Shown here: positions 1 through 64,000 of the stretch, in pieces
Position numbering within the stretch: position 1 is the stretch's first letter
How the letters are laid out: each line of letters begins with the position of its first letter
NCBI GenBank assembly: GCA_964645645.1
Contig: CAZYBC010000005.1
Coordinates: forward strand, 702 to 64,701
From: an uncultured Pseudomonadales bacterium
GTDB lineage: Bacteria; Patescibacteriota; Microgenomatia; UBA1400; PJMF01
DNA length: 64,000 nt
Reading direction: 5' to 3'
The notes under the pieces: generated by a model
What the model was told of the DNA's origin: nothing
The model's database searches: none
What the model saw: the letters and a program-made list of their open reading frames with translations, nothing else
Made by a program: the position numbers and the translations under genes

Positions 1-4
1 AAGT

Positions 5-343
5 GTGTTAGGGGCCATTGAAACGGCTATTAATAAAGCTGAGCTAAATCTTAATCCAGTAGTTGATGGCGATAAAATTAGAATTGTAGTACCAGCCTTA
101 ACTCAAGAACGACGTCAAGAAATGGTTAAACTTTTACATCAAAAAATTGAATCTGGTAAAGTGATGATTCGTAATGAAAGAACTGACACAAAAAAGATGA
201 TCGAAGCCCAAAAAGGTGAAGCAGCTGTAAGTGAAGATGATATTAAATTAGAATTAACAGAAATGCAAAAAATTGTTGATCAATATATTGAAAAACTAGA
301 AGAAATTGCGGAAGTTAAAGAAAAAGAGTTAATGACTATTTAA
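5..343 (+). CDS. frr: Ribosome recycling factor, C-terminal part (5' end lies before the window start)
   Basis: The translation carries conserved RRF motifs (NLNPxxDGxxIRIxxPxLTxERRxEMVK, KVMIRNERTD, EKELM). The ORF starts at the window edge with no upstream start codon. Confidence 0.85.
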   Translation: MLGAIETAINKAELNLNPVVDGDKIRIVVPALTQERRQEMVKLLHQKIESGKVMIRNERTDTKKMIEAQKGEAAVSEDDIKLELTEMQKIVDQYIEKLEEIAEVKEKELMTI

Positions 344-346
344 ACT

Positions 347-1489
347 ATGTCGATTATTTTAGTGGTTTTGATTATTTCTTTTTTAGTGATTATTCATGAG
401 TTAGGTCATTTTTTTCTGGCTAAAAAACACAAAATTAAGGTAGAAGAATTTGGACTTGGTTATCCACCCAAATTATTTAAATTATTTCGTTGGCTAGATA
501 CAGATTTTACTGTTAATGCCATTCCTTTTGGCGGTTTTGTTAGATTAGAAGGTGAAAATGGGCCAGAAGAAAAAACGGCTGATCAAGCAGAAAAAAAATC
601 TCAACCCAAAGAACAAGCTTTTTACCAAAAATCAGCTTCAGCTAAAATTCAAGTTTTATTAGCTGGAGTTGTCATTAATTTTATTTTTGGTTGCTTAGCT
701 TTTTGTCTGATTTTTTCCTTTATGGGTATTCCTACTTCTTTGAACAACCAGCCCATTATTGGTCAGTTGTCAACAAATTCTCCGGCGGCTGTTGCTCAGT
801 TGCCACTTAATTCATCAATTGAAGCTTTGCAATTAGAAGGTGAAGCTTTAGTAAAAGTTAATCATATTAATCAAGTTCAAGATTTTGTAAAAATTCATCA
901 AGGTCAAACCATTAAGATTTATCTTAGCCAAGAATGTCAAATGGATCTTTGTCAAAGTGCGATGACCGAATATCAAATTTATTTAAGAAAAGATGATGAA
1001 ATTCCTGCTAATGAAGGTTCAATGGGGATCATGTTTGCTGATTATTATCTTAAATTTTATCCTTGGTATGAAATGCCTTTTAGAGCGATGTTCTACGGAG
1101 TTAAACAAGCAGTGTCTTTGGGATTATTAATTTTAGTGACCTTATTAAGTGTTTTTAAAGATTTATTAACTCATGGTTCTTTACCTCAAGATGTGGCTGG
1201 GCCAGTAGGGATTGCTCATCAAGCCAATGAATTTAATTTGGCAGGGCAAGATTGGGCCACTTTATTAAATTTTGCTGGAATGTTATCTATCAATTTAGCA
1301 ATTATGAATTTATTACCATTGCCGGCTTTAGATGGTGGAAGAGCTTTATTTGTTTTATTAGGAAAATTTATCGGTAAGAACAAATTAGAAAAATTGGAAT
1401 CATATCTTAATTATGCTGGTTTTTCTTTATTAATCTTATTAATGATTTTAGTCACTATCCGTGATGTTAGTCGCTGGATTGGAATTTAA
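347..1489 (+). CDS. rseP: Site-2 protease, M50 family zinc metalloprotease (RseP-like)
   Basis: An HELGHF (HExxH) motif sits in the first TM segment. An NLLPLPALDGGR (LDG) motif is near the C-terminus. The protein is polytopic and follows frr as in many bacteria. Confidence 0.85.
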   Translation: MSIILVVLIISFLVIIHELGHFFLAKKHKIKVEEFGLGYPPKLFKLFRWLDTDFTVNAIPFGGFVRLEGENGPEEKTADQAEKKSQPKEQAFYQKSASAKIQVLLAGVVINFIFGCLAFCLIFSFMGIPTSLNNQPIIGQLSTNSPAAVAQLPLNSSIEALQLEGEALVKVNHINQVQDFVKIHQGQTIKIYLSQECQMDLCQSAMTEYQIYLRKDDEIPANEGSMGIMFADYYLKFYPWYEMPFRAMFYGVKQAVSLGLLILVTLLSVFKDLLTHGSLPQDVAGPVGIAHQANEFNLAGQDWATLLNFAGMLSINLAIMNLLPLPALDGGRALFVLLGKFIGKNKLEKLESYLNYAGFSLLILLMILVTIRDVSRWIGI

Positions 1490-1494
1490 TTTTT

Positions 1495-1773
1495 ATGGCA
1501 AAAAAACGTACTAAAAAACAAAAATTAGCTGCTAAAGAAAAACGACAGCAAAATTCAACTTCTGTTGCTGTTGTAAAAAATTATTTAGAAGTACAGCCTT
1601 TAACAACAAAAACAGAAGCAGAAGCAACAACTGATAATGCTGATGAAGTAGCTCTAAGAACGACTCAATTATTAAGTACACCTGTCAAATTCATCCATCA
1701 AGATTTATTTAAAACAGCTTTAGTGACAGCAATTATTTTAGTGATCCTGATTGTGCTTGCAATTTATTATTAA
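1495..1773 (+). CDS. Hypothetical small protein with a Lys-rich N-terminus and a C-terminal TM anchor
   Basis: A 92-aa ORF with MAKKRTKKQK at the N-terminus and a hydrophobic C-terminal segment (LVTAIILVILIVLAIYY). No recognisable family. Confidence 0.35.
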   Translation: MAKKRTKKQKLAAKEKRQQNSTSVAVVKNYLEVQPLTTKTEAEATTDNADEVALRTTQLLSTPVKFIHQDLFKTALVTAIILVILIVLAIYY

Positions 1774-1843
1774 ATAGTTAACAATTAAGTAATAAGCTCT
1801 TGGAGTTTATTTTTTTTGAATATCACGAAAGGAACAAGTTTTA

Positions 1844-3049
1844 ATGTCAAAAAAAATTCTTATTAGTGCTTTAGTTTTATATCTATTATCTGGCGGTTTG
1901 TCTTATACTGCTTTTTCATATTTCATGCCAGGTTCTTCTAGCATTTCTGTTACAGATCAGACTGATAATAATGGCTCAAATGATCAAGAAAATACAGCTT
2001 TAGCTGCTTTATTGGAAATTGATCCAAATGAAGCTAAAGATCAAGTTTGTCCTTTAAATGGTGCTTATTTTACTAATACAGAAAAGACAGCCTGGGAAAA
2101 ACGTCGTCCTTTATTTGTAATGATTGAAAATTCAGTTGATGCGAGACCTCATTCTGGTATTAATAATGCTGATGTTGTTTTTGAAGCTGTTGCTGAAGGT
2201 GGTGTTACTCGTTTTGGTGCTTTATTTTATTGTAATGCTCAAGCTTACAATGTTACTTTAGCTCCAGTACGTAGCGCTAGAACTTATTTTGTAGATTGGG
2301 CTAGCGGCTTTAATTATCCAATGTATGTTCATGTCGGTGGTGCTAATATTCCTGGCCCAGCCAATGCTTTAGGTCAGATTGCTGATTATGGTTGGAATTT
2401 ACAAAATGACATTAATCAATTTTCAGTAGGTTATCCTACTTTTGTTCGTAATGCTAATCGTTTAGCTGGTAAAGAAGTAGCTACTGAACATACCATGGAG
2501 ACTACCACTGAGGCTTTATGGAAAGTAGCAGAAGAAAGAGAATGGACTAATCTTAGCCCAGTAAGAAAAGTAGGACGTACTTCTGTGGGCGGTGACGATT
2601 GGAAAACTGGTTATAAAGGTTGGACTTTCTTAGATGAAGAGCCAGCTGATGGAACAGTTGCTAATATTGCTTATGATTTTTGGAGCGGTTACGGTCAATT
2701 TAGCGTTGCTTGGAAATATGATCCAGCTACCAAAATGTATTTAAGATCTAATGGTGGAGAAATTCATACTGACTTAAATACTGGCAAACAAGTCACTGCT
2801 AAAAATGTAATTGTTGCTTGGATGGTAGAAAAAGGCCCGATTGATGAGGCTAAACATTTACTTTATACCACGCTTGGTACTGGTGAAGCTTTAGTCTTCC
2901 ATAACGGTACAGTTACTGAAGTATTATGGCAGAAAAAGACTCGTGAAGGAGAATTAACCTTTGTAGATAAAAAAGGTAAACCAGTTGAGTTAGCCAGAGG
3001 TATGACTTGGATTAGTGTTTTACCTAAGGGTAATAAAGTTACCTATTAA
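1844..3049 (+). CDS. DUF3048 family protein (YerB-like secreted/lipoprotein-like)
   Basis: An N-terminal signal/TM is followed by the core motif RRPLFVMIENSVDARPHSGINNADVVFEAVAEGGVTRFGALF...APVRSARTYFVDWA. This matches the conserved DUF3048/YerB block (RP..VMIEN...RPQSG...ADIVYE.LAEGGITRF...IGP.RSAR.YF). Confidence 0.7.
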   Translation: MSKKILISALVLYLLSGGLSYTAFSYFMPGSSSISVTDQTDNNGSNDQENTALAALLEIDPNEAKDQVCPLNGAYFTNTEKTAWEKRRPLFVMIENSVDARPHSGINNADVVFEAVAEGGVTRFGALFYCNAQAYNVTLAPVRSARTYFVDWASGFNYPMYVHVGGANIPGPANALGQIADYGWNLQNDINQFSVGYPTFVRNANRLAGKEVATEHTMETTTEALWKVAEEREWTNLSPVRKVGRTSVGGDDWKTGYKGWTFLDEEPADGTVANIAYDFWSGYGQFSVAWKYDPATKMYLRSNGGEIHTDLNTGKQVTAKNVIVAWMVEKGPIDEAKHLLYTTLGTGEALVFHNGTVTEVLWQKKTREGELTFVDKKGKPVELARGMTWISVLPKGNKVTY

Positions 3050-3077
3050 AAAGCAATTATTAATAGTGTCAAATTTT

Positions 3078-3103
3078 GCCGGGCTTTTAGCCCGGCATTT
3101 TAG
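3078..3103 (+). terminator. Rho-independent terminator-like hairpin downstream of the DUF3048 gene
   Basis: A 7-bp GC stem GCCGGGC (3078-3084) / GCCCGGC (3090-3096) with a TTTTA loop, followed by ATTTTAG. Confidence 0.55.
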
Positions 3104-3172
3104 TTAAACAAGCTTTTTATAAACCATAGCGGTAGTTTTTAAGTTGTGTTTTTAAATCATTCCAATAATTGA

Positions 3173-3242
3173 AAAAAATATATATGACTTTATAAACCAT
3201 TTGAGCGAAGCGATTGCGTTTATAAAGTCATATATATTTTTT
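3173..3242. repeat. Perfect 25-bp inverted repeat with a 20-nt spacer; candidate operator or bidirectional hairpin
   Basis: The left arm 3173-3197 is AAAAAATATATATGACTTTATAAAC. The right arm 3218-3242 is GTTTATAAAGTCATATATATTTTTT, the exact reverse complement. The spacer is CATTTGAGCGAAGCGATTGC. A third TTTATAAACCAT copy lies at 3116-3127. The repeat sits about 75 bp upstream of an HTH-domain gene. Confidence 0.6.
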
Positions 3243-3318
3243 ACTGCTTTACTAATAATTGAGTACATATTATATTCTATTTAATTATCTATAATTATTT
3301 TTATAAAAAAGGTATTTT

Positions 3319-3921
3319 ATGAGCAGCATGCAAGACTTTATGATCTCCAGGGTAAGAGTGAAAATGTTGGAATTATTTTTTTGTGAAGAAGATGAAATGT
3401 TTTATGTTAGAGAAATTACTCGTCGGATTAAAGAAGAAATTAATGCTGTAAGACGTGAATTAGATAGAATGTTAGAATCAAGTATTCTTAAAAGTGAACA
3501 ACGTGGTAATCGTCTTTATTATTACCTAAATAAAAAATACCTTTATTATCAAGAATTACAACGGATGGTCGCTAAAAGTATTGGTTTAGGTAAAAAAATT
3601 CGCAAATTACGTCATAAATTAGGCCAATTAGATTACGTTATGTTTTCTGGTAAATTTATTACTGGCCGTAGACCCAATCGAGATGAAGTAGATGTTTTAG
3701 TAATTGGTGACGTGGTTTTAACAGAATTAGAAGAATTAATGAAAAAAGAGCAAGAAAGATTAGGTAGAGAAGTTAATTATGCTGTTTTCTCTTTAGATGA
3801 ATTTGATTTTAGAAAAGTGAGAAGAGATCCTTTTATTATGGATATTCTTTATTCTAATCGAATTATGATTATTGGCGACGAAATTTCTTTTGCAGAACGA
3901 AAAACCACCAATGTAGTTTAG
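3319..3921 (+). CDS. Winged-helix (HTH) domain fused to a minimal nucleotidyltransferase-like domain; putative regulator
   Basis: The N-terminal ~90 aa is helix-rich and basic (ITRRIKEEINAVRRELDRMLES..., wHTH-like). The C-terminal block MFSGKFITGRRPNRDEVDVLVIGD fits the hG[GS]x(9-13)D[VI]D[LV] minimal NTase signature. Confidence 0.45.
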   Translation: MSSMQDFMISRVRVKMLELFFCEEDEMFYVREITRRIKEEINAVRRELDRMLESSILKSEQRGNRLYYYLNKKYLYYQELQRMVAKSIGLGKKIRKLRHKLGQLDYVMFSGKFITGRRPNRDEVDVLVIGDVVLTELEELMKKEQERLGREVNYAVFSLDEFDFRKVRRDPFIMDILYSNRIMIIGDEISFAERKTTNVV

Positions 3922-3930
3922 AAATTTTTT

Positions 3931-5313
3931 ATGAAAAACCAAAATTTAAAACGTTTATTACTTATTATTTTGCTTTTTTTAATTAGCTTATATATTAGTT
4001 TACCAAGTAAATTTAAACTTGATTTTAAAATTTTTGGCAAACAAATTTCTCAAGAAATTCAAATTCCACAATTAGATTTTTGGTTTTTTGGCAAAAAAGT
4101 TAATCCAAAATTTGAATTAAAAAGAGGTCTAGATATTCAAGGTGGAATGCAGGTAGTTTTGCAAGCCAAGATGGATAATATCGCTTTAGAAGATAGAGAA
4201 ACAGCTTTAGAAGCTGCTAAAAATATTATTTTACGTCGGGTAGATTTATTTGGCGTGGCAGAGCCACGGGTACAGACTGCTCAAGCTGGAGAAAATGATT
4301 ATCGTATTATTGTTGAATTACCAGGTGTTGATGATCCTGCCGCCGCTCTGCAATTAGTTGGTCAAACTGCTCAATTAGATTTTAGATTACAAAAAGAACA
4401 ACTCTCACCAGAAGCTACTCAATCAGCAGCCGCTTTTTTAAGTGATTTTGAAAAAACTGGTCTTTCTGGTAAACAACTTAAAAAAGCTCAAGTTCAATTT
4501 AACCCCAATAGTAGCGAACCAGTCATTAGCTTGGAATTTGATGAAGAAGGGACGCAATTATTTGCGGATATTACTAAAAATCACCAGGGGGGTGTTTTAG
4601 CTATTTTTATTGATGAGTTTCCTGTAGCTATGCCAAGAATTAATGAACCGATTTTAACGGGTCAAGCACAGATGTCAGGTGGTTTTGATTTAGAATCAGC
4701 TAAACAACTAGCTATTCAACTTAATGCTGGGGCTTTGCCGGTTTCAATTAATGTTATTAGTCAACAAAACATCGGGGCCAGTTTGGGTGATCAATCTATT
4801 AAAGAAAGTATTAAAGCAGGTGTCATTGGTCTAATTTTGGTAATGCTATTTATGATTTTATATTATGGTAGACAAGGTTTAATTGCCAGTGTAGCGTTAT
4901 TAATTTATGCTGCCATTACGATTGCTTTATATAAACTTTTAGGAGTAGTAGTTACTTTACCAGGTATTGCTGGCTTATTGATCTCAATTGGTATGGCTGT
5001 TGATTCTAATATTTTAGTTTTTGAAAGAATTAAAGAAGAATTAAGAAACGGACAAATGGAAGACCGAGCCATTGAATTAGGTTTCGGAAAAGCCTGGGAA
5101 AGTATTAAAGATGCTAATTTAGCTACTATTATTACAGCCTTAATTTTAATTAACCCGCTTAATGCGAGATTTCTTAATAGTAGTGGTTTAGTCAGAGGGT
5201 TTGGAATTACGCTTTTATTAGGTGTTTTAGTGGGTTTATTTACTGGTGTGGTAGTTAGTCGGACTTTAATGAGAGTCTTTTTACCTATTTTAGTCAGGAA
5301 AAAAGTTAAATGA
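3931..5313 (+). CDS. secD: Protein translocase subunit SecD
   Basis: An N-terminal TM and a large periplasmic domain are followed by a C-terminal 6-TM bundle carrying SIGMAVDSNILVFERIKEE (the SecD/F signature). Confidence 0.9.
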   Translation: MKNQNLKRLLLIILLFLISLYISLPSKFKLDFKIFGKQISQEIQIPQLDFWFFGKKVNPKFELKRGLDIQGGMQVVLQAKMDNIALEDRETALEAAKNIILRRVDLFGVAEPRVQTAQAGENDYRIIVELPGVDDPAAALQLVGQTAQLDFRLQKEQLSPEATQSAAAFLSDFEKTGLSGKQLKKAQVQFNPNSSEPVISLEFDEEGTQLFADITKNHQGGVLAIFIDEFPVAMPRINEPILTGQAQMSGGFDLESAKQLAIQLNAGALPVSINVISQQNIGASLGDQSIKESIKAGVIGLILVMLFMILYYGRQGLIASVALLIYAAITIALYKLLGVVVTLPGIAGLLISIGMAVDSNILVFERIKEELRNGQMEDRAIELGFGKAWESIKDANLATIITALILINPLNARFLNSSGLVRGFGITLLLGVLVGLFTGVVVSRTLMRVFLPILVRKKVK

Positions 5314-5735
5314 AAAAATCAACAGTAGTTTTTGATATGCACGGGGTGATTTATGAACATGATTATCATGCTGATGGTTCACATCATTTTGTAGAAATAG
5401 ATCATGCCTTGCAAGTTTTATTAGCTTATTATCAAGCTGGATATAAGATTGTAATTTTATCTAGCTCGGCAACTGAATATTCTCGACAAATTTTGGAAAG
5501 TTTATTAGTTAATTATCCTCAAGTTGATCAAATAAAATTTTTTAAGGAATTAGATATTTTGTCAATGAAATATTTTGGCAGTAAAGATAACCAAGATTCT
5601 TGGCAAGCAGCCTTAGAACCTTATGTTAATATTGAACATATTTATGAGGATGGGGAATATAAATTAAAAATGGCTGGTTTAGCAGCTCAAGCTTTGGGTT
5701 CTCAACCAACTTTACATTTAAGTACTCAAGAATAA
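5310..5735 (+). CDS. Small HAD-like hydrolase-fold protein (variant motif I) inserted between secD and secF
   Basis: A 141-aa ORF overlaps the secD stop (ATGA). VVFDMHGVI resembles HAD motif I (hhhDxDG[TV]), but with His at the second acidic position. A Ser/Thr-rich ILSSSAT follows as a candidate motif II. Confidence 0.4.
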   Translation: MKKSTVVFDMHGVIYEHDYHADGSHHFVEIDHALQVLLAYYQAGYKIVILSSSATEYSRQILESLLVNYPQVDQIKFFKELDILSMKYFGSKDNQDSWQAALEPYVNIEHIYEDGEYKLKMAGLAAQALGSQPTLHLSTQE

Positions 5736-5745
5736 AAAGGATATT

Positions 5746-6618
5746 ATGAATCTTCTTAAATATAAATGGATTTTTTTCACTATTTCAGCCGTAATTTTGA
5801 TTCCTGGTTTAATTAGTTTACTTTTATTTGGTTTAAAACCAGGCTTAGATTTTATTGGAGGGTCTTTATTAGAAGTAAAAGTTTTAGATCAAGCGAAATC
5901 TCTTGATGGGCAGACGATCTTTGATGATCTAAAAGCAGATTACTCTTTAGAGAGTGTTGTAATATCTAAAGAGAATCAAATAATTATTAGAGCTGAAGAA
6001 CTTAGTAATGAGCAAAAAGACATTTTATTGACAAAATTAAATGATAAACTTGGTCAAGTTGAAGAGATTAAATTTGAAACAGTAGGGCCTACTTTAGGAA
6101 AAGAATTGTTAATTAAAACTATTGTCGCTGTTATTTTAGTAGCTTTTTTTACTATTTTATACGTTTGGTATGAATTTAAGGATTTTTCTTTTGGAGTCTG
6201 TGCAATTTTAGGAATGTTTCATGATAGTTTCATTTTATTAGGAATTTTTAGTTTATTAGGTAAGTTTATGAAGGTAGAAGTAGATGTTTTATTTGTAACT
6301 GCTATCTTAACCACTTTGTCTTTTTCTATTCATGATACGATTGTGATTTTTAATCGGATTAAAGAATTAGAAAAAAAACATGTTAGAGAAAAATTTACGA
6401 CAGTGGCTAATGTTGCAGCAGTAGAAAATTTGTCTCGTTCGATTAATAACTCTATAACTATTATTTTAATGCTGGTAGCTTTAGTGGTTTTAGGAGGTGA
6501 TACTTTACGTTGGTTTAGTTTGGCTTTATTAATTGGGGCAATTATTGGGACTTATTCTAGTACCTTTGTGGCTGTGCCTTTATTAACTGTTTGGCAGGAA
6601 AGAAAAAAGAAAAAATAG
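5746..6618 (+). CDS. secF: Protein translocase subunit SecF
   Basis: LDFIGGSLLEV in the periplasmic loop, a 6-TM bundle and HDTIVIFNRIKE (SecD/F family motif). Confidence 0.9.
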   Translation: MNLLKYKWIFFTISAVILIPGLISLLLFGLKPGLDFIGGSLLEVKVLDQAKSLDGQTIFDDLKADYSLESVVISKENQIIIRAEELSNEQKDILLTKLNDKLGQVEEIKFETVGPTLGKELLIKTIVAVILVAFFTILYVWYEFKDFSFGVCAILGMFHDSFILLGIFSLLGKFMKVEVDVLFVTAILTTLSFSIHDTIVIFNRIKELEKKHVREKFTTVANVAAVENLSRSINNSITIILMLVALVVLGGDTLRWFSLALLIGAIIGTYSSTFVAVPLLTVWQERKKKK

Positions 6619-6621
6619 TTG

Positions 6622-8241
6622 TTAGCTATTTTTTTGAGCTATTAGTTCTTTGGCTAAAGCTAAAAGTTTTTTAACTTCGTTTTCAGCTGGATTTTCTAGT
6701 ACTATTTCTAAAAGTTGATTAAGAATTTCACCTAAAATTGGCCCTGGTTTAAGTTGGAGTTTTTCCATTAAGTCATGACCATTGATAGCCAGATCAGTTA
6801 CTTCCATAGGCTGATTAAGTTGGTCTACCATTCGTTGCTTCATTTCTTCTAAACGCCAACTGGTTTTTTTAGAACCACTGCCCAGGCGATCAGCTTCACG
6901 CAGATCTAGCATATCATCTACATTTTCTAGGCCAACTTTGCGCATAAAACGTCTAATTGAAGCATCAGTATGATCTGGTTGATAATAAAACATATGATAG
7001 CGAACCATAATAAATAAGCGTTGTAATTGTTTTTTGCTTAATTTTAGCCGTTTACCAATTTTATCAGCGATTCTTGAACCAACAATTTCATGGTTATAAA
7101 AAGTAATGGTGTTATTTTGATATTTTTGAGTAGAGGCTTTACCGATATCATGTAAAAGGGTAGCCAAACGCACAATCGGATCATGATTAGGACAAGCTTG
7201 TACGGCATTAAGACTATGAACCCAAACATCAGTAGTATGATGACCAGCCTGATCAACCTTTTTAGTACTAATTAATTCAGGTAAAATTTCTGCTAATAAT
7301 TCTGTTTGATCTAATAATTCAATGGCCCGCTTGGGTTGATCACTAGCTAACATTTTTAAGAGTTCATCTCTAATTCTTTCGCCGCTGATATGTTTAATTA
7401 ATTGATGTTGTTGTTTAATCGCTTCTAAAACTGGTTGAGTAAGATTAAACTTTAACTGCACAGCAAAACGAATAGCTCTCAACATTCTTAAGGCATCTTC
7501 TTGAAAACGTTCGGTTGTTTCACCTACGGTGTTAAGTTGTTTAGCACTGAGATCTTTCATGCCATTATGTTCGTCAATTAACTGATATTGGCTCGGTTTA
7601 ATCAAATATTGAGTTTGTAAAATTTTTTGACTAAAAATTTCTTCCAAAAAAGCGTCTTCAATTTTTAAAGCCATGGCATTAATAGTGAAGTCACGGCGAT
7701 TAAGATCTTCTTGAATAGTTTTTCCCCAGCTAACTTGGCTAGGATGTCGGAAGTCAGTATATAAAGATTCGCTGCGATAAGTAGTAATTTCAAAATCATG
7801 AACTTGAGTATTATTTTTATCTAATTCTGATTGGGGTTCAGTAAGTGATTGATGCAGTTTACTGGCTTTAGCTAAATCAATTAGTTTAGTCTTTGGTTGA
7901 TTAGTTAATTCCACCCAAGTAGCTAAATTTTTAGCTGGTAAAGTATATTGTTTTTCAAGCTGAATAAGTAATTTTTCGTGAGCTGTTGCTACAGTGCCAA
8001 ATTCATTTTCATAATAACTATCAGGAAAAATTTTCAAAATTTTTTCTGGAGGAGCATTGGTCGTAAAATCATAATCAGCTATAACTTGATTAAAAATTAA
8101 TTGATTTTGAGCATTTTGCAAACTATTTAAACTATTAATCAAAATATCTCTCACCGCTCCGCCTACAATATAGGCATCAACATTAGCTTGACGTAAAGTA
8201 TAAAGCACAAATAAAGTTTCGAAAGGTAAAGAGATAATCAT
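6622..8241 (-). CDS. cca: CCA-adding enzyme / tRNA nucleotidyltransferase with a C-terminal HD domain
   Basis: The Pol-beta NTase head (YIVGGAVRDILI...RRDFTINAMA) is followed by an HD domain (HSL...LLHDIGK). The ORF-track start at 8289 is a TTG, so the first ATG (8241, MIISLPF...) was chosen. The start is uncertain. Confidence 0.8.
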   Translation of the reverse strand: MIISLPFETLFVLYTLRQANVDAYIVGGAVRDILINSLNSLQNAQNQLIFNQVIADYDFTTNAPPEKILKIFPDSYYENEFGTVATAHEKLLIQLEKQYTLPAKNLATWVELTNQPKTKLIDLAKASKLHQSLTEPQSELDKNNTQVHDFEITTYRSESLYTDFRHPSQVSWGKTIQEDLNRRDFTINAMALKIEDAFLEEIFSQKILQTQYLIKPSQYQLIDEHNGMKDLSAKQLNTVGETTERFQEDALRMLRAIRFAVQLKFNLTQPVLEAIKQQHQLIKHISGERIRDELLKMLASDQPKRAIELLDQTELLAEILPELISTKKVDQAGHHTTDVWVHSLNAVQACPNHDPIVRLATLLHDIGKASTQKYQNNTITFYNHEIVGSRIADKIGKRLKLSKKQLQRLFIMVRYHMFYYQPDHTDASIRRFMRKVGLENVDDMLDLREADRLGSGSKKTSWRLEEMKQRMVDQLNQPMEVTDLAINGHDLMEKLQLKPGPILGEILNQLLEIVLENPAENEVKKLLALAKELIAQKNS

Positions 8242-8259
8242 AATGGTATTATAAATGAT

Positions 8260-9900
8260 ATGAAGTGGCAGATAAAAGCACCAGATCAAATTTCTAATTT
8301 AGATGAATTAAAAAAAATTCTTTTGACTAATCGTCATTTAGATCTTAAATCAGATTTAGATTTTTTTTCTCCACCTCATCCCAGACAACTTTCTTTAAAT
8401 TCCGTAGGTATCAAGGAAAAAAGTTTGTTGCATGCTCAACAATTGATTCAATCAGCGATTGATCATAAGCAAAAAATCCTTATTTTTGGTGATTATGACG
8501 CAGATGGAATTTGTTCTACCGCGGTAATTTGGGAAACTTTATATCACTTAGGCATGAAAGCTCAAGTTTTTATTCCTCACCGTAAAAAGCATGGTTACGG
8601 GCTTTCAGTGACTGCTTTAGCAGAGATTTTTGCTAAAGATAAACCTGATTTAATTATTACTGTTGATAATGGCATTGTGGCTCACCCTGCTTTGGAATTT
8701 GCCAAGCAGGCTGGAGTAAAAGTAATTGTGACTGATCATCATCAAGCTGATCAAGAAAAATTAGAGGCTGAGGAAGTAATTCATAGTACAGCTTTGGCTG
8801 GAGCTGGGGTGGCTTGGTTTTTGAGCCAAACTTTAATTGGACGAGCTGCTGATCAATTATTAGATTTGGTGGTTTTAGCGACCATTGCTGATCAAGTGCC
8901 AGTTTTAAAAGCTAATCGGAGTTTTGTTTTTCATGGTTTACCAGCTTTAGCTAAAACTCAACGTTTAGGTTTACAAGCATTGTTAAAAGTAGCTGGTTTA
9001 AATAGTGGCAAATTAGATAGTTTTCAAGTTGCTTTTATGTTAGCTCCTAGAATTAACGCGATGGGGAGATTAGATTATGGTTTGCCAGCTTTGCAATTAT
9101 TATGTACTAGAAATAAAGATCGGGCGGCTACATTAGCCATTCAACTTAATCAGACTAATCAAGAAAGACAAAATTTAACTTATGATGCACTCACTCAAGT
9201 AGAAAAGCATTTAACTTTAGGTGAAAAAGATAAATTACTTTTAGTTTTTGATTCTAGTTATAATCCTGGTGTAATTGGCTTAATAGCTGGTAAATTAGTG
9301 GAAAAATATGCTCGGCCAACTTTAGTGATGACCAAGGTAGAAGGAGTGATTAAAGGGTCAGCTAGAAGTGTAGAAGGTATTGATATTACCACTTTTTTGA
9401 GAAAATTTAGCAAAGACTTTTTGGAATTAGGTGGGCATAGTATGGCCGCTGGTTTTGCTTTTAATCCAGATCTTCAAAATGAACTTTTTATTAAATTACA
9501 AACTCAAGCTCAACAAGATTTTGCCGACGAGTTATTAGTGGCCAATTTAGTTTTAGAAGCTAAGCTAGATCCACAATTATTGAATTTAGAATTACTGGAT
9601 TTATTAGATACTTTTAAACCGTTTGGTCAGGCTAATCAAGCTCCTTTGTTTGCTTTGTCTAAGTTAAAACTTTTAGACAAACAATATTTAGGTAAAAATC
9701 AAGAACATTTAAAATTAATTTTTGCTTATCCAGATCAGGAAGCTAAAACTTTAAAAACTCTTTTTTGGCAACAAGGAGAAATTTTTAATCAGTTAAAATT
9801 AGCTCAGAGCTATGATCTGGCTGTTAGTTTAGAAAGAAATGTGTGGAATGGTAAAAGTAGTTTACAAGCTGTAGTTAAAGATCTAAAAACTGAGCTTTAA
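8260..9900 (+). CDS. recJ: Single-stranded-DNA-specific exonuclease RecJ (DHH/DHHA1)
   Basis: A DHH motif block (IFGDYDADGICSTAV...TVDNG...VIVTDHH) is followed by a DHHA1-like C-terminal region (GGHSMAAGF). Confidence 0.85.
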   Translation: MKWQIKAPDQISNLDELKKILLTNRHLDLKSDLDFFSPPHPRQLSLNSVGIKEKSLLHAQQLIQSAIDHKQKILIFGDYDADGICSTAVIWETLYHLGMKAQVFIPHRKKHGYGLSVTALAEIFAKDKPDLIITVDNGIVAHPALEFAKQAGVKVIVTDHHQADQEKLEAEEVIHSTALAGAGVAWFLSQTLIGRAADQLLDLVVLATIADQVPVLKANRSFVFHGLPALAKTQRLGLQALLKVAGLNSGKLDSFQVAFMLAPRINAMGRLDYGLPALQLLCTRNKDRAATLAIQLNQTNQERQNLTYDALTQVEKHLTLGEKDKLLLVFDSSYNPGVIGLIAGKLVEKYARPTLVMTKVEGVIKGSARSVEGIDITTFLRKFSKDFLELGGHSMAAGFAFNPDLQNELFIKLQTQAQQDFADELLVANLVLEAKLDPQLLNLELLDLLDTFKPFGQANQAPLFALSKLKLLDKQYLGKNQEHLKLIFAYPDQEAKTLKTLFWQQGEIFNQLKLAQSYDLAVSLERNVWNGKSSLQAVVKDLKTEL

Positions 9901-10205
9901 AATTGAAAAGTTGAGGAATCAGATAAATAATGAGCATCATTTAATTCTGTTCCATTAAAATTAAGTTTGGCTAAAATAGAATTTTCAATTTTTTGAGCGG
10001 TTTGAAAATTACTTGGTTCATTAAAAAAAGCAATCCCAAACCCAAAACCCAAGGCTAAAAACAAACAAAAAAATAAAGTTTTTTGTTGAGTTAAAACATT
10101 GTTTACAAATTGATAAAGAGAATAAAAACTGTTAGTAAAAATTTTTTTCATATTAAGTTCAATAATTAAGTCAGTATGATGGCGGTGCTTATTAACGTTG
10201 ATCAT
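9897..10205 (-). CDS. Hypothetical small membrane-anchored protein
   Basis: A 102-aa ORF with one hydrophobic segment (LFFCLFLALGFGFGIAFF). No family recognised. The start is uncertain (an internal MKKIF is possible). Confidence 0.3.
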   Translation of the reverse strand: MINVNKHRHHTDLIIELNMKKIFTNSFYSLYQFVNNVLTQQKTLFFCLFLALGFGFGIAFFNEPSNFQTAQKIENSILAKLNFNGTELNDAHYLSDSSTFQF

Positions 10206-10268
10206 TGGATCGTATTATATCAATTAATATCAAATTTAGCTAAGGAATAGGCAAATAATAACAAAAAA

Positions 10269-10290
10269 CCCCTCGGTTAAGAGGGGTTTT
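10269..10290 (-). terminator. Intrinsic terminator hairpin for the DsbA-like gene (A-run/T-run on both sides)
   Basis: AAAAAA-CCCCTC-GGTTAA-GAGGGG-TTTT. A 6-bp GC-rich stem (10269-10274 / 10281-10286) with a 6-nt loop. The minus-strand transcript reads the hairpin followed by U6. Confidence 0.6.
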
Positions 10291-10311
10291 AGCTTTAAGT
10301 TAAATCTTAAT

Positions 10312-11130
10312 TTAAAGATATTTTTCTACAATGGCTTTTACTTGTTCAAATGGTAAAGCACCAGGGATTAATTCATATTTGCCATCTTTAGTGACCACAA
10401 TCGTACCAGGAGTACCACTCACACCAGCTTTAGTACCACCAGCCATTTGATCAGTAACTTTTTTGGTCATTTCACCACTATCCATACAACTCTTAACAGC
10501 AGTTTGGTTTAAGCCAATTTGAGCTACTAATTTAAGAGCATTATCAATTTGAGCTAAAGTTTCATCTTCAGCGTAGCCACTGTAAAATAAGTCAGAAAAT
10601 TGCCAGAATTTTTCATTACCACCTAATTTAGCGACACATTCACCCATTTCGCCTAATTTTTGAGCATTTTCGTGGAAACTTAAAGGATAATGACGGTAGA
10701 CCCAAGCTACTTTATCACCGTATTCATCTAAAACTTGTTTCATAGTAGGATGAAAACGACTACAGTAAGGACATTGATAATCTGAATATTCAATGAAAGT
10801 TAGTTTAGCATTAGCATTACCACGGATATGATCATTTTTATCAACTTTTGGTACTTGAGCTAAGGTTTCTTGGGTAGGACCTTCATCAACTACAGTTGGA
10901 TCAGCATCTTTAACAATGGCTCCAGTATTAGTACCATTTTTAAGCATTTGTTTTTCTGTCCATAAAGAACCAATAATAAAACCACCTACAAAAATTAAGG
11001 CAAATAAGAAAATTAAAGCAAAATTATTATTCATAAAGTTAACTAAAGCTTTAAAAGAATAGGGAGAAAAATCGCTGCTACTCGTTGAAGAATCAGGCAT
11101 TGTGTTAGAATTATGTCTTTGTGCAGTCAT
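10312..11130 (-). CDS. Thiol:disulfide oxidoreductase, DsbA/BdbD-like thioredoxin-fold protein with an N-terminal TM anchor
   Basis: An N-terminal TM (LIFLFALIFVGGFIIGSL) is followed by a CPYC active site in DYQCPYCSRFHP and a thioredoxin-fold-length C-terminal domain. Confidence 0.7.
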   Translation of the reverse strand: MTAQRHNSNTMPDSSTSSSDFSPYSFKALVNFMNNNFALIFLFALIFVGGFIIGSLWTEKQMLKNGTNTGAIVKDADPTVVDEGPTQETLAQVPKVDKNDHIRGNANAKLTFIEYSDYQCPYCSRFHPTMKQVLDEYGDKVAWVYRHYPLSFHENAQKLGEMGECVAKLGGNEKFWQFSDLFYSGYAEDETLAQIDNALKLVAQIGLNQTAVKSCMDSGEMTKKVTDQMAGGTKAGVSGTPGTIVVTKDGKYELIPGALPFEQVKAIVEKYL

Positions 11131-11178
11131 AAATACTTTCTAATTTATTAGATAATAACTATTATTGTAAAAGATACT

Positions 11179-11949
11179 ATGCAAAAGGCAAAGCGTCAAC
11201 TAACGGTCTATGAAAAAAATCAGTTATTAAAACATGGTTTTTCTCTAGACCAAATCGATTTAGAACAATTAGGAGAAAAACCAATTGAATATTTTATTGG
11301 TCAAGCTGACTTTGCTGGCAGAACTTTTTTAGTTAATCAGCATGTTTTAATCCCCAGAGTTGAAACTGAGGAATTGCTTGATTTGATTGTTGATTATTTA
11401 AAAAGGCAGCAATTAAATCGACCAGTGAAAATTATTGAGATAGGTACTGGTAGTGGTTGCATAGGGATTACTTTAGCTTTAACTTTAGAAAAACTAGCGA
11501 TTTCTTATGAACTGATTTTAGTGGATATTAGTCAATCCGCTTTAGATCTTGCCCAAAAAAACTGGCAAAGTTTGCAGCCTAAAATATTAAAATCACAATT
11601 AAAATTTCAGCAAAGTGATTTATTGGAGCAATTTACAGATCAACAATTTGATTTAGTTGTTGCTAATTTGCCCTATATTCCCACTTCAGATTTGCAAGCT
11701 TTAGATCTTAGTGTTAAGGGTTTTGAGCCGATTTTAGCCTTAGATGGTGGAGTAGATGGTAAATTTTTAATTAATCAGTTATTAAATCAAGCTCAAACCC
11801 AACTAAAAGCTAATGGCAAAATTTTTTTGGAAATTTATGAAACGATGAGTTTCCCAGAATGGACTCATCAATATGAGATTGAATATTATATTGATCAATT
11901 TGGCAAAAGAAGATTTGCTCGTTTAGCAAAAATAACCGATCATTGCTAG
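11179..11949 (+). CDS. prmC: Release factor glutamine-N5 methyltransferase PrmC/HemK
   Basis: HVLIPRVETEELLD, SAM-binding IIEIGTGSGCI, and the catalytic NLPYIP (NPPY-type) motif. Confidence 0.8.
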   Translation: MQKAKRQLTVYEKNQLLKHGFSLDQIDLEQLGEKPIEYFIGQADFAGRTFLVNQHVLIPRVETEELLDLIVDYLKRQQLNRPVKIIEIGTGSGCIGITLALTLEKLAISYELILVDISQSALDLAQKNWQSLQPKILKSQLKFQQSDLLEQFTDQQFDLVVANLPYIPTSDLQALDLSVKGFEPILALDGGVDGKFLINQLLNQAQTQLKANGKIFLEIYETMSFPEWTHQYEIEYYIDQFGKRRFARLAKITDHC

Positions 11950-11970
11950 TTTGAGTGAGCTATATTAAAA

Positions 11971-13278
11971 TTGCCATTAATGAAAAAAATTATATTATTT
12001 ATTTTTAGTTTCTTATTTTTGAGCATTAGTTTTTTATCTTTAATTTCTAAACCAATTTATGCTCAAGAAACTCCTAAAATTGTTCATCTATTTAGTTCAC
12101 GCACTTGCCCCCACTGTAAAGCAGAAAGATTATTTTTAGAACAATATCAAAAAGAAAATTCTGACATTAAAATTTATGTTTATTATATTGATAAGTTTAA
12201 TGAAGTAGTTAATACTAATTTAATTACCCAAGTAGCTAAAGAGTTAAACATTTCTTCAGCTGGAGTTCCAATTACCATCATTGGTGATCAAGTTTTGATC
12301 GGTTTTGGTGACGCAGCCACCACTGGTCAAGAAATCAAAAATTTAGTTGGCTCAGAATTTACAAAACCAACATATCAAGATGTTGTTACTAAGATTGCCA
12401 AAGAAAAAAATTTGATCCCTGTTTTTGAAGATTTAAGCTTAGCTAAAGTTACTACTCCTACGCCAGAACCAGTTGGTTTAATTCCTAATAATAATGGCGA
12501 TCAAGTTAAGCAAGATCAAGACACTGGAGTAAAAGAAATTAGCTTACCACTTATTGGCAAAGTTAGTTTAAAAGGTATGTCCTTACCATTATTAACTCTA
12601 GTTTTGGGTTTAGCAGATGGCTTTAACCCTTGTGCCATGTGGACGCTAATTTTTTTAATTAGTTTATTGTTAGGTTTAAAGGATAGAAAAAGAATGTGGA
12701 TATTAGGTGTTTCTTTTATCTTGGCGAGTGGCTTTGTTTACTTTTTATTTATGGCAGCGTGGTTAAATTTCTTTTTATTAGTAGGGATGATTAAATGGGT
12801 AAGAATTGTTATCGGTTTAGTAGCATTAGGTGCAGCCTGGAGTTATTTAAAAGATTATTGGGAAAATAAAGATGGGGCTTGTAAAACTGATTTTAGTGGT
12901 AAAAAACAACAAGTTTTTGCTAAGTTAAAAGCCATTACGAGCAAAGAAAGTTTAGTTTTAGCTTTAATAGGAATTGTTCTTTTAGCCTTTGCGGTTAATC
13001 TTGTGGAAATGGTTTGTTCAGCTGGTTTACCTGCTATTTTTACTAAAGCTCTTACTCTTAATAATTTACCCCAATGGCAATATTATGGCTATATCTTGTT
13101 TTATTTACTCTTTTTTATGGCTGATGATATTATTGTTTTTACAATTGCTATGAAAACCTTACAGGGTGTTGGTTTAGATACCAAGTATGCTCGTTATTCT
13201 CATTTAGTAGGAGGAATTTTAATGTTGTTAATTGGTTTAGCGATGATTTTTAAACCCAGTTTATTAACTTTTGGTTAA
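11971..13278 (+). CDS. Thioredoxin/glutaredoxin-like domain fused to a CcdA/DsbD-type transmembrane thiol-reductant transporter domain
   Basis: A signal/TM is followed by a CPHC motif (SSRTCPHCKAERLF) in a Trx-like N-terminal domain. The polytopic C-terminal half has conserved Cys in TM segments (GFNPCAMW, MVCSAGLP), as in CcdA/DsbD beta. Confidence 0.5.
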   Translation: MPLMKKIILFIFSFLFLSISFLSLISKPIYAQETPKIVHLFSSRTCPHCKAERLFLEQYQKENSDIKIYVYYIDKFNEVVNTNLITQVAKELNISSAGVPITIIGDQVLIGFGDAATTGQEIKNLVGSEFTKPTYQDVVTKIAKEKNLIPVFEDLSLAKVTTPTPEPVGLIPNNNGDQVKQDQDTGVKEISLPLIGKVSLKGMSLPLLTLVLGLADGFNPCAMWTLIFLISLLLGLKDRKRMWILGVSFILASGFVYFLFMAAWLNFFLLVGMIKWVRIVIGLVALGAAWSYLKDYWENKDGACKTDFSGKKQQVFAKLKAITSKESLVLALIGIVLLAFAVNLVEMVCSAGLPAIFTKALTLNNLPQWQYYGYILFYLLFFMADDIIVFTIAMKTLQGVGLDTKYARYSHLVGGILMLLIGLAMIFKPSLLTFG

Positions 13279-13283
13279 AAAAA

Positions 13284-13310
13284 AAGCCTTGTTATTAACA
13301 AGGCTTTTTA
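13284..13310. terminator. Bidirectional intrinsic terminator between convergent genes
   Basis: A9-AAGCCTTGTT-ATT-AACAAGGCTT-TTTTTA. A perfect 10-bp stem (13284-13293 / 13297-13306) flanked by an A-run and a T-run. Confidence 0.65.
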
Positions 13311-13327
13311 ATGTTTTATAAGCGGAT

Positions 13328-14050
13328 TTATTCTTCTACAATTTCTAAACTATTAATCACAATATCACTAAGTGGTTTATCGTTATTACCAGTTTGAACT
13401 TTTTCAATCTCTAAAGCTATTTCCAAACCTTTAGTAATTTGGCCGAAATTAGTATGCTTACCATCTAACCAAGGAGTTGATTCAGCGGTGACAATAAAAA
13501 ATTGGCTTCCATTAGTATTAGGGCCACTATTAGCCATAGCTAAAGAACCTTGGACTAATTTATTAGGGCTTTGCTCATCTTCAAATTTATAACCAGGACC
13601 GCCCATGCCACTACCTAAAGGATCACCACCTTGAATCATAAAACCTTCAATGACACGATGAAAAATTAAACTATCGTAAAAGCCCATTTTAGCTAAGCTA
13701 ACAAAATTATTAACGGTTACGGGCGTGTTTTTAGCATCCAGAGTAAATTCCATATCACCTCGATTGGTGTGCATAATGGCTTTATAGGTTTTATTTTGAT
13801 CAATGCTCATGGCTGGTCTAGCCAATTTAGTTTTGCTAGTGCTATCCATATTTGTCCCTTCTGTTTGATTATTATTAATTAAGTCAGTTTTAATTTCACT
13901 GATTTGAATATTAGTTCCTTTAACTTTATCATCAGTGATGAGATTTTCTTTGGGTAAACTGACAGTTTTATTGGGTGGATTAATAAGTAGTAATAAAACT
14001 ACAAAAGATATTAGACTTAAAAAAACAATGACTAAGATTTTATTTTTCAT
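13328..14050 (-). CDS. Peptidyl-prolyl cis-trans isomerase, cyclophilin type, membrane-anchored
   Basis: Cyclophilin core FHRVIEGFMIQGGDP...GGPGYKFEDE...LAMANSGPNTNGSQFFI. An N-terminal TM is followed by a linker. The ORF-track start at 14086 is TTG, so the ATG at 14050 (MKNKILVIV) was chosen. Confidence 0.85.
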   Translation of the reverse strand: MKNKILVIVFLSLISFVVLLLLINPPNKTVSLPKENLITDDKVKGTNIQISEIKTDLINNNQTEGTNMDSTSKTKLARPAMSIDQNKTYKAIMHTNRGDMEFTLDAKNTPVTVNNFVSLAKMGFYDSLIFHRVIEGFMIQGGDPLGSGMGGPGYKFEDEQSPNKLVQGSLAMANSGPNTNGSQFFIVTAESTPWLDGKHTNFGQITKGLEIALEIEKVQTGNNDKPLSDIVINSLEIVEE

Positions 14051-14068
14051 GTCTGTATAATAGAGATA

Positions 14069-15082
14069 ATGAAGAAAGTTTGGCAACTAGCAATTTATCT
14101 TTTATTAGGCTTTATTTTTAGCCTAGCTATTTTAATTATTAGCCAAAAAAGTAACTGGAGAACATCAATTCATCTCACCGAAGAACAAATTAATCCTTTA
14201 GTTACTGCTCCCTTACCTACTCCAATCCCACCGATAAAAAAAATTAAACTGATTTTTTTAGGCGATATGATGTTTGACCGCCATATCCGTAAATACGCTC
14301 GCCAGAATGCTAATTACACTTATATTTTAGAAGATTTCCGTAGCCCTTTTTATCAAGCTGATTTAATTATTGGCAATTTAGAAGGGCCAGTAACAGATAA
14401 TAAAAGTCGCAGTGAAGGCAGCGTGATTGGCTCTACTAATAATTTTATTTTTACCTTTGAGCCAGCTGTTTTGAAAATGCTCAAAGGCTATGGAAAATTT
14501 TTGCTTAATTTAGGGAATAATCACATTTTTAATTTTGGTCAGAATGGTTTGAAAGAGACACTTGATAATCTTAATCAAGAAGAAATAGCTTATTTTGGTT
14601 TTTTAGGGCCAGTGAATGGCTACTATAGCCATCGAATTGTTGATTTTAGCAATCAACAGCAAAATTTTAAAATTGCTTTTATTAATTACAATCAATTTAT
14701 TGCTGATTCTAAATTACAAACTTTCACAGAAATTAAGCTATTAAAACCACAGGTGGATTTAGTGGTGGTTTATCCTCATTGGGGGATTGAATATCAAACT
14801 ACAGCCAACTCAGCTATTACAACCTTAGCCCATCAATTTGTTGATGCTGGAGCAGATTTGGTGATCGGGGCGCACCCGCACGTAGTCCAACAATCAGAAA
14901 TTTATCAAGGTAAATATATTTACTATAGTTTAGGCAATTTTATTTTTGATCAATATTTTTCTCCAGAAGTGAAAAAAGGGTTAATGTTAGAAGCAGAAAT
15001 TGATCCTATTAATAAAGAAATCCAGATTAAGGAATTTCAAACTCAATTAGAACTTAATGGAAAGACCAGTTTGGTAAAATAA
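14069..15082 (+). CDS. CapA/PgsA-family metallophosphatase-fold protein (poly-gamma-glutamate capsule-synthesis-like)
   Basis: An N-terminal TM is followed by LGNNHIFNFG and GAHPHVVQ metallophosphoesterase motifs arranged as in CapA. Confidence 0.7.
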   Translation: MKKVWQLAIYLLLGFIFSLAILIISQKSNWRTSIHLTEEQINPLVTAPLPTPIPPIKKIKLIFLGDMMFDRHIRKYARQNANYTYILEDFRSPFYQADLIIGNLEGPVTDNKSRSEGSVIGSTNNFIFTFEPAVLKMLKGYGKFLLNLGNNHIFNFGQNGLKETLDNLNQEEIAYFGFLGPVNGYYSHRIVDFSNQQQNFKIAFINYNQFIADSKLQTFTEIKLLKPQVDLVVVYPHWGIEYQTTANSAITTLAHQFVDAGADLVIGAHPHVVQQSEIYQGKYIYYSLGNFIFDQYFSPEVKKGLMLEAEIDPINKEIQIKEFQTQLELNGKTSLVK

Positions 15083-15084
15083 AA

Positions 15085-15109
15085 AAGCCCAGTGGTTTAG
15101 ACTGGGCTT
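15085..15109. terminator. Bidirectional terminator hairpin between CapA-like (+) and coiled-coil (-) genes
   Basis: AAAAAA-AAGCCCAGT-GGTTTAG-ACTGGGCTT. A 9-bp perfect stem. U6 follows on the minus-strand transcript; an AT-rich tail follows on the plus strand. Confidence 0.6.
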
Positions 15110-15128
15110 AATTAATTTACCAAAATAT

Positions 15129-15407
15129 TTATTTTGCTAACATTTTAAATAGCCATCCTAATAAGCTGCTAGTTGCTTCCTCAGTTTTCACCATATCTTG
15201 TAAGCTCGTATTTTGTGCTGTTAAAGCCTCAATTGCTTCTTGCACCATTTGCAGATCACCTTGATTAGAAAGCTGAGTTTTAATCTGTTCTAATTGTTGA
15301 ATTCTTAATTGATTCTGTTCCATTTCTTGATTAAGAGCCTTTAAGGCTTTGTAATCTGGACCAATTAAACTTTTCATTAACTGACCGCGATTTTCTACTT
15401 TATGCAA
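15129..15407 (-). CDS. Coiled-coil protein (C-terminal part of an interrupted reading frame; see 15504-15890)
   Basis: A Q/E-rich heptad-like sequence. The ORF-track start is TTG. The frame stays open upstream with no ATG until an in-frame TAA at 15504-15506. Confidence 0.35.
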   Translation of the reverse strand: MHKVENRGQLMKSLIGPDYKALKALNQEMEQNQLRIQQLEQIKTQLSNQGDLQMVQEAIEALTAQNTSLQDMVKTEEATSSLLGWLFKMLAK

Positions 15408-15503
15408 TTCAGTTTGTAATTGAGTTTGAGTTTGTTGATGTTCTTGAGCAATGGTTCTAACTTGATCACCAATTCCGCCTTGAGTAGTTTTAACTGAAAG
15501 TAA

Positions 15504-15890
15504 TTATTGAACTTTTTGGGCGACCACGCTCATGTTTTCAGCAGCTTGAGAATTACCTTTAGAATCAGAATCATCTTCTAAGCCATTTTTTGCCATGTCT
15601 TTTTCACTATCATCAATATATTCACGCATTTCTTGTTCTTCTGTTGTAACTTGAAGCTGGGATTCTTCACCCTCGTTCTGAGTTTGAACTTGATTTTGAT
15701 TTTTAACAGCACTACCAGTAGGCATAATTTGCTGAGCTTGACCAGCACTAGGCTGAGTAGAGCCTTGAGCCTTAGCCTCATTTTGAGCCGCATAGGCTAA
15801 AGAGGAAGTGGATAAAAGAGTACAAGTAACAAGCAAAAGGACAAATTTTTTCATAGGGGCTTTCTGCTTAGTTGGTAATAAGGAAATCAT
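15504..15890 (-). CDS. Secreted low-complexity Q/E/N-rich protein (N-terminal part of the interrupted frame)
   Basis: A signal peptide (MKKFVLLLVTCTLLSTSSLAYAA) is followed by a Q/N/E-rich region. It terminates at a single TAA that is in frame with the downstream 15129-15407 ORF. Confidence 0.4.
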   Translation of the reverse strand: MISLLPTKQKAPMKKFVLLLVTCTLLSTSSLAYAAQNEAKAQGSTQPSAGQAQQIMPTGSAVKNQNQVQTQNEGEESQLQVTTEEQEMREYIDDSEKDMAKNGLEDDSDSKGNSQAAENMSVVAQKVQ

Positions 15891-15932
15891 AGCATATTTG
15901 AAAAGAAATTTTTAAAACGGTGTCATTTTTTG

Positions 15933-16003
15933 ATCCCGAGCCAGGATTCGAACCTGGAATAACTGATTCAGAGTCAGTTGTGATGCCATTTCACTACCCG
16001 GGA
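15933..16003 (-). tRNA. tRNA-Gln (anticodon CUG)
   Basis: The reverse complement folds as a cloverleaf: acceptor UCCCGGG/CUCGGGA (U1-A72, typical of bacterial tRNA-Gln), D arm GUGA/UCAC, anticodon stem ACUGA/UCAGU, loop CU-CUG-AA, T arm CCAGG-UUCGAAU-CCUGG. CCA is not encoded. Confidence 0.85.
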
Positions 16004-16181
16004 AAATGGATGAACTTGAGCTTAAATTTTTAGCCGTCACTTTAGTTCAAAATTTAGCTTAAAAGTTCATAATTTTGTCATTTTTGGCTGTTAAACTGCT
16101 GGTATATCGAGTTATAAAAGAAAGGTCTTTTAGCAGGCATAAGTATATCAAACTCCTGGCTAATTTACAGCTATAAATCCT

Positions 16182-16847
16182 ATGTCAAAAATTTTATTAG
16201 CAGAAAATGATCTTAATTTACAAGCTATTCTTAAAAGTTGTTTGCAAGCTTATGGTCATCAAGTTTGGGCAGTAGCAAGGGTAAGTAGAGTTATGCAATT
16301 ATTAGCAGAAATTAATTTTGATTTACTGATTTTAGATCGCTTTTTGTTGGATGGTGATTTGTATGCTCAATTGCCTTATTTAGCTCTTAAACACTTACAT
16401 GCCAGAACCTTGATTATTAGTCAAGAAAATAATGTCACACATAAGATTAGAGGTTTTGATTTGGCCGTCAATGATATTTTAGCGAAGCCCTTTACTTTGG
16501 CAGAGTTTCAATTACGGGTAAAGAATTTATTAAATTTGGAAAAGATCTATCAGTTTAACAAGATTCAATTAGGGTCGCTTTTTTATCATCCAGACACTGG
16601 TTTAGTTGAAGATCAAGATTTACAAGCTATTTTTTGTCCTAAAGAAAAAATTTTGTTTGATTGTTTGTATCAAAACCGTAAGAGAATTGTCAGTCGTGAT
16701 TATTTAATTAGTTTAGCCTGGGGCAATGAATTAATTCCGCAAAATAATACTTTAGATGTTTATATTCGTCGCATTAGAATGAAATTATTTACTCAAGCTA
16801 AAAAACTAGAAACCATTAAAAGAATTGGTTATCGTTTATGGGTTTAA
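16182..16847 (+). CDS. OmpR/PhoB-family response regulator (receiver + winged-helix DNA-binding domain)
   Basis: The receiver carries ILLAENDLNL, a phospho-acceptor context DLLILD, S/T and the K-P-F motif (ILAKPF). The C-terminal trans_reg_C-like block is LSLAWGNELIPQNNTLDVYIRRIRMKL. Confidence 0.7.
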   Translation: MSKILLAENDLNLQAILKSCLQAYGHQVWAVARVSRVMQLLAEINFDLLILDRFLLDGDLYAQLPYLALKHLHARTLIISQENNVTHKIRGFDLAVNDILAKPFTLAEFQLRVKNLLNLEKIYQFNKIQLGSLFYHPDTGLVEDQDLQAIFCPKEKILFDCLYQNRKRIVSRDYLISLAWGNELIPQNNTLDVYIRRIRMKLFTQAKKLETIKRIGYRLWV

Positions 16848-17503
16848 GTTTTGATTGGTAAATCTATACTAATGGTGGTGCCACGATTTTCTTTACTTAG
16901 AATTTTCATTTTGCCGTGCATTTGGGTACAAAAGATTTTTTTAGCATAAGCTAAGCCCAAACCAGTATGGTTACTTTTATAGCTAATACCTTTTACACTG
17001 GCAAATTTTTGTTGCAGCCAACTCATGCCCAAACCGCCATCAGTAATGCTCAAGTAACAAGTTTCAGTAGTTACTCTGGCACTAATGATCACCATTTTAT
17101 GAGGAGTTTTGTCGCTGTAAGCTTCAAAAGCATTATTAATTAAACAAATTAAGGCTTGTTGAAAGCAAAAAACATTGCCTCTAATTTTAATTTTTTCATC
17201 AATATGAAAATAGCGAATGATTTGTTGATATTTGGCTGAAAACTGACAAAGATTTAAAGTTTCATTAAGGGTTTTACTTAAATTAAATAAGCGTTGTTGG
17301 GCTTGCGGTTGTTTGAGAATGCTTTGTAGGTACTTACTAGCCATTAAAGATTGGCTTAAGTAGTGAGATAAATTACTCTGATCATGCTTTTGCTGACAAA
17401 TATCTAAAGCTAATTGAGTATTAAGTAAAATATTAGTAACTGGAGTACTCAGCTGATGAATCAGTTGAGCATAAGCTGGTGAGTTGGTCATAATTAAAAG
17501 CAT
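16844..17503 (-). CDS. Soluble sensor-less histidine kinase (HisKA + HATPase_c only)
   Basis: H-box HQLSTPVT, N-box LINNAFEAYS, G1 ITDGGLGM, G2 GLGLAYAKK. No TM or sensor domain (219 aa). Convergent with the RR gene; the two share a TTAA stop overlap. Confidence 0.7.
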   Translation of the reverse strand: MLLIMTNSPAYAQLIHQLSTPVTNILLNTQLALDICQQKHDQSNLSHYLSQSLMASKYLQSILKQPQAQQRLFNLSKTLNETLNLCQFSAKYQQIIRYFHIDEKIKIRGNVFCFQQALICLINNAFEAYSDKTPHKMVIISARVTTETCYLSITDGGLGMSWLQQKFASVKGISYKSNHTGLGLAYAKKIFCTQMHGKMKILSKENRGTTISIDLPIKT

Positions 17504-17561
17504 AACAAAGAATTATGACCAAATTATGAAATTTTTTTTGATGGTGGCAGGGTTAAAAAAT

Positions 17562-19091
17562 CTAGTTTGCTTTTGCCTTTTGAATGGCTAATTTTTGGCT
17601 GTAAGTAGTAATATCCCAGATTTGTTGGCAAAGGTTATTGGGTCGGCAATATTCGGCTAACAAAGTAATTTCTGAACTATTAATTAACATACGATGAGCG
17701 TTAACAATTAATAAAACCTGATCATAGTTATTAACTTTTTGGAGTAATTCTATGGGTAAGTCTCTGACTGGTTGACCAATGCCTTGAATAAATAGATTAG
17801 TGACATCGCGGCCATGATAATACATTAGTAAACCATCTGGTAAGGTACCAAAAAAACCTTCAGTCGCTACTAATAAATTTTTATCGGCTTTCAATTGATG
17901 AAGGTAAGTGACACTTTCTTTAACACCAAATCCAGCTGACCATTCATTTAAGTATTGAACCTGATCTAATTTGCTAAAAGGAATTTTACTTAAATCTGTG
18001 TATGAATAAAACATGAAACGACCACTCAAATATAAACTCCAACTAATTAAAACTAAAAGAATCAGTTTACCTAAAGATTTACATTCTTGCCATAAAGCTT
18101 CAGTGGATAAGGCAAAACTTAAGATAAAACCGATTATTGCTGGCATTAGATAACGGGCATAAACAGTTTTACCTAAAACAAACATTGGGAATAAAAAGCT
18201 GAGACTAGTTAAAATTAAAACTAGATTAGTGCGACGTAGTTTTTTGACTTTGATTAGAGCAATAAAAATAAACATAAACACTGGCCAAGTTAAATAATTG
18301 CCCAAACTCTCACCAAAGCTTAAACAGTTATGCCATAAAATTTGACCTGGCTGTTTGAAAAATTCTGTTAAAGGATATAAAAAATCATTTCCGCGACTAA
18401 ATAATTGGCCAAAAGCTGGATTTAATTTTAAACTAGCAAAAATAACTAAACCTAATAAAACAGTTAAACTGGGATTTAACCAAGTTTTTAAAGAAAACAG
18501 ATTTTTATTTTTAGCAAAAAGAACGATTAAAAAAAGACTAGGAATAAATAAAACTGCTGGAATTTTAGTCCATAAAGCTAAGCCTAAAAATAGACCAGCT
18601 AGACAGCTATCTTTTATCGCCAACGGCGATTGTTTAATAGCTTTAATCATGAAGTAAAAACTGAGTGATAACAGCAAAGTTAGCAAAGCATCAATTAAAG
18701 CCATGCGGTGATGAAAAAAGAAAAAAGGTAAGAAAATAACACTAAAACTAGCTAAAAGTTGAGCCAATTTTTTACCATTTAGGAGTTTGACTAAGGCGCC
18801 CATTACAAAAACTTGTCCTAGACCTACTAAGACTGATAAAAATCGTCCAGCATAAAGTTGATCATTAAAGATTAATTGAAAGGGTAGCATCAGCCACATT
18901 TGCAAAGGAGTTTTACCATCATTGAGCGGAAAAAATAGATATTGTTTCCAGTCATCCATAATTAATTGAGTCCAACGAATATAAATAGCTTCATCAGCAA
19001 AAACTGGTAAAAAGACTAATCTATATAATCTAGTAATTAAATAGAGGCCAATTAACAAGAGTGGTAAAAGCCAAGTCTTTTTTTTCATCAT
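17562..19091 (-). CDS. GT-C fold glycosyltransferase, ArnT/PMT-like (GT83/GT39 superfamily)
   Basis: About 12 predicted TM segments. The first extracytoplasmic loop carries FADEAIYIRWTQLIMDDW, resembling the ArnT DExRYAEISREMLxSGDW catalytic-loop motif. Confidence 0.55.
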   Translation of the reverse strand: MMKKKTWLLPLLLIGLYLITRLYRLVFLPVFADEAIYIRWTQLIMDDWKQYLFFPLNDGKTPLQMWLMLPFQLIFNDQLYAGRFLSVLVGLGQVFVMGALVKLLNGKKLAQLLASFSVIFLPFFFFHHRMALIDALLTLLLSLSFYFMIKAIKQSPLAIKDSCLAGLFLGLALWTKIPAVLFIPSLFLIVLFAKNKNLFSLKTWLNPSLTVLLGLVIFASLKLNPAFGQLFSRGNDFLYPLTEFFKQPGQILWHNCLSFGESLGNYLTWPVFMFIFIALIKVKKLRRTNLVLILTSLSFLFPMFVLGKTVYARYLMPAIIGFILSFALSTEALWQECKSLGKLILLVLISWSLYLSGRFMFYSYTDLSKIPFSKLDQVQYLNEWSAGFGVKESVTYLHQLKADKNLLVATEGFFGTLPDGLLMYYHGRDVTNLFIQGIGQPVRDLPIELLQKVNNYDQVLLIVNAHRMLINSSEITLLAEYCRPNNLCQQIWDITTYSQKLAIQKAKAN

Positions 19092-20320
19092 TTTTTAATT
19101 TTTTTTACTCCATAAACTAAAGTACATAAGGCTAAATAAATTATTGGTAATAGCCAAGTAATTAATTTTTGTTGAGCTAAAACTTCAGGAGTATAACCGT
19201 TAATTTTTAGCCAAGGTAAATAGCGTAATAAACTAGTTAAAGAAAAAATTAACAAGGTATTTCGCCAAACTTTTTCTTTAATAAACGGAAACCAAATTAA
19301 GCTCCAACTTAAATACCAAGGCAAAAATTGTTGTGAGCGAAGTGTAGTTAATGGTAAAAATAATAATAAAGAGGCTAATAGAGGCCAATTATTTTTTAAC
19401 CAATTAGTAAATTTGCTTGGCAGTTTAAATTTGAGTAATTGCAAATTTTCGTTTAATAAAAATGCCCAAATTGGAATTAAAACAACGGTCGCTAATTTGG
19501 TTGAAATAGAAAAAGCTAATAATAAAATAGAAAAAATGATTCTTTTAAGATCTAATTTTTTTTTGCCAACAATTAACAAACTAAGCATAGCTGGCAATAG
19601 CATCCACAAATCATTGTGACTATTACTGATTAATTCAAGCAGCATTAAAGGATTAAAAACTAAAGCCGTTAAAGACCAATTAAATTTTTTGTCATCTAAA
19701 TTAGCAAAATAGGCTTGTTTGAGAGAAATAATAATTTTAATAGTCAAAATTAGAGCTAAAACAGAAATTAACCTAAAAATTAACCAAGTAGTTAAAAATT
19801 TATTTAAACCCAATAAATAAGGTACTAGCGAAAATAATGTCCAACCATAACCATAAGGGGCCGGGGTATGAACATTATGCATAAAACGAGTCCAGGTATC
19901 AAAACTATAATTTAAAGCCACACTTTGATGAGGATTAGCGTGATAAACCAAAACCATTTTGGCATTAAAAATATAATTAAAAACGTCATAAGATAAGGCA
20001 TTAAAGCTCAAAATTAAAGGGCTAAGAATTAATAAATATTTAATGACTGTAGCTTTAAAATTTTTTTGCCAATCTAGCTTTAATTTTTGTTTGGATAATT
20101 GAAATAAAATTACTCCATAGCAAACAAACAAAGCAACAATTAAAATTAAAAATAAATTAGTGGCTAAATTTCGATTATTATAAATATTAGCCCACATCAT
20201 GTTTTGGAAATTAGTAAACCAAGTTTGATTAATTAAAGTTAAATTTGGTGCAGTTAAACCATAAGTAAATAAACCATAAGCCACTAAAAGCAAAAAATAA
20301 AAAATTAATAATAAACTCAT
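19088..20320 (-). CDS. Polytopic membrane protein, unclassified (possible GT-C or polymerase-like)
   Basis: A 410-aa protein with 10 or more hydrophobic segments. It has a conserved-looking loop (SYDVFNYIFNAKMVLVYHANPH...HTPAPYGYGW). It sits between GT-C and GT2 genes. Confidence 0.35.
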   Translation of the reverse strand: MSLLLIFYFLLLVAYGLFTYGLTAPNLTLINQTWFTNFQNMMWANIYNNRNLATNLFLILIVALFVCYGVILFQLSKQKLKLDWQKNFKATVIKYLLILSPLILSFNALSYDVFNYIFNAKMVLVYHANPHQSVALNYSFDTWTRFMHNVHTPAPYGYGWTLFSLVPYLLGLNKFLTTWLIFRLISVLALILTIKIIISLKQAYFANLDDKKFNWSLTALVFNPLMLLELISNSHNDLWMLLPAMLSLLIVGKKKLDLKRIIFSILLLAFSISTKLATVVLIPIWAFLLNENLQLLKFKLPSKFTNWLKNNWPLLASLLLFLPLTTLRSQQFLPWYLSWSLIWFPFIKEKVWRNTLLIFSLTSLLRYLPWLKINGYTPEVLAQQKLITWLLPIIYLALCTLVYGVKKIKK

Positions 20321-20322
20321 AG

Positions 20323-21075
20323 TCAGTATTTACCTTGTAAATCTGCTAATCTAATTTTGATAATATCTTTTAACATTCGCCAACTATCCTTAATAGGACT
20401 AACTCTGGCTGAGTGAAAATGTTTCCACAGGATAGGAACTTCCTTAATTTTGAGCTTATTTTTTCTGGCTAAATAGAGTAATTCAACATCAAAAGCTCCA
20501 GTAAAGGCATCTTTACGAGGTTTATTTGAACCATAAATATAAAGTTTATTAAATAGTTGTTCTTTAGCTGCATGAGAAAATAATTTAAAACCACACTGAG
20601 TATCCCAAATACCCGGTATGGCTAAAAATTGGACTAACAAATTAAAGCCTTTACCCATTAAATGACGATGAAGCGGCTCCTTATCGCGAATAGCTCCTGG
20701 TAATTCTCTAGAACCAATAATAATTTGATAATCAGCAGTAAAAGGAAGTAATTTTTCAATTTCTTTTAAAGGGGTACTTTGATCAAAATCAGTAAATAAA
20801 CACCAGTCTCCTGTTGCTGCTTTCATACCGGCTTTAACAGTTGGTGCCTTGCCAGCATGTTTATTGGCGAGTAATTTTACTCCATGATATTGTTGAGCAA
20901 ACTTTTCTAGAGTTTCAAGGGTGCCATCTTGGCTACCATCATCACTTAAAATAAGTTCAAATGAATAATCTTGACTTTTAAGATAATGATAAAGATCAAT
21001 TAATACACCTCTTTGAAGATTTTCCATCTCATTATATGAAGGCACAATCACTGATAAATAAGGTTTCTTAGACAT
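20323..21075 (-). CDS. GT2 polyprenyl-phosphate sugar synthase (DPM1/ArnC/GtrB-like)
   Basis: LSVIVPSYNEMENL...ELILSDDGSQDGT...DFDQSTP. A typical GT-A/GT2 DxD architecture at the short (~250 aa) DPM1-like size. Confidence 0.75.
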   Translation of the reverse strand: MSKKPYLSVIVPSYNEMENLQRGVLIDLYHYLKSQDYSFELILSDDGSQDGTLETLEKFAQQYHGVKLLANKHAGKAPTVKAGMKAATGDWCLFTDFDQSTPLKEIEKLLPFTADYQIIIGSRELPGAIRDKEPLHRHLMGKGFNLLVQFLAIPGIWDTQCGFKLFSHAAKEQLFNKLYIYGSNKPRKDAFTGAFDVELLYLARKNKLKIKEVPILWKHFHSARVSPIKDSWRMLKDIIKIRLADLQGKY

Positions 21076-21099
21076 AAATATATCTTACCAGACTAGTAA

Positions 21100-22650
21100 T
21101 TATCTTCTCAATAGATGAATAATTGGCCCATCTGGAATAATTAACTGCTCACTAATTTTTTTATTAGGAAAGGTGATTATTTCATATAGCTCAGATTTAT
21201 TTGGGTCAAAATTCTGTTTAAGTTCATCAATTACTACTAAATTTTGAGCTTGGCTACTTAATTCAAAATCAATTGGTGGGTGATTCATTGTAGATAGAAA
21301 ATAACGGTAGTTTTGACCATGAAGGTCATTAGTAATACTCAAAAGAATTAAACTATAACTTTCATTGGGCGGTACAAAATCAGTCACGGCTTGAGCTGTT
21401 TTTTGGATGTCTTTAATTGTCCAGCCAGCAGTTTGCCAGATTGGATTTTGTAAATTAAATTGAAAAATTAAATAGCTAAGAAAAATAAATCCAATTAATA
21501 CGACTAAATTTTTAATAAAATCTATTTTAGGAAGTTTAAAATTTAATAAACTATTAATTACGATGGCATAAACTAAAGCTGTTACAGGAAAAAGGTAGGC
21601 AATATAATGATCAAAAATACTGTTTTGATAAAAAGCTGTTCCTAAAATTCCAATAAAAAGAAAAATGGCAATAATGGTTGTTGGTGTAAGCTGATTGTTT
21701 TTAGCTCGTTTTTGTTTTACCACTACGGTAATTAATAAAATTAAAATAAAGCTATAAGCTAAAATCTGATTTAGCTGACGATTTTTTCCAATCATATATT
21801 CAAAAAGAATATGCATTGCTCTGCCTTCAGATTCACTCAAAGTTTTAAAAACTTTAGTTGTTAGCGGCTGATGGGTATTAGTAGAAAAATTTTCTCCTTG
21901 AGTTAATAGATTTTTAAAAGCTTTAAAATTTAAGCCATCATGTTTTAAATCAAAAAGGAATAATGGGGTTAAGCTAGCTAGAAAAATTAAAAAACCAATT
22001 AAAGTATATTTAAGATGTTCTAAATTAATTTTCTTTTGAAGTAAATAAATTAACCAAATTAATCCAGCCGTTCCTGCAGCTAATAAAGTTAAATAATGAA
22101 GTTGTAATAAAACAGCTATGCAAGTAAAAATTCCCAGCCAAAGTTTGGGATTTTTTTGTACTTTAAATAGTAAATAAATCATAATTATGCTAACTAAAGG
22201 AGCTGGATTAGGATTCCAACTAAAACGAGTTTGAGCGGCAATTGTAAAAGAAAAGGCATAAAAAAAGCTGGCAATTAAAGCAATTTTTTCATCAAACATT
22301 TTTTTAGCAAATAGATAAAGTAATAAAATTGTCATAATTCCTAAACAAGCAACAGCATAAATTGGCCCCATTGGACTAGGATATGACAAAAATAAAAAAG
22401 GCAACATAAAATAATAATAAAGTGGGCCTAAATACATGTTTCCCACACTAGTAACTGGGCCGATAAAAACCAAATCTTTTTCTTTAAAAATTTTGGAAAC
22501 AATTAAAGCATCACGACCTTGGTCACCTAAAAACTGTTGACTATTTTCTAGATTATATAAACGCAAAAAAGCTCCAGCTAATAAAATAATAATGAAAATT
22601 TTATCAGCCATACTTAATTGAGTAATAAATTGAATTAATTTTTTTAACAT
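21100..22650 (-). CDS. Polytopic membrane protein, 'DQxRD...GPxYYY' family (putative GT-C glycosyltransferase), paralog 1 of 4
   Basis: The N-terminal loop LGDQGRDALIVSKIF...FIGPVTSVGNMYLGPLYYYFMLPF aligns with ORFs 38271, 42852 and 45275. It has 12 or more TM segments. Confidence 0.45.
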   Translation of the reverse strand: MLKKLIQFITQLSMADKIFIIILLAGAFLRLYNLENSQQFLGDQGRDALIVSKIFKEKDLVFIGPVTSVGNMYLGPLYYYFMLPFLFLSYPSPMGPIYAVACLGIMTILLLYLFAKKMFDEKIALIASFFYAFSFTIAAQTRFSWNPNPAPLVSIIMIYLLFKVQKNPKLWLGIFTCIAVLLQLHYLTLLAAGTAGLIWLIYLLQKKINLEHLKYTLIGFLIFLASLTPLFLFDLKHDGLNFKAFKNLLTQGENFSTNTHQPLTTKVFKTLSESEGRAMHILFEYMIGKNRQLNQILAYSFILILLITVVVKQKRAKNNQLTPTTIIAIFLFIGILGTAFYQNSIFDHYIAYLFPVTALVYAIVINSLLNFKLPKIDFIKNLVVLIGFIFLSYLIFQFNLQNPIWQTAGWTIKDIQKTAQAVTDFVPPNESYSLILLSITNDLHGQNYRYFLSTMNHPPIDFELSSQAQNLVVIDELKQNFDPNKSELYEIITFPNKKISEQLIIPDGPIIHLLRR

Positions 22651-22658
22651 GGGCAGTG

Positions 22659-23855
22659 TTAATTATTTTTTTTCTTTTTCCAAATAAAAGTGTTATAAGC
22701 GAAAAAATTCCAGAACATACCAATTAAAATGCCTACTACGGCAATAATAGTTCCTAAATCTAAATCATAATTAATGATTGGCAATTTAAATAAAATTGGG
22801 AAGACAGCCAAGCCATTTTCTTGAGTAGCAAATAATCTTTCTCCCAAAAAAGCTAAAAATTGTTGAATTAAAATAGAACCCCCGCTAGCAAAATTAAATT
22901 TAATAAATTTACTTGGGATTTCGCTAAGCTTAAGCTTTCTATCTGCAAAAGTCCAAATGTTATTAATAGCAAAATTAATTAAAACAGCACATTCAATAGC
23001 GGCAAAATAAGCAGCCTGATAAGGTAAAAATAATCTAAAAGCTTGTAAAGAAATTAGTTGAGTTAAGGCTCCAATTGTACCAACCACTAAAAATTTAAAA
23101 ACTCGGCTCTCTAAAATTTCTTGAGTTCTAACTTTAAATAAATAAGAAAGATTATTAATAATAATTTTAAAAGAATTAATTTTGCTAGTACCAATAGTGC
23201 GATCTTTAAAGTGAAAAGGTATCTCCGTAATTTTAAATTTCTTTTTAAAAACTTTATGCAAAAACACAATTTGAAAAGTATAACCAGTAAAACGTGGATC
23301 ATTCATTTCATTTCCCACTGCCATAAAAACTTTTTTAGTAATCGCTCTATAACCACCAGTCCAGTCAGCAATCTTAAAATCAGTTAAAATAATTCTAATG
23401 ATTAAATTACCAAACACACTTAAAAATTTGCGGTGAATACCCCAATTAGAAGGAATACTGCCACCTTTAATGTATCTTGAGCCTAAAACCATATCATAGC
23501 CATGATCAATTTTATCTAAAAAGGCAGGAATTTTAGTAGGATCATGTGATAAATCAGCATCAAATTCAAAAATCACATCAGCATCTAGCTTGTAAAAAGC
23601 CTGTTTCATGCCAGCTAAATAGGCAGCTCCTAAACCAGCTTTCTTCTTATTAATGAGCAGATGTAAATTTTTTTGTTTTTTTTGTAATTCTTCTACAAAT
23701 TCATAAGTTTTATCTGGTGAACTATCATCAACCACTAAAATATGACAATCCCAATGTTGAGAGACTTTTTTAAAAGCTTCTTGAACCGCTAAAGTAGTTT
23801 GTTCAATATTGCCTCTTTCATTATAAGTAGGGATAATCACAATCGCTTTTGGCAT
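22659..23855 (-). CDS. GT2 polyprenyl-monophosphate-sugar synthase (DPM1/Ppm1-like) fused to a C-terminal GtrA-like TM domain
   Basis: VIIPTYNERGNI...ILVVDDSSPDKT...KKAGLGAAYLAG...FEFDADLSHDP is the DPM synthase signature. The C-terminal ~120 aa hold 4 TM segments (FKFLVVGTIGALTQLISLQAF), GtrA-like. Confidence 0.75.
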   Translation of the reverse strand: MPKAIVIIPTYNERGNIEQTTLAVQEAFKKVSQHWDCHILVVDDSSPDKTYEFVEELQKKQKNLHLLINKKKAGLGAAYLAGMKQAFYKLDADVIFEFDADLSHDPTKIPAFLDKIDHGYDMVLGSRYIKGGSIPSNWGIHRKFLSVFGNLIIRIILTDFKIADWTGGYRAITKKVFMAVGNEMNDPRFTGYTFQIVFLHKVFKKKFKITEIPFHFKDRTIGTSKINSFKIIINNLSYLFKVRTQEILESRVFKFLVVGTIGALTQLISLQAFRLFLPYQAAYFAAIECAVLINFAINNIWTFADRKLKLSEIPSKFIKFNFASGGSILIQQFLAFLGERLFATQENGLAVFPILFKLPIINYDLDLGTIIAVVGILIGMFWNFFAYNTFIWKKKKNN

Positions 23856-23860
23856 AAATT

Positions 23861-24847
<987 letters not shown>

Positions 24848-25795
24848 CTAATTTTGATTTCTATAAAAATTTAAAATCCTTGCTAAAGTTGGCTTAATAT
24901 CTTTGGTTTCTTGCCAACCTAAAGTCTTTACCTTGTGATTATCGGCAATAATTTGCGCAGTATCAAGTGGTCTAAATTTTTGTGGATCAACTTCTACTTT
25001 AATTTTAACCTGAGCTAAACTAATTAGCATCTCCAACATTGCTTGGATGCTGTAACCACGGCCACTGCCAAGGTTATATGTTTCACCAATTTCTCCTTGA
25101 TTCATTAATAAAATATAAGCTTTGACAATGTCTTTAACATCAGAAAAATCCCGAATACTATTTAAATTACCTACCATGATTTTATCTTGTAATCCTTGTT
25201 CAATTTTTACTATTTGACTAGCAAAATCGGCAATCACAAATCCTGGAGCTTGTCTTTCGCCAATATGATTAAAAGGTCTCACTCGGATAATATTTAAGTG
25301 ATGAGTTTGTTGATAGTTATAAGCCAGCATATCTTGAATAACTTTAGAAACGGCATAGGGATTAACTGGCCCTAAAGGAGTATTTTCATCTAATGGTTTA
25401 TCTTGTGGCTGATAAACTAAAGCACTGCCAATAGCTAAAATTTTAGCTTTAGGCGTGAATTGTTTTACAGCATGCAGAAGATTCAACTGTAACACTAAAT
25501 TATTTTCTAAAGTTTCTTTTTCTGCTTCATAACTACTGCCCACTGCGGCGGTAGCAGCCAAATGATAAATTTGGGTAGCTTGCAATTTTTCTATTAATTC
25601 AAAGGTAGCTTGCTGGTTGGTTAAATCAACCTGGTGAATTTGATTAGAACCTAACAAATTAGCCACATAGCCACCATGGCTGGAAATATTGGTGACATGG
25701 ATATTTTTATATTGTTGGGCAATTAGTTCTTCAACGAGATGTGAACCAACAAAACCAGTGCCTCCAGTAATTAAAATTACTTCTTGTTTAGACAT
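24848..25795 (-). CDS. rmd: GDP-4-keto-6-deoxy-D-mannose reductase (GDP-D-rhamnose forming, Rmd-like)
   Basis: An extended SDR (GGTGFVGSHL, PYAVSKV). RPFNHIGERQAPGFVIADFASQI and RDFSDVKDI match Rmd (RPFNHIGPGQ...FVI, RDFLDVQDV) rather than the Fcl/WcaG signature. It lies immediately downstream of gmd. Confidence 0.65.
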   Translation of the reverse strand: MSKQEVILITGGTGFVGSHLVEELIAQQYKNIHVTNISSHGGYVANLLGSNQIHQVDLTNQQATFELIEKLQATQIYHLAATAAVGSSYEAEKETLENNLVLQLNLLHAVKQFTPKAKILAIGSALVYQPQDKPLDENTPLGPVNPYAVSKVIQDMLAYNYQQTHHLNIIRVRPFNHIGERQAPGFVIADFASQIVKIEQGLQDKIMVGNLNSIRDFSDVKDIVKAYILLMNQGEIGETYNLGSGRGYSIQAMLEMLISLAQVKIKVEVDPQKFRPLDTAQIIADNHKVKTLGWQETKDIKPTLARILNFYRNQN

Positions 25796-25801
25796 AATAT
25801 T

Positions 25802-27076
25802 TTAGCGTCCAATGCCAATATATTTGAAGCCAGCAGCTTTTATCTTACTTGGATCAAATTGATTTCTGGCATCAATAAAGTAAGGTTTTTTAGTAGTTTT
25901 AATTGTAGCAAAATCAAAGCCAATAATCTCCGGCCATTCTACTAAAGCCATAATAACCTCAGCTTTTTGACAAGCTTCTGGTAAAGTTGATACTTGAGTA
26001 TAATTATCAAAATCAGGTTGATATTTAGCCATAGGATCAAAAGCCATGATTTTGGCACCCTTATCCATTAAAACTGGCACAATTTTAGTTGCTGGCGCTT
26101 CACGTAAATCATCGGTGTGGGGTTTAAAAGATAAACCTAAAACAGCGACAGTTTTGCCTGCAAAACCACCTACCTGTTGATCAAATTTATCCATTAATTT
26201 ATAAATTCTTTCTTCATTAAGTTGACTAATCTTATTAAGCAAATTGTTACTTTCTCCAACCGCCCTAGAATAGGCAGCTAATTCTTTAACATCTTTGGGG
26301 AAACAAGAACCACCATAACCCAAACCAGGATACCAATAATGGTTGCCAATTCTTTGATCAAAACCAATGCCTTTAATAACTTCCATTACATCAGCGCCAT
26401 TTTTTTCACACAAGTCTGCAATTTGATTAATAAAAGTAATACGAGTGGCTAAATAAGAATTAGCGGTATATTTAGTCATTTGAGCTGAATTAGGATTCAT
26501 TCTTAGGATAGTGGTTTTTAGTGGCTGATGAAGTTCTTCTAATTTTTTAAAGACAAATTCATTAGTAGCGCCAATAATAACTCGATCTGGATTTAAAGTA
26601 TCAGCTACTGCACTGCCTTCTTTAAGAAATTCTGGCAAACTGGCTGTATGAAATTTAGTCTTAGTTTTAGCTTTAAGTGCTTTTTCTACTTTATTTAAAG
26701 TACCAGGAGGCACAGTAGATTTAACTACCACAATGGCATCTTGCTTAAGATATTCAGCCATTGCTTCACAGCTAGCAAAAACATATTTTAAATCTGCCTG
26801 ACCATCAGCAGCACTTGGAGTACCAACAGCAATAATAATGACGTCGGCATCCTTAATAGCAGTTTGATAGTGAGTGGTAAAAGTTAAACGACCAGTTTTT
26901 TGTTGTTCAGTTAATAATTCTTCCAGATTCGGTTCATAAAAAGGCACTTTGCTTTTTTTAAGGCTCGCGATTTTTTTCTCATCAACATCAAGACCAATGA
27001 CTTGATGACCAAAAGAAGCGTAGACAGCGCTACTAACAACTCCTACAAAACCAGTACCAATAATCGTTATGTTCAT
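25802..27076 (-). CDS. Nucleotide-sugar 6-dehydrogenase (UDP-glucose/GDP-mannose dehydrogenase family)
   Basis: Rossmann IIGTGFVGVV and catalytic-Cys motif GGSCFPKD. The ORF-track start at 27115 is TTG, so the ATG at 27076 (MNITIIGTGFVG) was chosen. Confidence 0.8.
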   Translation of the reverse strand: MNITIIGTGFVGVVSSAVYASFGHQVIGLDVDEKKIASLKKSKVPFYEPNLEELLTEQQKTGRLTFTTHYQTAIKDADVIIIAVGTPSAADGQADLKYVFASCEAMAEYLKQDAIVVVKSTVPPGTLNKVEKALKAKTKTKFHTASLPEFLKEGSAVADTLNPDRVIIGATNEFVFKKLEELHQPLKTTILRMNPNSAQMTKYTANSYLATRITFINQIADLCEKNGADVMEVIKGIGFDQRIGNHYWYPGLGYGGSCFPKDVKELAAYSRAVGESNNLLNKISQLNEERIYKLMDKFDQQVGGFAGKTVAVLGLSFKPHTDDLREAPATKIVPVLMDKGAKIMAFDPMAKYQPDFDNYTQVSTLPEACQKAEVIMALVEWPEIIGFDFATIKTTKKPYFIDARNQFDPSKIKAAGFKYIGIGR

Positions 27077-27116
27077 AATAGGGTACAATATACTTATTAA
27101 TATAACAGATGCCAAG

Positions 27117-27767
27117 ATGCAGATTAATATCTTAACTCTATTTCCAGACTTTTTTAAAGGGGCTTTAGAAACCTCTATTTTAGCGCGAGCTCAAAAAGCT
27201 GGTTTAATAACTTTTAAAATTATTAATATCCGTGATTTTGCCACAGATAAACACCATCTTACCGATGAACGGCCCTTTGGCGGTGGCCCAGGAATGGTGA
27301 TGAAAATAGAGCCAATTGATAAAGCTCTGCAAGCTTTAAAACTAGCCACAAAATTAAATTGTAAAACTATTTTAACTTCAGCTAAAGGCGGATTATTTAC
27401 TCAAAAACTTGCTCAAGAATATGCGCAATTAGATGAATTAACCATTATCTGTGGTCATTATGAAGGTGTAGATGAACGAGTAGCTGAGCATTTGGTAGAT
27501 GAAGAAATCAGAATCGGGGACTATGTTTTAACTGGCGGTGAAAGTGCGGCTTTAGTAATTAGTGATGCTGTAAGCCGCTTAATTAAAGGCGTGCTAGGTA
27601 ATGAAGAAAGTAATCAGAACGAATCGCATAGCCAAGTTGGTGAATTAGCTCATCCTGTTTACACTCAGCCCAGAGTTTATAAAGATTGGGCTGTTCCAGA
27701 AATTTTACTTAGTGGTGACCATCAAAAAATTAAAACCTGGCGGAAAGAACAAAGAAAAACTAGTTGA
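27117..27767 (+). CDS. trmD: tRNA (guanine37-N1)-methyltransferase
   Basis: MQINILTLFPDFF, DERPFGGGPGMVM and a SPOUT knot region. The second ATG was chosen to avoid overlapping the divergent upstream gene. Confidence 0.9.
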   Translation: MQINILTLFPDFFKGALETSILARAQKAGLITFKIINIRDFATDKHHLTDERPFGGGPGMVMKIEPIDKALQALKLATKLNCKTILTSAKGGLFTQKLAQEYAQLDELTIICGHYEGVDERVAEHLVDEEIRIGDYVLTGGESAALVISDAVSRLIKGVLGNEESNQNESHSQVGELAHPVYTQPRVYKDWAVPEILLSGDHQKIKTWRKEQRKTS

Positions 27768-28173
27768 TTTTAAATTGCTGGGTGATTTTTTTTTGTAATT
27801 TTTTAAAATCTTGATCAAAAGTAAAAATTTGTTTAATTTGATATTGATCAATAATTGCTGCTGAATAGCAATCTATCCAGCTAAGATTTTTATTTTTAAT
27901 TTGTTTAAAAATTTTCCATGTTTGAGTAAGCAATTTAGTTTTTTCAGTTAATATTAAAGTCTGAGGATTATTTTGCAGTTTTTCGACAAATTTAAGAGTA
28001 GTTTGTTTATCAAATCTCATGCTGCCTACAGTAAGAATTTCTCCAATTACCGCCCAGCTAGTGACAAAATGATCAATCTTAAGATTTTGCTTGATAATTT
28101 TTAAAGCTTCAAGATGATTAGTATCGTGTTGATTAAGTAAACTTAGATAAAAACTTGTATCAATAAAAGTCAT
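27760..28173 (-). CDS. vapC: PIN-domain ribonuclease toxin (VapC-like)
   Basis: The PIN acidic quartet context is present: FIDTSF (D5), VIGEIL (E), WIDCYS (D), FTFDQDF (D). About 137 aa. Overlaps the upstream RHH gene by 4 bp. Confidence 0.7.
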   Translation of the reverse strand: MTFIDTSFYLSLLNQHDTNHLEALKIIKQNLKIDHFVTSWAVIGEILTVGSMRFDKQTTLKFVEKLQNNPQTLILTEKTKLLTQTWKIFKQIKNKNLSWIDCYSAAIIDQYQIKQIFTFDQDFKKLQKKITQQFKIN

Positions 28174-28403
28174 TTTTGATAAAGGGTTTTTTTATAAGTA
28201 GTAGATAATTGTGGATCAGCTTTAATTGCTGGATCAGAAATTTTGCTTAATTCTAACAAAATATTGCTATTTTCAGCTTGTTCTTGAAGAAAATCATTAA
28301 TTAAACTTCTAATTAAATTAGAAATATTAAGAGCCTTTTTTTCAGCGATTAATTGTAAAGTTTGCTTATCTTTATCTGGTAAACGAATAATAAGTTGAGC
28401 CAT
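28170..28403 (-). CDS. vapB: Ribbon-helix-helix (CopG/Arc-like) antitoxin, VapB-type
   Basis: MAQLIIRLPDKDKQTLQLIAEKKALNISNLIRSLI is an RHH beta-strand plus two helices. The ORF track extends it to 28439, but the ATG at 28403 is preferred. Confidence 0.6.
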   Translation of the reverse strand: MAQLIIRLPDKDKQTLQLIAEKKALNISNLIRSLINDFLQEQAENSNILLELSKISDPAIKADPQLSTTYKKTLYQK

Positions 28404-28523
28404 ATTAAAATGATTGAGATTTTGTATTACGTATTGCATTATATTAATTAAACCAAAGATAGTAAATATTTAGTTACTGCTATTTATAACAAACAAAAAT
28501 GAAAAAATTATGAAAAAAATAAA

Positions 28524-29411
28524 CTAAATTTTAATCTCTTTAATTGCACTTTTAATGTTCTTTAGTTGAAAATCTAAAATATTTTTTAATTTACTGCAAT
28601 CTAAGGCTGTATTTTTTTGGTAAGGCCGATTTAGAGTTTTTAAATAAGCACTTAAATCACCTTTTTTGACCTCTCCTGGTAAGTTTAAACCTTCTTTAAG
28701 AGCTAGAGCAAAATCATAATCGCTCCATTTTTCACCACTGCTAGCGTGAAATAAACCAGTTTGCTGAGTACGGATAATAAAATCAATAATTTTAGCAAAG
28801 TCATCAACAAAAGTTGGCCCGAAATAATGATTATCAAACATTGGATAAAGTTGATTAGCTTGTAAACCCTGAATAATTTTATGAGCCATATCAGCTCTTT
28901 CAAAACGATCAGAACGGAATGGTTGATCAATACGTAAAATTGTCCAGTTAAGATCACTATTAGTCACGGCTTCTTCTGCCCAAGCTTTGGTTTGACCATA
29001 CCACTCAATTGGTTGCATCACATCATTTTCGCTGTATAAATCTTCTTTTTCGCCATTAAAAACATAAGCCGTAGAAATATGGATTAAATGTTTGCCAGTT
29101 TGTTCGCAAGCTTTAATAATATTTTTAGTGCCATCAACATTAATTTTATAAACTAAACCATTTTTATCACCTTGTTGATTCCAAGCGGCAGTGACATCTG
29201 TAAAAGCAGCTAAATGCAAAACAAATTTAGCTTCAGGAGTTTGTGCAAAAGCCTGTATCACACTTTCATAATTAGTGATATCCACTGGTTGAGTTGGATG
29301 TCTTAAATCTAAACTATGAAATTGATATTCTTGTTTAAAATCATTGGCAAATTTAGAACCAACTAAACCATTTAAACCAGTTGTAATAATTGTTTCTTGC
29401 ATATTAACCAT
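28524..29411 (-). CDS. RmlD-like NAD(P)-dependent sugar-nucleotide reductase (dTDP-4-dehydrorhamnose reductase family)
   Basis: An extended SDR without a long N-terminal Rossmann loop. ISTAYVFNGEKEDLYSENDVMQPIEWYGQTKAWAEEAV resembles RmlD STDYVFxG...YGKTKLAGE. It overlaps rmlB by 8 bp. Confidence 0.55.
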   Translation of the reverse strand: MVNMQETIITTGLNGLVGSKFANDFKQEYQFHSLDLRHPTQPVDITNYESVIQAFAQTPEAKFVLHLAAFTDVTAAWNQQGDKNGLVYKINVDGTKNIIKACEQTGKHLIHISTAYVFNGEKEDLYSENDVMQPIEWYGQTKAWAEEAVTNSDLNWTILRIDQPFRSDRFERADMAHKIIQGLQANQLYPMFDNHYFGPTFVDDFAKIIDFIIRTQQTGLFHASSGEKWSDYDFALALKEGLNLPGEVKKGDLSAYLKTLNRPYQKNTALDCSKLKNILDFQLKNIKSAIKEIKI

Positions 29412-30417
29412 ATTTTTCTTGAAAATATTTTTTGTTTTTTTCTTTTAGTGCTTGCCACCACCATTGATTATCTTGGTACCATTGAATGGTTTTGGTTAAA
29501 CCTTCTTCTAAATTAACGCTGGGCTTCCAGCCTAATTCGCGATTAATTTTAGACCAATCAACACTATAACGGCGATCATGGCCAGGACGATCATTAATAA
29601 ATTCAATTTTATTTTCATCTTCATTCATTAAATTAAGAATCATTTTGCAGATTTCTAAATTAGAGACATCTTTATTTAAGCCACCAATTAAATAAGTTTC
29701 ACCAATTTGACCATTTAATAATACGGCTTCTATAGCACTGCAATGATCTTGAACATATAACCAATCTCGTACATTTAAGCCATCACCATAAACTGGAATT
29801 TTTTTACCTTCGATTAAATTTGTAATGGCTAAAGGAATAAATTTTTCTGGAAAATGATATTCACCATAATTATTAGAACAATTAGTGAGAGTGTAGGGTA
29901 AACCATAAGTTTCTCCATAGGCTCTTACCAAATGATCACTGCTAGCTTTGCTGGCTGAATAAGGACTTCGTGGATCATAGGGAGTTTGTTCATTGAATTT
30001 TTCCTCAGTATCTAAAGCCAATGAACCAAAAACTTCATCAGTAGAGATATGATGAAAACGCTTAATTTTATTTTTTAAAGCGGCATCTAAAAGAGTAAAA
30101 GTCCCGTTAACGTTAGTATCCAAAAAAATTTCTGGATTACTAATAGAACGATCAACGTGAGATTCAGCTGCAAAATGTACTACGGTACTAACATCATCCA
30201 TAATTTTTGCCACTAATTCTTTATCAGTAATATTACCTTCAATAAAAACATAATTAGGATTATTTTCTAAATCTTTTAGGCTATCTTTATTACCGGCATA
30301 GGTTAAAGCATCAAGGTTAATGATTTTATAATCAGGATGATTTTTCATCCAATAATGAATAAAGTTAGACCCAATAAAACCGGCTCCGCCAGTTACTAAT
30401 ATAGTTTTTTCTTTCAT
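29404..30417 (-). CDS. rfbB: dTDP-glucose 4,6-dehydratase
   Basis: ILVTGGAGFIGSNF, HFAAESHVDRS, PYSASKASSDHLVRAY and YTLTNCSNNYGEYHFPEKFIP are classic RmlB motifs. Confidence 0.85.
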   Translation of the reverse strand: MKEKTILVTGGAGFIGSNFIHYWMKNHPDYKIINLDALTYAGNKDSLKDLENNPNYVFIEGNITDKELVAKIMDDVSTVVHFAAESHVDRSISNPEIFLDTNVNGTFTLLDAALKNKIKRFHHISTDEVFGSLALDTEEKFNEQTPYDPRSPYSASKASSDHLVRAYGETYGLPYTLTNCSNNYGEYHFPEKFIPLAITNLIEGKKIPVYGDGLNVRDWLYVQDHCSAIEAVLLNGQIGETYLIGGLNKDVSNLEICKMILNLMNEDENKIEFINDRPGHDRRYSVDWSKINRELGWKPSVNLEEGLTKTIQWYQDNQWWWQALKEKNKKYFQEKYG

Positions 30418-30441
30418 AAAATGATCCTATTTTTTTTAGAA

Positions 30442-30672
30442 TTAAAAATCATAATCTAAATCTTGTTCATGTGATAAATCAATTAAACGTTGAGTTTCTT
30501 CTCTGCCTAAAATATCTCTCACTCTAACATACATATCCTCTAGCTTATTATATTTTTTTTGTTCTAATTTATAAGCAGATTGATAAAATCCAGCCATTAG
30601 AGCTAAGACTAAAATTATTATTAATAATATATAAGTGAGAGTTCTATAACTAATTGGTTGCTTTAATTGCAT
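30442..30672 (-). CDS. Hypothetical small bitopic membrane protein (FtsB/DivIC-like topology?)
   Basis: A 76-aa protein with one TM (LTYILLIIILVLALMAGF) followed by a short charged helical segment. No family assigned. Confidence 0.3.
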   Translation of the reverse strand: MQLKQPISYRTLTYILLIIILVLALMAGFYQSAYKLEQKKYNKLEDMYVRVRDILGREETQRLIDLSHEQDLDYDF

Positions 30673-30690
30673 TGGACTTAGTATATCAGT

Positions 30691-30921
30691 TTAATAAATT
30701 TCTACCAACTTTTTTTTTGTTGTTAATCCTTGTTTAATAAAAATTTGTGAAGTTTTACAGTGAAAATGATCAGATAAAATTTTAATTAAAACTTGATTAG
30801 CTTTTCCTTTTACTGGTGTAGTAGTTAAATAAACCTGCCAAATTTCTTGCTTATCAACGAGAATTTTTTCCACTAAATTTTTTTTAGCTTGAGGATGCAC
30901 TAGCACTGTAATTATTTTCAT
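30691..30921 (-). CDS. DUF167 / UPF0235 (YggU-like) protein
   Basis: VLVHPQAKKNLVEKI...TTPVKGKANQVLIKILSDHFHCKTSQIFIKQGLTTKKKLVEI matches the YggU pattern (V.P.A..N.V...APP.DGKAN.AL...L....S.V.I..G..SR.K.V.I). Confidence 0.5.
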   Translation of the reverse strand: MKIITVLVHPQAKKNLVEKILVDKQEIWQVYLTTTPVKGKANQVLIKILSDHFHCKTSQIFIKQGLTTKKKLVEIY

Positions 30922-30923
30922 TA

Positions 30924-32069
30924 TTATTGATTAGCATTAAGTTTTAACAAAATTTCGTTACGAAAATCATCAATATTTTTAATTGTATAAACCCATAAAT
31001 TTTCATAATAGAAATCTGGAGGATTATAAAGTACCCCAGAAGGATCTGATGGATCAGTGCTTAAAGTTTGACCGACAATTTTGAGTTGATTAATAGTCGG
31101 TAAAAGAGCGCTCACTGTAGCAAATAAATCAACCAGACTTAAGGCTTGAGAATAATTTTGGTTATAAAAATTAATAATTTTTCCACCTATCTCAGGATGA
31201 TCATAAAAATATTGAGGATCTCCAACTTTATTGAAAAAAGCCTTGAATACTTCCTGTTGACGTTCACCTCTGGCGATATCATTACCTTCGTCATCAGCGC
31301 TTTTTCTTGATCTGATATATTGTAAAGCTCTTTTTCCAGACATTAATTGTTTGCCAGATTCAAAAGTAACGGTTTCATAAAGTAAATTCGGATCAGTTAC
31401 AGTGCTGATATCAACATCACTTTTAGGAAATTCTGTATCAGTAAAACCTTCAGCCACCTCAACTTCAATCCCACCAACAACATCAATTAATTGTTCTAAT
31501 TGTTCTAAAGATAAAACTAAAGTGTGATCAATATGAATATTAGTTAATTCACTAATTACTTGAGCTGGAAATTGAGTTGGATTAGTTTGATTACGCTCAT
31601 AACCATAAGCGAGTAAAGCATTAATTTTAGTTTGATAAGATTCGCTCCAAATATCTCTAGGTAAAGAAAGAATATTGATAGTGCCAGTATCAAAATGAAT
31701 TCTAACAATCATCATCGTATCAGTAAGAGGCGGAATATCACCTCGACTCTCTAAAGTATCTACTCCAAGCAAAAGAATAGTGGTTTCGGTTCTATTGGCT
31801 TCTTGATAAAGCTGGCTTTTATCATATCCAGTTTGAACCATAGAAAGCAAATTTCTAACTGGAATTTGAGCAGTAGATTCAAAAGCTTGGTATTTTTTAC
31901 TAAAAATAATAAATAAAATAGCTGAAGATAACCAAATTAAAAAAATACAAGTAAAAATAAAATAAGCAAACCAAGATAATTTTCTTTTCTTTTTTAAAGG
32001 TTGATTTTGATCATTGCTAGTATTAATTTGATCTTCCATAATGGGAAAATTCTGATTATTTTGATCCAT
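30924..32069 (-). CDS. LytR-CpsA-Psr (LCP) family glycopolymer phosphotransferase/ligase
   Basis: An N-terminal TM is followed by the LCP core TTILLLGVDTLESRGD...TDTMMIVRIHFDTGTINILSLPRDIW...INALLAYG. Confidence 0.8.
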   Translation of the reverse strand: MDQNNQNFPIMEDQINTSNDQNQPLKKKRKLSWFAYFIFTCIFLIWLSSAILFIIFSKKYQAFESTAQIPVRNLLSMVQTGYDKSQLYQEANRTETTILLLGVDTLESRGDIPPLTDTMMIVRIHFDTGTINILSLPRDIWSESYQTKINALLAYGYERNQTNPTQFPAQVISELTNIHIDHTLVLSLEQLEQLIDVVGGIEVEVAEGFTDTEFPKSDVDISTVTDPNLLYETVTFESGKQLMSGKRALQYIRSRKSADDEGNDIARGERQQEVFKAFFNKVGDPQYFYDHPEIGGKIINFYNQNYSQALSLVDLFATVSALLPTINQLKIVGQTLSTDPSDPSGVLYNPPDFYYENLWVYTIKNIDDFRNEILLKLNANQ

Positions 32070-32210
32070 AATTTTAATATTGTATCAATTTTAATATTTA
32101 ATTTGCACTTGTATTACTCATTTTAGGCATAAAGCTTAAAAAAAGATACTCTTATTTTAAATTAGAAAGTTAATATTATTAATCTTAGTTAATTTGCTAC
32201 AATAAAAATA

Positions 32211-33962
32211 ATGAATAGAATTTTACGTAATATTATTTTATTTTTAATTTTTCTAGCTAGCTCTTGGTCATTATTAAAACCAGGATTTTTTTCTTTTCAT
32301 GATTTTACTCATGGAGCTAGAATTGCGGAAATGACAAGAGCTTTAGAAGATGGTCATTTTCCTGTTCGTTGGTCAAAAAATTTTGGTTTTGGTTATGGGA
32401 TGCCCTTATTTGAATTTTATGCTCCTTTACCATTTTATGTAGGGAGTTTCTTTTATTGGTTAGGTTTAGACTTAGTTACCTCTATTAAAATTTTATTTTT
32501 AATTTGTAATGTTGGTACTTTATTAGGAGGTTTTTATTTAGGTCAAGCTTTAACTCATCATAAAAATGATCCTAAAATTAAAGATCTGAATGGTTTAATT
32601 TTTGCTACCTTATTAACTTTGGCTCCTTACAGAGCAGTTAATCTTTTTGTACGTGGTGCTTTAAGTGAAGCCTGGGGGATTATGGCTTTTCCATGGATTC
32701 TATTAGGTATAGTTCAAATTATTCAACAAAAAAAACAAGCTTGGAAAACTTTATTATTAGGTCTAATTATTTTATTTTTAAGTCATAATTTGATGACCAT
32801 GATTTTTGTTCCTTTTAGTTTGGTTTTTGGATTAGCTTATTTTTATTACGAAATTAATAAAAAGGAGAGTCTGTATCAATTAAAGGGAAAATTAGTTTGG
32901 CTTGAAATTAAAAAAACTGTTTTTAAAACAGCTGGAGTTTATCTATTAGCCATTGCGGCTTGTACTTTCTATTTATTTCCAGCTTTCTTAGAAAAAAATT
33001 TAACACAAGTTGATAAACTTATCCTAGAATCAAGTGGGTATTGGAATTTTCAGCTCCATTTTCTTTATTTAAGACAACTTTTTAAAGTTAATTGGGGCTA
33101 TGGCGGAAGTTTTTGGGGTCCTAATGATGACATGTCATTTTTCCTTGGCTATCCACAAATAATCTCTCTTTTAATTTCTGGATTTTTTATTATCACTGAA
33201 TTTATCACTAGATTTAAAAACAAAAAAAAGTTTAATAAAATAAATTTTTTATTTAATATTTTTTTATTCTTGCTTTTGTTAAGTTCAGTTTTATTAACTA
33301 CATCTAAAACTAGTTTTTTATGGGAAAAAATTGAACTTTTAAGTTATATTCAATTTCCCTGGAGATTTTTAAGCTTAATTATTCTTGTAATTGCTTTAAT
33401 TAGTGTTTTTGTTATTAATCAAATTCAACACAAAATTTTATTAAAAATAATTTATTTTCTTCTTTTATTTAGCACTTTAATTCTTAATTATCATTTTTTT
33501 AAACCTGATTTTTATTTAGATAACCCTAAGGGTGTATTTTATGAAGATGAACAAAAAATTAGAAAAGAAATGAGTGGAATTTTACCTGATTATCTTCCTA
33601 CAGATATGAAATGGGAAATTGTGCCAGTTGATCATTTAGTTTTAAATGATCAGTTATCAAAAAATGACTATAAAATTTTAATCGATAAAACTCAAGAAAA
33701 ATTAATTGATTTTAACTTAACTCAAGAAACAAAAATCGATTTGGCCATTGCTTATTATCCAGGTTGGCAAGCTGAAATTGATGGTCTTAAAACAATAGTA
33801 GGAAAAAGTAACACTGGTGGTATCCAAATTAGTTTACCAGCAGGCAATCATAAATTAGGTATTTATTTCGGCTATACTACAATTCGTCTAGTTAGTGATT
33901 TGGTGAGTTTAGGAGCTTTTTTCTTAATTATTTATTTATTATTTATTAGAAAAGAAGACTAA
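32211..33962 (+). CDS. Polytopic membrane protein, family B ('THx...GxFPxRW...IQFPWR'), putative GT-C; paralog of 58990
   Basis: LKPGFFSFHDFTHGARIAEMTRALEDGHFPVRW and IQFPWRFLSLIILVIA align with LKPYLSTTFPYTHDGMNHLARF...GQFPPRL and IQFPWRLTLFISILIL of ORF 58990. More than 12 TM segments. Confidence 0.4.
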   Translation: MNRILRNIILFLIFLASSWSLLKPGFFSFHDFTHGARIAEMTRALEDGHFPVRWSKNFGFGYGMPLFEFYAPLPFYVGSFFYWLGLDLVTSIKILFLICNVGTLLGGFYLGQALTHHKNDPKIKDLNGLIFATLLTLAPYRAVNLFVRGALSEAWGIMAFPWILLGIVQIIQQKKQAWKTLLLGLIILFLSHNLMTMIFVPFSLVFGLAYFYYEINKKESLYQLKGKLVWLEIKKTVFKTAGVYLLAIAACTFYLFPAFLEKNLTQVDKLILESSGYWNFQLHFLYLRQLFKVNWGYGGSFWGPNDDMSFFLGYPQIISLLISGFFIITEFITRFKNKKKFNKINFLFNIFLFLLLLSSVLLTTSKTSFLWEKIELLSYIQFPWRFLSLIILVIALISVFVINQIQHKILLKIIYFLLLFSTLILNYHFFKPDFYLDNPKGVFYEDEQKIRKEMSGILPDYLPTDMKWEIVPVDHLVLNDQLSKNDYKILIDKTQEKLIDFNLTQETKIDLAIAYYPGWQAEIDGLKTIVGKSNTGGIQISLPAGNHKLGIYFGYTTIRLVSDLVSLGAFFLIIYLLFIRKED

Positions 33963-33963
33963 A

Positions 33964-35457
33964 ATGATTGAACAAACAGCTGTAGATACTACTGATGAAT
34001 TAGAAGAAGCACTGTCAGAAGAGCAAATTACACAGATTAAAAATAAATCAGTTTCTGGAGCAATTGCTTATTTTATAAGAACTTTATTTTTACAAGGAAT
34101 TGGTTTGGCAAGTGCCTTTGTGTTAAGCTGGTTTTTTGAGCCAGAAGATTTTGCAGTTTATGGTTTTGTCACTCAAATTATTGGATTATTAATCTTTTTT
34201 TCTGATGTCGGTTTGGCTGCAACTTTAGTAAAAAAAGAAACTGAACCTTCTGAAAATGATTACAAAACGACTTTTACAATTCAACAAATTTTATCTTGGT
34301 TTATCTTTTTAATAACTTGTTTAATTTTTGTTTTGGGATTTGTGCAAAAACGTTTTGGTATAGCCGGAGGATGGATTTTATTAAGTTTAGGTTTTTCTTT
34401 TCCTTTAGCTTCTCTAAAAACTATCTCTTCAATTAAATTAGAAAGAAAGCTGGATTTTTCTAAATTAGTAATTCCTCAAATTTTTGAACAAATTGTTTTT
34501 CACGGTTTATTAATCTTTTTAGCTTGGAGAAGCTATGGACCCATCGCTTATGCATGGGCGATTACTGCTCGGTCAATCATTGGCGTGATAGTGATGTTTA
34601 TTATTTATCCATGGAAAATCGGCTTTAAATTAGAAAATAGTAGTATTAAGCAATTATTGGGTTATGGTTTAAAATTTCAAATTAACGATTTATTAGCCCG
34701 TATTAAAGATCAATTGTTTTTCTTGGCGATTGGTTATTATTTGCCAATTAAAAGTTTTGGCTTAATTAATTGGGCTAAAAATTGGTCTTTGTATCCATAT
34801 AATCTCACAGTTCAAAATGTAATGGCTGTAACTTTTCCTACTTTTTCTCGTTTGCAGAAACACAAAGATTTATTGAAAAAAGCTTTAGAAAAATCAATCT
34901 TTTTTATTAGCCTTTTTATTTTTCCTCTTTTAACTGGCATGTGTTTAATGATTACTCCTTTTGTTACAGTAATTGAAAAATATCAAAAATGGCAGCCAGC
35001 TGTGCCAAGTTTTATTTTCTTTGCTTTAAGTATTGCTTGGGCTGCTTTGTCTACGCCTTTAATTAATACTTTAAATGCTATTGGAAAAATTAATCAAAGT
35101 TTAAAATTAATGATTATGTGGACAATTTTAACTTGGATTTTAACGCCAATTATGATGTTCTTTTTTGACTTCAATGGCGTAGCTATCGCTGCTTTCCTAA
35201 TTTCCTTTACTTCTGTTTTATCTATTAAATTTGTTAAAAAAGAAGTTGATATTCAAGTTTGGCCTAATATTTGGCGACAATTATTAGCTAGTTTAAGTAT
35301 GGTTTTAATAGCTTATTTAATTAGAGATTTTATGGCAAAAGATATACAAAGCTTTTTATTAAGTGGTGTAGCTATCAGCTTTACTTATTTGATAGCTTTA
35401 TTACTGATTGATAAAAATATGATTTTACAACAATTACATAGTTTAAAAGCTAAATAA
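33964..35457 (+). CDS. Wzx-like oligosaccharide/polysaccharide flippase (MOP superfamily)
   Basis: A 497-aa protein with about 12-14 TM segments. The N-terminal stretch (KNKSVSGAIAYFIRTLFLQGIGLASAFVLSWFFEPEDFAVYG) follows the typical polysaccharide-biosynthesis-protein pattern. Confidence 0.6.
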   Translation: MIEQTAVDTTDELEEALSEEQITQIKNKSVSGAIAYFIRTLFLQGIGLASAFVLSWFFEPEDFAVYGFVTQIIGLLIFFSDVGLAATLVKKETEPSENDYKTTFTIQQILSWFIFLITCLIFVLGFVQKRFGIAGGWILLSLGFSFPLASLKTISSIKLERKLDFSKLVIPQIFEQIVFHGLLIFLAWRSYGPIAYAWAITARSIIGVIVMFIIYPWKIGFKLENSSIKQLLGYGLKFQINDLLARIKDQLFFLAIGYYLPIKSFGLINWAKNWSLYPYNLTVQNVMAVTFPTFSRLQKHKDLLKKALEKSIFFISLFIFPLLTGMCLMITPFVTVIEKYQKWQPAVPSFIFFALSIAWAALSTPLINTLNAIGKINQSLKLMIMWTILTWILTPIMMFFFDFNGVAIAAFLISFTSVLSIKFVKKEVDIQVWPNIWRQLLASLSMVLIAYLIRDFMAKDIQSFLLSGVAISFTYLIALLLIDKNMILQQLHSLKAK

Positions 35458-35469
35458 TCAATTCTATAT

Positions 35470-36180
35470 ATGGATAAATTGAAACTTAATTCTTTATCAG
35501 TTTTTTTTCCTTGCTTTAATGAAAGTAGTAATATTCCTATTTTTGTACAAAAAACAGCTGATTTTTTACCTAAAATTTGTAAAAAATATGAAATTATTAT
35601 TGTTAATGATGGCAGTAGTGATGACACCATAGATGTTGTTAAAAATTTGCAAAAAAATTATCCTTATCTAAAATTAGTTAACCATAAAAAAAACTTAGGA
35701 TATGGAGAAGCTTTAAAAACAGGTTTTAAACATAGTCTTTATGATTGGATTTTTTTTACTGATGGTGACTTACAGTTTGATATTACTCAGCTAGAAAATT
35801 TTATACAGCATACTGATGAATATAGTGTCATCATTGGCTATCGTACTAATCGTGCCGATGGGGCTTTAAGATCTTTGAATGCCAAGCTTTTTAAAATTTA
35901 TATAGATTTATTATTTAGAGTTCATGTCAAAGATATTGATTGCGCTTTTAAATTATTAAAAGCTGAAACAATTAAATCTATTAATTTAGTTTCTAGTGGT
36001 GCTTTTACTACTTCAGAATTTTTATACAAATTAAAGAAAAAAGGCCAAAAATTTAAGCAATTACCAGTTAAACATCAACAAAGATTATATGGTAATCCAA
36101 CTGGAGCCAAATTAAAGGTCATCATTAAAGGTGTCTGGGAAGCCTTTAGACTTTATTTACAGATTAAATTCAAAAGTTAA
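35470..36180 (+). CDS. GT2 polyprenyl-phosphate sugar synthase (DPM1/GtrB-like)
   Basis: LSVFFPCFNESSNI...EIIIVNDGSSDDT...KNLGYGEALKTG...FFTDGDLQFD at the 236-aa DPM1-like size. Confidence 0.75.
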   Translation: MDKLKLNSLSVFFPCFNESSNIPIFVQKTADFLPKICKKYEIIIVNDGSSDDTIDVVKNLQKNYPYLKLVNHKKNLGYGEALKTGFKHSLYDWIFFTDGDLQFDITQLENFIQHTDEYSVIIGYRTNRADGALRSLNAKLFKIYIDLLFRVHVKDIDCAFKLLKAETIKSINLVSSGAFTTSEFLYKLKKKGQKFKQLPVKHQQRLYGNPTGAKLKVIIKGVWEAFRLYLQIKFKS

Positions 36181-38201
36181 TTTATTTTTAAAATTTTAAC
36201 TTTATCATTTTGATAATAAATTTTAAGGTCAGGAAAAATTTCCTCCAGGGTTTTATAATAAAGTTTTTCATTTTCATCAAAAAAAGGAATTTTCAATTCC
36301 TTTTGAGGATTATTATTATAAATGAAATCAGCTCCACTTTCTTTTAGTTTAGCCTTTAAAGTAATTAAATTATCAAACTTAAAAATTTGATCTCTAAGTT
36401 GGAATCTTGCTTGAACTGGTTGATTATGGCTTTCCAAAATCACTTTGCCACTGGCATAACCGTAGCCATTACTAAAAAAGCTAATATAAGGTGTTTCTTT
36501 ATCCCAATGATCTGTAGAATACACCAAAATGGTACTATTAGGATTGTTTATAGCTAGATAATTTAAAGCTTGATATTCTTCCAAAGTTAAAATAGTAGCA
36601 TCAAAACCTTTAAGATAATTTCGACTTTGATGATAAAAAACAGCCATTGTTCTAGGCAAAATAATCATGATTGATAAAATAATCAATAAGTTTTTTATCA
36701 GTTTATTATTAATTTTATTTAAAAAATAATCTAAATTAATCGCCGCCAAAATTCCAAAAATAATTAAAGAAACTACAAAAAAATTAAAAACATTATGACC
36801 TCCAGATTTTTGTAAAGTATTTGCTCCAATGAATAAAAATAGAAAAGCAGTTATATATAAAGATTTGAATATATTAATGTCAGTTTTTTGGGCAACAGTT
36901 TTGTTAAAGAAAAATCCACAAATTTTAAGCGCATAAACTGAGATTAAAAACATCATTGAAGCTAAAAAATTATAGAAAACAATAAATTTAATATTTTTAT
37001 ATTCTTGATAAACTTGCATTCTTAACCACCAATCATTCCAGTTTAAATTCTCTGCACCAATATAAAGCTTTACCCAATTAAGAGGCGCCCAAAACAGACC
37101 TCCTGCTTCTTTATTAACTGGAAAAAAAATCAAGCTACTAATCAGTGCAAAAATTAAAACATTTAAAATTGTAAGTTTATTTTTGATAAAAGTTTCAATT
37201 AAATTGCGCTTTTTAAGAAAATTCAATAAAACATATAAACAGTAAAATAAGACAGCAAAAATGCCAAAATAAATTTTAAAACCAACTAAAGTAGAGAAAA
37301 TTAAAACGCTAATAAATTCTAATTTTTTGTTTTTTTCTTGGATAGCTTTAATTAATAGAATTAATCCTGAAGCCAATAAAATTTTAGCAAATGTTTGAGG
37401 AGGGTTAAGAAATTGAATAATTCCATTATCAATAGATGCGATTTGCCAATTAAAATTTTGATGCAAAATTAAATTAAAAATATATGAGATATCAGCTCCA
37501 AAATATAAAAGAAAAACCGCCCAAAGCCCAGCGGTTTTAGAATTACTTAATAGTTTGGTAAGTTTATAAAAAACTAACCCCATTAAAAAAGATAAAACTA
37601 AAGGGAAGTATTGGAAAAAAGTATGTGTAATTGGTGTTTGCCAAACTCTAATGAAATCAGCCATAACCATATTTGACCAATAATGATAATTAGTAACGGG
37701 TAAGCCAGCCGCTCCTGGTTGTAAGGGAGGGAAATTCTTAATTAATTCGTTGATTAAGCTAATATGAAAAACACCATCAAAAGCATTTAACCAATAAAAA
37801 ATTATGCCTTTACTAGTCATTAACCCTGAAAAGAAAACAGTTGATAATTCAACCAAAGAACCTAAAATAATTATAAATATTAATAATTTATTCTTTTTAA
37901 GCCCTGCAAAATTTATTTTTAAATTTTTTATTTTAAGTTGTTTAATAAACAAAATTAAAAAAATTAGTAAATATAGGTAAACTAAATTTCTTAACTTTAA
38001 CCAAGCAAATAAATAATTTATTAAACCCCATAGAGCAATCCCTAAGAATGGTGAGGTTAACAATTTGCTTGTTGTATCTTTAAGTTTAATTTTAGATAGA
38101 ACAACAAATCCTGGTATAAAAAAAGTCACTAAAAATCCTAATAAAAAAATTATTAGATTAAAAAAGAACTGATAACTAAAAAGAGGATATATTTCTCTCA
38201 T
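36177..38201 (-). CDS. Large polytopic membrane protein, unclassified (putative glycosyltransferase or polymerase)
   Basis: A 674-aa protein with 15 or more hydrophobic segments and a C-terminal soluble ~150 aa. It is the only minus-strand gene inside the island's plus-strand block. Confidence 0.35.
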   Translation of the reverse strand: MREIYPLFSYQFFFNLIIFLLGFLVTFFIPGFVVLSKIKLKDTTSKLLTSPFLGIALWGLINYLFAWLKLRNLVYLYLLIFLILFIKQLKIKNLKINFAGLKKNKLLIFIIILGSLVELSTVFFSGLMTSKGIIFYWLNAFDGVFHISLINELIKNFPPLQPGAAGLPVTNYHYWSNMVMADFIRVWQTPITHTFFQYFPLVLSFLMGLVFYKLTKLLSNSKTAGLWAVFLLYFGADISYIFNLILHQNFNWQIASIDNGIIQFLNPPQTFAKILLASGLILLIKAIQEKNKKLEFISVLIFSTLVGFKIYFGIFAVLFYCLYVLLNFLKKRNLIETFIKNKLTILNVLIFALISSLIFFPVNKEAGGLFWAPLNWVKLYIGAENLNWNDWWLRMQVYQEYKNIKFIVFYNFLASMMFLISVYALKICGFFFNKTVAQKTDINIFKSLYITAFLFLFIGANTLQKSGGHNVFNFFVVSLIIFGILAAINLDYFLNKINNKLIKNLLIILSIMIILPRTMAVFYHQSRNYLKGFDATILTLEEYQALNYLAINNPNSTILVYSTDHWDKETPYISFFSNGYGYASGKVILESHNQPVQARFQLRDQIFKFDNLITLKAKLKESGADFIYNNNPQKELKIPFFDENEKLYYKTLEEIFPDLKIYYQNDKVKILKIN

Positions 38202-38270
38202 CTTATTTTTCTACTATTTATTGTTTCATAATAATCCTATTATAATCCTATTATAATAACAAAGATATAA

Positions 38271-39830
38271 ATGAAAAAATATAAACACCTTTTACTTTTT
38301 TGGTTAATAATTTTGATTTCTAGAGCAATCTTCGCTTTTTTTTGTAATACTTTCGGTCAAGATGTCGCTAGAGATTTAGTTGTAATTGATCAACATCGTA
38401 AAACAGGACAACATCTTTTTTATTATGGCCCTAAGGCTAGTGTGGCTAATTTTTATTTACCTCCTGCTTATTATCAAGTTCACTATTTATTGTCTTTAGT
38501 TACGAGCAATCATCCTTATACCATGAAGTTTTTTACTATTTTTTTGGAATCTTTGACTCCGATTATTTTATATTTAGTATTAAAAAAAATTGGTTTAAAA
38601 AATTATGCTTTAATTGGTGCCTTTTTATATGCAATTAGTTATTTTCCAGCAAATTTTGGTATTCAAGCATGGAATCCCAATACGATTCCTTTTTTTAGCA
38701 CTTTATTTTTATTGCTGTTACTTATTTATTTAGAAAAAGACAAACCAAAATTTTTATTAGGTGCAATTATCTGTTTAAATTTGGCAGTTCAATTTCATTA
38801 TCAAGGCGTGGTTTTAGGTTTATTTACATCCATAATTGCAATTTATCAATTAAGTAAAAATTTTAAAAAATATTGGGCAAATTGGATACTAGCAAGTTTA
38901 TTAATGATTGGATTGTTTACACCTTATTTTATTGGCGAAATGAAGAATCATTGGCAAAATACTCAAGCAATTATTACTTATTTTACTGGAGAACATAAAA
39001 ATTATTATCAACGAGTGTCTAAACCAGATTATGTCTTAACTTTTATTCCATCTTTTTTTGAAATGGTGATGATTGGTAAACATCAAGCATTTAAATTTTT
39101 AGGGCGTTTAACCTTTTTTATTGGATTTGCTATTTGGTTTAGGACAATTTTTATTAATAGAAAATCTCAACAGCAAACTGCTAAAAATTCACGTTGGGTC
39201 TTTATTTATTTTATCTGTATTTTATTAATGTTTAGAGTTTATAAAGGCGATAAAGTTAGTTATTACATGAGTACTATTTTTATTTTGCCTAGTATCTTAT
39301 GGGGATTTTTGTGGCAATTTAAGAAAAAAATTACTATTATTTTGACTATGTTGATGGTGTTTTTAATTGGTCAACAATTTGCTCAAGTAAATTTTCGTAA
39401 TGATTTGAAACAAATTAAAAATGAGATTAATTTGTTAGAAGCTAATTTGCCTCAAAAAGAAATTGCTCTTTTTTTTCATAATTCAGAACAAATTAATACT
39501 TATGTTTATGCTTTAGATAAATTTTCCAATCTTAAAATTAACCAACAGAGCAAAATTTTAGTAGAAGTTTGCCATAAAACTAATATCTTATGCAATAATG
39601 TTCATCGACAAGTTTGTCAAAATTCTAAAACTCAGGTTTATACTTTGCTTTTAAGAGATCAATTTGCTATGCAAACAATTAAAGTGCTTGAATTTCCTGA
39701 ACAACAAAAATTTTGTATTAATCAATTAACTCAAGATTTACAACCATTACATTATCAATATTATAATTATAATTTTGAATATGGTTCAGATGTTTTAATT
39801 CCTGAAATTGCTAGATATAATCAATATTAA
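38271..39830 (+). CDS. Polytopic membrane protein, 'DQxRD...GPxYYY' family, paralog 2 of 4
   Basis: FGQDVARDLVVIDQHRKTGQHLFYYGPKASVANFYLPPAYYQVHYLL aligns with the DQGKD/GPxxxxxxxxGPAYYY loop of ORFs 21100, 42852 and 45275. Confidence 0.45.
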   Translation: MKKYKHLLLFWLIILISRAIFAFFCNTFGQDVARDLVVIDQHRKTGQHLFYYGPKASVANFYLPPAYYQVHYLLSLVTSNHPYTMKFFTIFLESLTPIILYLVLKKIGLKNYALIGAFLYAISYFPANFGIQAWNPNTIPFFSTLFLLLLLIYLEKDKPKFLLGAIICLNLAVQFHYQGVVLGLFTSIIAIYQLSKNFKKYWANWILASLLMIGLFTPYFIGEMKNHWQNTQAIITYFTGEHKNYYQRVSKPDYVLTFIPSFFEMVMIGKHQAFKFLGRLTFFIGFAIWFRTIFINRKSQQQTAKNSRWVFIYFICILLMFRVYKGDKVSYYMSTIFILPSILWGFLWQFKKKITIILTMLMVFLIGQQFAQVNFRNDLKQIKNEINLLEANLPQKEIALFFHNSEQINTYVYALDKFSNLKINQQSKILVEVCHKTNILCNNVHRQVCQNSKTQVYTLLLRDQFAMQTIKVLEFPEQQKFCINQLTQDLQPLHYQYYNYNFEYGSDVLIPEIARYNQY

Positions 39831-41164
39831 TGAAAAAGATTTTTCGCTATTGGCAAATTTTAGTGATTTTAATTTTAGCTTTTGTGTTACGTTTTTATCA
39901 TTATGCTCAATTTCCGATTGCTGGTGAAACCGCTGACGAGCGCGCTTGGACAATGATCGGGGCTAGTTTAATTCAGACTGGTAAACCAGCATCATGGTCA
40001 TATTTTGGTGCTTATGAAAAATTTAATGCAGTTCTTAAAAATACAAGCGAACCAATTGTTTCTCCTGCTTTAGATCACCCACCACTTTTTGCTTTAATTC
40101 CTGGTTTAGCACAAACTTTAAAGGCTAGCTGGGATCAACTGCCTTCTATTAAGGTAATTCGTTTTCCTTTGCTTTTATTAGGAACACTTAATGTTTATTT
40201 ACTTTATTTAGTAGCTGAAAAATTATTTAATCAAGAAAAACTGGCATTAGTAGCTAGCCTTATTTATGCCACTGCTCCAGTTTTTGTTTTTGCCAGCCGT
40301 TTAGTGATGGCAGAAAATTTATTAATTACTTGGATTTTGTTAAGTATTTATCTTTGTTTAACTAATTATAAAAGAAAATATTTTTTCTTAACCATCATTG
40401 CTGTTTTAGCAGTTTTAAGCAAATTTTCTGGAATAATTTTACCCACTTCGGTATTCTTGTATGCTCTGGTAATTAAAGATAAAAAATTAATCATTGCCTC
40501 TTTACTAGGTTTAGTGTTAGGTATTTTAGCCTTTTTTATCTATGGGGCTATTTATAATTGGCAATTATTTTTAGCGATTTTCTTTTCTCAATCAAATCGA
40601 GCAATTGGCTTTTTTACTTTTTATAATCGATTCTTTCTTCATCCTGGAGTAGTAGACAAATTATTTACTGATGGTTGGTTGATGTTGGGCTTTTTAGCAA
40701 GTTTTTTCTTAATTGCTTTTGAAAAAGACAAAAAATATTTGTTTATAAAAATTTTATTTATAATTAATTTATTATTTATTTTTGCTTCAGTAGGACAACA
40801 AACTTTTCATGCTTGGTATGATTACGTTTGGTATCCATTATTTGTTTTAGCAATTACATATTTGTTTAACTTTATTTATCAAACTAAAAATGATTGGTTA
40901 TTTGCCTTAAGTTATTTAACTTTACTACCTTTATTTCAGATTTTTTTCTTAGAGCTTAAATTTAATCCATCAAGCTTAATTACCAGATTAATTTTAGCTT
41001 TTAGTCTTAGTCCATTTTTAATTAAAATCTTTTTTAAAGATAAATGGGGAAGTAAAATAATGAAATTTAGTTTATTAATTTTATTAATCATTAATCTGAT
41101 TGTTATTGTGCGTTTTTCTCAAATACAATACTGGGAGACAGATAGTTTCTTATATTATCGTTAA
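39830..41164 (+). CDS. GT-C glycosyltransferase, ArnT/PMT-like ('DE' family, divergent member)
   Basis: FPIAGETADERAWTMIGASLIQTGKPASW resembles the ArnT DETRYAEISREMLASGDW motif. About 12 TM segments. Confidence 0.5.
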   Translation: MKKIFRYWQILVILILAFVLRFYHYAQFPIAGETADERAWTMIGASLIQTGKPASWSYFGAYEKFNAVLKNTSEPIVSPALDHPPLFALIPGLAQTLKASWDQLPSIKVIRFPLLLLGTLNVYLLYLVAEKLFNQEKLALVASLIYATAPVFVFASRLVMAENLLITWILLSIYLCLTNYKRKYFFLTIIAVLAVLSKFSGIILPTSVFLYALVIKDKKLIIASLLGLVLGILAFFIYGAIYNWQLFLAIFFSQSNRAIGFFTFYNRFFLHPGVVDKLFTDGWLMLGFLASFFLIAFEKDKKYLFIKILFIINLLFIFASVGQQTFHAWYDYVWYPLFVLAITYLFNFIYQTKNDWLFALSYLTLLPLFQIFFLELKFNPSSLITRLILAFSLSPFLIKIFFKDKWGSKIMKFSLLILLIINLIVIVRFSQIQYWETDSFLYYR

Positions 41165-41167
41165 CCT

Positions 41168-42862
41168 ATGAAAAAATCTTTAGCTTTAACAAAAAAAGAA
41201 TGTTTAATTTTTACTTTAATTCTTTTAATTGCCTTTCTAGTTCGGTTTATTAAAATTACCACCATCCCGATCGCTTTTAATCGTGATGAGCTGGCTTTGG
41301 CTTATAATGCTTTTAGTATTGCGCAAACAGCAAGAGATGAACGGGGTAATTTTTTACCCCTTAATTTTGAATCTTTTGGCGATTGGAAACTTCCTGGTTA
41401 TATTTATAGTCTTGTGCCTTTAATCAAGATTTTTGGGTTGAATGATTTGATAGTTAAATTACCTTCATTCTTAGCTGGCTTAGGAATTATTGTCATTAGT
41501 TTTTTTCTCATGCGTTTATGGCTGGATAAAAAAGACTCAAAATTAGCTTTTATGCTAATGTTTTTTTTAAGCATTTTGCCCTGGGCGGTTCATACTTCTA
41601 GAATTGCTTATGAGGCTAATTTAGCTTTATTTTTATTTAGTTTAGGAATATTAAGTTTTGAATTATTTAAAGAATCTTATTTGAAAGCTAAACAAATTAA
41701 ACTTTATTTAATCTGCTTAGCTGGTTTAAGCTTTTTTCTAACTTTACTGACTTATCATGGTTTTCAAATAGTTACTCCTTTATTTTTACTAGCTTTATTA
41801 ATAATTGAAAAAGAATTTTTATTAAAATTATTTAAACAAAATAAAAATGTTTTATTAATTCCAACAATTCTATTTTTATTATTAACAACACTATTTTTTC
41901 TAGCTGGCACTAAAAAAGCTAATACTGTTAAGGGCAGTGGCTTGTTAATTCTTAATCAAAGTTATCAAAACGAAATTTATGAAAAAAGAAATTTTCTTAA
42001 AAATAAACCGTTAATAGCAAAAATTTACGTTAATAGTTTATCTCTTAAATTAGCTAGTTTAAGAGATAATTTTTTTCAGACTTTTTCTTGGGATTTTTTA
42101 GTAACCAGTGGTGGTAAAAATGGCGCTCACAATATTAGTTTAATTGGTAATTTATACCCTTATGAAATAATTTTTATTTTTATAGCTTTATTTTATTTTT
42201 TTACTGAAAAAAAATTGTGGCAAAAAAAAGTTTTACTTTGGCTTATTACTGCCTCAGTTGCACCCATTTTAACCACTGCCCCAAATCACACAATCAGATT
42301 TATCGCGGGGATGATTCCTTTAGAAATTTTATCAGTCTATGGCTGTTATAAAGTTTATTTAAAATTTAAACATAAAAAATTTATAATTTTTATGTTACTT
42401 ATTACTTTAATTTACAACTGGTTTTATTATTTTGTCTCTTACTTTTTAGTTGCTCCATTAAAAGATGTTAATAGACATAACTGGGCTTTAAAAGAAATCA
42501 GTCAAGAAATTCAACAAAAAAAAGACCATTATGACTTAGTAATGATTGATGAATCTGGAACTTCTCTTTATATTTATTTGCTTTATTATTGGCAATATGA
42601 CCCTAAAAAACTTAGTAGCAATTTAGTTTATTATCCTCATGATGATGAAGGTTTCTCTCATGCTCAAGCTTTAGAAAATGTTGTTTTTGCCTTACCTAAT
42701 TTTATCGAAAATGAGAATAAAGATTATCAAAAAATTTTATATGTTTTAAAAAAATCACAAGTTCCAGAATTTATCTGGATCCAAGGTCATTATAAATATC
42801 TTAAGGAATTTAAAAATGACTATGCTAAAGAGACTTATGTCATGTTTGAATATGAAAAATAA
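41168..42862 (+). CDS. GT-C glycosyltransferase, PMT/ArnT-like ('DE' family core paralog)
   Basis: IAFNRDELALAYNAFSIAQTARDERGNFLPLNFESFGDWKLPGYIYSLVPL, and the C-terminal motif TAPNHTIRFI. Aligns with ORFs 49776 (C-terminal domain), 52174, 53871 and 55579. Confidence 0.6.
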   Translation: MKKSLALTKKECLIFTLILLIAFLVRFIKITTIPIAFNRDELALAYNAFSIAQTARDERGNFLPLNFESFGDWKLPGYIYSLVPLIKIFGLNDLIVKLPSFLAGLGIIVISFFLMRLWLDKKDSKLAFMLMFFLSILPWAVHTSRIAYEANLALFLFSLGILSFELFKESYLKAKQIKLYLICLAGLSFFLTLLTYHGFQIVTPLFLLALLIIEKEFLLKLFKQNKNVLLIPTILFLLLTTLFFLAGTKKANTVKGSGLLILNQSYQNEIYEKRNFLKNKPLIAKIYVNSLSLKLASLRDNFFQTFSWDFLVTSGGKNGAHNISLIGNLYPYEIIFIFIALFYFFTEKKLWQKKVLLWLITASVAPILTTAPNHTIRFIAGMIPLEILSVYGCYKVYLKFKHKKFIIFMLLITLIYNWFYYFVSYFLVAPLKDVNRHNWALKEISQEIQQKKDHYDLVMIDESGTSLYIYLLYYWQYDPKKLSSNLVYYPHDDEGFSHAQALENVVFALPNFIENENKDYQKILYVLKKSQVPEFIWIQGHYKYLKEFKNDYAKETYVMFEYEK

Positions 42863-44348
42863 ATTGTTATTTTTTCTTTTATTTTTAATTATTATTACGA
42901 GAATATTTTTTCTATTAGATCAAAACGTTAATTTTGTTTTTGATCAAGGAAAAGATTCTTTAGCAATTTTAAATATTTGGTTAAATAAAAAACCTACTTT
43001 AATAGGTCCTTGGACAAGTATCCCAGGACTTTTTTTTGGGCCAGCTTATTATTACTTATTATTACCGTTTTATATGTTGGCTAATGGCAATCCTGTTTTT
43101 GCTACAATCCCGATGATTCTTTTATTGTGTATTGCTGTAATTATCTTTTATTATAAATTTAATAAAACAGCAGCTTTAATTTTAGCCACTTCTACTATTG
43201 CCTGGACTATTACAACTAGTGCTTGGAATCCATTCCCAATGGTTTTAATTAGTACTTTAATTTTATATTTTTTAGAAAAAATAAAGGGTAAAAATTTAAA
43301 AAAGGATTATTTTTTTATTGGCTTAACAGCTTCTTTAGGATTTCATTTTTCAACAGCTTTTGCTATTTTTTATCCAATTATTATTGCTTTAGTTTTATTA
43401 CTCAATAAAATTAAAATAAATTTTAAAAAGATTTTCTTATTAATGATGGGATTTTTTCTTCCATTTATACCTCAATTAATTTTTGAAATTAGACATAATT
43501 TCATCCAAACAAAAGCAATCTTAGAATATTTAAAAAATGGAGAAAGTCAAAATTTGGGTTTAAGTAAATTATTATTAGTACTCAAAGACTCATTATCTGA
43601 ATTTAAAGTTTACAGTTTACCTAAATTTAATTTTTTCAATATTAAAATAAGCGATATTTTACTATTAATTTTATCTATTTATAGTCTTTATTATTTATTA
43701 AAATTTAAGAATAAATTGAACAAAAAAAAGATTATAGAAACCTTAATCTGGCTTTTTATTCCTTTTGCTTCTTACTATTTTTTACATTTCAATTTTTGGT
43801 ATTTGTTAGGCTTAGCTCCCATTGTGATTTTAACAGTTAGTAAAATTATTAATAAATTACCTATAAGTTTAAAAAATATAATTTTATTTTTATTTATTCT
43901 GAATCCATTATTTCAATTAAATAATTATTATCAAAATAAAAATTTCATTAATAATACTGGTGATTTTTTAAAAAACAAAACAGAAGTTATTAGTTACATT
44001 TATCAGCAAGCTAATAGTCAGTCTTTTGCTTCTTATCAATATGAACCTGCCATTTATGACTACAGCTATCAATATTTATTCTTCCAAAAAGCTCTAACTG
44101 GTGAAAAATTACCTTTTGAATTTTCTTATAAACCAGGAGAAATTAGCTATATTAAAGAGAAACCAGAATTATTACAATATTTTGCTAATAAAATATATCA
44201 AGAGCCTCCTCAAAAAATATTTTTTATCGTTGAAAAAGCAGAAAATGAGGCTTATTTAAAATCATGGTGGAATCAACAACATTATTCTAAAATTATTTCT
44301 GAAAGAAATTTTGGATCTAGTATAAAAGTATATGAAGCCTTACCATAA
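42852..44348 (+). CDS. Polytopic membrane protein, 'DQxRD...GPxYYY' family, paralog 3 of 4
   Basis: FVFDQGKDSLAILNIWLNKKPTLIGPWTSIPGLFFGPAYYYLLLPFYML. The ORF-track start at 42816 overlaps the upstream gene by 47 bp, so the internal MKNKLLFF start was chosen. Uncertain. Confidence 0.45.
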   Translation: MKNKLLFFLLFLIIITRIFFLLDQNVNFVFDQGKDSLAILNIWLNKKPTLIGPWTSIPGLFFGPAYYYLLLPFYMLANGNPVFATIPMILLLCIAVIIFYYKFNKTAALILATSTIAWTITTSAWNPFPMVLISTLILYFLEKIKGKNLKKDYFFIGLTASLGFHFSTAFAIFYPIIIALVLLLNKIKINFKKIFLLMMGFFLPFIPQLIFEIRHNFIQTKAILEYLKNGESQNLGLSKLLLVLKDSLSEFKVYSLPKFNFFNIKISDILLLILSIYSLYYLLKFKNKLNKKKIIETLIWLFIPFASYYFLHFNFWYLLGLAPIVILTVSKIINKLPISLKNIILFLFILNPLFQLNNYYQNKNFINNTGDFLKNKTEVISYIYQQANSQSFASYQYEPAIYDYSYQYLFFQKALTGEKLPFEFSYKPGEISYIKEKPELLQYFANKIYQEPPQKIFFIVEKAENEAYLKSWWNQQHYSKIISERNFGSSIKVYEALP

Positions 44349-44354
44349 ATTTAT

Positions 44355-45245
44355 ATGACTCTTTCTGTTGTTATTAATACTAAAAATGCAGAAGCTACTT
44401 TAAAAAAGTGTTTGGATTCAGTGAAGTTTGCTGATGAAATTATTATTGTTGATATGCATAGTCAAGATAAAACTCTTGAAATTGCTCAAAAATATACCAA
44501 TAAAATTTTTACTTATAAAGATGTCGGGTTTGCTGATCCAGCCAGAAACTTTGCTTTGTCTAAAGCTACTCAAAATTGGATTTTAATTGTTGATGCTGAT
44601 GAAGAAGTGCCTATTAGTTTAAAAAATAAAATTTTGGCTTTAATTGCTGAATCCAATAATACGCCAGCCTACTTTATTGCTCGTAAAAATATTATTTGGG
44701 ATAAATGGATTGAACATACTGGCTGGTGGCCAGATTACCAATTAAGATTTTTTAAACGAGGTGCTATTGATTATCCAGCTAAGATTCACACTAAGCCTCA
44801 AGCGCCTCAAAACAGTCAGTTTTTACCAGCCCAAGAGGATTTAGCCTTAATTCATTATAATTATCCAACTATTAGTAGCTTTTTAGAAAAAATGAATCGC
44901 TATACGGACTTAACTGACATTGCAGTTAATAAATTTGACGCTCAAGCTGTTTTAGATAAATTTTTTGCTGAATTTTTGGCTAGATATTTTGTTCATCAAG
45001 CTTATTTAGATGATTTAAATGGAACCGCCTTAGCTTTAGCTCAAAGTAGTTATGAATTATTTACCTATCTAAAAGCTTGGGAAAAACAAGGTTATAAATT
45101 TAATAAAAATAATCAACAAACTACTTTTGCCTTTTGGCGTAAGTTAAATAAAGATCTTAACTATTATTTAGCTGATTTCCAGGTTAAAAACACCACGGGC
45201 TTTAGTAAATTTTATTGGCAAATTAGACGTAAATTTAAGATTTAA
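44355..45245 (+). CDS. GT2 glycosyltransferase, WaaE/KdtX-like (paralog 1 of 3)
   Basis: LSVVINTKNAEATLKKCLDSVKFADEIIIVDMHSQDKT...ILIVDADEEVP follows the LSVVIxTKNEExxIxxCLxSVxWADEIIVVDSGSTDxT pattern of this GT2 subfamily. Confidence 0.7.
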   Translation: MTLSVVINTKNAEATLKKCLDSVKFADEIIIVDMHSQDKTLEIAQKYTNKIFTYKDVGFADPARNFALSKATQNWILIVDADEEVPISLKNKILALIAESNNTPAYFIARKNIIWDKWIEHTGWWPDYQLRFFKRGAIDYPAKIHTKPQAPQNSQFLPAQEDLALIHYNYPTISSFLEKMNRYTDLTDIAVNKFDAQAVLDKFFAEFLARYFVHQAYLDDLNGTALALAQSSYELFTYLKAWEKQGYKFNKNNQQTTFAFWRKLNKDLNYYLADFQVKNTTGFSKFYWQIRRKFKI

Positions 45246-45274
45246 AATTATTTTAGAATTACTATAATATAATA

Positions 45275-46840
45275 ATGACAATCTCAAACAATAATACTTC
45301 AAAAAAAACTTGGCTTTTACTTTTTATCATTTTTTTATTATCAATTTGTTTACGTTATTTAGCTTTACTTGATTATAAAATTGTTTTTTGGTTTGATCAA
45401 AGTCGTGATGCATATATTTCTCAACAAATTATTAATAATCATGATCTAAAAATATTAGGTCCTTCGGCAAGTGGTACCAATGATACTATTTATCATGGTG
45501 TATTGTATTATTATTTTATTGCTCCATTTTATATTTTAAGTAAAGGTAATCCCTTATTACCAGCTTTAGCTTTATCTATTTTAGGAGCAACCGGAATTTT
45601 TCCATTATTTTTCTTTACAAAAAGTATTTTTAAATCTGCTAAAGTGTCTTGGCTATCTGTAATATTTTTTTCTTTTTCAGTAGAAATTGTTCAACTTTCG
45701 CATTGGCTATCTAACCCTTCTCTAGCTGTTATGCCATTAATTATTTTTTATTGGTCACTTTGGGAAAGTGCTTATCAAAATAAAAATAAATTTTTAATTC
45801 CTTTAGCACTTTCTTTAGGTGTTTGTTTACAAAGTGCTATTTGGCTTATATATCTTATGGGTTCATTATTAATTGCTATTATCTATAATTATGATCATTT
45901 TGGTAAAAAATCTCTTTTCATCAAATGGAAAAAATTATTATTGCCTTCTTTTTTAGTTATATTATTGATTTCAACTATTATATTAGGCCAAATTATGCTT
46001 TGGAAAAACCATGTTTTTAGTTTAAAAAATTTGCATGGTAATAATAGTCAAATCAGTATTGCTAATCAGATTGTTGGTTTATCCAATATGTATATAACTA
46101 AAGTATTACAGAGCATAACACCGTCTTCTCCGATTATTTCTTTAGTTTTATTTATTGTAATTTTATTGCAACTTACTAAGTTGAATCATCCTCAAAAACT
46201 TTTTTTCTTGTCTTGGATTTTGGCTCCTTTTTGGCTTTATATTATTGAATGGCGTAATAGTTTACATATGTTAATTTCTTTAGAAACAGTTTTATTTATT
46301 TTATTATCGGTTGCTTTAAACCAATTATGGAAAGACAAAAGACCTGTCCTAAAATGTTTAATGTTAATACTAGTAATAATTTTTATAATAACTAATTTAG
46401 TTCAATTACAAAAATATCGTAATAATGCTAGTAGCATTTTTTCTCCACAGCAAGGAACTGATTTATCAATGCAAAGAGAATTAATTGAATATACTTATAA
46501 AAAAGCCAATGGTCAAAATTTTTCTTTTTCAGTTTTTAGTAATCCATATGGATATTTTATTACTTGGGCTTATTTATATAATTGGTACAATATAGAACAG
46601 AATAAAAATTATTTACCCACTTATATAGGCCCAGATCAAAATGGATTATTTGGAAAAGAATTATTACCACGTAGTGATGTGCCAAAAAATAATTTACATT
46701 TTACTATCATAGAGCCTAATTTAGGCAGTGTTCCTGAAATTATTTTTCAAAAATTTATGCAAGAACAGGATTCTTTTGGAGAAGTAATTGAAAAACAACA
46801 ATTTGGTAGTACGCTCATTTATATGAGGCATGTTAATTAA
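45275..46840 (+). CDS. Polytopic membrane protein, 'DQxRD...GPxYYY' family, paralog 4 of 4
   Basis: VFWFDQSRDAYISQQIINNHDLKILGPSASGTNDTIYHGVLYYYFIAPFYIL. Confidence 0.45.
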   Translation: MTISNNNTSKKTWLLLFIIFLLSICLRYLALLDYKIVFWFDQSRDAYISQQIINNHDLKILGPSASGTNDTIYHGVLYYYFIAPFYILSKGNPLLPALALSILGATGIFPLFFFTKSIFKSAKVSWLSVIFFSFSVEIVQLSHWLSNPSLAVMPLIIFYWSLWESAYQNKNKFLIPLALSLGVCLQSAIWLIYLMGSLLIAIIYNYDHFGKKSLFIKWKKLLLPSFLVILLISTIILGQIMLWKNHVFSLKNLHGNNSQISIANQIVGLSNMYITKVLQSITPSSPIISLVLFIVILLQLTKLNHPQKLFFLSWILAPFWLYIIEWRNSLHMLISLETVLFILLSVALNQLWKDKRPVLKCLMLILVIIFIITNLVQLQKYRNNASSIFSPQQGTDLSMQRELIEYTYKKANGQNFSFSVFSNPYGYFITWAYLYNWYNIEQNKNYLPTYIGPDQNGLFGKELLPRSDVPKNNLHFTIIEPNLGSVPEIIFQKFMQEQDSFGEVIEKQQFGSTLIYMRHVN

Positions 46841-46918
46841 TTCAAAATAAATTCTTGGTGCTTATTATTAGTATTTTTACCCCAAAAATCACTATTTAAG
46901 GTATAATGAAATAAGATT

Positions 46919-47833
46919 ATGAATGAAATTGCTATTATTCTAGTTGACTATAATAGTCATGATGAAACTCGAGCTTGTTTAGCTTCACTCTTAGCTTTAA
47001 AAAGACAAAATTTTAATTTTAAAATTTTTGTTATTGATAATGGTTCAAAAACTCTACTAAAGCTGACTAAAAAAGAGTCAGATAATAAAATAGAGGTATT
47101 AAGAAGTGAAGCAAACTTAGGTTTTACTGGAGGTAATAATTTAGGCATTAGTTATGCCATTAAAAATTATAATCCAGATTATTTATTATTGCTTAATAAT
47201 GATACGCGCATAGAAGAAAATTTTTTAACTCACTTATATTTAGCTTTAAAAAATAATACTAAAGCAGGTATTGCTGCTAGTAAAATTTATTTTGAAAAGA
47301 ACCATGAATTTCATAAAAAAAGTTATGCTCGGCATCAACGTGGCAAGGTGTTATGGTATGCTGGCGGCAGCATTGATTGGTTAAACTTATTAGCTTTTCA
47401 TCGAGGGGTAGATGAACTTGATTATGGCCAATTTGATCAACAAACAACTAGTGATTTTGCCACTGGTTGTTCAATGTTAATTAAAAGAGAATTAATTGAA
47501 AAAGTAGGTTTATTAGATAAACGCTATTTTTTATATTTTGAAGATGTTGATTATTCTTTAAGAGCTAAAAGGCATGGTTATCAACTTTTATTTGTTCCTC
47601 AAAGTATTGTTTGGCATATTAACGCTGGTTCTAGTGAAGGGGCAGGAGGAAATACCTCTATTTATTATCAAAACAGAAACCGCTTATTATTTGCTTTTAA
47701 ATTTGGTAGTTTTAGAAATAAATTAACTGCTTTAAAAATTCTATTTAATTTACTAAAAGATCGTCATCCTATTAAACGTCAAGCTGGGTGGGATTTTATT
47801 CTGCAAAGATTTGGTAAACAAATCATAGTTTAA
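46919..47833 (+). CDS. GT2 glycosyltransferase (WbbL/rhamnosyltransferase-like subfamily)
   Basis: IAIILVDYNSHDETRACLASL...IFVIDNGSK...LLLNNDTRIEE...YFEDVDYSLRA. This is GT2 with a DxD and a second acidic motif, at a WbbL-like size. Confidence 0.65.
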   Translation: MNEIAIILVDYNSHDETRACLASLLALKRQNFNFKIFVIDNGSKTLLKLTKKESDNKIEVLRSEANLGFTGGNNLGISYAIKNYNPDYLLLLNNDTRIEENFLTHLYLALKNNTKAGIAASKIYFEKNHEFHKKSYARHQRGKVLWYAGGSIDWLNLLAFHRGVDELDYGQFDQQTTSDFATGCSMLIKRELIEKVGLLDKRYFLYFEDVDYSLRAKRHGYQLLFVPQSIVWHINAGSSEGAGGNTSIYYQNRNRLLFAFKFGSFRNKLTALKILFNLLKDRHPIKRQAGWDFILQRFGKQIIV

Positions 47834-47837
47834 ATTT

Positions 47838-48665
47838 ATGAAAAAAACTCTTAGCGCCATTATTATTGCTAAAAATGAAGCTTTAATGTTAGAAGCTTGT
47901 TTAAAAACTTTATCTTGGTGTGACGAAATTATTTTAATTGACAGTGGCTCAACCGATCAAACTCAAAGCATTGCCAAAAAATATCAAGCTAAAATTGTTG
48001 AATTTACTCATCATTCTTTTGCTAAATTAAGAGAAAAAGGCGCTCAAAGTGCTACTAAAGATTATCTTTTTTATGTTGACGCTGACGAAAGAGTTACTCC
48101 TCAGTTAGCTAAAGAAATTTTAACTGTTTTAGAAAAAACTGAAGCCAAAGTTCTAAAAATTAAAAGACAAAATATTTGTTATGGTCAAGCTTTAACTCTA
48201 GGTGGATGGGAAAAAGATTTTGTTACCAGAATTTTTGCCAAAGACAGTCTTAAAGGTTGGCAGGGTGAAATTCATGAAAGTCCCATTTTTAGCCAAGAAG
48301 TTACAACTTTAAATTCTAGTTTAATCCACTTAACCCATCGCTCTACTGAAGATAATCTACTTAAAAGCGCTGCTTGGACAAAAAAAGAAGCCCAATTACT
48401 TTATGAGGCAGGAATAAAACCAGTTACTTTTTTAACTTTACTGCGTAAAGGAGTAATGGAATTTATTCGTCGAGCTATTTTTCAGAAAGGTTATCAAGAT
48501 GGTTTGGTGGGTTTAATTGAAGCTTTAGTTCAAGGTATTAATCGAATTTTTGTTTATATTCAAGTTTGGGAATTACAACAACAACCATCTCTTAATCAAA
48601 AATATCAACAAGCAGAAAATAAAATTAGCAAATCATGGGCAGAAACAAAGAATCAACTTAAATAA
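47838..48665 (+). CDS. GT2 glycosyltransferase, WaaE/KdtX-like (paralog 2 of 3)
   Basis: LSAIIIAKNEALMLEACLKTLSWCDEIILIDSGSTDQT...FYVDADERVTP. Confidence 0.7.
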   Translation: MKKTLSAIIIAKNEALMLEACLKTLSWCDEIILIDSGSTDQTQSIAKKYQAKIVEFTHHSFAKLREKGAQSATKDYLFYVDADERVTPQLAKEILTVLEKTEAKVLKIKRQNICYGQALTLGGWEKDFVTRIFAKDSLKGWQGEIHESPIFSQEVTTLNSSLIHLTHRSTEDNLLKSAAWTKKEAQLLYEAGIKPVTFLTLLRKGVMEFIRRAIFQKGYQDGLVGLIEALVQGINRIFVYIQVWELQQQPSLNQKYQQAENKISKSWAETKNQLK

Positions 48666-48668
48666 AAT

Positions 48669-49772
48669 ATGAAAATTGCCCTTTATTCACCTTATTTACC
48701 CAATCATTTTGGTGGAGGTGAACATTATTTACTTAATGTTGCTTTAGCTTTAGCTCAAGAGCATCAAGTTTATGTAGCGATTAACGCTAAGAATAAATTA
48801 GATGCAACTAAATTGGCTAAAATTAAAACGCAATATGAACAATTTTTAGCTCAAAAATTAAATAATATTACTTTTATAGAAACTCCTCTTGGTAGTGCCG
48901 CCAATTTTTTAAAAAAATTATTTTGGACTAAACAATTTGACTGTTTATATTATCAAACTGATGGTAGTTTATTTTTTAGTTTAGCAAAAAAAAATATTTT
49001 GCATATCCAAATTCCTTTTACTCAAAATAAAAATAGCTTTATTGAAAGATTAAAATTAAAAAATTGGCAAGTTAAAAATACTAATAGTTTTTTTACCAAA
49101 AATGTGGTTGAAAAAAGTTGGCAAACCACAATTGATTATGTTCACCATCCTATCATTAAACTAAATACTCCAGTTACAAATCAAGTTTTTGGTCAAAAAG
49201 AAAAAATTATTTTATCTGTAGGTAGATTTTTTAGACATTTGCATAGTAAGCGCCAAGATATTTTAGTAGAAATTTTTAAACAAATGCTAAAACTTTATCC
49301 AAAACAATGCCAAAGTTGGAAATTAGTTTTAATTGGCAATGTTGAAGATGAAGCTTATGCTGCAGAAATAAAGAAAGCAGCTCAAGGTTTTCCTATTGAA
49401 ATTAAACATCAAGTAAATAGGGAAGAATTAGAACATTATTACTTAAAGTCAGCAATTTATTGGCATGCTGCTGGTTATGAAGTTGATGAAAATCTCCATC
49501 CAGAAAAAGTAGAACATTTTGGGATCACCAGTGGTGAAGCAATGTTGGCTGGGTGCTTGCCTTTACTCATTAATAAAGGCGGACAACGAGAAATTCTTGG
49601 TGATGATTTGAAAAATCTTTTGTGGCTTGGTGATTCAGATTTGATTCAAAAAACGTTATATTTTATGGAGAATAAAAAAGAACGAATTGCTTGGGCAAGT
49701 AAAGCTCAAGAACAAGCTAAAAAGTTTAATCAAAATAATTTTAGTCATATTTTAGAAAAAATGATTAATTAA
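48669..49772 (+). CDS. GT4 (GT-B fold) glycosyltransferase
   Basis: A glycos_transf_1 C-terminal domain with the EX7E motif (EHFGITSGEAMLAGCLP). The N-terminal domain has the GT-B-type MKIALYSPYLP...GGGEHY. Confidence 0.75.
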   Translation: MKIALYSPYLPNHFGGGEHYLLNVALALAQEHQVYVAINAKNKLDATKLAKIKTQYEQFLAQKLNNITFIETPLGSAANFLKKLFWTKQFDCLYYQTDGSLFFSLAKKNILHIQIPFTQNKNSFIERLKLKNWQVKNTNSFFTKNVVEKSWQTTIDYVHHPIIKLNTPVTNQVFGQKEKIILSVGRFFRHLHSKRQDILVEIFKQMLKLYPKQCQSWKLVLIGNVEDEAYAAEIKKAAQGFPIEIKHQVNREELEHYYLKSAIYWHAAGYEVDENLHPEKVEHFGITSGEAMLAGCLPLLINKGGQREILGDDLKNLLWLGDSDLIQKTLYFMENKKERIAWASKAQEQAKKFNQNNFSHILEKMIN

Positions 49773-49775
49773 TTT

Positions 49776-52184
49776 ATGTCAATTTCTGTACTCATCCCAA
49801 CTTTTAACGGTCAAAAATTATTAGCAAAAAATTTACCGGCTGTCCTAAAAGCTTTAACTAACAACGATGAATTAATTATTCTTGATGATGCAAGCACTGA
49901 TAATACTGTTTCATGGCTTAGTAATTATTTTAATTTAAGCCCAAGCCCTATTCCACAAAATTTAGCCAATCATTCTGTGGCTCAATTTTTGATTGGAACC
50001 AAACAAAAAATAAAAATTAAATTATTAGTTAATCAGCAAAATTTACGTTTTGGGCAAACGGTTAATCGAGGATTCTTAATAGCTGAAAATCAATTAGTTT
50101 GGCTTTTAAATAATGACGTGGCACCTTATCCCAATGCCCAACAATTTTTAGTCAAACATTTTAAAGATCAAACAGTTTTTGCCGTGGGTTGTTTAGAAAT
50201 AGAAAAAAATTTAGGAGGCGTTAAGGGTGGCAAAAATAAGCTTTGGTTTGACAAAGGCATCTTTATGCATAGTCGAGCTGAAGATTTTAAAACTGGGACA
50301 ACAGCATGGGCGAGTGGTGGTAGTGCCATGTTTGATAAAGAAAAATGGTTAAAAATTGGTGGATTTGATAAACGTTTTTATCCAGCTTATTGGGAAGATA
50401 TTGATCTTTCTCAAACGGCTAAAGAACATCATTGGCAAATTTTATTTGAAGAAAAAGCAATAGTTAATCATAACCATGAATCCACTAACGCTGATGTTTT
50501 TGGTCAAGCTCAAATAGAAAAAATTAGCTGGAAAAATGCTCAGAAATTTGTTTTTAAACATGGCACTATCTGGCAAAAACTAGCTAATTTACTGTGGCGT
50601 CCTTATTGGCTTTATCAGAGACAGAAAAAAAACAAATGGCAAATTTTAGTTTTTTTAGGTATTTTTATACTAGCGTCTATTTTAAGATTTTATCAATTGG
50701 GGAAAGTTCCTCATGGGATGACCTGGGATGAAGCAGCTATTGGATATAATGGTTTTGCTATTCTTAATACTCGAAGAGATGAATGGTTGGTAAGATTGCC
50801 AATTTCCTTTAAATCTTTTGGTGATTTTAAAGCTCCGCTAGCTATTTATCTTAATGGTATTTTTACTCACTTTTTAGGCATGAACTTGACTGCTGTTAGA
50901 ATGCCTTTTGCTTTAGCAGGGGTTGCTTCAGTAGTAGGAATTTTTCTGTTGGCACAAACAATGGCTGAATTTTTTAAATTAAAAACTATTCAAGGTTTAA
51001 AATGGCCATTTTGGGCAATATTAGGCTTAAGTCTTTCACCTTGGCATTTACATTTTTCAAGAATTGGCTTTGAATCGGGTTTAGCTTTAATGTTTATTAT
51101 TTATGCTTGTTACTTTTTATTTAAACTTTTTCTTGAATCAGAAAATAATTTTTTTAAAATCAATTTTTGGGCTGGCCTAGCATTCACTAGCTTTGTGGCG
51201 AGTCTTTATACCTATCATAGCAGTAAGATTTTTTTACCTTTATTTGCTTTATTGTTTTTAATTTTATTTTTTAAACATATTAAAAAACTTTGGTTAAAAA
51301 TTTTACCAGCCAGTTTATTTAGCTTAACCTTACTTTATCCTTTAATTAAAGATTCTATTTGGGGAGAAGGAATGACTAGAGCTAATTCATTAATTTTTAG
51401 TGAAAAGCTAAATTTTTTTCAATTAGCAGGCAAAATCATTACTCAATTACTTGCTCATTTATCTCCAGCCTTTTTATTTTTAGGTCAAACTGATACGTTA
51501 AGACATGGCCCAGGTAAATTAGCGGTCTTATTACCTGGCTCAATTATTCTCATTATTTTGGCCTGCTATTTTTTGTTAACTAAAAAATTTTCTAGCACTA
51601 AGAAAAAAATGTTTCAATTTTTATTAGGCTGGCTAATGATCGGTTTAATTCCTGCGGCTTTAGCTACTCCAGTTCCACATAGTAATCGTGCTTTATTAGC
51701 TTTACCAGCAATTATTTTAGGTTTAAGTTTAACACTAAGTTATCTTCGTTCTAAATTGATAATTGGGCTTTTTGTTATCATACAAAGTCTAAGTTTCATA
51801 GCTTATCTTCAATATTATTATCAAGATTTTGCTAAATTATCTGCCAATGATTTTAAAGATGGTTATTTAGAAATAATGGCAATCACTCAAGAATATGAAA
51901 AAGGTCTTAATGGCAAACCCAAAGTAGATAAAATCATTTTTACTAATGATTATGGCCAAGCTTATATTTATGCTTTATTTGTTAGACAAACTAATCCAAT
52001 TTGGTATCAAGGTGGTTCATTAATCAAATATGAATTTAAAGATGATGTTAATGTTGGAGATTTAAGCCGTAACAATAGCTTGATTATTGGTAGTAATAGT
52101 GATGATTTACCCACTGAAAAAGCTGATCATCTAGTTTATGGTAGTGACAATCAGGTAAAATTTAAAGCATTCTATGTTAAATAA
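49776..52184 (+). CDS. Bifunctional fusion: N-terminal cytoplasmic GT2 domain + C-terminal GT-C (PMT/ArnT-like 'DE' family) membrane domain
   Basis: Residues 1-~270 hold GT2 motifs: ISVLIPTFNGQKLL...LIILDDASTDNT...LLNNDVAPYPN...YWEDIDLS. Residues ~280-802 have 10 or more TM segments with GMTWDEAAIGYNGFAILNTRRDEW...SFGDFKAPLAIY and the C-terminal TPVPHSNRALL motif. Confidence 0.6.
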   Translation: MSISVLIPTFNGQKLLAKNLPAVLKALTNNDELIILDDASTDNTVSWLSNYFNLSPSPIPQNLANHSVAQFLIGTKQKIKIKLLVNQQNLRFGQTVNRGFLIAENQLVWLLNNDVAPYPNAQQFLVKHFKDQTVFAVGCLEIEKNLGGVKGGKNKLWFDKGIFMHSRAEDFKTGTTAWASGGSAMFDKEKWLKIGGFDKRFYPAYWEDIDLSQTAKEHHWQILFEEKAIVNHNHESTNADVFGQAQIEKISWKNAQKFVFKHGTIWQKLANLLWRPYWLYQRQKKNKWQILVFLGIFILASILRFYQLGKVPHGMTWDEAAIGYNGFAILNTRRDEWLVRLPISFKSFGDFKAPLAIYLNGIFTHFLGMNLTAVRMPFALAGVASVVGIFLLAQTMAEFFKLKTIQGLKWPFWAILGLSLSPWHLHFSRIGFESGLALMFIIYACYFLFKLFLESENNFFKINFWAGLAFTSFVASLYTYHSSKIFLPLFALLFLILFFKHIKKLWLKILPASLFSLTLLYPLIKDSIWGEGMTRANSLIFSEKLNFFQLAGKIITQLLAHLSPAFLFLGQTDTLRHGPGKLAVLLPGSIILIILACYFLLTKKFSSTKKKMFQFLLGWLMIGLIPAALATPVPHSNRALLALPAIILGLSLTLSYLRSKLIIGLFVIIQSLSFIAYLQYYYQDFAKLSANDFKDGYLEIMAITQEYEKGLNGKPKVDKIIFTNDYGQAYIYALFVRQTNPIWYQGGSLIKYEFKDDVNVGDLSRNNSLIIGSNSDDLPTEKADHLVYGSDNQVKFKAFYVK

Positions 52185-53868
52185 AAAACAATTTATTTTG
52201 GCTTTTATTTTAATTATATTTTTTGCAGCTCTACTTCGCTTAGTGGGTTTAACAAAATTACCACCAGCTCCATATTGGGAAGAAGTCGCTTTAGGTTATG
52301 ATGCGTATAGTTTATTAAAAACTGGCAAAGATCATCACGGTCATTCTTGGCCAATTGTAGCTTTAGAATCTTTTGGTGATTATAAACCAAGTGGTTATTT
52401 TTATGCTTTAATGCCGGTCATAGCTGTTTTAGGTTTAAATGTTGAAGCAGTTCGTTTACCCAGTGCTTTAGCCGGAATTGCGATGGTGGCTGGCATGATT
52501 GTTATTAGTCAATTACTTTTTTTTCCAGATAAAAAAGATAAAAAATCTTTGTGGCCACTAATTGCTGGCTTAATTATGGCCATTTCTCCTTGGGCAATTA
52601 TATTTTCTCGCTCTGCTTGGGAGGTTAATTTAGCAACAGCCATGTTGCTTTGGGCTATTATTTTAGGCATCAAAACTTTGCGAAGTAAAAATCTAAATTA
52701 TTATTGGCCACACTTACTCTTGTTAATAACTACTTTATATACTTACCATAGTACAAGAATTACTGCTCCTTTAATTGGAATTTGGTTTTTAGTGAATTTA
52801 CTTAAACAAAAAATTATTAAGAATAAAACACAATGGATACAATTATTATTAGCCTTAAGTTTAACTTTTCTAGCTGCTTTACCAATGTTATTAGCTATGC
52901 GACAAGCAGAATTTAGAATTCGTTTTGCTCAAACCAGTGCTTTTAATAACTCATCACTGATTGAACAAAGTAATGCGGCTAAAGAGCGTTTAAATAATAG
53001 CCTTTATGCCAGACTTGTTTATCATCGTTATTGGTTTTTCCTTAGAGAAATGAGCACTAATTTTTTGAGTCATTTTAATTTGAATTTTTTATTTATCAGT
53101 GGTGATATAAATCATCGTCATTCCATTCAAATGATGGGTCAACTGTACCATATCGAAATAATTTTTTTATTTTTTGGCTTTGTCTATTTATTTGGTAGAG
53201 AGAAAAATAATTTTAATAAATTTTTCTTATTATTTTGGTTGACAGCCGCTATTTTGCCAGCCAGTTTAACTAATGCTACACCACATGCCTTGAGAATTTT
53301 ACCTAGTTTACCAGTCTTTATTTTATTAATTATTTTAGGAATTAAAGAATTTTTGAACTTAATTAAACCACTAAATTTAAATAAGTTAATCAGAATCTTC
53401 AGCATAGTTTTAATTGTTGGTCTTTATTTAGGAGAATTTACTTATTTTATTCATAGCTACTGCAAACTTTATCCTCAACAATATAGTCAGGAATGGCAAT
53501 TTGGTTATCAGGAAATGCTAAGCGCTTTAGACAACTTAAAAGAACAATATCCAGATTTACCAATTTATATGACTAGAGAACAAGGGAGACCGGCTATGTA
53601 TTATTGGTTTTATCAAAACACCGATCCACGTTTAGTTCAACAAGCCGAAGCCAGCGCATTAAAAGATCAAGGTGAATTCTTAGAATTTGCTAATATTAAA
53701 TTTATCAATGGTTTAAATTTAGCCGAAAATAAACCAGCAATTCTGGTTGGCTCACCAGCTCAAATTATTCAATATCAACAAAGCTATCCCAATCGCCAGT
53801 TAGAAATTAAGCAAACGATTAAAGACTTAAAAGAAGAAGTTATTTGGCAATTAGCCATTTCAAATTAA
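52174..53868 (+). CDS. GT-C glycosyltransferase, PMT/ArnT-like ('DE' family core paralog; EE variant)
   Basis: APYWEEVALGYDAYSLLKTGKDHHGHSWPIVALESFGDYKPSGYFYALMPV, and the C-terminal motif NATPHALRIL. Confidence 0.6.
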   Translation: MLNKKQFILAFILIIFFAALLRLVGLTKLPPAPYWEEVALGYDAYSLLKTGKDHHGHSWPIVALESFGDYKPSGYFYALMPVIAVLGLNVEAVRLPSALAGIAMVAGMIVISQLLFFPDKKDKKSLWPLIAGLIMAISPWAIIFSRSAWEVNLATAMLLWAIILGIKTLRSKNLNYYWPHLLLLITTLYTYHSTRITAPLIGIWFLVNLLKQKIIKNKTQWIQLLLALSLTFLAALPMLLAMRQAEFRIRFAQTSAFNNSSLIEQSNAAKERLNNSLYARLVYHRYWFFLREMSTNFLSHFNLNFLFISGDINHRHSIQMMGQLYHIEIIFLFFGFVYLFGREKNNFNKFFLLFWLTAAILPASLTNATPHALRILPSLPVFILLIILGIKEFLNLIKPLNLNKLIRIFSIVLIVGLYLGEFTYFIHSYCKLYPQQYSQEWQFGYQEMLSALDNLKEQYPDLPIYMTREQGRPAMYYWFYQNTDPRLVQQAEASALKDQGEFLEFANIKFINGLNLAENKPAILVGSPAQIIQYQQSYPNRQLEIKQTIKDLKEEVIWQLAISN

Positions 53869-53870
53869 AA

Positions 53871-55589
53871 ATGCTAAATAAATTAAATAATTGGTTAAAA
53901 ATTAAAAATCATCATTATTATTTAATGATGGGATTGCTATTAATCGTAGCCATTTTTTTACGTTTATATAAATTGGGCCAAATTCCTTTTGCTCTTTACA
54001 TTGATGAATTAGCCATGATGGTAGATGCTAAATCTTTAAGTTTAACTGGTGTGGACATGCACGGTAAAGCTTTTTGGCAAAGTATGTTTTTATCTTATGG
54101 TGATTACAAGTTGCCAGTTTATCTTTGGTTAGCAACTTTGAGTTTTAAATTATTTAGAATTAGTGAATTTTACTTACGCTTACCCAGTGCTGTTATTGGC
54201 ATTCTAACGATTGTCTTAACTGGTATTTTAAGTCAAAAGATTTTTAATTCAGCCAATAAAAAATCTTTGCGCCAAATAATCAGTATATTAGTAATCACGT
54301 TTAGTCCTTGGGCAATGTTGTTTTCTAGGACAGCTTTTGAAGGGCATGTTGGACAATTTTTTCTTGGTCTAGCAGTTTTAATTTGTTTTTTAGCTTTAGA
54401 AATACCTGTTTTATTTTTATTAGCCGGTCTTAGTGCTGGCTTAGCAGTTTATTCTTATTTTTCAGTACGTTTTGTTTGGCCGATTATTTATTTAGCTTTT
54501 GGAATTTTGTTTGTTTTATTTAGAAAAAAAGAAACTCAAACTAAAAATTTATTACTAATAATCACTTTTTTTGTTTTAGGTGGTATCGTTTTCTTTTTAT
54601 CCTTACAACCTTTATATAAAAGTGAATATTATCAAGCCAGTAATCAATTCCGTTATAGCACTACCTCAGTTTTAAATCTCAAAGATTGGCCTGTGGAGTC
54701 TAATATTCTCAAAGAACAAGCTGGTAACCATTTTATTGATCGTTTCTTTTATCACCGCTATGTTTTGATGGCTAGACAATTAGCTAAAAATTATGCTGAT
54801 CATTTTTCTCTTAATTATTTGTTTTTTCAAGGAGATAGTAATTTAAGACATGGTACTGGACAACATGGGCTATTTTTATGGCCACTAATTTTAGCTTTTC
54901 TTTGGGGATTAATTATTTTATTTAAAAAAAATATTAAGGCTTTTGCCTTCTTATTAATTTGGTGGATTGCTGCTGTTTTACCAGCAGCTGTACCAATGGA
55001 AACTCCTCATGCTTTAAGATCACTGAATGCTTTAATTCCTTTAAGTATTATTATTGGTTTCGGCTTAAAAGAAATAATTATTGCTTTTACTCTTAGCCAA
55101 AAAAAATCAATTAAAATTTTAGTTTCTTCTTATTTTTTACTTTTAATTTTTAGCGCTTTTGAATTTGTGACTTTTTATTTTCAACAATATCCTTATGTTA
55201 GTGCCTTATCTTGGCAAGATCATCAAAAAGAATTTGTTCAAACTTTATTAGCTAAACAAAGCCAAACAGAGAAAATTTATTTGCAAGCTTTTACCAGTGA
55301 ACCATATTTAGGTTTCTTAGCTTATGATGAAAATTTAAAAGATTTTTCTCAATTAGATTTAAGTAATAATGATTTAAAACAAATTACTAATCAAATTAAA
55401 ATTACTGATATCTATCCAGATAATTGGGAAAACATTTTTCCTTTTCAAGCTAGATTTATAGTGGCTGGTGAGTACAAGTGGTTAATGAACAATCAATGGC
55501 TTTTAGAACCAGACTATCTTAAACAGGTAGAATTTATCTATAATAGTTTAGGTGAAAAAGCTTTTGCCATTTTAATTTATGAAAGATAA
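53871..55589 (+). CDS. GT-C glycosyltransferase, PMT/ArnT-like ('DE' family core paralog)
   Basis: ALYIDELAMMVDAKSLSLTGVDMHGKAFWQSMFLSYGDYKLPVYLWL, and the C-terminal motif METPHALRSL. The ORF-track start at 53844 overlaps the upstream gene by 25 bp, so the internal ATG was chosen. Confidence 0.6.
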   Translation: MLNKLNNWLKIKNHHYYLMMGLLLIVAIFLRLYKLGQIPFALYIDELAMMVDAKSLSLTGVDMHGKAFWQSMFLSYGDYKLPVYLWLATLSFKLFRISEFYLRLPSAVIGILTIVLTGILSQKIFNSANKKSLRQIISILVITFSPWAMLFSRTAFEGHVGQFFLGLAVLICFLALEIPVLFLLAGLSAGLAVYSYFSVRFVWPIIYLAFGILFVLFRKKETQTKNLLLIITFFVLGGIVFFLSLQPLYKSEYYQASNQFRYSTTSVLNLKDWPVESNILKEQAGNHFIDRFFYHRYVLMARQLAKNYADHFSLNYLFFQGDSNLRHGTGQHGLFLWPLILAFLWGLIILFKKNIKAFAFLLIWWIAAVLPAAVPMETPHALRSLNALIPLSIIIGFGLKEIIIAFTLSQKKSIKILVSSYFLLLIFSAFEFVTFYFQQYPYVSALSWQDHQKEFVQTLLAKQSQTEKIYLQAFTSEPYLGFLAYDENLKDFSQLDLSNNDLKQITNQIKITDIYPDNWENIFPFQARFIVAGEYKWLMNNQWLLEPDYLKQVEFIYNSLGEKAFAILIYER

Positions 55590-57138
55590 GCATTTACTTA
55601 AAACTATCTTAATTGCTTTAATCGGCTTATTTGCTTTATTAAGATTAATTAACTTAGGCACTAATCCGATAATCCTTAATCGAGATGAAGCTGCCTTAGG
55701 TTATAATGCCTGGCTTTTATCTCAGACTGGTTGGGATGAATGGCATCAAAAATGGCCGTTAATGATTAAATCATTTGGTGATTATAAATTACCAGGCTAT
55801 GTTTATTTATTAGTCCCACTATTTAGAGTTTTTAGCACCAGTGATTTTTTATTAAGATTACCGGCTTGTCTTTCAGGGATAATTTTAATTTATTTGAGTA
55901 TCAATTTAGCCAAAAAATTAGGCTTAAAAAAAATTACAACATTAATTTTTGCTTTAAGTATCGCGATTACTCCGGTGTTTTTCTTTTATTCTCGCATGGC
56001 GTGGGAGGCTAATTTAGGCTTAACTTTGCTAATTGGTAGTTTGATTTGCTTATTAAATAAACAAAAATTATTTAATTACTTAGGAATAATTTTAATTTTA
56101 TTAGCTTGCTTTACTTATAATACTCCTTATCTATTATTACCTTTTATTTTAGTTGCTCTAATTTTTTGGCAAAAAATGATTGGCAAAAAAACTAATTGGC
56201 TAATTATTTTAGCCTTAGGCATAGTTTTTATTGGTACTAGTTTAATGATTTTGCCACTTACTAATCAAAAAAGCGGCATTACGATTTTTACTGATCCAAC
56301 GGTAAGAGCTAATTATATTAATTATCGAGCTGATTTTAGTGGCTTAAGTCAAAAAATTTTAGCTAATCAATATATCTATTGGGCATCACTAATGTTCAAA
56401 AATACTTTAGCCAGCTTTAGTTATCAATTTTTAGTAAAAAATGGTGGTGGTCATCCTTGGCATAGTCAGCCTGGTTTTGCTCATCTAAATAATAGTTTTT
56501 ATTTTGTCGGTTTAGCTAGTTTAGTTTTTAATTTAGGAAAAATAATCATTGATTTAATTAAACGTCGTAAAATTCAGTTGCCAATGGTTTTTTTAATTTG
56601 GCTTTTATTTTCAGCATTAATTCCCAGTGTAATTACTACAGACGCCCCACATGCCACTCGGAGTTTATTGTTTTTTTATCTATTTAATTTAATGGCCGTA
56701 ATCGGTTTAGAACAATTTTATTTAGCTGTTATTAAAAAAAAGCCAATGCTAGTGAAAACTTTATTGCTGATCTTAGCAAGTTTAATTAGTTTAGAAACTG
56801 GTCGCTATTTTTATCACTATTTTGTAAGTTATCCTCAGCAACAAACAGCTTTACAGCCTGGTTATCAAAAAGTTTTAGCAGAAGTGAAGTCAACTAATCA
56901 AGCCATTGCCGTGGTTGATCCAAGTGGGTATCAATATATTAGCACTGCTTGGTATCTAAAATTACCTACTAAAATCTTTCTTGATACAGTTATTCATCAA
57001 AATCCTAACCAAATTGGCTTGTCTTATGGAGAAAGAATTAACAATTATCACTTTATTGCCCAAAAAGAAGACCGTAATGAACAAGAAAAAATTTTAATTA
57101 TTTGGGAAAATGGGCAATGGGTTATACAATATTATTAG
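55579..57138 (+). CDS. GT-C glycosyltransferase, PMT/ArnT-like ('DE' family core paralog)
   Basis: ILNRDEAALGYNAWLLSQTGWDEWHQKWPLMIKSFGDYKLPGYVYLLVPL, and the C-terminal motif TDAPHATRSL. Confidence 0.6.
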   Translation: MKDKHLLKTILIALIGLFALLRLINLGTNPIILNRDEAALGYNAWLLSQTGWDEWHQKWPLMIKSFGDYKLPGYVYLLVPLFRVFSTSDFLLRLPACLSGIILIYLSINLAKKLGLKKITTLIFALSIAITPVFFFYSRMAWEANLGLTLLIGSLICLLNKQKLFNYLGIILILLACFTYNTPYLLLPFILVALIFWQKMIGKKTNWLIILALGIVFIGTSLMILPLTNQKSGITIFTDPTVRANYINYRADFSGLSQKILANQYIYWASLMFKNTLASFSYQFLVKNGGGHPWHSQPGFAHLNNSFYFVGLASLVFNLGKIIIDLIKRRKIQLPMVFLIWLLFSALIPSVITTDAPHATRSLLFFYLFNLMAVIGLEQFYLAVIKKKPMLVKTLLLILASLISLETGRYFYHYFVSYPQQQTALQPGYQKVLAEVKSTNQAIAVVDPSGYQYISTAWYLKLPTKIFLDTVIHQNPNQIGLSYGERINNYHFIAQKEDRNEQEKILIIWENGQWVIQYY

Positions 57139-57141
57139 AAT

Positions 57142-57930
57142 ATGATTTCAATCGTCTTAGCTATTCATAATGAAGAAAAAAATTTAACGGCTTGTTTAAG
57201 CAGTGTAGCTGATTTTGCCGATGAGATTATTGTTGTTGATGGTGAATCAACAGATCAAAGTTTAGTAATTGCCAAAAAATTTAAAGCTAAAATTATTAAA
57301 ACCAGCAATAAAAAAAACTTTCACATTAATAAACAATTAGGCTTAAACAAAGCTAAAGGTGATTTGGTTTTACAATTAGATGCTGATGAAATAGTTGACC
57401 AAGATTTAAAAAAATTTATTCTTAATTTACATCAACAAATTCTTAATTTAAGTCCTAAACAAGAAGCTCATTTTCAACCCAAAGCTTGGTGGTTAAAAAG
57501 AAAAAATTTCTTTATGGGTAAAGCTTTTAAAAAAGGTGGTCAATATCCTGATCCAGTGATTAGATTATTTATTAATGGTTTTGCTAGATTACCTCAGAAA
57601 GATGTCCATGAACAAATGCAAGTTGATGGCCAAGTTGGCTGGGCAGAAGGTCATTTGCTTCATTATTCTAATCCTCACTTTAGTGATTATTTAAGAAAAT
57701 TTACTACTTATACAGATTTTAAAGCCACTCAATTAAAACAACAAAAACTTAAAATTAATTTAATCACAGCGTTTAAGTATTTAATTTTTTTGCCTCTTTA
57801 TACCTTTTGCCAATTGTTTTTAAGACACAAGGGTTTTGTTGATGGTTGGCGAGGTTTCATTTTTGCTCTTTTTAGTGCTCTACATCATCCTATTAGTTAT
57901 TTAAAATACTGGGAACTAAAATATGATTAA
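57142..57930 (+). CDS. GT2 glycosyltransferase, WaaE/KdtX-like (paralog 3 of 3)
   Basis: ISIVLAIHNEEKNLTACLSSVADFADEIIVVDGESTDQS...LQLDADEIV. Confidence 0.7.
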   Translation: MISIVLAIHNEEKNLTACLSSVADFADEIIVVDGESTDQSLVIAKKFKAKIIKTSNKKNFHINKQLGLNKAKGDLVLQLDADEIVDQDLKKFILNLHQQILNLSPKQEAHFQPKAWWLKRKNFFMGKAFKKGGQYPDPVIRLFINGFARLPQKDVHEQMQVDGQVGWAEGHLLHYSNPHFSDYLRKFTTYTDFKATQLKQQKLKINLITAFKYLIFLPLYTFCQLFLRHKGFVDGWRGFIFALFSALHHPISYLKYWELKYD

Positions 57931-58981
57931 AGTTTTAATTGATACTAGCCCTTTGGCTAATGCTAATTCTATTAGAGGAGTTGGCAATTATACTAGATTC
58001 ATTACTCAATATTTAGAAAAAATTCCAAATTTAGAAGTTAAAAGAGCTCAACGTAAAAGTTTCAGAAGTTTTAAACCAGATATTGTCCATTATCCTTTTT
58101 TTGATTTATTTTTTAATACTTTACCGATTACTTTAGGTCGTAGACATAAAATAATAGTAACAGTTCATGATGTTATCCCTCTAAAATTTCCCCAATGTTA
58201 TCCAGCTGGCATTAAAGGCAAGCTTAGATTAATGAAACAAAAAAAAGCCCTACAGATGGCTGATGCTATTATTACTGACTCTTTTGCTTCTAAAAAAGAT
58301 ATCCAAAATTATTTAGGAATTAACGAAAATAAAATCCATGTTGTTTATTTAGCTGCTAATCCTAATTTGACTAAACCCACTGAACAAATCATTACTAAAG
58401 TTACTCGTAAATATAATCTTCCTAAGAATTATTTATTATATGTAGGTGATATTAACTATAATAAAAATATTCCTCAATTAATTAAAACTTTAAAATATTT
58501 ACCTCCTCAAATCAAACTGGTTTGTGTTGGTCGCAATTTTGTGCCAGCTAATATTCCAGAATGGCAATGGATTGAAACTCAAATTGCCATGAGTGATGTA
58601 AGTAAAAGAATTAAATTTATTACTGATTTAAGAAGTGAACAAACTGAAGAATTAGCCGCTATTTATTCCGGAGCTCTAGCTTATATTCAGCCCTCATTAG
58701 CTGAAGGTTTTGGCTTACCAATTTTAGAAGCAATGCAGTGTCAAACCCCAGTGATAGCTAGCAATAATAGTTCTTTAATAGAGATCGGTGATAAATATGC
58801 TTTATTTAGTGAAGCAAATGCTGAGGCCTTTGCAGAACAAGTTGAAGTGATTCTAAATTGGACTAAGGAAAAAAGAACTCAACATCTTCAAGAAGCTTTA
58901 TTGTGGACTAAAAGTTTTACCTGGGAAAAAGCTGCTCATGAAACTCATCAAGTTTACCAACAAATCATGGCTAAAAAATAA
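57923..58981 (+). CDS. GT4 (GT-B fold) glycosyltransferase
   Basis: EX7E motif EGFGLPILEAMQCQTPVIAS and a glycos_transf_1 C-terminal domain. The N-terminal GT-B domain begins IKVLIDTSPLANANSIRGVGNY. Confidence 0.75.
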   Translation: MIKVLIDTSPLANANSIRGVGNYTRFITQYLEKIPNLEVKRAQRKSFRSFKPDIVHYPFFDLFFNTLPITLGRRHKIIVTVHDVIPLKFPQCYPAGIKGKLRLMKQKKALQMADAIITDSFASKKDIQNYLGINENKIHVVYLAANPNLTKPTEQIITKVTRKYNLPKNYLLYVGDINYNKNIPQLIKTLKYLPPQIKLVCVGRNFVPANIPEWQWIETQIAMSDVSKRIKFITDLRSEQTEELAAIYSGALAYIQPSLAEGFGLPILEAMQCQTPVIASNNSSLIEIGDKYALFSEANAEAFAEQVEVILNWTKEKRTQHLQEALLWTKSFTWEKAAHETHQVYQQIMAKK

Positions 58982-58989
58982 AGTATGTT

Positions 58990-60615
58990 ATGTTAAAAAA
59001 TTTTTTATCTAAATTTTTATTAATGATTTTTTTAATTTTTAGTATTATTTTTTTGCTCAAACCTTATTTAAGCACAACTTTTCCTTATACCCATGATGGC
59101 ATGAATCATTTAGCAAGATTTGCTAATTATAAAATTGCTTTACGTGAAGGACAGTTTCCACCACGTTTAGCCCCAAATTTACTTAATCATTATGCTTACC
59201 CAGTTTTTAATTACAATTATCCATTAGCAAATATTTTATCTTTACCTTTTTCAATTATCGGTTTTAATTATGAATTAACTTTTAAAATTATAGTTGTTTT
59301 TAGCTTAATTTTAGCTTGCTTAGGTATAACTTTTTGGTTAAAAAGCCGAAAAGACAAGCTTACAATCGTTTTTTCTCTGGTGGTTTTTCTTCTAAATCCT
59401 TATTTAATTAACTTAATTTTTTTTAGAGGCAATATTGGTGAAATTTTAGCTTTATCATTATTACCGTGGTTATTTTATAGTTTGGAAAAATTTAAAACTA
59501 AATCAACCGTTAATTCATTTGATCTTTTACTATGGACAGCTTTTTTATTATCACACAACGTAACTGTTTTATTTGGTAGTGGCATATTAATAGTTTATGC
59601 CATTTTAATTTTCAAAAATAATTTACAAGCTTATAAAAAATTAGCTTTTGTTTTTATTGGCTCAATCTTATTAAGTTTGTGGTTTTGGTTACCGGCTCTT
59701 GCTGAAAAAAATCAAATTGTTTTAGATAATGCTAATTTAAATATTGATTTTCTTACTCACTTTCCAACTCTTAAAGAATTATTATTGGCACCTTTAGAAT
59801 TTGGTTTTTCTCGCGTTGGATCAGTTGATGATCTTAGTTTTAGTTTAGGATTAGTGCAAATTCTAATCATTGTTTTGAGTTTTATATTATTATTTATTAA
59901 TCAAAAATTTGCTCAAAAAAATAAATTTTTAATTATTTTAATTTTAGCTTGTTTAGTTTTTCAATTATCCTTGACTCAAAAAATTTGGCAGGTTTTACCA
60001 TTAGTCTCTTTTATTCAATTCCCTTGGCGTTTAACTTTATTCATTAGTATTTTAATTTTGCCTTTAGCAGCACAATTATGGCAATTTAATAAAATAAGAT
60101 TGATTTTATTATTCTTACTTTTAATTCAAATTATTAATTTAAGTCGTTTAAAACCAGCTGACCAATTTCATTATCAAAAAGTAGACTATGAAGCCTTTAG
60201 TCAAACTACTTCTACTCAAAATGAAAATTTAGCCAAAACTTTTAAATATCAAAATTTTGCTGATTGGCAACCAACTGCCAAAATTTTAAATGGGGAAGGG
60301 GAAATCAAAATTAATTATTGGTTTGGTTCCAAAAGAGAATATCAGCTGCATCTTACTACCGATGCAACTATTATTGAACCAAGCATGAATTATTTAGGTT
60401 GGCAAACCTGGGCCAATCAACAAAAAATTTCTTATTTTGATAATGAACAAATTGCAGGCAGAATTGCTTATCAACTTAAAGCTGGTGATTATTTAATTAA
60501 AACTAAATTTACCCAACAAACCCCAGCCCGCTTAATTGGCAACTTTGTGAGCCTTAGTGCTGGCCTTATTTATTTAATTTTATTATTTAAAAATAAATAT
60601 GCTAAAAAAAATTAG
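58990..60615 (+). CDS. Polytopic membrane protein, family B, paralog of 32211 (putative GT-C)
   Basis: TFPYTHDGMNHLARFANYKIALREGQFPPRL and IQFPWRLTLFISILIL. Confidence 0.4.
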   Translation: MLKNFLSKFLLMIFLIFSIIFLLKPYLSTTFPYTHDGMNHLARFANYKIALREGQFPPRLAPNLLNHYAYPVFNYNYPLANILSLPFSIIGFNYELTFKIIVVFSLILACLGITFWLKSRKDKLTIVFSLVVFLLNPYLINLIFFRGNIGEILALSLLPWLFYSLEKFKTKSTVNSFDLLLWTAFLLSHNVTVLFGSGILIVYAILIFKNNLQAYKKLAFVFIGSILLSLWFWLPALAEKNQIVLDNANLNIDFLTHFPTLKELLLAPLEFGFSRVGSVDDLSFSLGLVQILIIVLSFILLFINQKFAQKNKFLIILILACLVFQLSLTQKIWQVLPLVSFIQFPWRLTLFISILILPLAAQLWQFNKIRLILLFLLLIQIINLSRLKPADQFHYQKVDYEAFSQTTSTQNENLAKTFKYQNFADWQPTAKILNGEGEIKINYWFGSKREYQLHLTTDATIIEPSMNYLGWQTWANQQKISYFDNEQIAGRIAYQLKAGDYLIKTKFTQQTPARLIGNFVSLSAGLIYLILLFKNKYAKKN

Positions 60616-61753
60616 TCTTTGGTTTATTCTTTGGCGAATTGCCTTGTTTTTATTAGCAATAATAGCGCCTTATTTATTGATTTATCAGCCAAGTTTTCCT
60701 TATGCTGATAGTTTGTTGCCCAATACAAATCTTCCTCAATGGCTGTATTCTTTTGCCAATTTTGATGGCGTGCACTATTTAACTATTGCTAATAAAGGTT
60801 ATATCGGGACTGGTTTAATTCAAGCTTTCTTTCCGGTTTATCCCTATTTAATTAGAATCTTAAGTTTTAAATACTTTTCTTTATTATTAACAGGCTTAAC
60901 TATTAGTAATTTAAGTGCTTGGCTATTATTAATTTTATGGTTTGCTAGTTTAAAAAAAATCTTCAATACTAAAATAGCCAACTTAGGCATCTTGGTTTTA
61001 ATTTTTTCTCCTACGTCTTTCTTTTTAGGCAGTTTATATAATGAAAGTTTATTTTTAAGTTTAATTTTGGCTTGCTTTTTAGCTAGTAAAAAAAAGCATT
61101 GGCTGTTAGCTGGCTTATTTGCTGGCCTAGCCAGCGCCACTAGAGTAGTGGGAATTTTCAGTTTATTAATTATTGTAATTGAAGCCTGGCAAAGTTTAGG
61201 TAAAAAAATGTTTAAAAACTGGCAAATCTACTTAAGTTTAATCTTAGCTAGCAGCGGTCTAATGGCTTATATGTGGTTTTTAAAAACTGAATTTGATGAC
61301 TATTTATACTTTTTACATGTTCAAAATCAATTTGGAGCAGGGAGACAAAGTCAGTTAATTTTGTTTCCTCAAGTAATTTGGCGATATAGCAAGATTTTAC
61401 TAACAGCTCGCCCAATTAATTGGAAATATTATAGTTATGTCCAAGATTTAATCATTAGTCTTGGCGGATGCTTAATTTTACTTAAACAAATTTACCAAAT
61501 TGTTAAAGAAAAAAAATTAAATTCTCCAACTCTTAGTTTACTTATTTTTTCAACAGCTTGCTTTTTTTTACCCAGTTTAACAGGTACTTTTTCTAGTATG
61601 CCTAGATATCTTTTAGCTTGCCCAAGCATTTTTATATTTATTGCTAACTGGCTTCATCAACATTCCAAGTGGCAGATTTTATATTTTAGTATTAGTATAG
61701 GACTACTTATTATTAACACTATTTTATTTATCCAAGGTTATTGGGTAGCTTAA
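60599..61753 (+). CDS. Polytopic membrane protein, possibly PIG-V/Gpi18-like (GT76-type) mannosyltransferase homolog
   Basis: A 384-aa protein with about 8-10 TM segments. The N-terminal luminal loop FANFDGVHYLTIANKGY resembles the WDxxHF..IA..GY block of the PIG-V (Mannosyl_trans2) family. Assigned from memory of the motif; needs an HMM check. Confidence 0.35.
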   Translation: MLKKISLWFILWRIALFLLAIIAPYLLIYQPSFPYADSLLPNTNLPQWLYSFANFDGVHYLTIANKGYIGTGLIQAFFPVYPYLIRILSFKYFSLLLTGLTISNLSAWLLLILWFASLKKIFNTKIANLGILVLIFSPTSFFLGSLYNESLFLSLILACFLASKKKHWLLAGLFAGLASATRVVGIFSLLIIVIEAWQSLGKKMFKNWQIYLSLILASSGLMAYMWFLKTEFDDYLYFLHVQNQFGAGRQSQLILFPQVIWRYSKILLTARPINWKYYSYVQDLIISLGGCLILLKQIYQIVKEKKLNSPTLSLLIFSTACFFLPSLTGTFSSMPRYLLACPSIFIFIANWLHQHSKWQILYFSISIGLLIINTILFIQGYWVA

Positions 61754-61757
61754 ATTT

Positions 61758-62672
61758 ATGCAAAAACTTAACATTATTGTGACTGGTGGGTCTGGTTTTT
61801 TAGGCAGACATTTATTAAGAGCTTTATCAGCCGCCGGACATCAAGTAAAAAATATTGATCTTAAAGAAAATCCGGAATTTCCGACAACTATTGCTGATGT
61901 AAGAGATCAAGAAAGAATGTTAGCTGAAGTTAAAAATGCTGATGCGGTTTTCCATTTAGCCAGCCTAATTGAAGCTGGTGAATCTGTTAAAGAACCAGCC
62001 AAATTTATTGATTACAACATTAATGGCACTTTAAATATTTTAGAGGCAATGCGCCAAAATAACATTAAAACTTTTTTATTTTCTTCCAGTGCCGCCATCT
62101 ATGGAGAACCTTTAAAAACCCCCATTAAAGAAGATGATCGCTATTTACCCATTAATCCTTATGGCATGACTAAATTAGCCATGGAAGGTCTATTAGCTAG
62201 TTATGTCAAAGCCCACGGTTTTACTGGCGTAGCTTTACGCTATTTTAATCTTTACGGCCCAGAAGAACATCATATCCCTGAAACTCACGCCATCCCTCGT
62301 TTTATTGAACAAATTAAAAATGAACAAGAAGTCACAGTTTGGGGTGACGGCCAACATCAACGTGATTTTGTTTATGTCTTAGATATTGTTGAAGCTCACT
62401 TAAAAGCCTTAAATTATGCTTTAAAACACCCTCAGCAATATCATTATTTCAATCTGTCTGGCGCTAATGCTACAAAAGTGATTGACGTCATTAAAATTTT
62501 AGAAAAATTAATTGCTAAAAAAGCAATTATTAAACACTTTCCAGATCGACCGGGAGACCCCAGAGTGTTAATTGCTGATGATAGTAAAGCTAAAAAAGAA
62601 TTAAATTGGCAAGCCCAAGTTAAAATTGAAGAAGGCTTAAAAAAAACAGTTGAATATTTTGCTAAAAAATAG
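61758..62672 (+). CDS. NAD-dependent sugar-nucleotide epimerase/dehydratase (GalE-like short form)
   Basis: IVTGGSGFLGRHL Rossmann, the SSSAAIYGEP catalytic Ser region, and YGMTKLAME (YxxxK). Confidence 0.7.
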   Translation: MQKLNIIVTGGSGFLGRHLLRALSAAGHQVKNIDLKENPEFPTTIADVRDQERMLAEVKNADAVFHLASLIEAGESVKEPAKFIDYNINGTLNILEAMRQNNIKTFLFSSSAAIYGEPLKTPIKEDDRYLPINPYGMTKLAMEGLLASYVKAHGFTGVALRYFNLYGPEEHHIPETHAIPRFIEQIKNEQEVTVWGDGQHQRDFVYVLDIVEAHLKALNYALKHPQQYHYFNLSGANATKVIDVIKILEKLIAKKAIIKHFPDRPGDPRVLIADDSKAKKELNWQAQVKIEEGLKKTVEYFAKK

Positions 62673-63948
62673 CCTTTAATAAACCACTTAAATTTTTTAG
62701 TCTTTCTAAAAAAATGCCTGGAGCATATTTAATTTTTTGACTAATAGACCAATTTTTAGCAATTACTAGACACCAGTTTTTTAGATCTAACCAAGCTTTA
62801 TAAATTGGCTTTTTAGATGATGTTTGCTGACCTAAATGGATAACTTCTACACTTTTAATAGCTAAATTTTTATAACCTTTTTTATCAAATCTTAATCCAA
62901 GATCAATATCTTCTAAATAAGAACCAAATTTTTCATCAAATAAGCCCACTTCTTCTAAAGCGAAACGGTTAAATAGTACAACAGCTGCATTAAAACTATT
63001 ACTAATAGTAAATTCAGCTAATTGATGATTGGGTATAGCTTTACCAATTGGTAAAACGATAACTCCCAAAGATTCTATTTCGCCTTTAGAATTCTTTATT
63101 AAAGGAGAAATTGTTCCAAGTTTAATTTGTTGATTTTTCTGATAATTTTTAGCTTCTTTAATTAAATTTTCTAACCAGCCATTTGATAAAATTACGTCAT
63201 CATTTACTGTTCCTAACAAATCTCCAGTAGCCCTTTTTAAACCGATATTAACGGTCTTAACAAAACCTTTGTTTTTTTCAATTTGAATAAAAATTACTTG
63301 AGGATAATCTTGTCTTAAATTATAAATATTAGATGCCGAAGTAACAATAATTAATTCATCTTGAGAATAATCAAAAAATTTATTATTTAGTATCAAAAAA
63401 TTTTTTAAAAGATCTTTTCTTAAATTTGGGACAATGATGCTAGCTCTAATCTTAGAATTTTTAGGATAAAGTTTATTATTAGCAAAACGGCTAGTTAATT
63501 TTTTAACTATTAATTTTTTACAACCAGAAAAATATTTATCTGCATAAATATTAAGAGAATGAAAAAAAACTTGTTTTTTCCAAGACATACTTAAAGGCTT
63601 AAAAGACGATCCTCCTTGATGTTTTATCGTTATTGCTTTAGAAATTCCAAAATTGTGTTCATCATTTAATAATTTTTTAGAAACATCACTATCTTCAAAC
63701 CATAAAAAAAAGCGTTCATCCCAAAGACCTAAAGTTAAAAACTTAGTTTTATTTACTAATAAACAAGCTCCAGGTAAAGTAATTTTTTGAGGATTTTTAT
63801 TTTTTATAATTTTATTAAGCCAAGAAAATTCAGTTATTAAAGAAAAAAAATTGGGAATTTCTTTACGATAATTAAAATCTAACTGACCTTTATCATTTAA
63901 AAAAGTTGGAGCAACAGCCGTTAAATTTTTTTCTTTTAACTCTATCAA
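62662..63948 (-). CDS. GT2 glycosyltransferase with tandem GT2-like modules; the N-terminus probably extends beyond the window end
   Basis: The C-terminal module is SIIVPNLRKD...GDLLGTVNDDVIL...YLEDIDLGLRF. The N-terminal ~120 aa look like the C-terminal half of another GT2 domain (GACLLVNKTKF...WFEDSDVSKKL). The upstream frame stays open to near position 64000. Confidence 0.55.
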   Translation of the reverse strand: MIELKEKNLTAVAPTFLNDKGQLDFNYRKEIPNFFSLITEFSWLNKIIKNKNPQKITLPGACLLVNKTKFLTLGLWDERFFLWFEDSDVSKKLLNDEHNFGISKAITIKHQGGSSFKPLSMSWKKQVFFHSLNIYADKYFSGCKKLIVKKLTSRFANNKLYPKNSKIRASIIVPNLRKDLLKNFLILNNKFFDYSQDELIIVTSASNIYNLRQDYPQVIFIQIEKNKGFVKTVNIGLKRATGDLLGTVNDDVILSNGWLENLIKEAKNYQKNQQIKLGTISPLIKNSKGEIESLGVIVLPIGKAIPNHQLAEFTISNSFNAAVVLFNRFALEEVGLFDEKFGSYLEDIDLGLRFDKKGYKNLAIKSVEVIHLGQQTSSKKPIYKAWLDLKNWCLVIAKNWSISQKIKYAPGIFLERLKNLSGLLKAIF

Positions 63949-64000
63949 TAATTGTTTAATCTGTAATTCATTAATATCTAAATCTGAATTTAAAAATAAA

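Follow-up and report, generated by a model that had tools for sequence, protein, structure and literature searches.

The operators of the ArsR/SmtB family are imperfect dyads of the 12-2-12 type, and they overlap the promoter. The Correia elements of Neisseria have terminal inverted repeats of ~26 bp and a TA duplication, span 100–155 bp, and are present in hundreds of copies. At the cosN site of phage lambda, symmetric nicks leave a 12-nt 5' overhang. Among the known products of quasipalindrome or template-switch mutation in bacteria, a hairpin with arms of 25 bp and a loop of 20 nt would rank with the longest. Template switching can give perfect pairing of a whole hairpin in a single event (PMC10710096), and it is thought to preferentially correct imperfect inverted repeats of bacteria to perfect ones (PMC5941160).

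Here we compare these systems with a perfect inverted repeat (a palindrome) in a 64-kb stretch of DNA, which we will call the window. The window is Patescibacteria chromosome, with 29.7% G+C and densely packed housekeeping genes. We propose, with moderate confidence, that the palindrome is young and lineage-specific and that it grew in place, after the terminator of one gene (DUF3048) and before the promoter of the next, which encodes a winged-helix (wHTH) protein.

The inverted repeat and its possible roles in RNA

The local gene order is frr, rseP, a small gene, the DUF3048 gene, the wHTH gene (3319–3921, + strand), secD, another small gene, secF, cca, and recJ. Within the 269-bp spacer that separates the DUF3048 gene from the wHTH gene, the repeat has a terminator on one side and a promoter on the other. 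The terminator was found by a terminator scan at 3077–3097 (+ strand) and has a 9-bp stem (7 of its pairs are G-C), a loop of 3 nt, and then TTTT; three relatives (L003, L004, and L020) have an equivalent GC-rich hairpin past the DUF3048 gene. The sole promoter-like site in the spacer is at 3248–3276 (+ strand), with TTTACT, a 17-nt spacer, and TATATT, and its -10 box, TATA(C/T)T, aligns across the orthologues of the wHTH gene.

The arms of the repeat, at 3173–3197 (AAAAAATATATATGACTTTATAAAC) and 3218–3242, are exact reverse complements at 25/25 nucleotides. They flank a 20-nt loop at 3198–3217 (CATTTGAGCGAAGCGATTGC), which is partly self-structured and contains GCGAAGC. The whole palindrome is 70 bp long and has an outer frame of A6 and T6: the T6 at 3237–3242 pairs with the A6 inside the repeat, an arrangement also seen in bidirectional terminators, and is followed by ACTGCTTT. 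The repeat starts 123 nt past the stop codon of the DUF3048 gene, and 6 nt separate its right arm from the -35-like hexamer downstream. The stem is AT-rich, with just 3 G/C pairs in 25.

The preliminary description of this DNA had reported the repeat at these arms and had judged it to be far beyond chance, and we agree on both counts. When the 269-nt spacer was shuffled 1000 times with its dinucleotide counts preserved, the longest perfect inverted repeat per shuffle was 8.4 bp on average and 16 bp at most. The runner-up among the perfect inverted repeats in the window (with a loop of up to 60 nt) is 14 bp. Searching the window for the arm with up to 3 mismatches returned these two sites only (expected number, 0). 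As RNA, the hairpin has a predicted folding energy of -30.0 kcal/mol (z = -9.7); for the DNA form, the value is -20.7 kcal/mol (z = -9.2). It is the most stable hairpin among all of the intergenic regions of the window.

Independent contigs confirm the sequence of the repeat. The Logan contig L006 includes the left arm and the loop, and two other Logan contigs (L001 and L002, from two samples) include the loop and the right arm; all three are identical to the window in the repeat region. We rejected an artefact because each arm is found with the loop in independent assemblies and because the gene order is conserved. The palindrome seems to be recent and stable: its 25 pairs include no mismatch, and it is unchanged between two strains that have 29 other differences over ~5.5 kb.

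Could the palindrome be a terminator? The preliminary description had suggested a long bidirectional terminator or an RNA hairpin. This is possible, but the repeat is unlike the window's real terminators and is downstream of one of them. The evident terminators in the window (at 3077–3097, ~10233, 13281–13309, and ~15095) have GC-rich stems of 9–14 bp, small loops, and A or T runs. The terminator scan did not call the palindrome, and its 25-bp stem and 20-nt loop are outside the usual limits for intrinsic terminators (a G+C-rich stem of ~5–14 bp and a loop of 3–8 nt).

The strongest form of the idea is that the palindrome has been selected as a back-up bidirectional intrinsic terminator or insulator, whose U6/A6 hairpin would block both read-through from the DUF3048 gene and antisense transcription ahead of the wHTH promoter. 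The layout of A-run, stem, and T-run does match that of the window's bidirectional terminator at 13281–13309, no other intergenic hairpin in the window is as stable (-30 kcal/mol), and the palindrome is flanked by a terminator whose T-tract is short (TTTT) and by a promoter. Because of the A6/T6 frame and the very stable stem, the palindrome could still stop read-through. On the other hand, the window's own terminators combine GC-rich stems with short loops, while this stem has 3 G/C pairs in 25 and its loop is 20 nt; there is already a canonical terminator upstream; and no gene converges from the right. Also, the relatives do without the palindrome, and some of them have just 59–60 bp between the two genes. 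We consider a selected terminator to be an unlikely explanation.

Other roles in RNA or protein fared worse. With Rfam 15 at its gathering thresholds, the only hit in the whole window was one tRNA. A permissive Rfam 15 scan of 2900–3500 gave just generic hairpin matches to miRNA models, all of them sub-threshold (the best had 30.6 bits, versus a gathering threshold of 77), so we rejected a known RNA family. We also rejected a small RNA gene or an attenuator, as there is no promoter-like site upstream of the hairpin on either strand. As for an attenuator, the alternative 9-nt pairing of 3116–3124 with 3218–3226 would be unable to compete with the 25-bp stem. Finally, the open reading frames across the hairpin would encode small proteins of 27–38 amino acids. 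These frames lack ribosome-binding sites and are products of the palindrome alone.

The winged-helix protein and its promoter

The preliminary description had identified the downstream gene as encoding a fusion of a helix-turn-helix domain and a nucleotidyltransferase, and profile matches, an AlphaFold2 model, and Foldseek all bear this out. The protein joins an ArsR-like winged helix to a minimal domain of the nucleotidyltransferase type, similar to MntA. It is conserved across the Patescibacteria, with 1535 homologs (from Pacebacteria and Microgenomates). We scanned 42 of these homologs: all 42 had weak matches (E up to 0.1) to the winged-helix family DUF7342, and 10 matched NTP_transf_2. 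For the AlphaFold2 model, pLDDT averages 89. According to Foldseek, the N-terminal part resembles the ArsR/SmtB-type repressors SrnR, PagR, BigR, HlyU, and SqrR, and the C-terminal part resembles the minimal nucleotidyltransferase MntA.

For a comparison of spacers, we had 13 orthologous loci that span both the DUF3048 gene and the wHTH gene (L003, L005, and L018–L028); another locus, L004, begins inside the spacer. The two genes are adjacent in every recovered orthologous locus that spans both of them. The length of the spacer varies widely: it is 59–60 bp in L005, L018/19, and L022/23, 67–71 bp in L024–L028, 143 bp in L003 (the closest relative, with 90% protein identity), 194 bp in L020/21, and 269 bp in the window. 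None of the 13 orthologous spacers (59–194 bp) contains the palindrome, or a counterpart of its left arm, and the only inverted repeats in them are short GC-rich terminator stems. For instance, the longest inverted repeat in the spacer of L003 is a 9-bp terminator stem. As judged from these sequences, the palindrome is confined to one lineage.

These comparisons bear on the suggestion that the palindrome is an operator for the adjacent protein, perhaps for autoregulation. The wHTH domain of L003 has just 3 differences from the window's in the first 72 residues. Because these domains are nearly identical, their DNA specificity should be the same, yet the promoter in L003 has no palindrome. This sequence comparison argues strongly against the palindrome being a binding site of the winged-helix protein. 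The proposal of an autoregulatory operator did not hold up: the repeat is upstream of 0/13 of the orthologues, and a different dyad is conserved at the promoter.

The conserved dyad is at 3259–3277 (TTGAGTACATATTATATTC; GAGTA-N7-TATTC). It overlaps the -10 box and is separate from the 25-bp repeat. Each of the 13 orthologous loci has TTGAGTAC, or something very similar, beside the -10 box, with TA(C/T)TC or AACTCAA as the inverted partner. The variants include TCGAGTAC in L020 and TTGAGTAA in L004. The dyad has two arrangements. The window's form is GAGTAC-N7-TATA(C/T)TC, which overlaps the -10 box; the other form is TG-n-TATACT-N4-TTGAGTAC-N7-AACTCAA. The 64-kb window contains TTGAGTAC just once. 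This dyad is a better candidate than the palindrome for an autoregulatory operator of the wHTH gene, or else it might be a conserved hairpin in the 5' leader.

A broader version of the operator idea is that the palindrome is an operator or an activator site for the wHTH protein or for some other regulator, with either the arms or the palindromic octamer TTTATAAA as half-sites. Counted from the predicted start site, the palindrome spans about -42 to -111, and the octamer occurs at four sites in the spacer (3116, 3189, 3219, and 3300), while 0.12 sites would be expected from composition. However, the right arm is not independent of the left. If the right arm is removed, then some 8-mer occurs at least 3 times in 8.8% of shuffles, so, after correction for the duplication within the repeat and for the choice of word, the cluster of octamers falls short of significance (p = 0.088). 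Also counting against an operator, the palindrome is missing upstream of all of the orthologues, including the one with the near-identical DNA-binding domain; the promoter has the other, conserved dyad; and the 25-20-25 architecture is unlike that of ArsR-type operators. Overall, we think it very unlikely that the palindrome is an operator.

The preliminary description had also pointed out a third half-site, which is an upstream copy of TTTATAAACCAT at 3116–3127 (+ strand). This 12-mer does recur exactly at 3189–3200. As a half-site, its significance is marginal because direct repeats of 12 bp or more arise in 6.6% of shuffles of the spacer, which is near chance. Matches to the repeat region of this same length (12 bp) are dispersed across the window.

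It appears that a striking palindrome beside a regulator's gene need not be that regulator's site. The conserved dyad with TTGAGTAC is the more useful by-product of this comparison: it is a testable candidate operator for a widespread protein of the Patescibacteria.

Copy number and contig ends

In the data that we searched, which include 64 kb of the source genome, the palindrome is present as a single copy and is not detectably mobile. Using blastn-short against the window and all of the loci that we fetched, we found only the repeat itself, and there were no CRISPR arrays or dispersed repeats in the window. More broadly, we searched for the gapped inverted-repeat pattern in 185,579 GTDB species genomes (which do not include the source genome) and found just 5 unrelated hairpins. 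A 20-mer from the arm had no match in IMG/VR and only 6 chance matches, each to a single arm, in the JGI metagenomes. The loop had no match in IMG/VR either. Comparison to phages and plasmids with blastn gave nothing meaningful (E ~ 0.1–0.5).

Nor do the flanks suggest an insertion. The bases that abut the arms (…AATTG and ACTGC…) do not form a direct repeat, as a target-site duplication would. A flanking 9-mer, AATAATTGA, is found at both 3164 and 3254, but these positions are asymmetric to the arms and a match of this length is expected by chance.

There is one hint of a second copy, in the ends of the Logan contigs. Logan assembles with k = 31, discards k-mers that have a single occurrence, and leaves contigs shorter than 150 bp unreported (PMC12424806). 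L006 ends at 3218, that is, it includes the left arm, the loop, and one base more. L001, from the same run as L006, starts at 3198, and L002, from another run, starts at 3197. A graph of the window alone with k = 31 has no branch at the hairpin. In simulated graphs, adding a second copy of 3189–3227 (or 3189–3226) with other flanks gave exactly the observed ends. The simulated 39-bp unitig that the two copies share would not be reported, because it is below Logan's limit of 150 bp.

Two other kinds of variation did not reproduce the observed ends. If the loop were invertible (a flip-flop), the simulated ends would be at 3197/3202 and 3213/3218, unlike those observed. Deletion variants between short direct repeats would give extra breaks at 3127 or 3300–3329 in the simulations, and none were observed.

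The contig ends thus bear on whether the palindrome is a copy of a small dispersed element, similar to a MITE or a REP, with other copies elsewhere in the genome that might have shorter arms. Besides the three contigs from two samples that end at 3218 or start at 3198 or 3197, the unbranched graph of the window alone, and the exact fit of the simulated second copy, this would account for a spacer that is longer than in all of the relatives. On the other hand, the arm, the gapped inverted repeat, and the loop have no second copy in the window or in the collections that we searched; there is no convincing target-site duplication; and, as described below, the core of the palindrome shares homology with the spacer that a relative has at this locus. 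This homology is a poor fit to the insertion of a foreign element. We give a dispersed element only a small chance of being correct. Of the earlier suggestion of a tiny MITE-like element, what survives is the hint from the contig ends that there might be a second inner hairpin.

There are also technical explanations for the contig ends. Inverted repeats can cause direction-specific bursts of errors in Illumina reads, which start sharply and lead to a loss of coverage in both directions (PMC3141275). Other Logan contigs from this clade also end at ordinary terminator hairpins, which favours a technical cause: L004 starts at the base of an ordinary terminator hairpin, and L029 ends at 13277, which is four bases before the 14-bp repeat at 13281. 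At their opposite ends, L001 and L002 do not stop at inverted repeats. So, the contig ends at the palindrome could reflect a second copy of the 38–39-bp inner hairpin, an Illumina artefact, or real ends of the DNA.

Real ends would have to be staggered. A cos-like nuclease, or a structure-specific one, would nick at the 5' borders of the loop and leave 5' overhangs of 21 nt, which would then be filled in. To our knowledge, such an overhang would be longer than in any of the known cos examples. In favor of real ends, the contig ends at 3218 and at 3198 or 3197, from two samples, overlap by exactly the loop and one base, and the other ends of these same contigs are away from inverted repeats. 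But the window's own assembly crosses the site, the gene order across it is conserved in all of the relatives, the GC skew and the gene orientation do not change there, and there are no matches to phages or plasmids. There are also ordinary explanations, which are a repeated core or direction-specific Illumina errors (PMC3141275), and other Logan contigs of the clade stop at ordinary terminator hairpins too. We find real staggered ends barely credible.

Real chromosome ends at the palindrome are likewise unlikely, because the skew and the gene orientation are unchanged and the gene order is conserved. We also rejected a replication origin or terminus: the GC skew is positive on both sides, and the genes are co-oriented. 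More generally, we consider it highly improbable that the borders of the loop are fixed DNA ends at a cos-like or nuclease-targeted site or, more mildly, that the inner hairpin of 38 bp is a small dispersed palindromic element, the first from this group. Either of these, if true, would make the site considerably more interesting, but the idea comes only from the pattern of the contig ends and is improbable.

Origin of the repeat and comparison with known systems

Our preferred explanation, that the palindrome grew in place, is based in part on its inner core. The core, at 3189–3226, comprises the loop and the inner 9 bp of each arm, and it appears to be homologous to the spacer of the closest relative. 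Specifically, 3189–3224 aligns locally with TTTAGAGAGCATTTAGGTAATAGCGCTTGCGTTTGTA from L003, with p = 0.006 versus shuffles for an alignment that was found after inspection. The alignment includes the loop. The match in L003 has the same relative position, with the terminator before it and the conserved promoter block after it, and the promoter block beside the repeat is identical in the window and L003. Because the core aligns with the spacer of L003, we suggest that the palindrome grew around spacer sequence that was already present.

In L003, the homolog of the core is not palindromic, so that a perfect derived repeat (25/25) is matched with a non-palindromic homolog in the outgroup, as template switching would predict. 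Relative to L003, the new parts are 16 bp at the outer end of each arm and a stretch of ~75 bp on the left. Outside the core, the two spacers align poorly, and L003 is the sole close outgroup. Both of the outer half-arms are missing from L003, and the ancestral arm is not identifiable there. Because both outer half-arms are new relative to L003, at least two events would be needed. We also considered whether the right arm might be a diverged duplicate of the promoter block, and rejected this, as the similarity is not significant (p = 0.69).

These observations suggest the following scenario for growth in place. The center of the hairpin (the loop and the inner 9 bp of each arm) would have been inherited from an ordinary spacer, and it would still be non-palindromic in the closest relative, while the outer 16 bp of each arm would be new. 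Most likely, the DNA was copied by fold-back or template switching while it was being replicated or repaired: the nascent strand might pair at a short pre-existing dyad, TTTATAAAC...GTTTATAAA, and copy its own flank, which would yield perfectly paired arms in one step. We infer this step from the sequences of the window and L003.

The palindrome has probably been tolerated rather than selected. If a transcript were to read through the upstream terminator, it would form the hairpin of -30 kcal/mol, ending in U6. We speculate that this hairpin might act as a weak back-up bidirectional terminator, or as an insulator ahead of the promoter that is sensitive to RNase III. An effect of the palindrome as a back-up terminator, an RNase III target, or an insulator is purely conjectural.

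If growth in place is correct, then the palindrome would be a clean bacterial case in which a known mutational mechanism made a perfect hairpin de novo within a spacer. The non-coding DNA of the Patescibacteria is scarce and little studied, and the palindrome by itself matters little.

How does the palindrome compare to the known systems? Like phage cos sites, it is two-fold symmetric about a spacer that lacks symmetry, and its contig ends can be read as 5' overhangs that were filled in. Unlike cos sites, it is in a spacer among housekeeping genes on the chromosome, without a terminase or a prophage nearby, and its contig ends have ordinary technical explanations. Like the Correia-type MITEs, the palindrome has terminal inverted repeats of ~25 bp, is intergenic and beside a promoter, and is missing from the orthologous site in relatives. 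Unlike them, it is just 70 bp long, has no other copy that we found, lacks a clear target-site duplication, and has a center that is homologous to a relative's spacer instead of being foreign.

As with ArsR/SmtB operators, the palindrome has dyad symmetry and is upstream of an ArsR-like winged-helix gene. In contrast to those operators, it has not been conserved along with the protein, it is found ahead of the -35 hexamer instead of over the promoter, and its half-sites are 45 bp apart from center to center. The dyad at 3259–3277 fits this class of operators better. The palindrome shares with bidirectional Rho-independent terminators an intergenic location, the series of A-run, inverted repeat, and T-run, and a strong RNA hairpin on both strands. 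It differs from them in its AT-rich stem, its 20-nt loop, and its distance of 123 nt past a stop codon, and also in that it follows a canonical terminator and no gene converges on it.

The closest comparison is to quasipalindrome or template-switch mutations (Ripley; the four-point model of Loytynoja and Goldman; PMC10710096, PMC5941160). Unlike the described cases, the event cannot be reconstructed base by base with one outgroup, and more than one step would be needed. As in those cases, the palindrome has perfect, lineage-specific arms around what would be a short pre-existing dyad, its center appears to be homologous to a relative's non-palindromic sequence, and it is single-copy and non-coding. 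A perfect, lineage-specific hairpin that is centered on a short ancestral dyad would be the expected product of intrastrand template switching.

Assembly breaks at the inverted repeat

The 25-bp arms of the perfect inverted repeat (3173–3197 and 3218–3242) flank a 20-nt loop (3198–3217), and three Logan contigs of this organism break here. Among these k=31 contigs (L001, L002, and L006, from two samples), there is one end at 3218, and there are starts at 3198/3197. Within window 3197–3218, the contigs overlap by the loop plus one base. In simulations, the inverted repeat by itself was unable to break a k=31 graph. Adding a second copy of the inner hairpin (38–39 bp) with different flanks reproduced the observed contig ends exactly.

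Ordinary terminator hairpins also coincide with the ends of other Logan contigs. L029 stops at window 13277, 4 nt short of a 14-bp perfect repeat, AAAAAGCCTTGTTA-T-TAACAAGGCTTTTT (13281–13309), and L004 starts (1–34) where a GC-rich terminator stem has its base. These two cases suggest that hairpins are a general cause of drop-outs in these low-coverage assemblies.

Sequence of the spacer and strain differences

Over about 5.5 kb (window 226–5298 compared to L001/L006), 29 positions distinguish the SRR29243425 strain from the window. These differences are tightly clustered (1093–1195, 3999–4014, 4659–4731, and 4938–4951) and look like short recombination tracts. None of the 29 falls within the 269-bp spacer that separates the DUF3048 and wHTH genes.

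Four copies of the palindromic octamer TTTATAAA lie in the spacer (at 3116, 3189, 3219, and 3300) versus only seven in the remaining 63.7 kb; once corrected, this clustering is not significant (p about 0.09). The loop of the inverted repeat contains GCGAAGC (window 3205–3211), a sequence known from the literature as a DNA mini-hairpin of unusual stability. This heptamer is absent at the corresponding position in the closest relative (L003).

Other features of the window

Two intergenic regions, 28174–28523 (350 bp) and 30418–30923 (506 bp), are unusually long for this compact genome. Neither had any hits to Rfam or to tRNAs, and their hairpins are weak only. Also, several large co-oriented genes at 38–62 kb share a motif that begins with AATCTTTTGGTGATTATAAA (41370–41418, 50812–50831, 52367–52415, and 55769–55817). 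Such sharing suggests that these genes form a paralogous cluster.

The promoter dyad and the winged-helix protein

In all of the wHTH-nucleotidyltransferase orthologs that we compared, TTGAGTAC or a near variant (TCGAGTAC in L020, TTGAGTAA in L004) is retained beside the –10 box. Its inverted partner is TA(C/T)TC or AACTCAA, and the two elements occur in two arrangements. This conserved dyad lies at 3259–3277 in the window, at about 1979–1995 in L003, and also in the upstream regions of L004, L005, and L018–L028. The dyad may serve this protein family, which is distributed across the Patescibacteria, as an autoregulatory operator or as a hairpin in the 5' leader.

In nearly all of the loci that we examined, the wHTH gene has the DUF3048 gene on one side and secD on the other; in L022/L023, cca follows it instead of secD. 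We found 1,535 homologs of its 200-amino-acid product (3319–3921), whose predicted structure is confident (pLDDT 89). The model joins an ArsR-like winged helix and an MntA-like minimal nucleotidyltransferase in a single fusion protein.

Follow-up and report, generated by a model that had tools for sequence, protein, structure and literature searches.

Three-component systems provide a precedent for the locus described here (PMC11127046). Lactococci are a further point of comparison: there, an oligosaccharide begun on Und-P is paired with a Wzx flippase and with polymerase/transferases of the GT-C type (PMC10821137).

We analyzed a 64,000-nucleotide stretch of DNA (the window) from an uncultured, Microgenomates-type member of the Patescibacteria with a tiny genome. 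Using an ORF map, hydropathy counts, and Pfam and NCBIfam scans, we identified 39 genes at positions 17562-63948, an island with a coding density of 99%. The initial annotation had described almost every gene here as glycan-related, and 34 of the 39 genes are. Sixteen polytopic GT-C-type glycosyltransferases account for 25,971 bp (56% of the island). The island further encodes nine GT2 domains, seven as separate proteins and two in fusions (with a GtrA-type membrane domain and with a GT-C, respectively), as well as two GT4 proteins, one Wzx flippase, and one LCP ligase. The domain scans thus reproduce the earlier tallies of these proteins; six nucleotide-sugar enzymes (Gmd, SDR, UDP-Glc dehydrogenase, RmlD-like, RmlB, and GalE-like) were found where seven had been reported.

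The GT-C proteins, named here by first coordinate, comprise Family A (five paralogues, including a GT2 fusion), Family B (the 'DQxRD' proteins 21100, 38271, 42816, and 45275), Family C (the PTPS_related/YfhO-like proteins 32211 and 58990), two PMT/PMT_2 proteins (17562 and 39830), one MptA/B-like protein (19088), one PIG-V-like protein (60599), and a 674-aa orphan (36177). BLASTP and alignments recover the earlier groups: the seven ArnT/PMT-like proteins are 17562, 39830, and Family A, the four DQxRD proteins are Family B, the two proteins then called 'family B' are Family C, and the single PIG-V-like protein is 60599. Two proteins previously left unclassified can now be placed, 19088 as MptA_B-like and 36177 as a GT-C fold by structure prediction.

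The mainly minus-strand part of the island (17562-32069) includes:

17562-19091, minus: PMT/PMT_2-type GT-C (GT39-like), 509 aa, 'ADEAIY' motif after TM1
19088-20320, minus: MptA/MptB-family-like GT-C, 410 aa (PF26314 via homologs)
20323-21075, minus: soluble GT2, candidate polyprenyl-phosphate-sugar synthase, 250 aa
21100-22650, minus: Family B GT-C, 516 aa, motif 'F.GDQGRDA'
22659-23855, minus: type-III Dol-P-Man-synthase-like GT2 with GtrA/DPMS membrane domain, 398 aa
23861-24838, minus: GDP-mannose 4,6-dehydratase Gmd (TIGR01472 gmd, 450.6 bits, cutoff 415)
24848-25795, minus: SDR epimerase/reductase (Pfam)
25802-27115, minus: UDP-glucose 6-dehydrogenase-type enzyme (TIGR03026, 433 bits, cutoff 190)
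27069-27767, plus: trmD, conserved passenger (tRNA_m1G_MT, 179 bits)
27760-28439, minus: VapC (PIN, 48 bits) and small antitoxin-like ORF (weak DUF6290)
28524-29411, minus: RmlD-like reductase (TIGR01214, 132 bits, below the cutoff of 224)
29404-30417, minus: dTDP-glucose 4,6-dehydratase RmlB (TIGR01181, 495.8 bits, cutoff 365)
30924-32069, minus: LCP (LytR-CpsA-Psr) glycopolymer-to-peptidoglycan ligase, 381 aa, one TM (Pfam, 103 bits; TIGR00350, 84.9 bits, cutoff 62.3)

One module in this part has the order DPMS-like GT2, Family B GT-C, GT2, MptA/B-like GT-C, and PMT-like GT-C. The DPMS-like protein (22659) matches Glycos_transf_2 (97 bits) and GtrA_DPMS_TM (54.6 bits), and its residues 3-340 match P. 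furiosus DPMS (PDB 5mlz, E=1.7e-45). Protein 21100 scores 26.0 bits against PMT_2 (gathering score 26.1) and is related to 42816, 45275, and 38271 (BLASTP 1e-16 to 1e-21). The soluble GT2 20323 matches Glycos_transf_2 (84 bits); its top NCBIfam match, below threshold, is PgfS, ArnC is another of the models matched, and its top PDB matches are PfDPMS (2.4e-14) and ArnC. Local hmmscan against Pfam gave no match for 19088; PF26314 is, however, the precomputed assignment of its identical cluster representative, P0098, and of all 120 homologs listed, and conservation analysis identified an invariant D112 in 'YNALSHDVFNY'. Protein 17562, which has an ortholog in the same position in the related locus L008, exceeds both the PMT_2 (47.5 bits) and PMT (41.8 bits, cutoff 22.7) cutoffs. 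Flanking this gene are a response regulator (16182-16847, plus) and a soluble histidine kinase (16844-17503, minus), both assigned by Pfam; the kinase gene is co-directional with 17562, the last GT-C gene, and lies 58 nt downstream of it. The L008 island is likewise flanked by a response regulator.

Both Gmd and RmlB exceed their equivalog cutoffs, and neither rmlA nor rmlC was found in the window. A dTDP_sugar_isom (rmlC) gene in L008 occupies the place of the VapC cassette, which is absent there; the cassette is a genome-specific insertion where the relative has rmlC. The trmD gene, which probably starts near 27114, sits in the same position in L008 on the opposite strand. Only trmD and VapBC had been said to interrupt the island. 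VapBC does so; trmD is not an interruption, because it holds the same place in a distant relative's orthologous island, and two further small non-glycan ORFs lie at 30442-30921.

The remainder of the island consists of:

32211-33962, plus: Family C GT-C (PTPS_related/YfhO-like), 583 aa, 'FHDFTHG' after TM1
33964-35457, plus: Wzx/MOP flippase, 497 aa (Polysacc_synt_3, 156.8 bits)
35470-36180, plus: soluble GT2, ArnC/GtrB/GacI-like candidate Und-P-sugar synthase, 236 aa
36177-38201, minus: sequence-orphan GT-C, 674 aa, C-terminal globular domain, predicted STT3/AglB-like fold
38271-39830, plus: Family B GT-C, 519 aa, accessory to this genome (PMT_2, 29.8 bits, above cutoff; paralogy)
39830-41164, plus: PMT_2-type GT-C, 444 aa, accessory (PMT_2, 52.3 bits; PMT, 23.4 bits, marginally above cutoff)
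41168-42862, plus: Family A GT-C, 564 aa, accessory (BLASTP 8e-41 to 52174), motif 'RDELALAYNA...SFGDWKLPGY'
42816-44348, plus: Family B GT-C, 510 aa, accessory (BLASTP 2e-21 to 21100; PMT_2, 20.5 bits, sub-cutoff)
44355-45245, plus: soluble GT2, 296 aa (Glycos_transf_2, 65.9 bits), ortholog in L007
45275-46840, plus: Family B GT-C, 521 aa, accessory (BLASTP 8e-18 to 21100), 'FWFDQSRDA' motif
46919-47833, plus: cytoplasmic GT2, rhamnosyltransferase/GlfT1-like (Pfam, NCBIfam)
47838-48665, plus: cytoplasmic GT2 (Pfam, NCBIfam)
48669-49772, plus: cytoplasmic GT4 (Pfam, NCBIfam)
49776-52184, plus: 802-aa fusion of a GT2 (residues ~1-285; Pfam, 64.8 bits) and a Family A GT-C (residues ~286-802; BLASTP)
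52174-53868, plus: Family A GT-C, first of three in tandem
53844-55589, plus: Family A GT-C, second (PMT_2, 25.3 bits, at/below gathering score)
55579-57138, plus: Family A GT-C, third (Agl23-like TIGR03663 match, 9e-8)
57142-57930, plus: GT2 (Pfam), orthologs in L001 and L007
57923-58981, plus: GT4 (Pfam), orthologs in L001 and L007
58990-60615, plus: Family C GT-C, PTPS_related, 541 aa (PF10131, 58.2 bits, cutoff 26.4)
60599-61753, plus: PIG-V/Gpi18-like GT-C, 384 aa, 'FANFDGVHY' motif
61758-62672, plus: GalE-like epimerase (Pfam; NCBIfam galE, 212.8 bits, cutoff 262)
62662-63948, minus: GT2, 428 aa (Pfam)

The 32.2-62.7 kb segment had been presented as a single-strand block with operon-like co-expression. 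This requires a strand correction, as the 674-aa gene at 36177-38201 is on the minus strand; the rest of the segment is co-directional, with gaps of -47 to +78 nt. The Wzx protein has sub-threshold NCBIfam matches to MOP flippase (85.7 bits, cutoff 273) and O-glycosylation flippase (77.9 bits, cutoff 720) models. The adjacent GT2 35470 is specific to this genome (L007 lacks an ortholog), and its best matches are ArnC (4e-16) and GtrB (1.7e-11) in the PDB and PgfS/ArnC in NCBIfam. By comparison with L007, the glycosyltransferases at 46919-49772 have colinear orthologs. The GT2-GT-C fusion has end-to-end matches in 12 cluster representatives (795-850 aa), whereas L001 and L007 each have it split into two neighboring genes. 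Pairwise BLASTP among the tandem Family A proteins gives 1e-25 to 1e-53. The two Family C proteins match over their full length (BLASTP 5e-25); 32211 has a weak YfhO match at its C-terminus and orthologs in L002 and L004. Homologs of 60599 carry PF04188, PF13231, or PF09594 and the JGI name 'Gpi18-like mannosyltransferase', and its L007 ortholog matches Mannosyl_trans2.

The orphan 36177, which has no Pfam match and no PDB sequence match, is the one GT-C protein of the 16 for which a structure was predicted with high confidence. Its predicted GT-C fold is STT3/AglB-like, with AftA, AftB, AftD, and PimE among the structural neighbors. The protein lacks a WWDYG motif, and a later loop, not the region directly after TM1, holds its conserved acidic residue, D142.

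It is very improbable that the polytopic proteins are instead transporters, O-antigen polymerases/ligases, or structural membrane proteins with spurious PMT_2 matches. Several PMT_2 scores do fall at or below the gathering score (26.0, 25.3, and 20.5 bits for 21100, 53844, and 42816), six proteins lack any Pfam match in the local scan, and PDB sequence searches gave nothing significant. However, the Pfam-less proteins are tied by BLASTP or hhalign to above-threshold GT-C proteins; overall, 15 of the 16 are linked by sequence to PMT/PMT_2, PTPS_related, MptA_B, or Mannosyl_trans2, or by paralogy and hhalign (Family A versus Family B, probability 96%). Fourteen of the 16 have a conserved acidic motif following TM1; in 19088 and 36177 the conserved Asp is found in a later loop. 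Even the poor AF2 model of the fusion (pLDDT 50.9) retrieves only GT-C structures at E<0.1, and no polytopic protein matches transporter or Wzy families (Wzy_C, MFS, ABC, RND). The notion of an assembly artefact, or of a recent, unstable amplification of one gene, might draw on the many membrane genes of similar size in tandem and on the lower GC of the island (0.23-0.30, versus 0.31-0.34 in the housekeeping part of the window), yet its probability is negligible. Apart from one 87-nt inverted pair (71% complementarity), the island contains no DNA repeats >60 nt or >73% identity, and amino-acid identity between paralogues is just 25-32%. Independent contigs from other samples preserve the gene order with one-to-one orthologs: a 74-kb soil contig (GC 40-43%) is gene-for-gene colinear with 17562-30417, trmD included, 33964-35457, 44355, and 46919-62672. 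Comparable loci occur in L001, L002, L004, and L006, and in a neighbor-joining tree each Family A paralogue has a separate ortholog in other genomes. Since distant relatives carry the same genes one for one, the island is, as judged from sequence, a real and ancient cell-envelope pathway.

This locus, conserved in Microgenomates-type Patescibacteria, probably directs synthesis of a complex cell-envelope glycan on polyprenyl-phosphate carriers, with most linkages formed extracytoplasmically by GT-C enzymes. The LCP ligase and the Wzx flippase, which the initial annotation did not weigh, make a peptidoglycan-linked wall polysaccharide no less likely a product than glycoproteins or a lipoglycan. 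LCP enzymes are frequent in monoderm genomes, so the ligase's central position is no proof that it acts on the island's product, and the PMT-type matches suit protein glycosylation equally well. We consider it unlikely, though worth weighing, that the island mainly serves general protein O-glycosylation (of S-layer, pilin, or other secreted proteins), in which PMT-like GT-Cs would move sugars from polyprenyl-P-sugars to Ser/Thr and other GT-Cs would extend the protein-bound glycans. This is favored by the PMT score and DE motif of 17562 (and marginally by 39830), the DPMS homologue in the same operon, the sub-threshold O-glycosylation flippase match of Wzx, and the GT2 matches to PgfS of the streptococcal Pgf protein-glycosylation system. 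Against it stand the wall-polymer ligase at the island's center and the nature of PMT_2, a generic ArnT/PMT-type model that is no marker of protein substrates. Moreover, neither an O-oligosaccharyltransferase of the PglL/Wzy_C type nor an obvious gene for a Ser/Thr-rich target occurs in the window, and known protein O-mannosylation takes one PMT, not sixteen GT-Cs. Less probable still is that the island makes lipoglycans anchored in the membrane, of the lipomannan/lipoarabinomannan type, with MptA/B-, PimE/PIG-V-, and Emb/Aft-like GT-Cs building on a glycolipid primer. Proteins 19088, 60599, and 22659 and the Aft- and PimE-like neighbors of 36177 would fit such products. However, no signature of a PimA/PimB-type phosphatidylinositol mannosyltransferase occurs in the window, Pfam scans covering every window ORF of 100 aa or more, plus four shorter ones, found no decaprenyl-phosphoarabinose genes (UbiA-type DPPR synthase, DprE1/2), and Wzx and LCP point to carrier-linked intermediates and wall attachment.

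Our best reading is a lipid-carrier-based system that elaborates a putatively wall-linked heteropolysaccharide outside the cell, alongside a mannose module. Judging by homology, Gmd and the SDR would supply a GDP-6-deoxyhexose, UDP-Glc dehydrogenase would supply UDP-GlcA, and RmlB with the RmlD-like reductase would supply a dTDP-6-deoxyhexose; the GalE-like epimerase may also contribute activated sugars. Soluble GT2 and GT4 enzymes would then build an oligosaccharide on a lipid carrier at the cytoplasmic face. An initiating phosphoglycosyl transferase is absent from the window, as are Wzy, a chain-length regulator, and an ABC exporter; without the first of these, initiation may use an ArnC/GacI-like GT2 that makes a polyprenyl-monophosphate sugar. 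Wzx would flip the lipid-linked intermediate. Three GT2s homologous to donor synthases (22659 with its GtrA-type membrane domain, 20323, and 35470) would produce polyprenyl-P-monosaccharides, with mannose the likely sugar for 22659. Outside the cell, the 16 GT-Cs would use these lipid-linked donors to extend, branch, polymerize, or transfer the glycan. The paralogues, which diverged long ago, probably form one specific linkage each, and the LCP ligase would join the finished polymer to peptidoglycan. In parallel, the minus-strand mannose module may mannosylate proteins or a lipoglycan.

An elaborate, uncharacterized surface glycosylation system, as first proposed, is a fair description given the GT-C identities and colinear relatives, and full-text literature searches turned up no account of loci of this kind in Patescibacteria. 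Among known systems, the putative initiation by a GT2-made polyprenyl-monophosphate sugar follows the lactococcal pellicle model, and the minus-strand mannose module resembles actinobacterial polyprenyl-P-mannose pathways.

We identified 39 genes between positions 17562 and 63948 of the window that together form a dense glycan island, with coding sequence making up 99% of the DNA. Pfam and NCBIfam searches relate 34 of these genes to glycan metabolism. The five others are trmD, a VapC gene and its antitoxin, a 76-aa membrane ORF and a DUF167 ORF. Neighboring genes overlap or are separated by short gaps (-47 to +78 nt). The initial annotation described a single-strand block of 22 genes, but the stretch 32211-62672 contains 21 plus-strand genes and one minus-strand gene. 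Co-expression of this block is plausible from its layout. A consensus scan for promoters and terminators found no excess over shuffled sequence (98 versus 98.2 promoters) and is uninformative on operon structure.

The window is AT-rich throughout (GC 0.23-0.34). Its taxonomic placement is based on how homologs of its proteins are named (Woesebacteria, Pacebacteria, Curtissbacteria, Daviesbacteria and ‘Microgenomates’). Its first 17.5 kb have a housekeeping character and encode ribosome recycling factor, an RseP-type protease, SecD/SecF, the CCA-adding enzyme and RecJ, as well as a DsbA-like protein, a cyclophilin, a CapA-like protein, tRNA-Gln and a two-component pair. The CapA/PGA_cap-type protein (14069-15082, 196 bits) lies upstream of the island and adjoins the membrane-anchored cyclophilin, which hints at a further envelope polymer function. 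A 435-aa protein encoded at 11971-13278 has about seven transmembrane segments (one N-terminal and six C-terminal) and no Pfam or NCBIfam match. The two-component pair (16182-17503) flanks the island and consists of a response regulator plus a histidine kinase of 219 aa that lacks membrane segments. The kinase gene is co-directional with the last GT-C gene and lies 58 nt downstream of it; a response regulator also abuts the related island in L008, a part of the soil contig described below. This pair may regulate the locus.

Sixteen island genes, named here by their start coordinates in the window, encode polytopic GT-C-like proteins with 5-12 transmembrane segments each by hydropathy counts. 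All-against-all BLASTP and alignments sorted them as follows:

17562, minus strand: PMT/PMT_2 protein, above cutoff
19088, minus strand: MptA/B-like protein
21100, minus strand: Family B (‘DQxRD’)
32211, plus strand: Family C, weak YfhO match
36177 (to 38201), minus strand: 674-aa protein
38271, plus strand: Family B
39830, plus strand: PMT/PMT_2 protein, above cutoff
41168, plus strand: Family A
42816, plus strand: Family B
45275, plus strand: Family B
49776 (to 52184), plus strand: 802-aa fusion, C-terminal 520 residues in Family A
52174, plus strand: Family A
53844, plus strand: Family A
55579, plus strand: Family A
58990, plus strand: Family C, PTPS_related (58 bits, above cutoff)
60599, plus strand: PIG-V/Gpi18-like protein

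Together with the family scans, this sorting bears out the earlier count of about 16 GT-C-like proteins and its subdivision. Within 46 kb, the 16 GT-C genes thus represent at least seven sequence families. By sequence, GT-C membership follows from above-cutoff matches for 17562, 38271, 39830 and 58990, from Pfam accession PF26314 for 19088, and from paralogy or hhalign comparisons for the rest, apart from 36177, which is placed by its fold. We take PTPS_related, YfhO, Mannosyl_trans2 and GT87 to be members of the Pfam GT-C clan. PDB sequences yielded nothing usable for either the unclassified proteins or the family profiles; ArnT came up at no better than E=0.63.

Family A proteins are 26-32% identical to one another, share the motif ‘DE.A.GY.A.S...TG.DE.G..P....SFGDYK.P’ after the first transmembrane segment and connect by BLASTP to the PMT_2 proteins 17562 and 39830. 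The family is large, with 715 cluster representatives at E<1e-30. Among them, 53844 matches PMT_2 at or below the cutoff (25.3 bits) and 55579 matches the Agl23-type family TIGR03663 over its whole length (9e-8). Family B is linked to Family A by hhalign (96% probability over the N-terminal 200 residues). Three Family B proteins score 26.0, 29.8 and 20.5 bits against PMT_2, with 38271 above the cutoff and 21100 and 42816 at or below it.

The two PMT proteins differ in strength of match: 17562 scores 41.8 bits against PMT (Pfam accession PF02366, gathering score 22.7) and has ‘ADEAIY’ in loop 1, while 39830 has an ‘ADE’ motif and a marginal score of 23.4 bits against the same threshold. The combination of a PMT match and a DE motif that marks GT39 protein O-mannosyltransferases occurs in these two proteins and in none of the other 14. 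An identical database entry for 19088 and all 120 homologs listed carry a precomputed PF26314 (MptA_B_family) annotation. These homologs are 42-61% identical to 19088, are spread across Patescibacteria and share with it an invariant Asp (D112) in ‘YNALSHDVFNY’. Our local hmmscan search of Pfam gave no match for 19088, evidently because the two copies of Pfam differ. Homologs of 60599 match Mannosyl_trans2 (PIG-V), PMT_2 or GT87, and JGI names them ‘Gpi18-like mannosyltransferase’. Acidic motifs recur in the first loop of the other groups (‘DE’ and ‘SFGDYK’ in Family A, ‘DQGRD’ in Family B, ‘HD..H’ in Family C and ‘FDGVHY’ in 60599), and positive-inside reasoning would place this loop outside the membrane.

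The 674-aa protein has no Pfam match at E ≤ 0.01, no NCBIfam match and no PDB sequence match, whether searched singly or as a 49-sequence profile. Two of the 49 family members match DUF6541 weakly. Its 94 homologs are unnamed or come from Patescibacteria (Woesebacteria, Curtissbacteria and Daviesbacteria), and D142/H146 are near-invariant in the family. AlphaFold2 run on the family alignment produced a confident model (pLDDT 93.8, pTM 0.93) that is a helical bundle throughout. The nearest structural neighbors of this predicted structure are STT3B and AglB, and the similarity includes the C-terminal globular domain; AftA, AftB and AftD are related to 36177 as structural neighbors only. The protein is thus modeled as a GT-C with an STT3-type fold and a C-terminal extracytoplasmic domain. 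Comparison of the family with Families A and B by hhalign was not significant (5% and 18% probability), so it is the fold that places this protein among the GT-Cs. The position and orientation of the gene vary between genomes, and it usually runs opposite to its neighbors. In L001 (GCA_034680565.1) and L007 (soil contig), it is flanked by the orthologs of 52174 and 53844 and again has the opposite orientation.

At 49776-52184, a single reading frame encodes a GT2 domain followed by a Family A GT-C. L001 and L007 have two separate genes for these parts, with 1 to 10 nt between them. When 1.84 billion cluster representatives (50% clustering) were searched exhaustively and without a profile, 12 fused representatives (795-850 aa, 37-51% identity, with matches running from residues 1-3 to at least 771) and many split forms were recovered. 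Because the fused form recurs in 12 representatives, it is not a sequencing error. The fusion argues that the GT2 and the GT-C act on one pathway step or intermediate, and the GT2 half could make the lipid-linked donor for its GT-C half. A model of the fusion, built from an alignment of only 8 window sequences, was poor (pLDDT 50.9); Foldseek searches with this low-confidence model returned AglB (1e-4) and ArnT (1.6e-4) at TM-scores of 0.26-0.36.

Three GT2 proteins are candidate polyprenyl-phosphate-sugar synthases by sequence. In the protein encoded by 22659, the GT2 is followed by a GtrA/DPMS membrane domain (DPMS, Dol-P-Man synthase) in one chain; this protein matches the structure of Pyrococcus furiosus dolichol-phosphate mannose synthase over residues 3-340 (E=1.7e-45). 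The closest solved relatives of 35470 and 20323 are ArnC, GtrB and DPMS. Gene 22659 (DPMS/ArnC-like, with its fused GtrA_DPMS_TM domain) adjoins GT-C 21100, which reproduces the synthase, flippase and GT-C combination of Gtr-type systems, and the ArnC-like 35470 lies beside the Wzx gene 33964 and GT-C 32211. The remaining GT2 proteins (44355, 46919, 47838, 57142 and 62662) and two GT4 proteins look like ordinary cytoplasmic glycan-extending enzymes.

Nucleotide-sugar metabolism is represented by six enzymes in NCBIfam and Pfam, one fewer than had been counted initially. Gmd (450.6 bits, cutoff 415) and RmlB (495.8 bits, cutoff 365) pass their equivalog cutoffs and a UDP-Glc dehydrogenase-type enzyme passes its cutoff at subfamily level. 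The other three, an RmlD-like reductase, a GalE-like epimerase and one more SDR, do not reach the equivalog level. The whole window lacks rmlA and rmlC. Genes for export and anchoring include a Wzx flippase (157 bits) and a LytR-CpsA-Psr (LCP) ligase (LytR_cpsA_psr 103.2 bits versus 24.6; TIGR00350 84.9 versus 62.3), which has an LCP domain and an N-terminal anchor formed by a single transmembrane segment at about residue 37. The LCP gene diverges from the Wzx-containing block across a 141-bp spacer.

Islands of this kind also surround homologs of the 674-aa protein in L001, L002 (a Logan assembly), L004 (a MAG labelled ‘Parcubacteria group bacterium’) and L006. The clearest colinear case is a 74-kb forest-soil contig (ENA ERZ1758453, L007-L009; GC 0.40-0.43). 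Twelve of its genes are one-to-one best matches to those of window 17562-30417 in the same order, including trmD on the opposite strand and a flanking response regulator. The soil contig further follows the order of window 33964-35457, 44355 and 46919-62672. Synteny holds in this relative, and trmD, initially taken as an interruption, is a conserved passenger found at the same place in the relative (L008 2597-3244, opposite strand). Present in the window and absent from the soil contig are the GT2 gene 35470 and the GT-C genes 38271, 39830, 41168, 42816 and 45275. About 11 GT-C genes thus make up the conserved core of the island, which is complemented by a lineage-specific accessory set. In a neighbor-joining tree of Family A, each window paralogue groups with its own ortholog from other genomes, which indicates that the duplications are ancient and that each copy has been kept.

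Several local features accompany this comparison. The VapC/antitoxin cassette (27760-28439) fills the slot that rmlC occupies in the soil relative (L008 1175-1708). As listed, the trmD ORF (27069-27767) has a 47-nt overlap with the UDP-Glc dehydrogenase gene at its start, and the real start is probably an ATG near 27114 (‘MQINILTLFPDFF’). On the soil contig, the island runs past the ortholog of 62662 into genes for a DegT-type aminotransferase, a methyltransferase, an epimerase and two GT4 proteins (L009 13662-19195); since the window stops at 64000, more of its own island may lie beyond that point. L005 (CAZIBP010000040.1) and L006 (CAZPUU010000001.1), with GC 0.31-0.37, also contain close relatives of the island genes. 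These contigs were deposited in bins labelled Pseudomonadales and Gammaproteobacteria, and their Patescibacteria-like gene content and GC suggest that they are probably mis-binned.

Such a density of related genes could reflect recent amplification or misassembly, but the island has no DNA repeats above 60 nt or above 73% identity, except for one 87-nt inverted pair with 71% complementarity, and its genes have one-to-one orthologs elsewhere. Horizontal acquisition might be read from the lower GC of the plus-strand GT-C block (0.23-0.30 at 32000-64000, versus 0.31-0.34 at 1-18000). The AT-rich codons of membrane proteins would be a sufficient explanation, and the drop is probably such a composition effect and not a sign of recent transfer. 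Synteny with the colinear relatives (GC 0.34-0.43) favors vertical descent.

We rejected a classical Wzx/Wzy O-antigen or capsule locus as an explanation. Wzx is the only component of such a locus that is present: among all window ORFs of at least 100 aa, none matches Bac_transf, Glycos_transf_4, Wzy_C or Wzz, and the window contains no phosphoglycosyl transferase (PGT), Wzy, Wzz or ABC exporter. Nor did Pfam searches of the window find the mycobacterial arabinan genes (UbiA-type DPPR synthase, DprE1/E2, and the Emb/Aft families). The STT3-type fold of the 674-aa protein would suit an oligosaccharyltransferase (OST; STT3/AglB/PglB, GT66). The WWD.G motif is missing from this protein and from its 49-sequence consensus, and none of the 49 family members matches Pfam STT3; given the lack of WWDYG and of any STT3 match in Pfam or PDB sequence, we do not class it as an OST. 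A further reading, improbable in our estimate, makes the island the bacterial equivalent of lipid-linked oligosaccharide (LLO) assembly in the ER lumen and in archaea: a fixed series of dedicated GT-C enzymes, fed by DPMS-type donors, would extend a flipped carrier-linked glycan step by step, and the 674-aa protein would transfer it en bloc. Were it so, this sequence orphan, confined to Patescibacteria among named homologs, would be a new class of OST or a wall-glycan ligase, and the GT2–GT-C fusion would be self-contained, its donor made inside and used outside the cell.

We consider it very probable that the island encodes a lipid-linked extracytoplasmic glycosylation machinery. Polyprenyl-phosphate-linked donors would be made inside the cell, with three candidate synthases encoded in cis, and the GT-C proteins would use them to transfer sugars outside. 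As to the main product, we lean slightly toward a wall heteropolysaccharide anchored by LCP. The LCP ligase would attach the polymer to peptidoglycan, which fits the Gram-positive-like envelope proposed for CPR bacteria (PMC6744442). The minus-strand genes could form a mannose module, in which Gmd precedes a DPMS-like GT2, a Family B GT-C, a further GT2, an MptA/B-like GT-C and a PMT-like GT-C. This arrangement parallels the actinobacterial polyprenyl-P-mannose pathways, which serve protein O-mannosylation and lipomannan. This scheme is built on what was observed: the families and folds to which the proteins were assigned, and a gene order that is conserved. Which sugars are involved, in what order the steps run, what the acceptor is and what the 674-aa protein does are inferred from these observations.

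The kinds of component in the island (GT-C, GtrB/DPMS-type GT2, Wzx and LCP) are known. What is unusual is the presence of 16 GT-C genes in 46 kb, a core that is colinear across divergent Patescibacteria, a GT-C with STT3/AglB-like architecture that lacks matches in Pfam and PDB sequences, and a recurrent GT2–GT-C fusion. Full-text literature searches, and term searches within CPR-focused papers, turned up no account of islands like this one. Méheust et al. (PMC6744442) note only that hypothetical membrane proteins account for many of the Microgenomates-enriched families.

Genomes more than 10 GC points apart have kept the pathway gene for gene. Patescibacteria make up a large share of bacterial diversity and, by the prevailing view, mostly live attached to other cells; to our knowledge, hardly any of their envelope chemistry has been described. 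A typical genome of the group is roughly 1 Mb, in which case 46 kb for one glycan pathway would be roughly 4-5% of the genome. This share of DNA and the gene-for-gene conservation suggest that the product is likely central to the cell surface, where it may serve host recognition or phage defense. The locus also brings together, in a small space, natural GT-C enzymes from at least seven families, including the Pfam-less one with STT3/AglB-like architecture, and its recurrent fusion joins a GT-A enzyme of the cytoplasmic side to a GT-C enzyme of the extracytoplasmic side. These proteins offer targets for heterologous expression, structural work and glycoengineering, and a marker set for the pathway in metagenomes.

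Several known systems share parts of this organization. Three-component Gtr-type systems (GtrB-like GT2, flippase and GT-C; reviewed in PMC11127046) include Shigella and Salmonella O-antigen glucosylation, the GT136 ribofuranose system and GacI/J/K/L of group A Streptococcus (PMC11127046; PMC10821137). They share with the scheme proposed for the island a donor that is made inside and transferred outside. In Gtr-type systems, a single GT-C (in rare cases a few) attaches one side-chain sugar, whereas the island has 16 GT-Cs of at least seven families, a GtrA-like part fused to the synthase and one GT-C fused to a GT2.

Assembly of the lactococcal rhamnan pellicle (PSP) begins with a GT2, which initiates an oligosaccharide on undecaprenyl monophosphate; after elongation by soluble GTs, the Wzx-type WpsG flips it (PMC10821137). 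The pathway includes WpsA/B and cytoplasmic GTs, and the GT-C proteins WpsH and WpsJ polymerise and transfer the product (PMC10821137). This pellicle precedent, with its start on undecaprenyl monophosphate, would explain the lack of a PGT in the island. The island resembles the lactococcal system in component logic and in having deoxyhexose (rml) genes in the locus. It differs in having sixteen GT-Cs in place of two and in lacking a rhamnan ABC exporter, rmlA and rmlC.

Eukaryotic and archaeal LLO assembly (DPM1/ALG5, ALG3/9/12/6/8/10 and STT3/AglB) applies distinct GT-C enzymes serially to a flipped lipid-linked glycan with GT2-made donors of the Dol-P-Man/Glc type, much as would be the case in the island. 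The likeness extends to STT3B and AglB as structural neighbors of the 674-aa protein and to an archaeal DPMS as the closest solved relative of 22659. The island proteins lack ALG or STT3 sequence similarity and the 674-aa protein lacks WWDYG; en bloc transfer to protein is a hypothesis.

The synthesis of arabinogalactan (AG) and LM/LAM in Corynebacterineae (Emb, Aft, MptA/B, PimE, Pmt, Ppm1 and Lcp1) resembles the scheme proposed for the island in that many GT-Cs use polyprenyl-P-sugars outside the membrane to elaborate a glycan that is linked to a carrier or to a lipid. An LCP enzyme ligates the polymer to peptidoglycan in these bacteria, and the island also encodes LCP, MptA/B-, PMT- and DPMS-like proteins. 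It lacks arabinose-donor genes, the Emb/Aft sequence families and the giant CBM-bearing GT-Cs. Mycobacterial genes for AG and LM/LAM are scattered over a 4.4-Mb genome, whereas the island genes are packed into 46 kb in a small-genome lineage. About six GT-C genes lie in the roughly 35 kb of the mycobacterial arabinogalactan region, and Gtr, Gac and Wps loci contain one or two.

Follow-up and report, generated by a model that had tools for sequence, protein, structure and literature searches.

Four paralogous, predicted GT-C glycosyltransferases sharing an ArnT/PMT-like outer-loop motif in a gene island of a patescibacterium

The DNA analysed here (the window) is a stretch of 64,000 nt, positions 702-64,701 of the forward strand of contig CAZYBC010000005.1, from assembly GCA_964645645.1 of an uncultured Pseudomonadales bacterium assigned by GTDB to Patescibacteriota; Microgenomatia; UBA1400; PJMF01. 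Four ORFs of this window, paralogs A to D (Table 1), had been described in an earlier note as a membrane-protein family, and we found them to be real and true paralogs, with pairwise BLASTP E-values from 1e-9 to 1e-21 (A-C 1.2e-21, A-D 4.6e-18, A-B 1.8e-16, C-D 5e-16, B-C 1.1e-9) and identities of 25-33%, chiefly across the N-terminal ~250 aa. A family HMM recovered the same four ORFs as the only strong members in the window (A 561, C 414, D 318 and B 306 bits), the next match among the window ORFs scoring 67 bits and lacking the motif region. The third ORF had been given a start at 42852; while the ORF itself exists, the ATG at 42816 appears the more likely start, as it is preceded 8 nt upstream by an SD-like AAGGA and 42852 has no such site.

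Table 1. Positions in the window of the four paralogs, their motif blocks and the other genes of the clade A operon
Feature	Position	Strand	Length (aa)	Remarks
Paralog A	21100..22650	-	516	clade A; predicted GT-C glycosyltransferase
Motif block of A	22411..22533	-		residues 40-80, F..DQGRDA...IGPVTSVGNMYLGPLYYY
Paralog B	38271..39830	+	519	clade B
Motif of B	38352-38477	+		F28-GQD31VARD35...G53P...S57...P64P.Y67YQ
Paralog C	42816..44348	+	510	clade C
Motif of C	42933-43055	+		F40-VFD43QGKD47...G64PWTS68...G75PAYYY80
Paralog D	45275..46840	+	521	clade D
Motif of D	45386-45514	+		F38-WFD41QSRD45...G62PSAS66...GVLYYY
PMT-like GT-C	17562-19091	-		PMT + PMT_2 (PF02366, PF13231); 61/80 loci
MptA/B-family GT-C	19088-20320	-		PF26314; 73/80 loci
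GT2	20323-21075	-		resembles DPMS and ArnC; 78/80 loci
Polyprenyl-phosphate sugar synthase	22659..23855	-		GT2 + GtrA/DPMS-type 4-TM domain; PF00535 + PF04138
Gmd	23861-24838	-		TIGR01472 gmd, 450.6 bits (cut-off 415)
Rmd-like reductase	24848-25795	-		matches 2PK3, GDP-6-deoxy-D-lyxo-4-hexulose reductase, E 1.6e-56
UDP-glucose 6-dehydrogenase (Ugd)	25802..27115	-		first operon gene; TIGR03026, 433 bits

Paralog A belongs to an operon of eight genes, in the order Ugd, Rmd, Gmd, a Dol-P-Man-synthase-like GT2, A, a GT2, an MptA/B-like and a PMT-like protein, which is kept in 80 Patescibacteria species genomes with A orthologs 39-52% identical. The synthase lies 8 nt upstream of A, adjoins it in 70 of the 80 genomes (contig ends cut most of the others) and was matched over its full length to the Dol-P-Man synthase of P. 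furiosus (5MLZ, E 1.7e-45), followed by ArnC and GtrB. Together, Gmd and the Rmd-like reductase would make up a GDP-D-rhamnose pathway. Ugd is present in 61 of the 80 loci; its alignment to the family begins at residue 14, and translation probably starts from Met14, near 27076.

In the inferred topology, the motif block of A makes up the first loop on the outside, running from the JM1 helix as far as the beginning of JM2, and it is unchanged across 37 orthologs. A generalised expression of the motif, D-x2-[KR]-D...GP-x2-S...[GPA][PV]-x-[YWF]-Y, was matched by exactly A, B, C and D among the 60 ORFs of 100 aa or more in the window, by 148 of 154 diverse family members taken from clusters of ≤50% identity, and by 0 of 20,000 shuffles. 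Numbered after A, D43 is found in 153 of the 154 members, D47, G64, P65 and S68 in all of them and Y79 in 152, and P93 and N146-P147 are further family invariants; the motif Gln varies among relatives (Q 93, H 33, E 17, V 4). The block had thus been recognised correctly, but its strings had been listed in an order that does not match the ORFs: FDQGKD belongs to the ORF at 42816, GDQGRD to 21100 (-), FDQSRD to 45275 and FGQDVARD to 38271. The proposed pattern is also departed from by B (D-V-A-R-D, P-P and Y-Y-Q; clade B signature F.QD[VQI]ARD..YGPKASVG.FYLPPFYYQ) and by D (G-V for G-P), and the spacing between GP and the second pair (G/P-P/V), put at 8-10, is in fact 9 residues in A, B and C or 11 in D. 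In an AT-rich genome (GC 0.23-0.34) whose membrane proteins abound in F, I, L and Y, the block could be envisaged as chance or low-complexity similarity among hydrophobic proteins, carrying no family signature. This explanation was refuted, with next to no probability left to it, by the BLASTP E-values down to 1e-21, by HMM scores of 306-561 bits against at most 67 for other GT-C proteins, by the shuffles and by motif residues that stay invariant through 154 diverse homologs.

The family comprised 1382 clusters at E≤1e-30 and 5337 at E≤1e-10, with more than 1131 homologs of paralog A. This one large family divided anciently into at least four clades, each of which has a single copy in this genome; clade representatives scored 280-530 bits against the paralog of their own clade and 45-110 against the next. 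Members were found only in Patescibacteria (CPR bacteria), as judged from source names and one pattern-based scan aimed at clade A only. The earlier note had called the family possibly undescribed. This fits clade C, where among the matches listed 119 of 120 homologs were without Pfam and all names given were 'hypothetical protein', and clade D, whose homologs are mostly unannotated, but not clades A and B, which are already labelled automatically in NCBI/JGI as 'glycosyltransferase family 39 protein' or 'ArnT-like glycosyltransferase', with PF13231. Neither a dedicated Pfam or NCBIfam model nor a publication on the family was found.

Borderline matches to Pfam PMT_2 were obtained for three of the four ORFs (A 26.0 bits against a cut-off of 26.1; B 29.8, above the cut-off; C 20.5, below it), while D had no Pfam match and the PDB gave no match by sequence. 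An AF2 model of A, the only paralog modelled, reached pLDDT 87.5 and pTM 0.88, with pLDDT <50 in the invariant loop 64-72. Searched with Foldseek, its top solved structure was ArnT (5F15, E 4.5e-7, TM 0.58), further matches being AglB/STT3/PglB, ALG9/12, DPY19, Pmt4 and Emb/Aft, and all significant matches were GT-C enzymes. The hhalign comparison of the family profile with the canonical PMT-like family of the same operon gave Prob 98% and E 1.5e-13 over 378 columns, D43-Q44 falling on the D-E motif and GP.YYY on the TPL..W segment, and the profiles of clade C (93%, E 2.7e-7) and clade D (91%) were linked to the PMT-like family independently. The clade A profile aligned with D at 98.5% (E 2.6e-15). 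A topology of 11 TM helices was inferred for A, with the N-terminus inside and the C-terminus outside; its short cytoplasmic loops have 10 K/R in 39 aa versus 0 in 14 on the outside, where all conserved positions lie. These results uphold the GT-C assignment first proposed from the sequence, and the four ORFs are very probably integral-membrane GT-C-fold glycosyltransferases of the ArnT/PMT class that act on polyprenyl-phosphate sugars at the outer face. The shared motif is the family version of the ArnT/PMT catalytic outer loop, and thus the family extends a known enzyme class by an uncharacterised branch and is no new type of system.

A parallel between D-Q-x-[KR]-D-A and the DExRYA motif of ArnT had been suggested earlier, and hhalign of the family against E. 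coli ArnT (E 2.6e-5) reproduced it residue by residue, D43-Q-G-R-D-A falling on D31-E-T-R-Y-A (D43=D31, R46=R34, A48=A36) and Y-L-G-P76 on F-E-K-P62 of YFEKP. Equivalences outside the EL1 motif, such as N146-P147 with D135-P136, are tentative because the template was a single sequence and the probability 74.6%. A also resembles ArnT (GT83; lipid A 4-amino-4-deoxy-L-arabinose transferase; 5EZM/5F15) in its multi-TM N-terminal part, an EL1 with two juxtamembrane helices and an outside C-terminal domain. Given this likeness, the 'ArnT-like' label in JGI and the presence of Ugd, the first Ara4N-pathway enzyme, at the head of the clade A operon, the four could be taken for genuine ArnT orthologs placing aminoarabinose or a related cationic sugar on lipid A or another lipid. 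However, ArnT depends on its RYA and YFEKP motifs for function (PMC5377068), and in the family their Tyr and Lys are invariantly Asp (D47) and Gly, the Glu-Lys pair reading Leu-Gly, so that none of the four is an ArnT ortholog. In ArnT, the lipid phosphate is bound by K85 (PMC7801869); since this Lys is Gly here, donor binding must differ in detail. The ~11 TM helices also differ from the 13 of ArnT (PMC7801869). The clade A operon moreover has no Arn pathway context, with no homologs of ArnA, ArnB or ArnD within it, and the synthase next to A fits Dol-P-Man synthase (1.7e-45) rather than ArnC (3e-15). CPR bacteria are reported to be without LPS, and no lipid A is known from the host lineage. 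ArnT orthology is thus highly improbable.

Homology to PMT/PMT_2 proteins (GT39, PF02366, PF13231), including the one at 17562-19091, was seen at the profile level as described above, with D43 matching the catalytic 'DE' Asp. Together with the family 39 name in NCBI, the PF13231 matches, the Dol-P-Man-synthase-type enzyme beside A and a GmaR/SunS-like protein-glycosylating GT2 after paralog C, this could point to bona fide protein O-mannosyltransferases that start the O-mannosylation of surface or secreted proteins from polyprenyl-P-mannose. We consider this unlikely. In place of the Glu of 'DE' the four ORFs have Q, H or V, and only 17 of 150 relatives have it, the family has invariants of its own (D47, GP..S and WNP), no MIR domain was found in it, and Pfam scores of the four are around or under threshold or absent; the same operon already has a more canonical PMT-like protein.

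The wider island encodes at least nine other GT-C-like proteins besides the four paralogs, an LCP ligase, a Wzx-like flippase, a YfhO-like protein, RmlB/D and more ArnC/GtrB-like GT2 genes, and in another genome, too, the clade A operon borders on an island of similar kind. By analogy, this content would fit extracytoplasmic decoration of a wall polymer as in three-component systems, an established paradigm of extracytoplasmic glycosylation (PMC11127046), and Saccharibacteria have been inferred to possess PIM-like and polyprenyl-P-mannose pathways (PMC6031116). With four ancient clades and so many GT-C-like proteins in a single island, and an MptA_B-family gene near A, it is somewhat probable that the four build or decorate a glycan or lipoglycan, the paralogs differing in the sugar, or its linkage, that they add to such a lipoglycan or to a wall polymer, in analogy to mycobacterial MptA/MptB/PimE/Emb-Aft or the Gtr/YfhO/GT136 side-chain glycosylases. 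Such systems share with this locus a lipid-sugar synthase, a putative flippase domain, an outside-acting GT-C (GtrC types, YfhO, GT136) and several paralogous GT-Cs per genome (PMC11127046). In contrast, no membership in these families is detectable at the sequence level, the clade profiles reaching a probability of at most 17% with the MptA_B-like neighbour, and the acceptor is suggested by context. Paralogs B, C and D have no adjoining synthase or flippase, which leaves their donors unconstrained. We know of no CPR envelope glycan structure. The glycan or lipoglycan reading is the best explanation specified at the acceptor level.

On the outer side of the cytoplasmic membrane, each enzyme may pick up a polyprenyl-phosphate-linked sugar and pass it to an envelope acceptor, whether wall glycopolymer, lipoglycan or secreted protein, the most likely function being transfer of lipid-linked mannose or D-rhamnose to an envelope glycoconjugate. 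For clade A, the donor would probably come from the adjacent Dol-P-Man-synthase-like enzyme, using GDP-mannose or Gmd/Rmd-derived GDP-D-rhamnose. The EL1 Asp is an active-site residue common to GT-C enzymes (PMC7801869), and D43 would be the counterpart of D55 in C. metallidurans ArnT (D31 in E. coli) and of the Asp in the PMT 'DE' motif. Together with the family-specific D47, it would stand at the start of the JM1 helix in the first outside loop, both being candidate catalytic or acceptor-binding acids, while GP..S may form a mobile loop and GP.YYY would open the JM2 helix, where ArnT has YFEKP.

Four of the 60 ORFs in the window, designated paralogs A to D, encode membrane proteins with a common N-terminal block, as had been proposed earlier from the sequence. 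Pairwise comparisons gave E-values of 1.2e-21 (A-C), 4.6e-18 (A-D), 1.8e-16 (A-B), 5e-16 (C-D) and 1.1e-9 (B-C), with 25-33% identity over the N-terminal half, and a family HMM scored the four at 561, 414, 318 and 306 bits, the best other window ORF reaching 67 bits in an alignment downstream of the motif only. The block was generalised as D-x2-[KR]-D-x(12-22)-G-P-x2-S-x(4-9)-[GPA]-[PV]-x-[YWF]-Y, a pattern found in exactly these four ORFs, in 148 of 154 diverse relatives, and in none of 20,000 shuffles; conservation of the motif in homologues was thus confirmed. The motif strings quoted in the earlier note were present in all four proteins, but in an order different from that of the coordinates, and B (DVARD, PP, YYQ) and D (GV) depart from its title pattern (DQ[GS][KR]D followed by GP.YYY). 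The GP spacing is 9 or 11 residues and not 8-10, and the start of C is likelier at 42816, with AAGGA 8 nt upstream, than at 42852.

Window coordinates of the four paralogs and of the surrounding features
Feature	Position	Strand	Remarks
DsbA-like protein	10312-11130
tRNA-Gln(CTG)	15932-16003	-
Histidine-kinase-like ORF and response regulator	16182-17503		after the operon
PMT-like GT-C	17562-19091	-
MptA_B-family GT-C	19088-20320	-
Second DPMS/ArnC-like GT2	20323-21075	-
Paralog A	21100-22650	-	516 aa; clade A signature F[LQ]GDQGRDA..IGPVTSVGNMYLGPLYYY..RFSWNPNP..QLHY
GT2 fused to GtrA/DPMS 4-TM domain	22659-23855	-	full-length homologue of P. furiosus DPMS 5MLZ, E 1.7e-45
Gmd	23861-24838	-	above equivalog cut-off
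Rmd-like reductase	24848-25795	-	match to 2PK3, E 1.6e-56
Ugd	25802-27115	-	operon gene 1; listed TTG start
trmD	27069-27767	+
PIN-domain ORF	27760-28173	-
RmlD	28524-29411
RmlB	29404-30417
LCP ligase	30924-32069
Wzx-like flippase	33964-35457
Paralog B	38271-39830	+	519 aa; clade B signature F.QD[VQI]ARD..YGPKASVG.FYLPPFYYQ
Second GT-C family	41168-42862
Paralog C	42816-44348	+	510 aa; clade C signature F.FDHGKDS..IGPWTSIPGL.FGP.WYY..SAWNPFP..GFHFS
GT2 after paralog C	44355-45245	+
Paralog D	45275-46840	+	521 aa; clade D signature FW[FY]DQ[SA]RDA..GPSASGTNDT.YHGV.YYY..WLSNP
Second GT-C family	49776-52184		C-terminal half
Second GT-C family	52174-53868
Second GT-C family	53844-55589
Second GT-C family	55579-57138
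PTPS_related membrane protein	58990-60615

Against PF13231 (PMT_2, cut-off 26.1 bits), A scored 26.0, B 29.8 and C 20.5 bits and D gave no match; none of the four matched PF02366, no NCBIfam family model was found for them, and precomputed PF13231 matches covered most clade A homologues and almost no clade C homologues. Sequence searches of the PDB with 4- and 37-sequence profiles returned nothing even at E<=10, so that a link to solved structures had to be sought by fold comparison and hhalign. An AlphaFold (AF2) model of A (pLDDT 87.5, pTM 0.88) was closest, among solved structures, to ArnT 5F15 (E 4.5e-7, TM 0.58), followed by AglB/STT3/PglB, ALG12/ALG9, DPY19, Pmt4 and Emb/Aft, and all matches at E<=1e-3 were GT-C enzymes. 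The predicted fold of A has the GT-C helix arrangement (GT-C_A class) in a multi-spanning N-terminal membrane domain, which would extend to B, C and D by homology to A. In profile-profile comparisons, the family profile matched orthologues of the canonical PMT-like protein encoded in the same operon as A at 98% probability (E 1.5e-13, 378 columns); profiles of single clades reached the same PMT-like family at 93% (C), 91% (D) and 66% (B), and paralog D matched clade A at 98.5% (E 2.6e-15). The GT-C reading of the earlier note was therefore upheld by profile comparison and, for paralog A, by structure comparison.

From the AF2 helices and the positive-inside rule we infer 11 TM helices for A, with the N-terminus inside; there are 10 K/R among the 39 residues of the short cytoplasmic loops and none among the 14 of the short outside loops. 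A 13-TM reading of the model, which placed WNP inside and Lys-rich loops outside, was replaced by the 11-TM topology, in which helix 76-89 is juxtamembrane. With 11 helices all family-conserved positions would lie on the outer side, either in loops or at helix ends, and the active-site loop would be extracytoplasmic with the N-terminus in, as is typical of GT-C enzymes. In the model the motif spans the first outside loop (EL1), with DxxRD opening a first juxtamembrane helix and GP.YYY a second; the GP..S loop between them has a pLDDT <50 and is perhaps mobile.

The motif had also been likened to the DExRYA motif of ArnT, and for DxxRD this parallel was borne out residue for residue by hhalign. 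The broad 154-sequence family profile aligned with E. coli ArnT at E 2.6e-5 over 292 columns, a narrow clade A profile giving an insignificant E of 0.11. In paralog A numbering, D43-Q44-G45-R46-D47-A48 fell on ArnT D31-E32-T33-R34-Y35-A36, Y73-L74-G75-P76 on F59-E60-K61-P62 of YFEKP (58-62), and N146-P147 on D135-P136, and D43-Q44 fell on the 'DE' motif of the PMT-like family in profile-profile alignment. The EL1 Asp (D55 of C. metallidurans ArnT, D77 of Pmt1) is an active-site residue common to GT-C enzymes (PMC7801869), and D43, which is retained in 153 of 154 members and aligns with both the PMT 'DE' Asp and ArnT D31, provides this acidic residue in the first extracytoplasmic loop after TM1. 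In contrast, the Tyr of RYA and the Lys of YFEKP are required in ArnT (PMC5377068), where the lipid phosphate is bound by K85 (PMC7801869), but the family triplet is R46-D47-A48, with D47 present in 154/154 members, and position 75 is G in 145/154, P in 8/154 and never K. With an invariant Asp in place of the Tyr, and Leu-Gly in place of Glu-Lys, the family thus fails the defining motifs of ArnT. Nor is the PMT 'DE' motif retained as such, since the Asp is kept but is followed by Q in A, C and D and by V in B (family-wide Q 93, H 33, E 17, V 4). A diagnostic motif is now available for the family, with D43 and D47 as candidate catalytic residues.

Other positions of the family were similarly constrained, G64, P65 and S68 being present in all 154 members, Y79 in 152, Y80 in 147, W145, N146 and P147 in 141-152, and H185 in 142. 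Among clusters built at 50% identity, a search with the four-paralog profile recovered 8979 within E<=1e-3, of which 5337 reached E<=1e-10 and 1382 reached E<=1e-30, and the source names seen were all Patescibacteria (Pacebacteria, Woesebacteria, Beckwithbacteria, Curtissbacteria, Microgenomates). Judged by sequence, each window paralog represents a separate ancient clade, clade representatives scoring 280-530 bits to one paralog versus 45-110 to the next. As no conserved 7-10-column stretch runs across the four clades, the pattern scan of species-representative genomes was limited to clade A, relatives of which were found in 359 genomes. No copies were found in the viral contigs searched, which leaves an origin in phage-borne seroconversion unsupported. 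The C-terminal domain of clade B has three conserved Cys (about residues 430-450 of paralog B; clade B alignment columns ~610-640), absent from clades A, C and D, which would fit a domain stabilised by disulfides outside the cytoplasm; the window also encodes a DsbA-like protein.

Eight closely spaced minus-strand genes (gaps of -4 to 24 nt) form an operon with paralog A in fifth place; their order and orientation are kept in 80 Patescibacteria species genomes (loci L008-L087), whose A orthologues are only 39-52% identical. The GT2 following A is present in 78/80 of these, the MptA_B gene in 73/80, the DPMS (Dol-P-Man synthase)-type GT2 in 70/80 and Gmd in 65/80, most absences being contig ends. 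This DPMS-type GT2, lying 8 nt upstream of A, is closer to the Dol-P-Man synthase 5MLZ than to ArnC or GtrB, and its TM domain is PF04138 (1.6e-14). Scans for promoters and terminators found no excess over shuffled sequence and were uninformative on operon boundaries. The listed start of Ugd overlaps that of the divergent trmD by 47 nt; Ugd family alignments begin at residue 14, so that the true start is probably an ATG near 27076. A histidine-kinase-like ORF and a response regulator follow the operon, also in loci L004 and L005. Many records carrying the operon are titled 'uncultured Pseudomonadales bacterium' (e.g. isolate HK-STAS-PATE-16; loci L009, L012, L021, L026, L044); by gene content and protein similarity these are evidently Patescibacteria MAGs, and the title looks like a taxonomy-label error.

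The operon belongs to an island of ~45 kb of contiguous glycan genes (17500-62700) encoding at least 13 GT-C-like membrane proteins, at least nine GT2 and two GT4, in which GC falls to 0.23-0.28 between 32 and 48 kb. Paralogs B, C and D lie in this lower-GC stretch (0.23-0.28), amid other GT-C-like proteins and GT2/GT4 genes, and no lipid-sugar synthase was found adjacent to them. The LCP ligase, the Wzx-like flippase, RmlB/RmlD and the PTPS_related membrane protein of the table belong to the island as well. Elsewhere, their homologues occur in arrays of 500-600-aa membrane proteins without Pfam matches, and in GCA_039934415.1 an island with a D homologue directly abuts the clade A operon.

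The most economical reading of this gene context is that the DPMS-like enzyme would charge polyprenyl phosphate with a sugar taken from a GDP precursor (mannose, or D-rhamnose by way of Gmd/Rmd), that the lipid-sugar would reach the outer leaflet, and that A and the two other operon GT-Cs would transfer the sugar to an envelope acceptor. The operon does not show the gene context of the Arn pathway (ArnA, B, C, D, E, F): it consists of Ugd, Rmd, Gmd, the DPMS-like GT2, a second GT2, A and two other GT-Cs, and encodes no formyltransferase, aminotransferase or deformylase. A three-component system of the Gtr type would have a polyprenyl-P-sugar synthase, a flippase and a GT-C encoded together. 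Beside A lies the syntenic GT2 with its fused PF04138 domain, a putative flippase; for B, C and D no adjacent synthase was found, and ArnC/GtrB-like GT2 genes lie elsewhere in the island. Operon and island resemble, by analogy, the systems by which Gram-positive and mycobacterial envelopes are decorated and assembled on the extracytoplasmic side (PMC11127046).

A more specific proposal, which we consider improbable, is that these proteins form a distinct GT-C family that could found a new CAZy family, with an active site on the invariant D-x3-D pair and without the phosphate-binding Lys of ArnT, and that the clade A donor would be polyprenyl-phospho-D-rhamnose (formed by the DPMS-like enzyme with GDP-D-rhamnose from the adjacent Gmd/Rmd), used to build a conserved envelope glycoconjugate common to Pacebacteria/Woesebacteria/Microgenomates-type Patescibacteria. 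We know of no lipid-phosphate-linked D-rhamnose donor described to date.

Precedents are known for the fold and for the catalytic and genomic logic, and the family represents no new kind of enzyme or mechanism. The suggestion of a possibly undescribed subfamily held in part: no dedicated model of the family was found and clades C and D are largely unassigned, but the names 'glycosyltransferase family 39 protein' and 'ArnT-like glycosyltransferase' are already in use for proteins of clades A and B. Among the listed clade C homologues, 119/120 had no Pfam match and the names given were all 'hypothetical', with clade D mostly the same. In the databases and literature searched we found no model or description of the family as such, no GT-C assignment of clades C and D, no description of the eight-gene operon, and nothing specific on CPR or Patescibacteria GT-C enzymes. 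Hundreds of clusters in clades C and D that now bear the label 'hypothetical' can be placed in a family of GT-C glycosyltransferases. The envelopes of CPR/Patescibacteria have hardly been characterised, although glycan genes take up a very large share of these small genomes. An operon kept in 80 species-level genomes is a concrete and testable starting point from which to identify a surface glycoconjugate conserved in these episymbiotic bacteria.

The island also contains a second multi-copy GT-C family, with the canonical acidic first-loop motif '[RW][DE]E.A.GY[ND]A.S ... SFGD[YW]K.P.Y.Y'; one copy, of 802 aa, has a GT2 domain fused at its N-terminus. The title of the earlier note implies a 'first' paralogous family, which this one probably is. 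GmaR (E 1e-18) and peptide glycosyltransferases of the SunS type, rather than lipid-sugar synthases, are the nearest matches of the GT2 after paralog C, a hint that the island may also serve to glycosylate proteins or peptides in the cytoplasm. The PIN-domain ORF separates trmD from the Rml genes, and tRNA-Gln(CTG) is the sole tRNA in the window.
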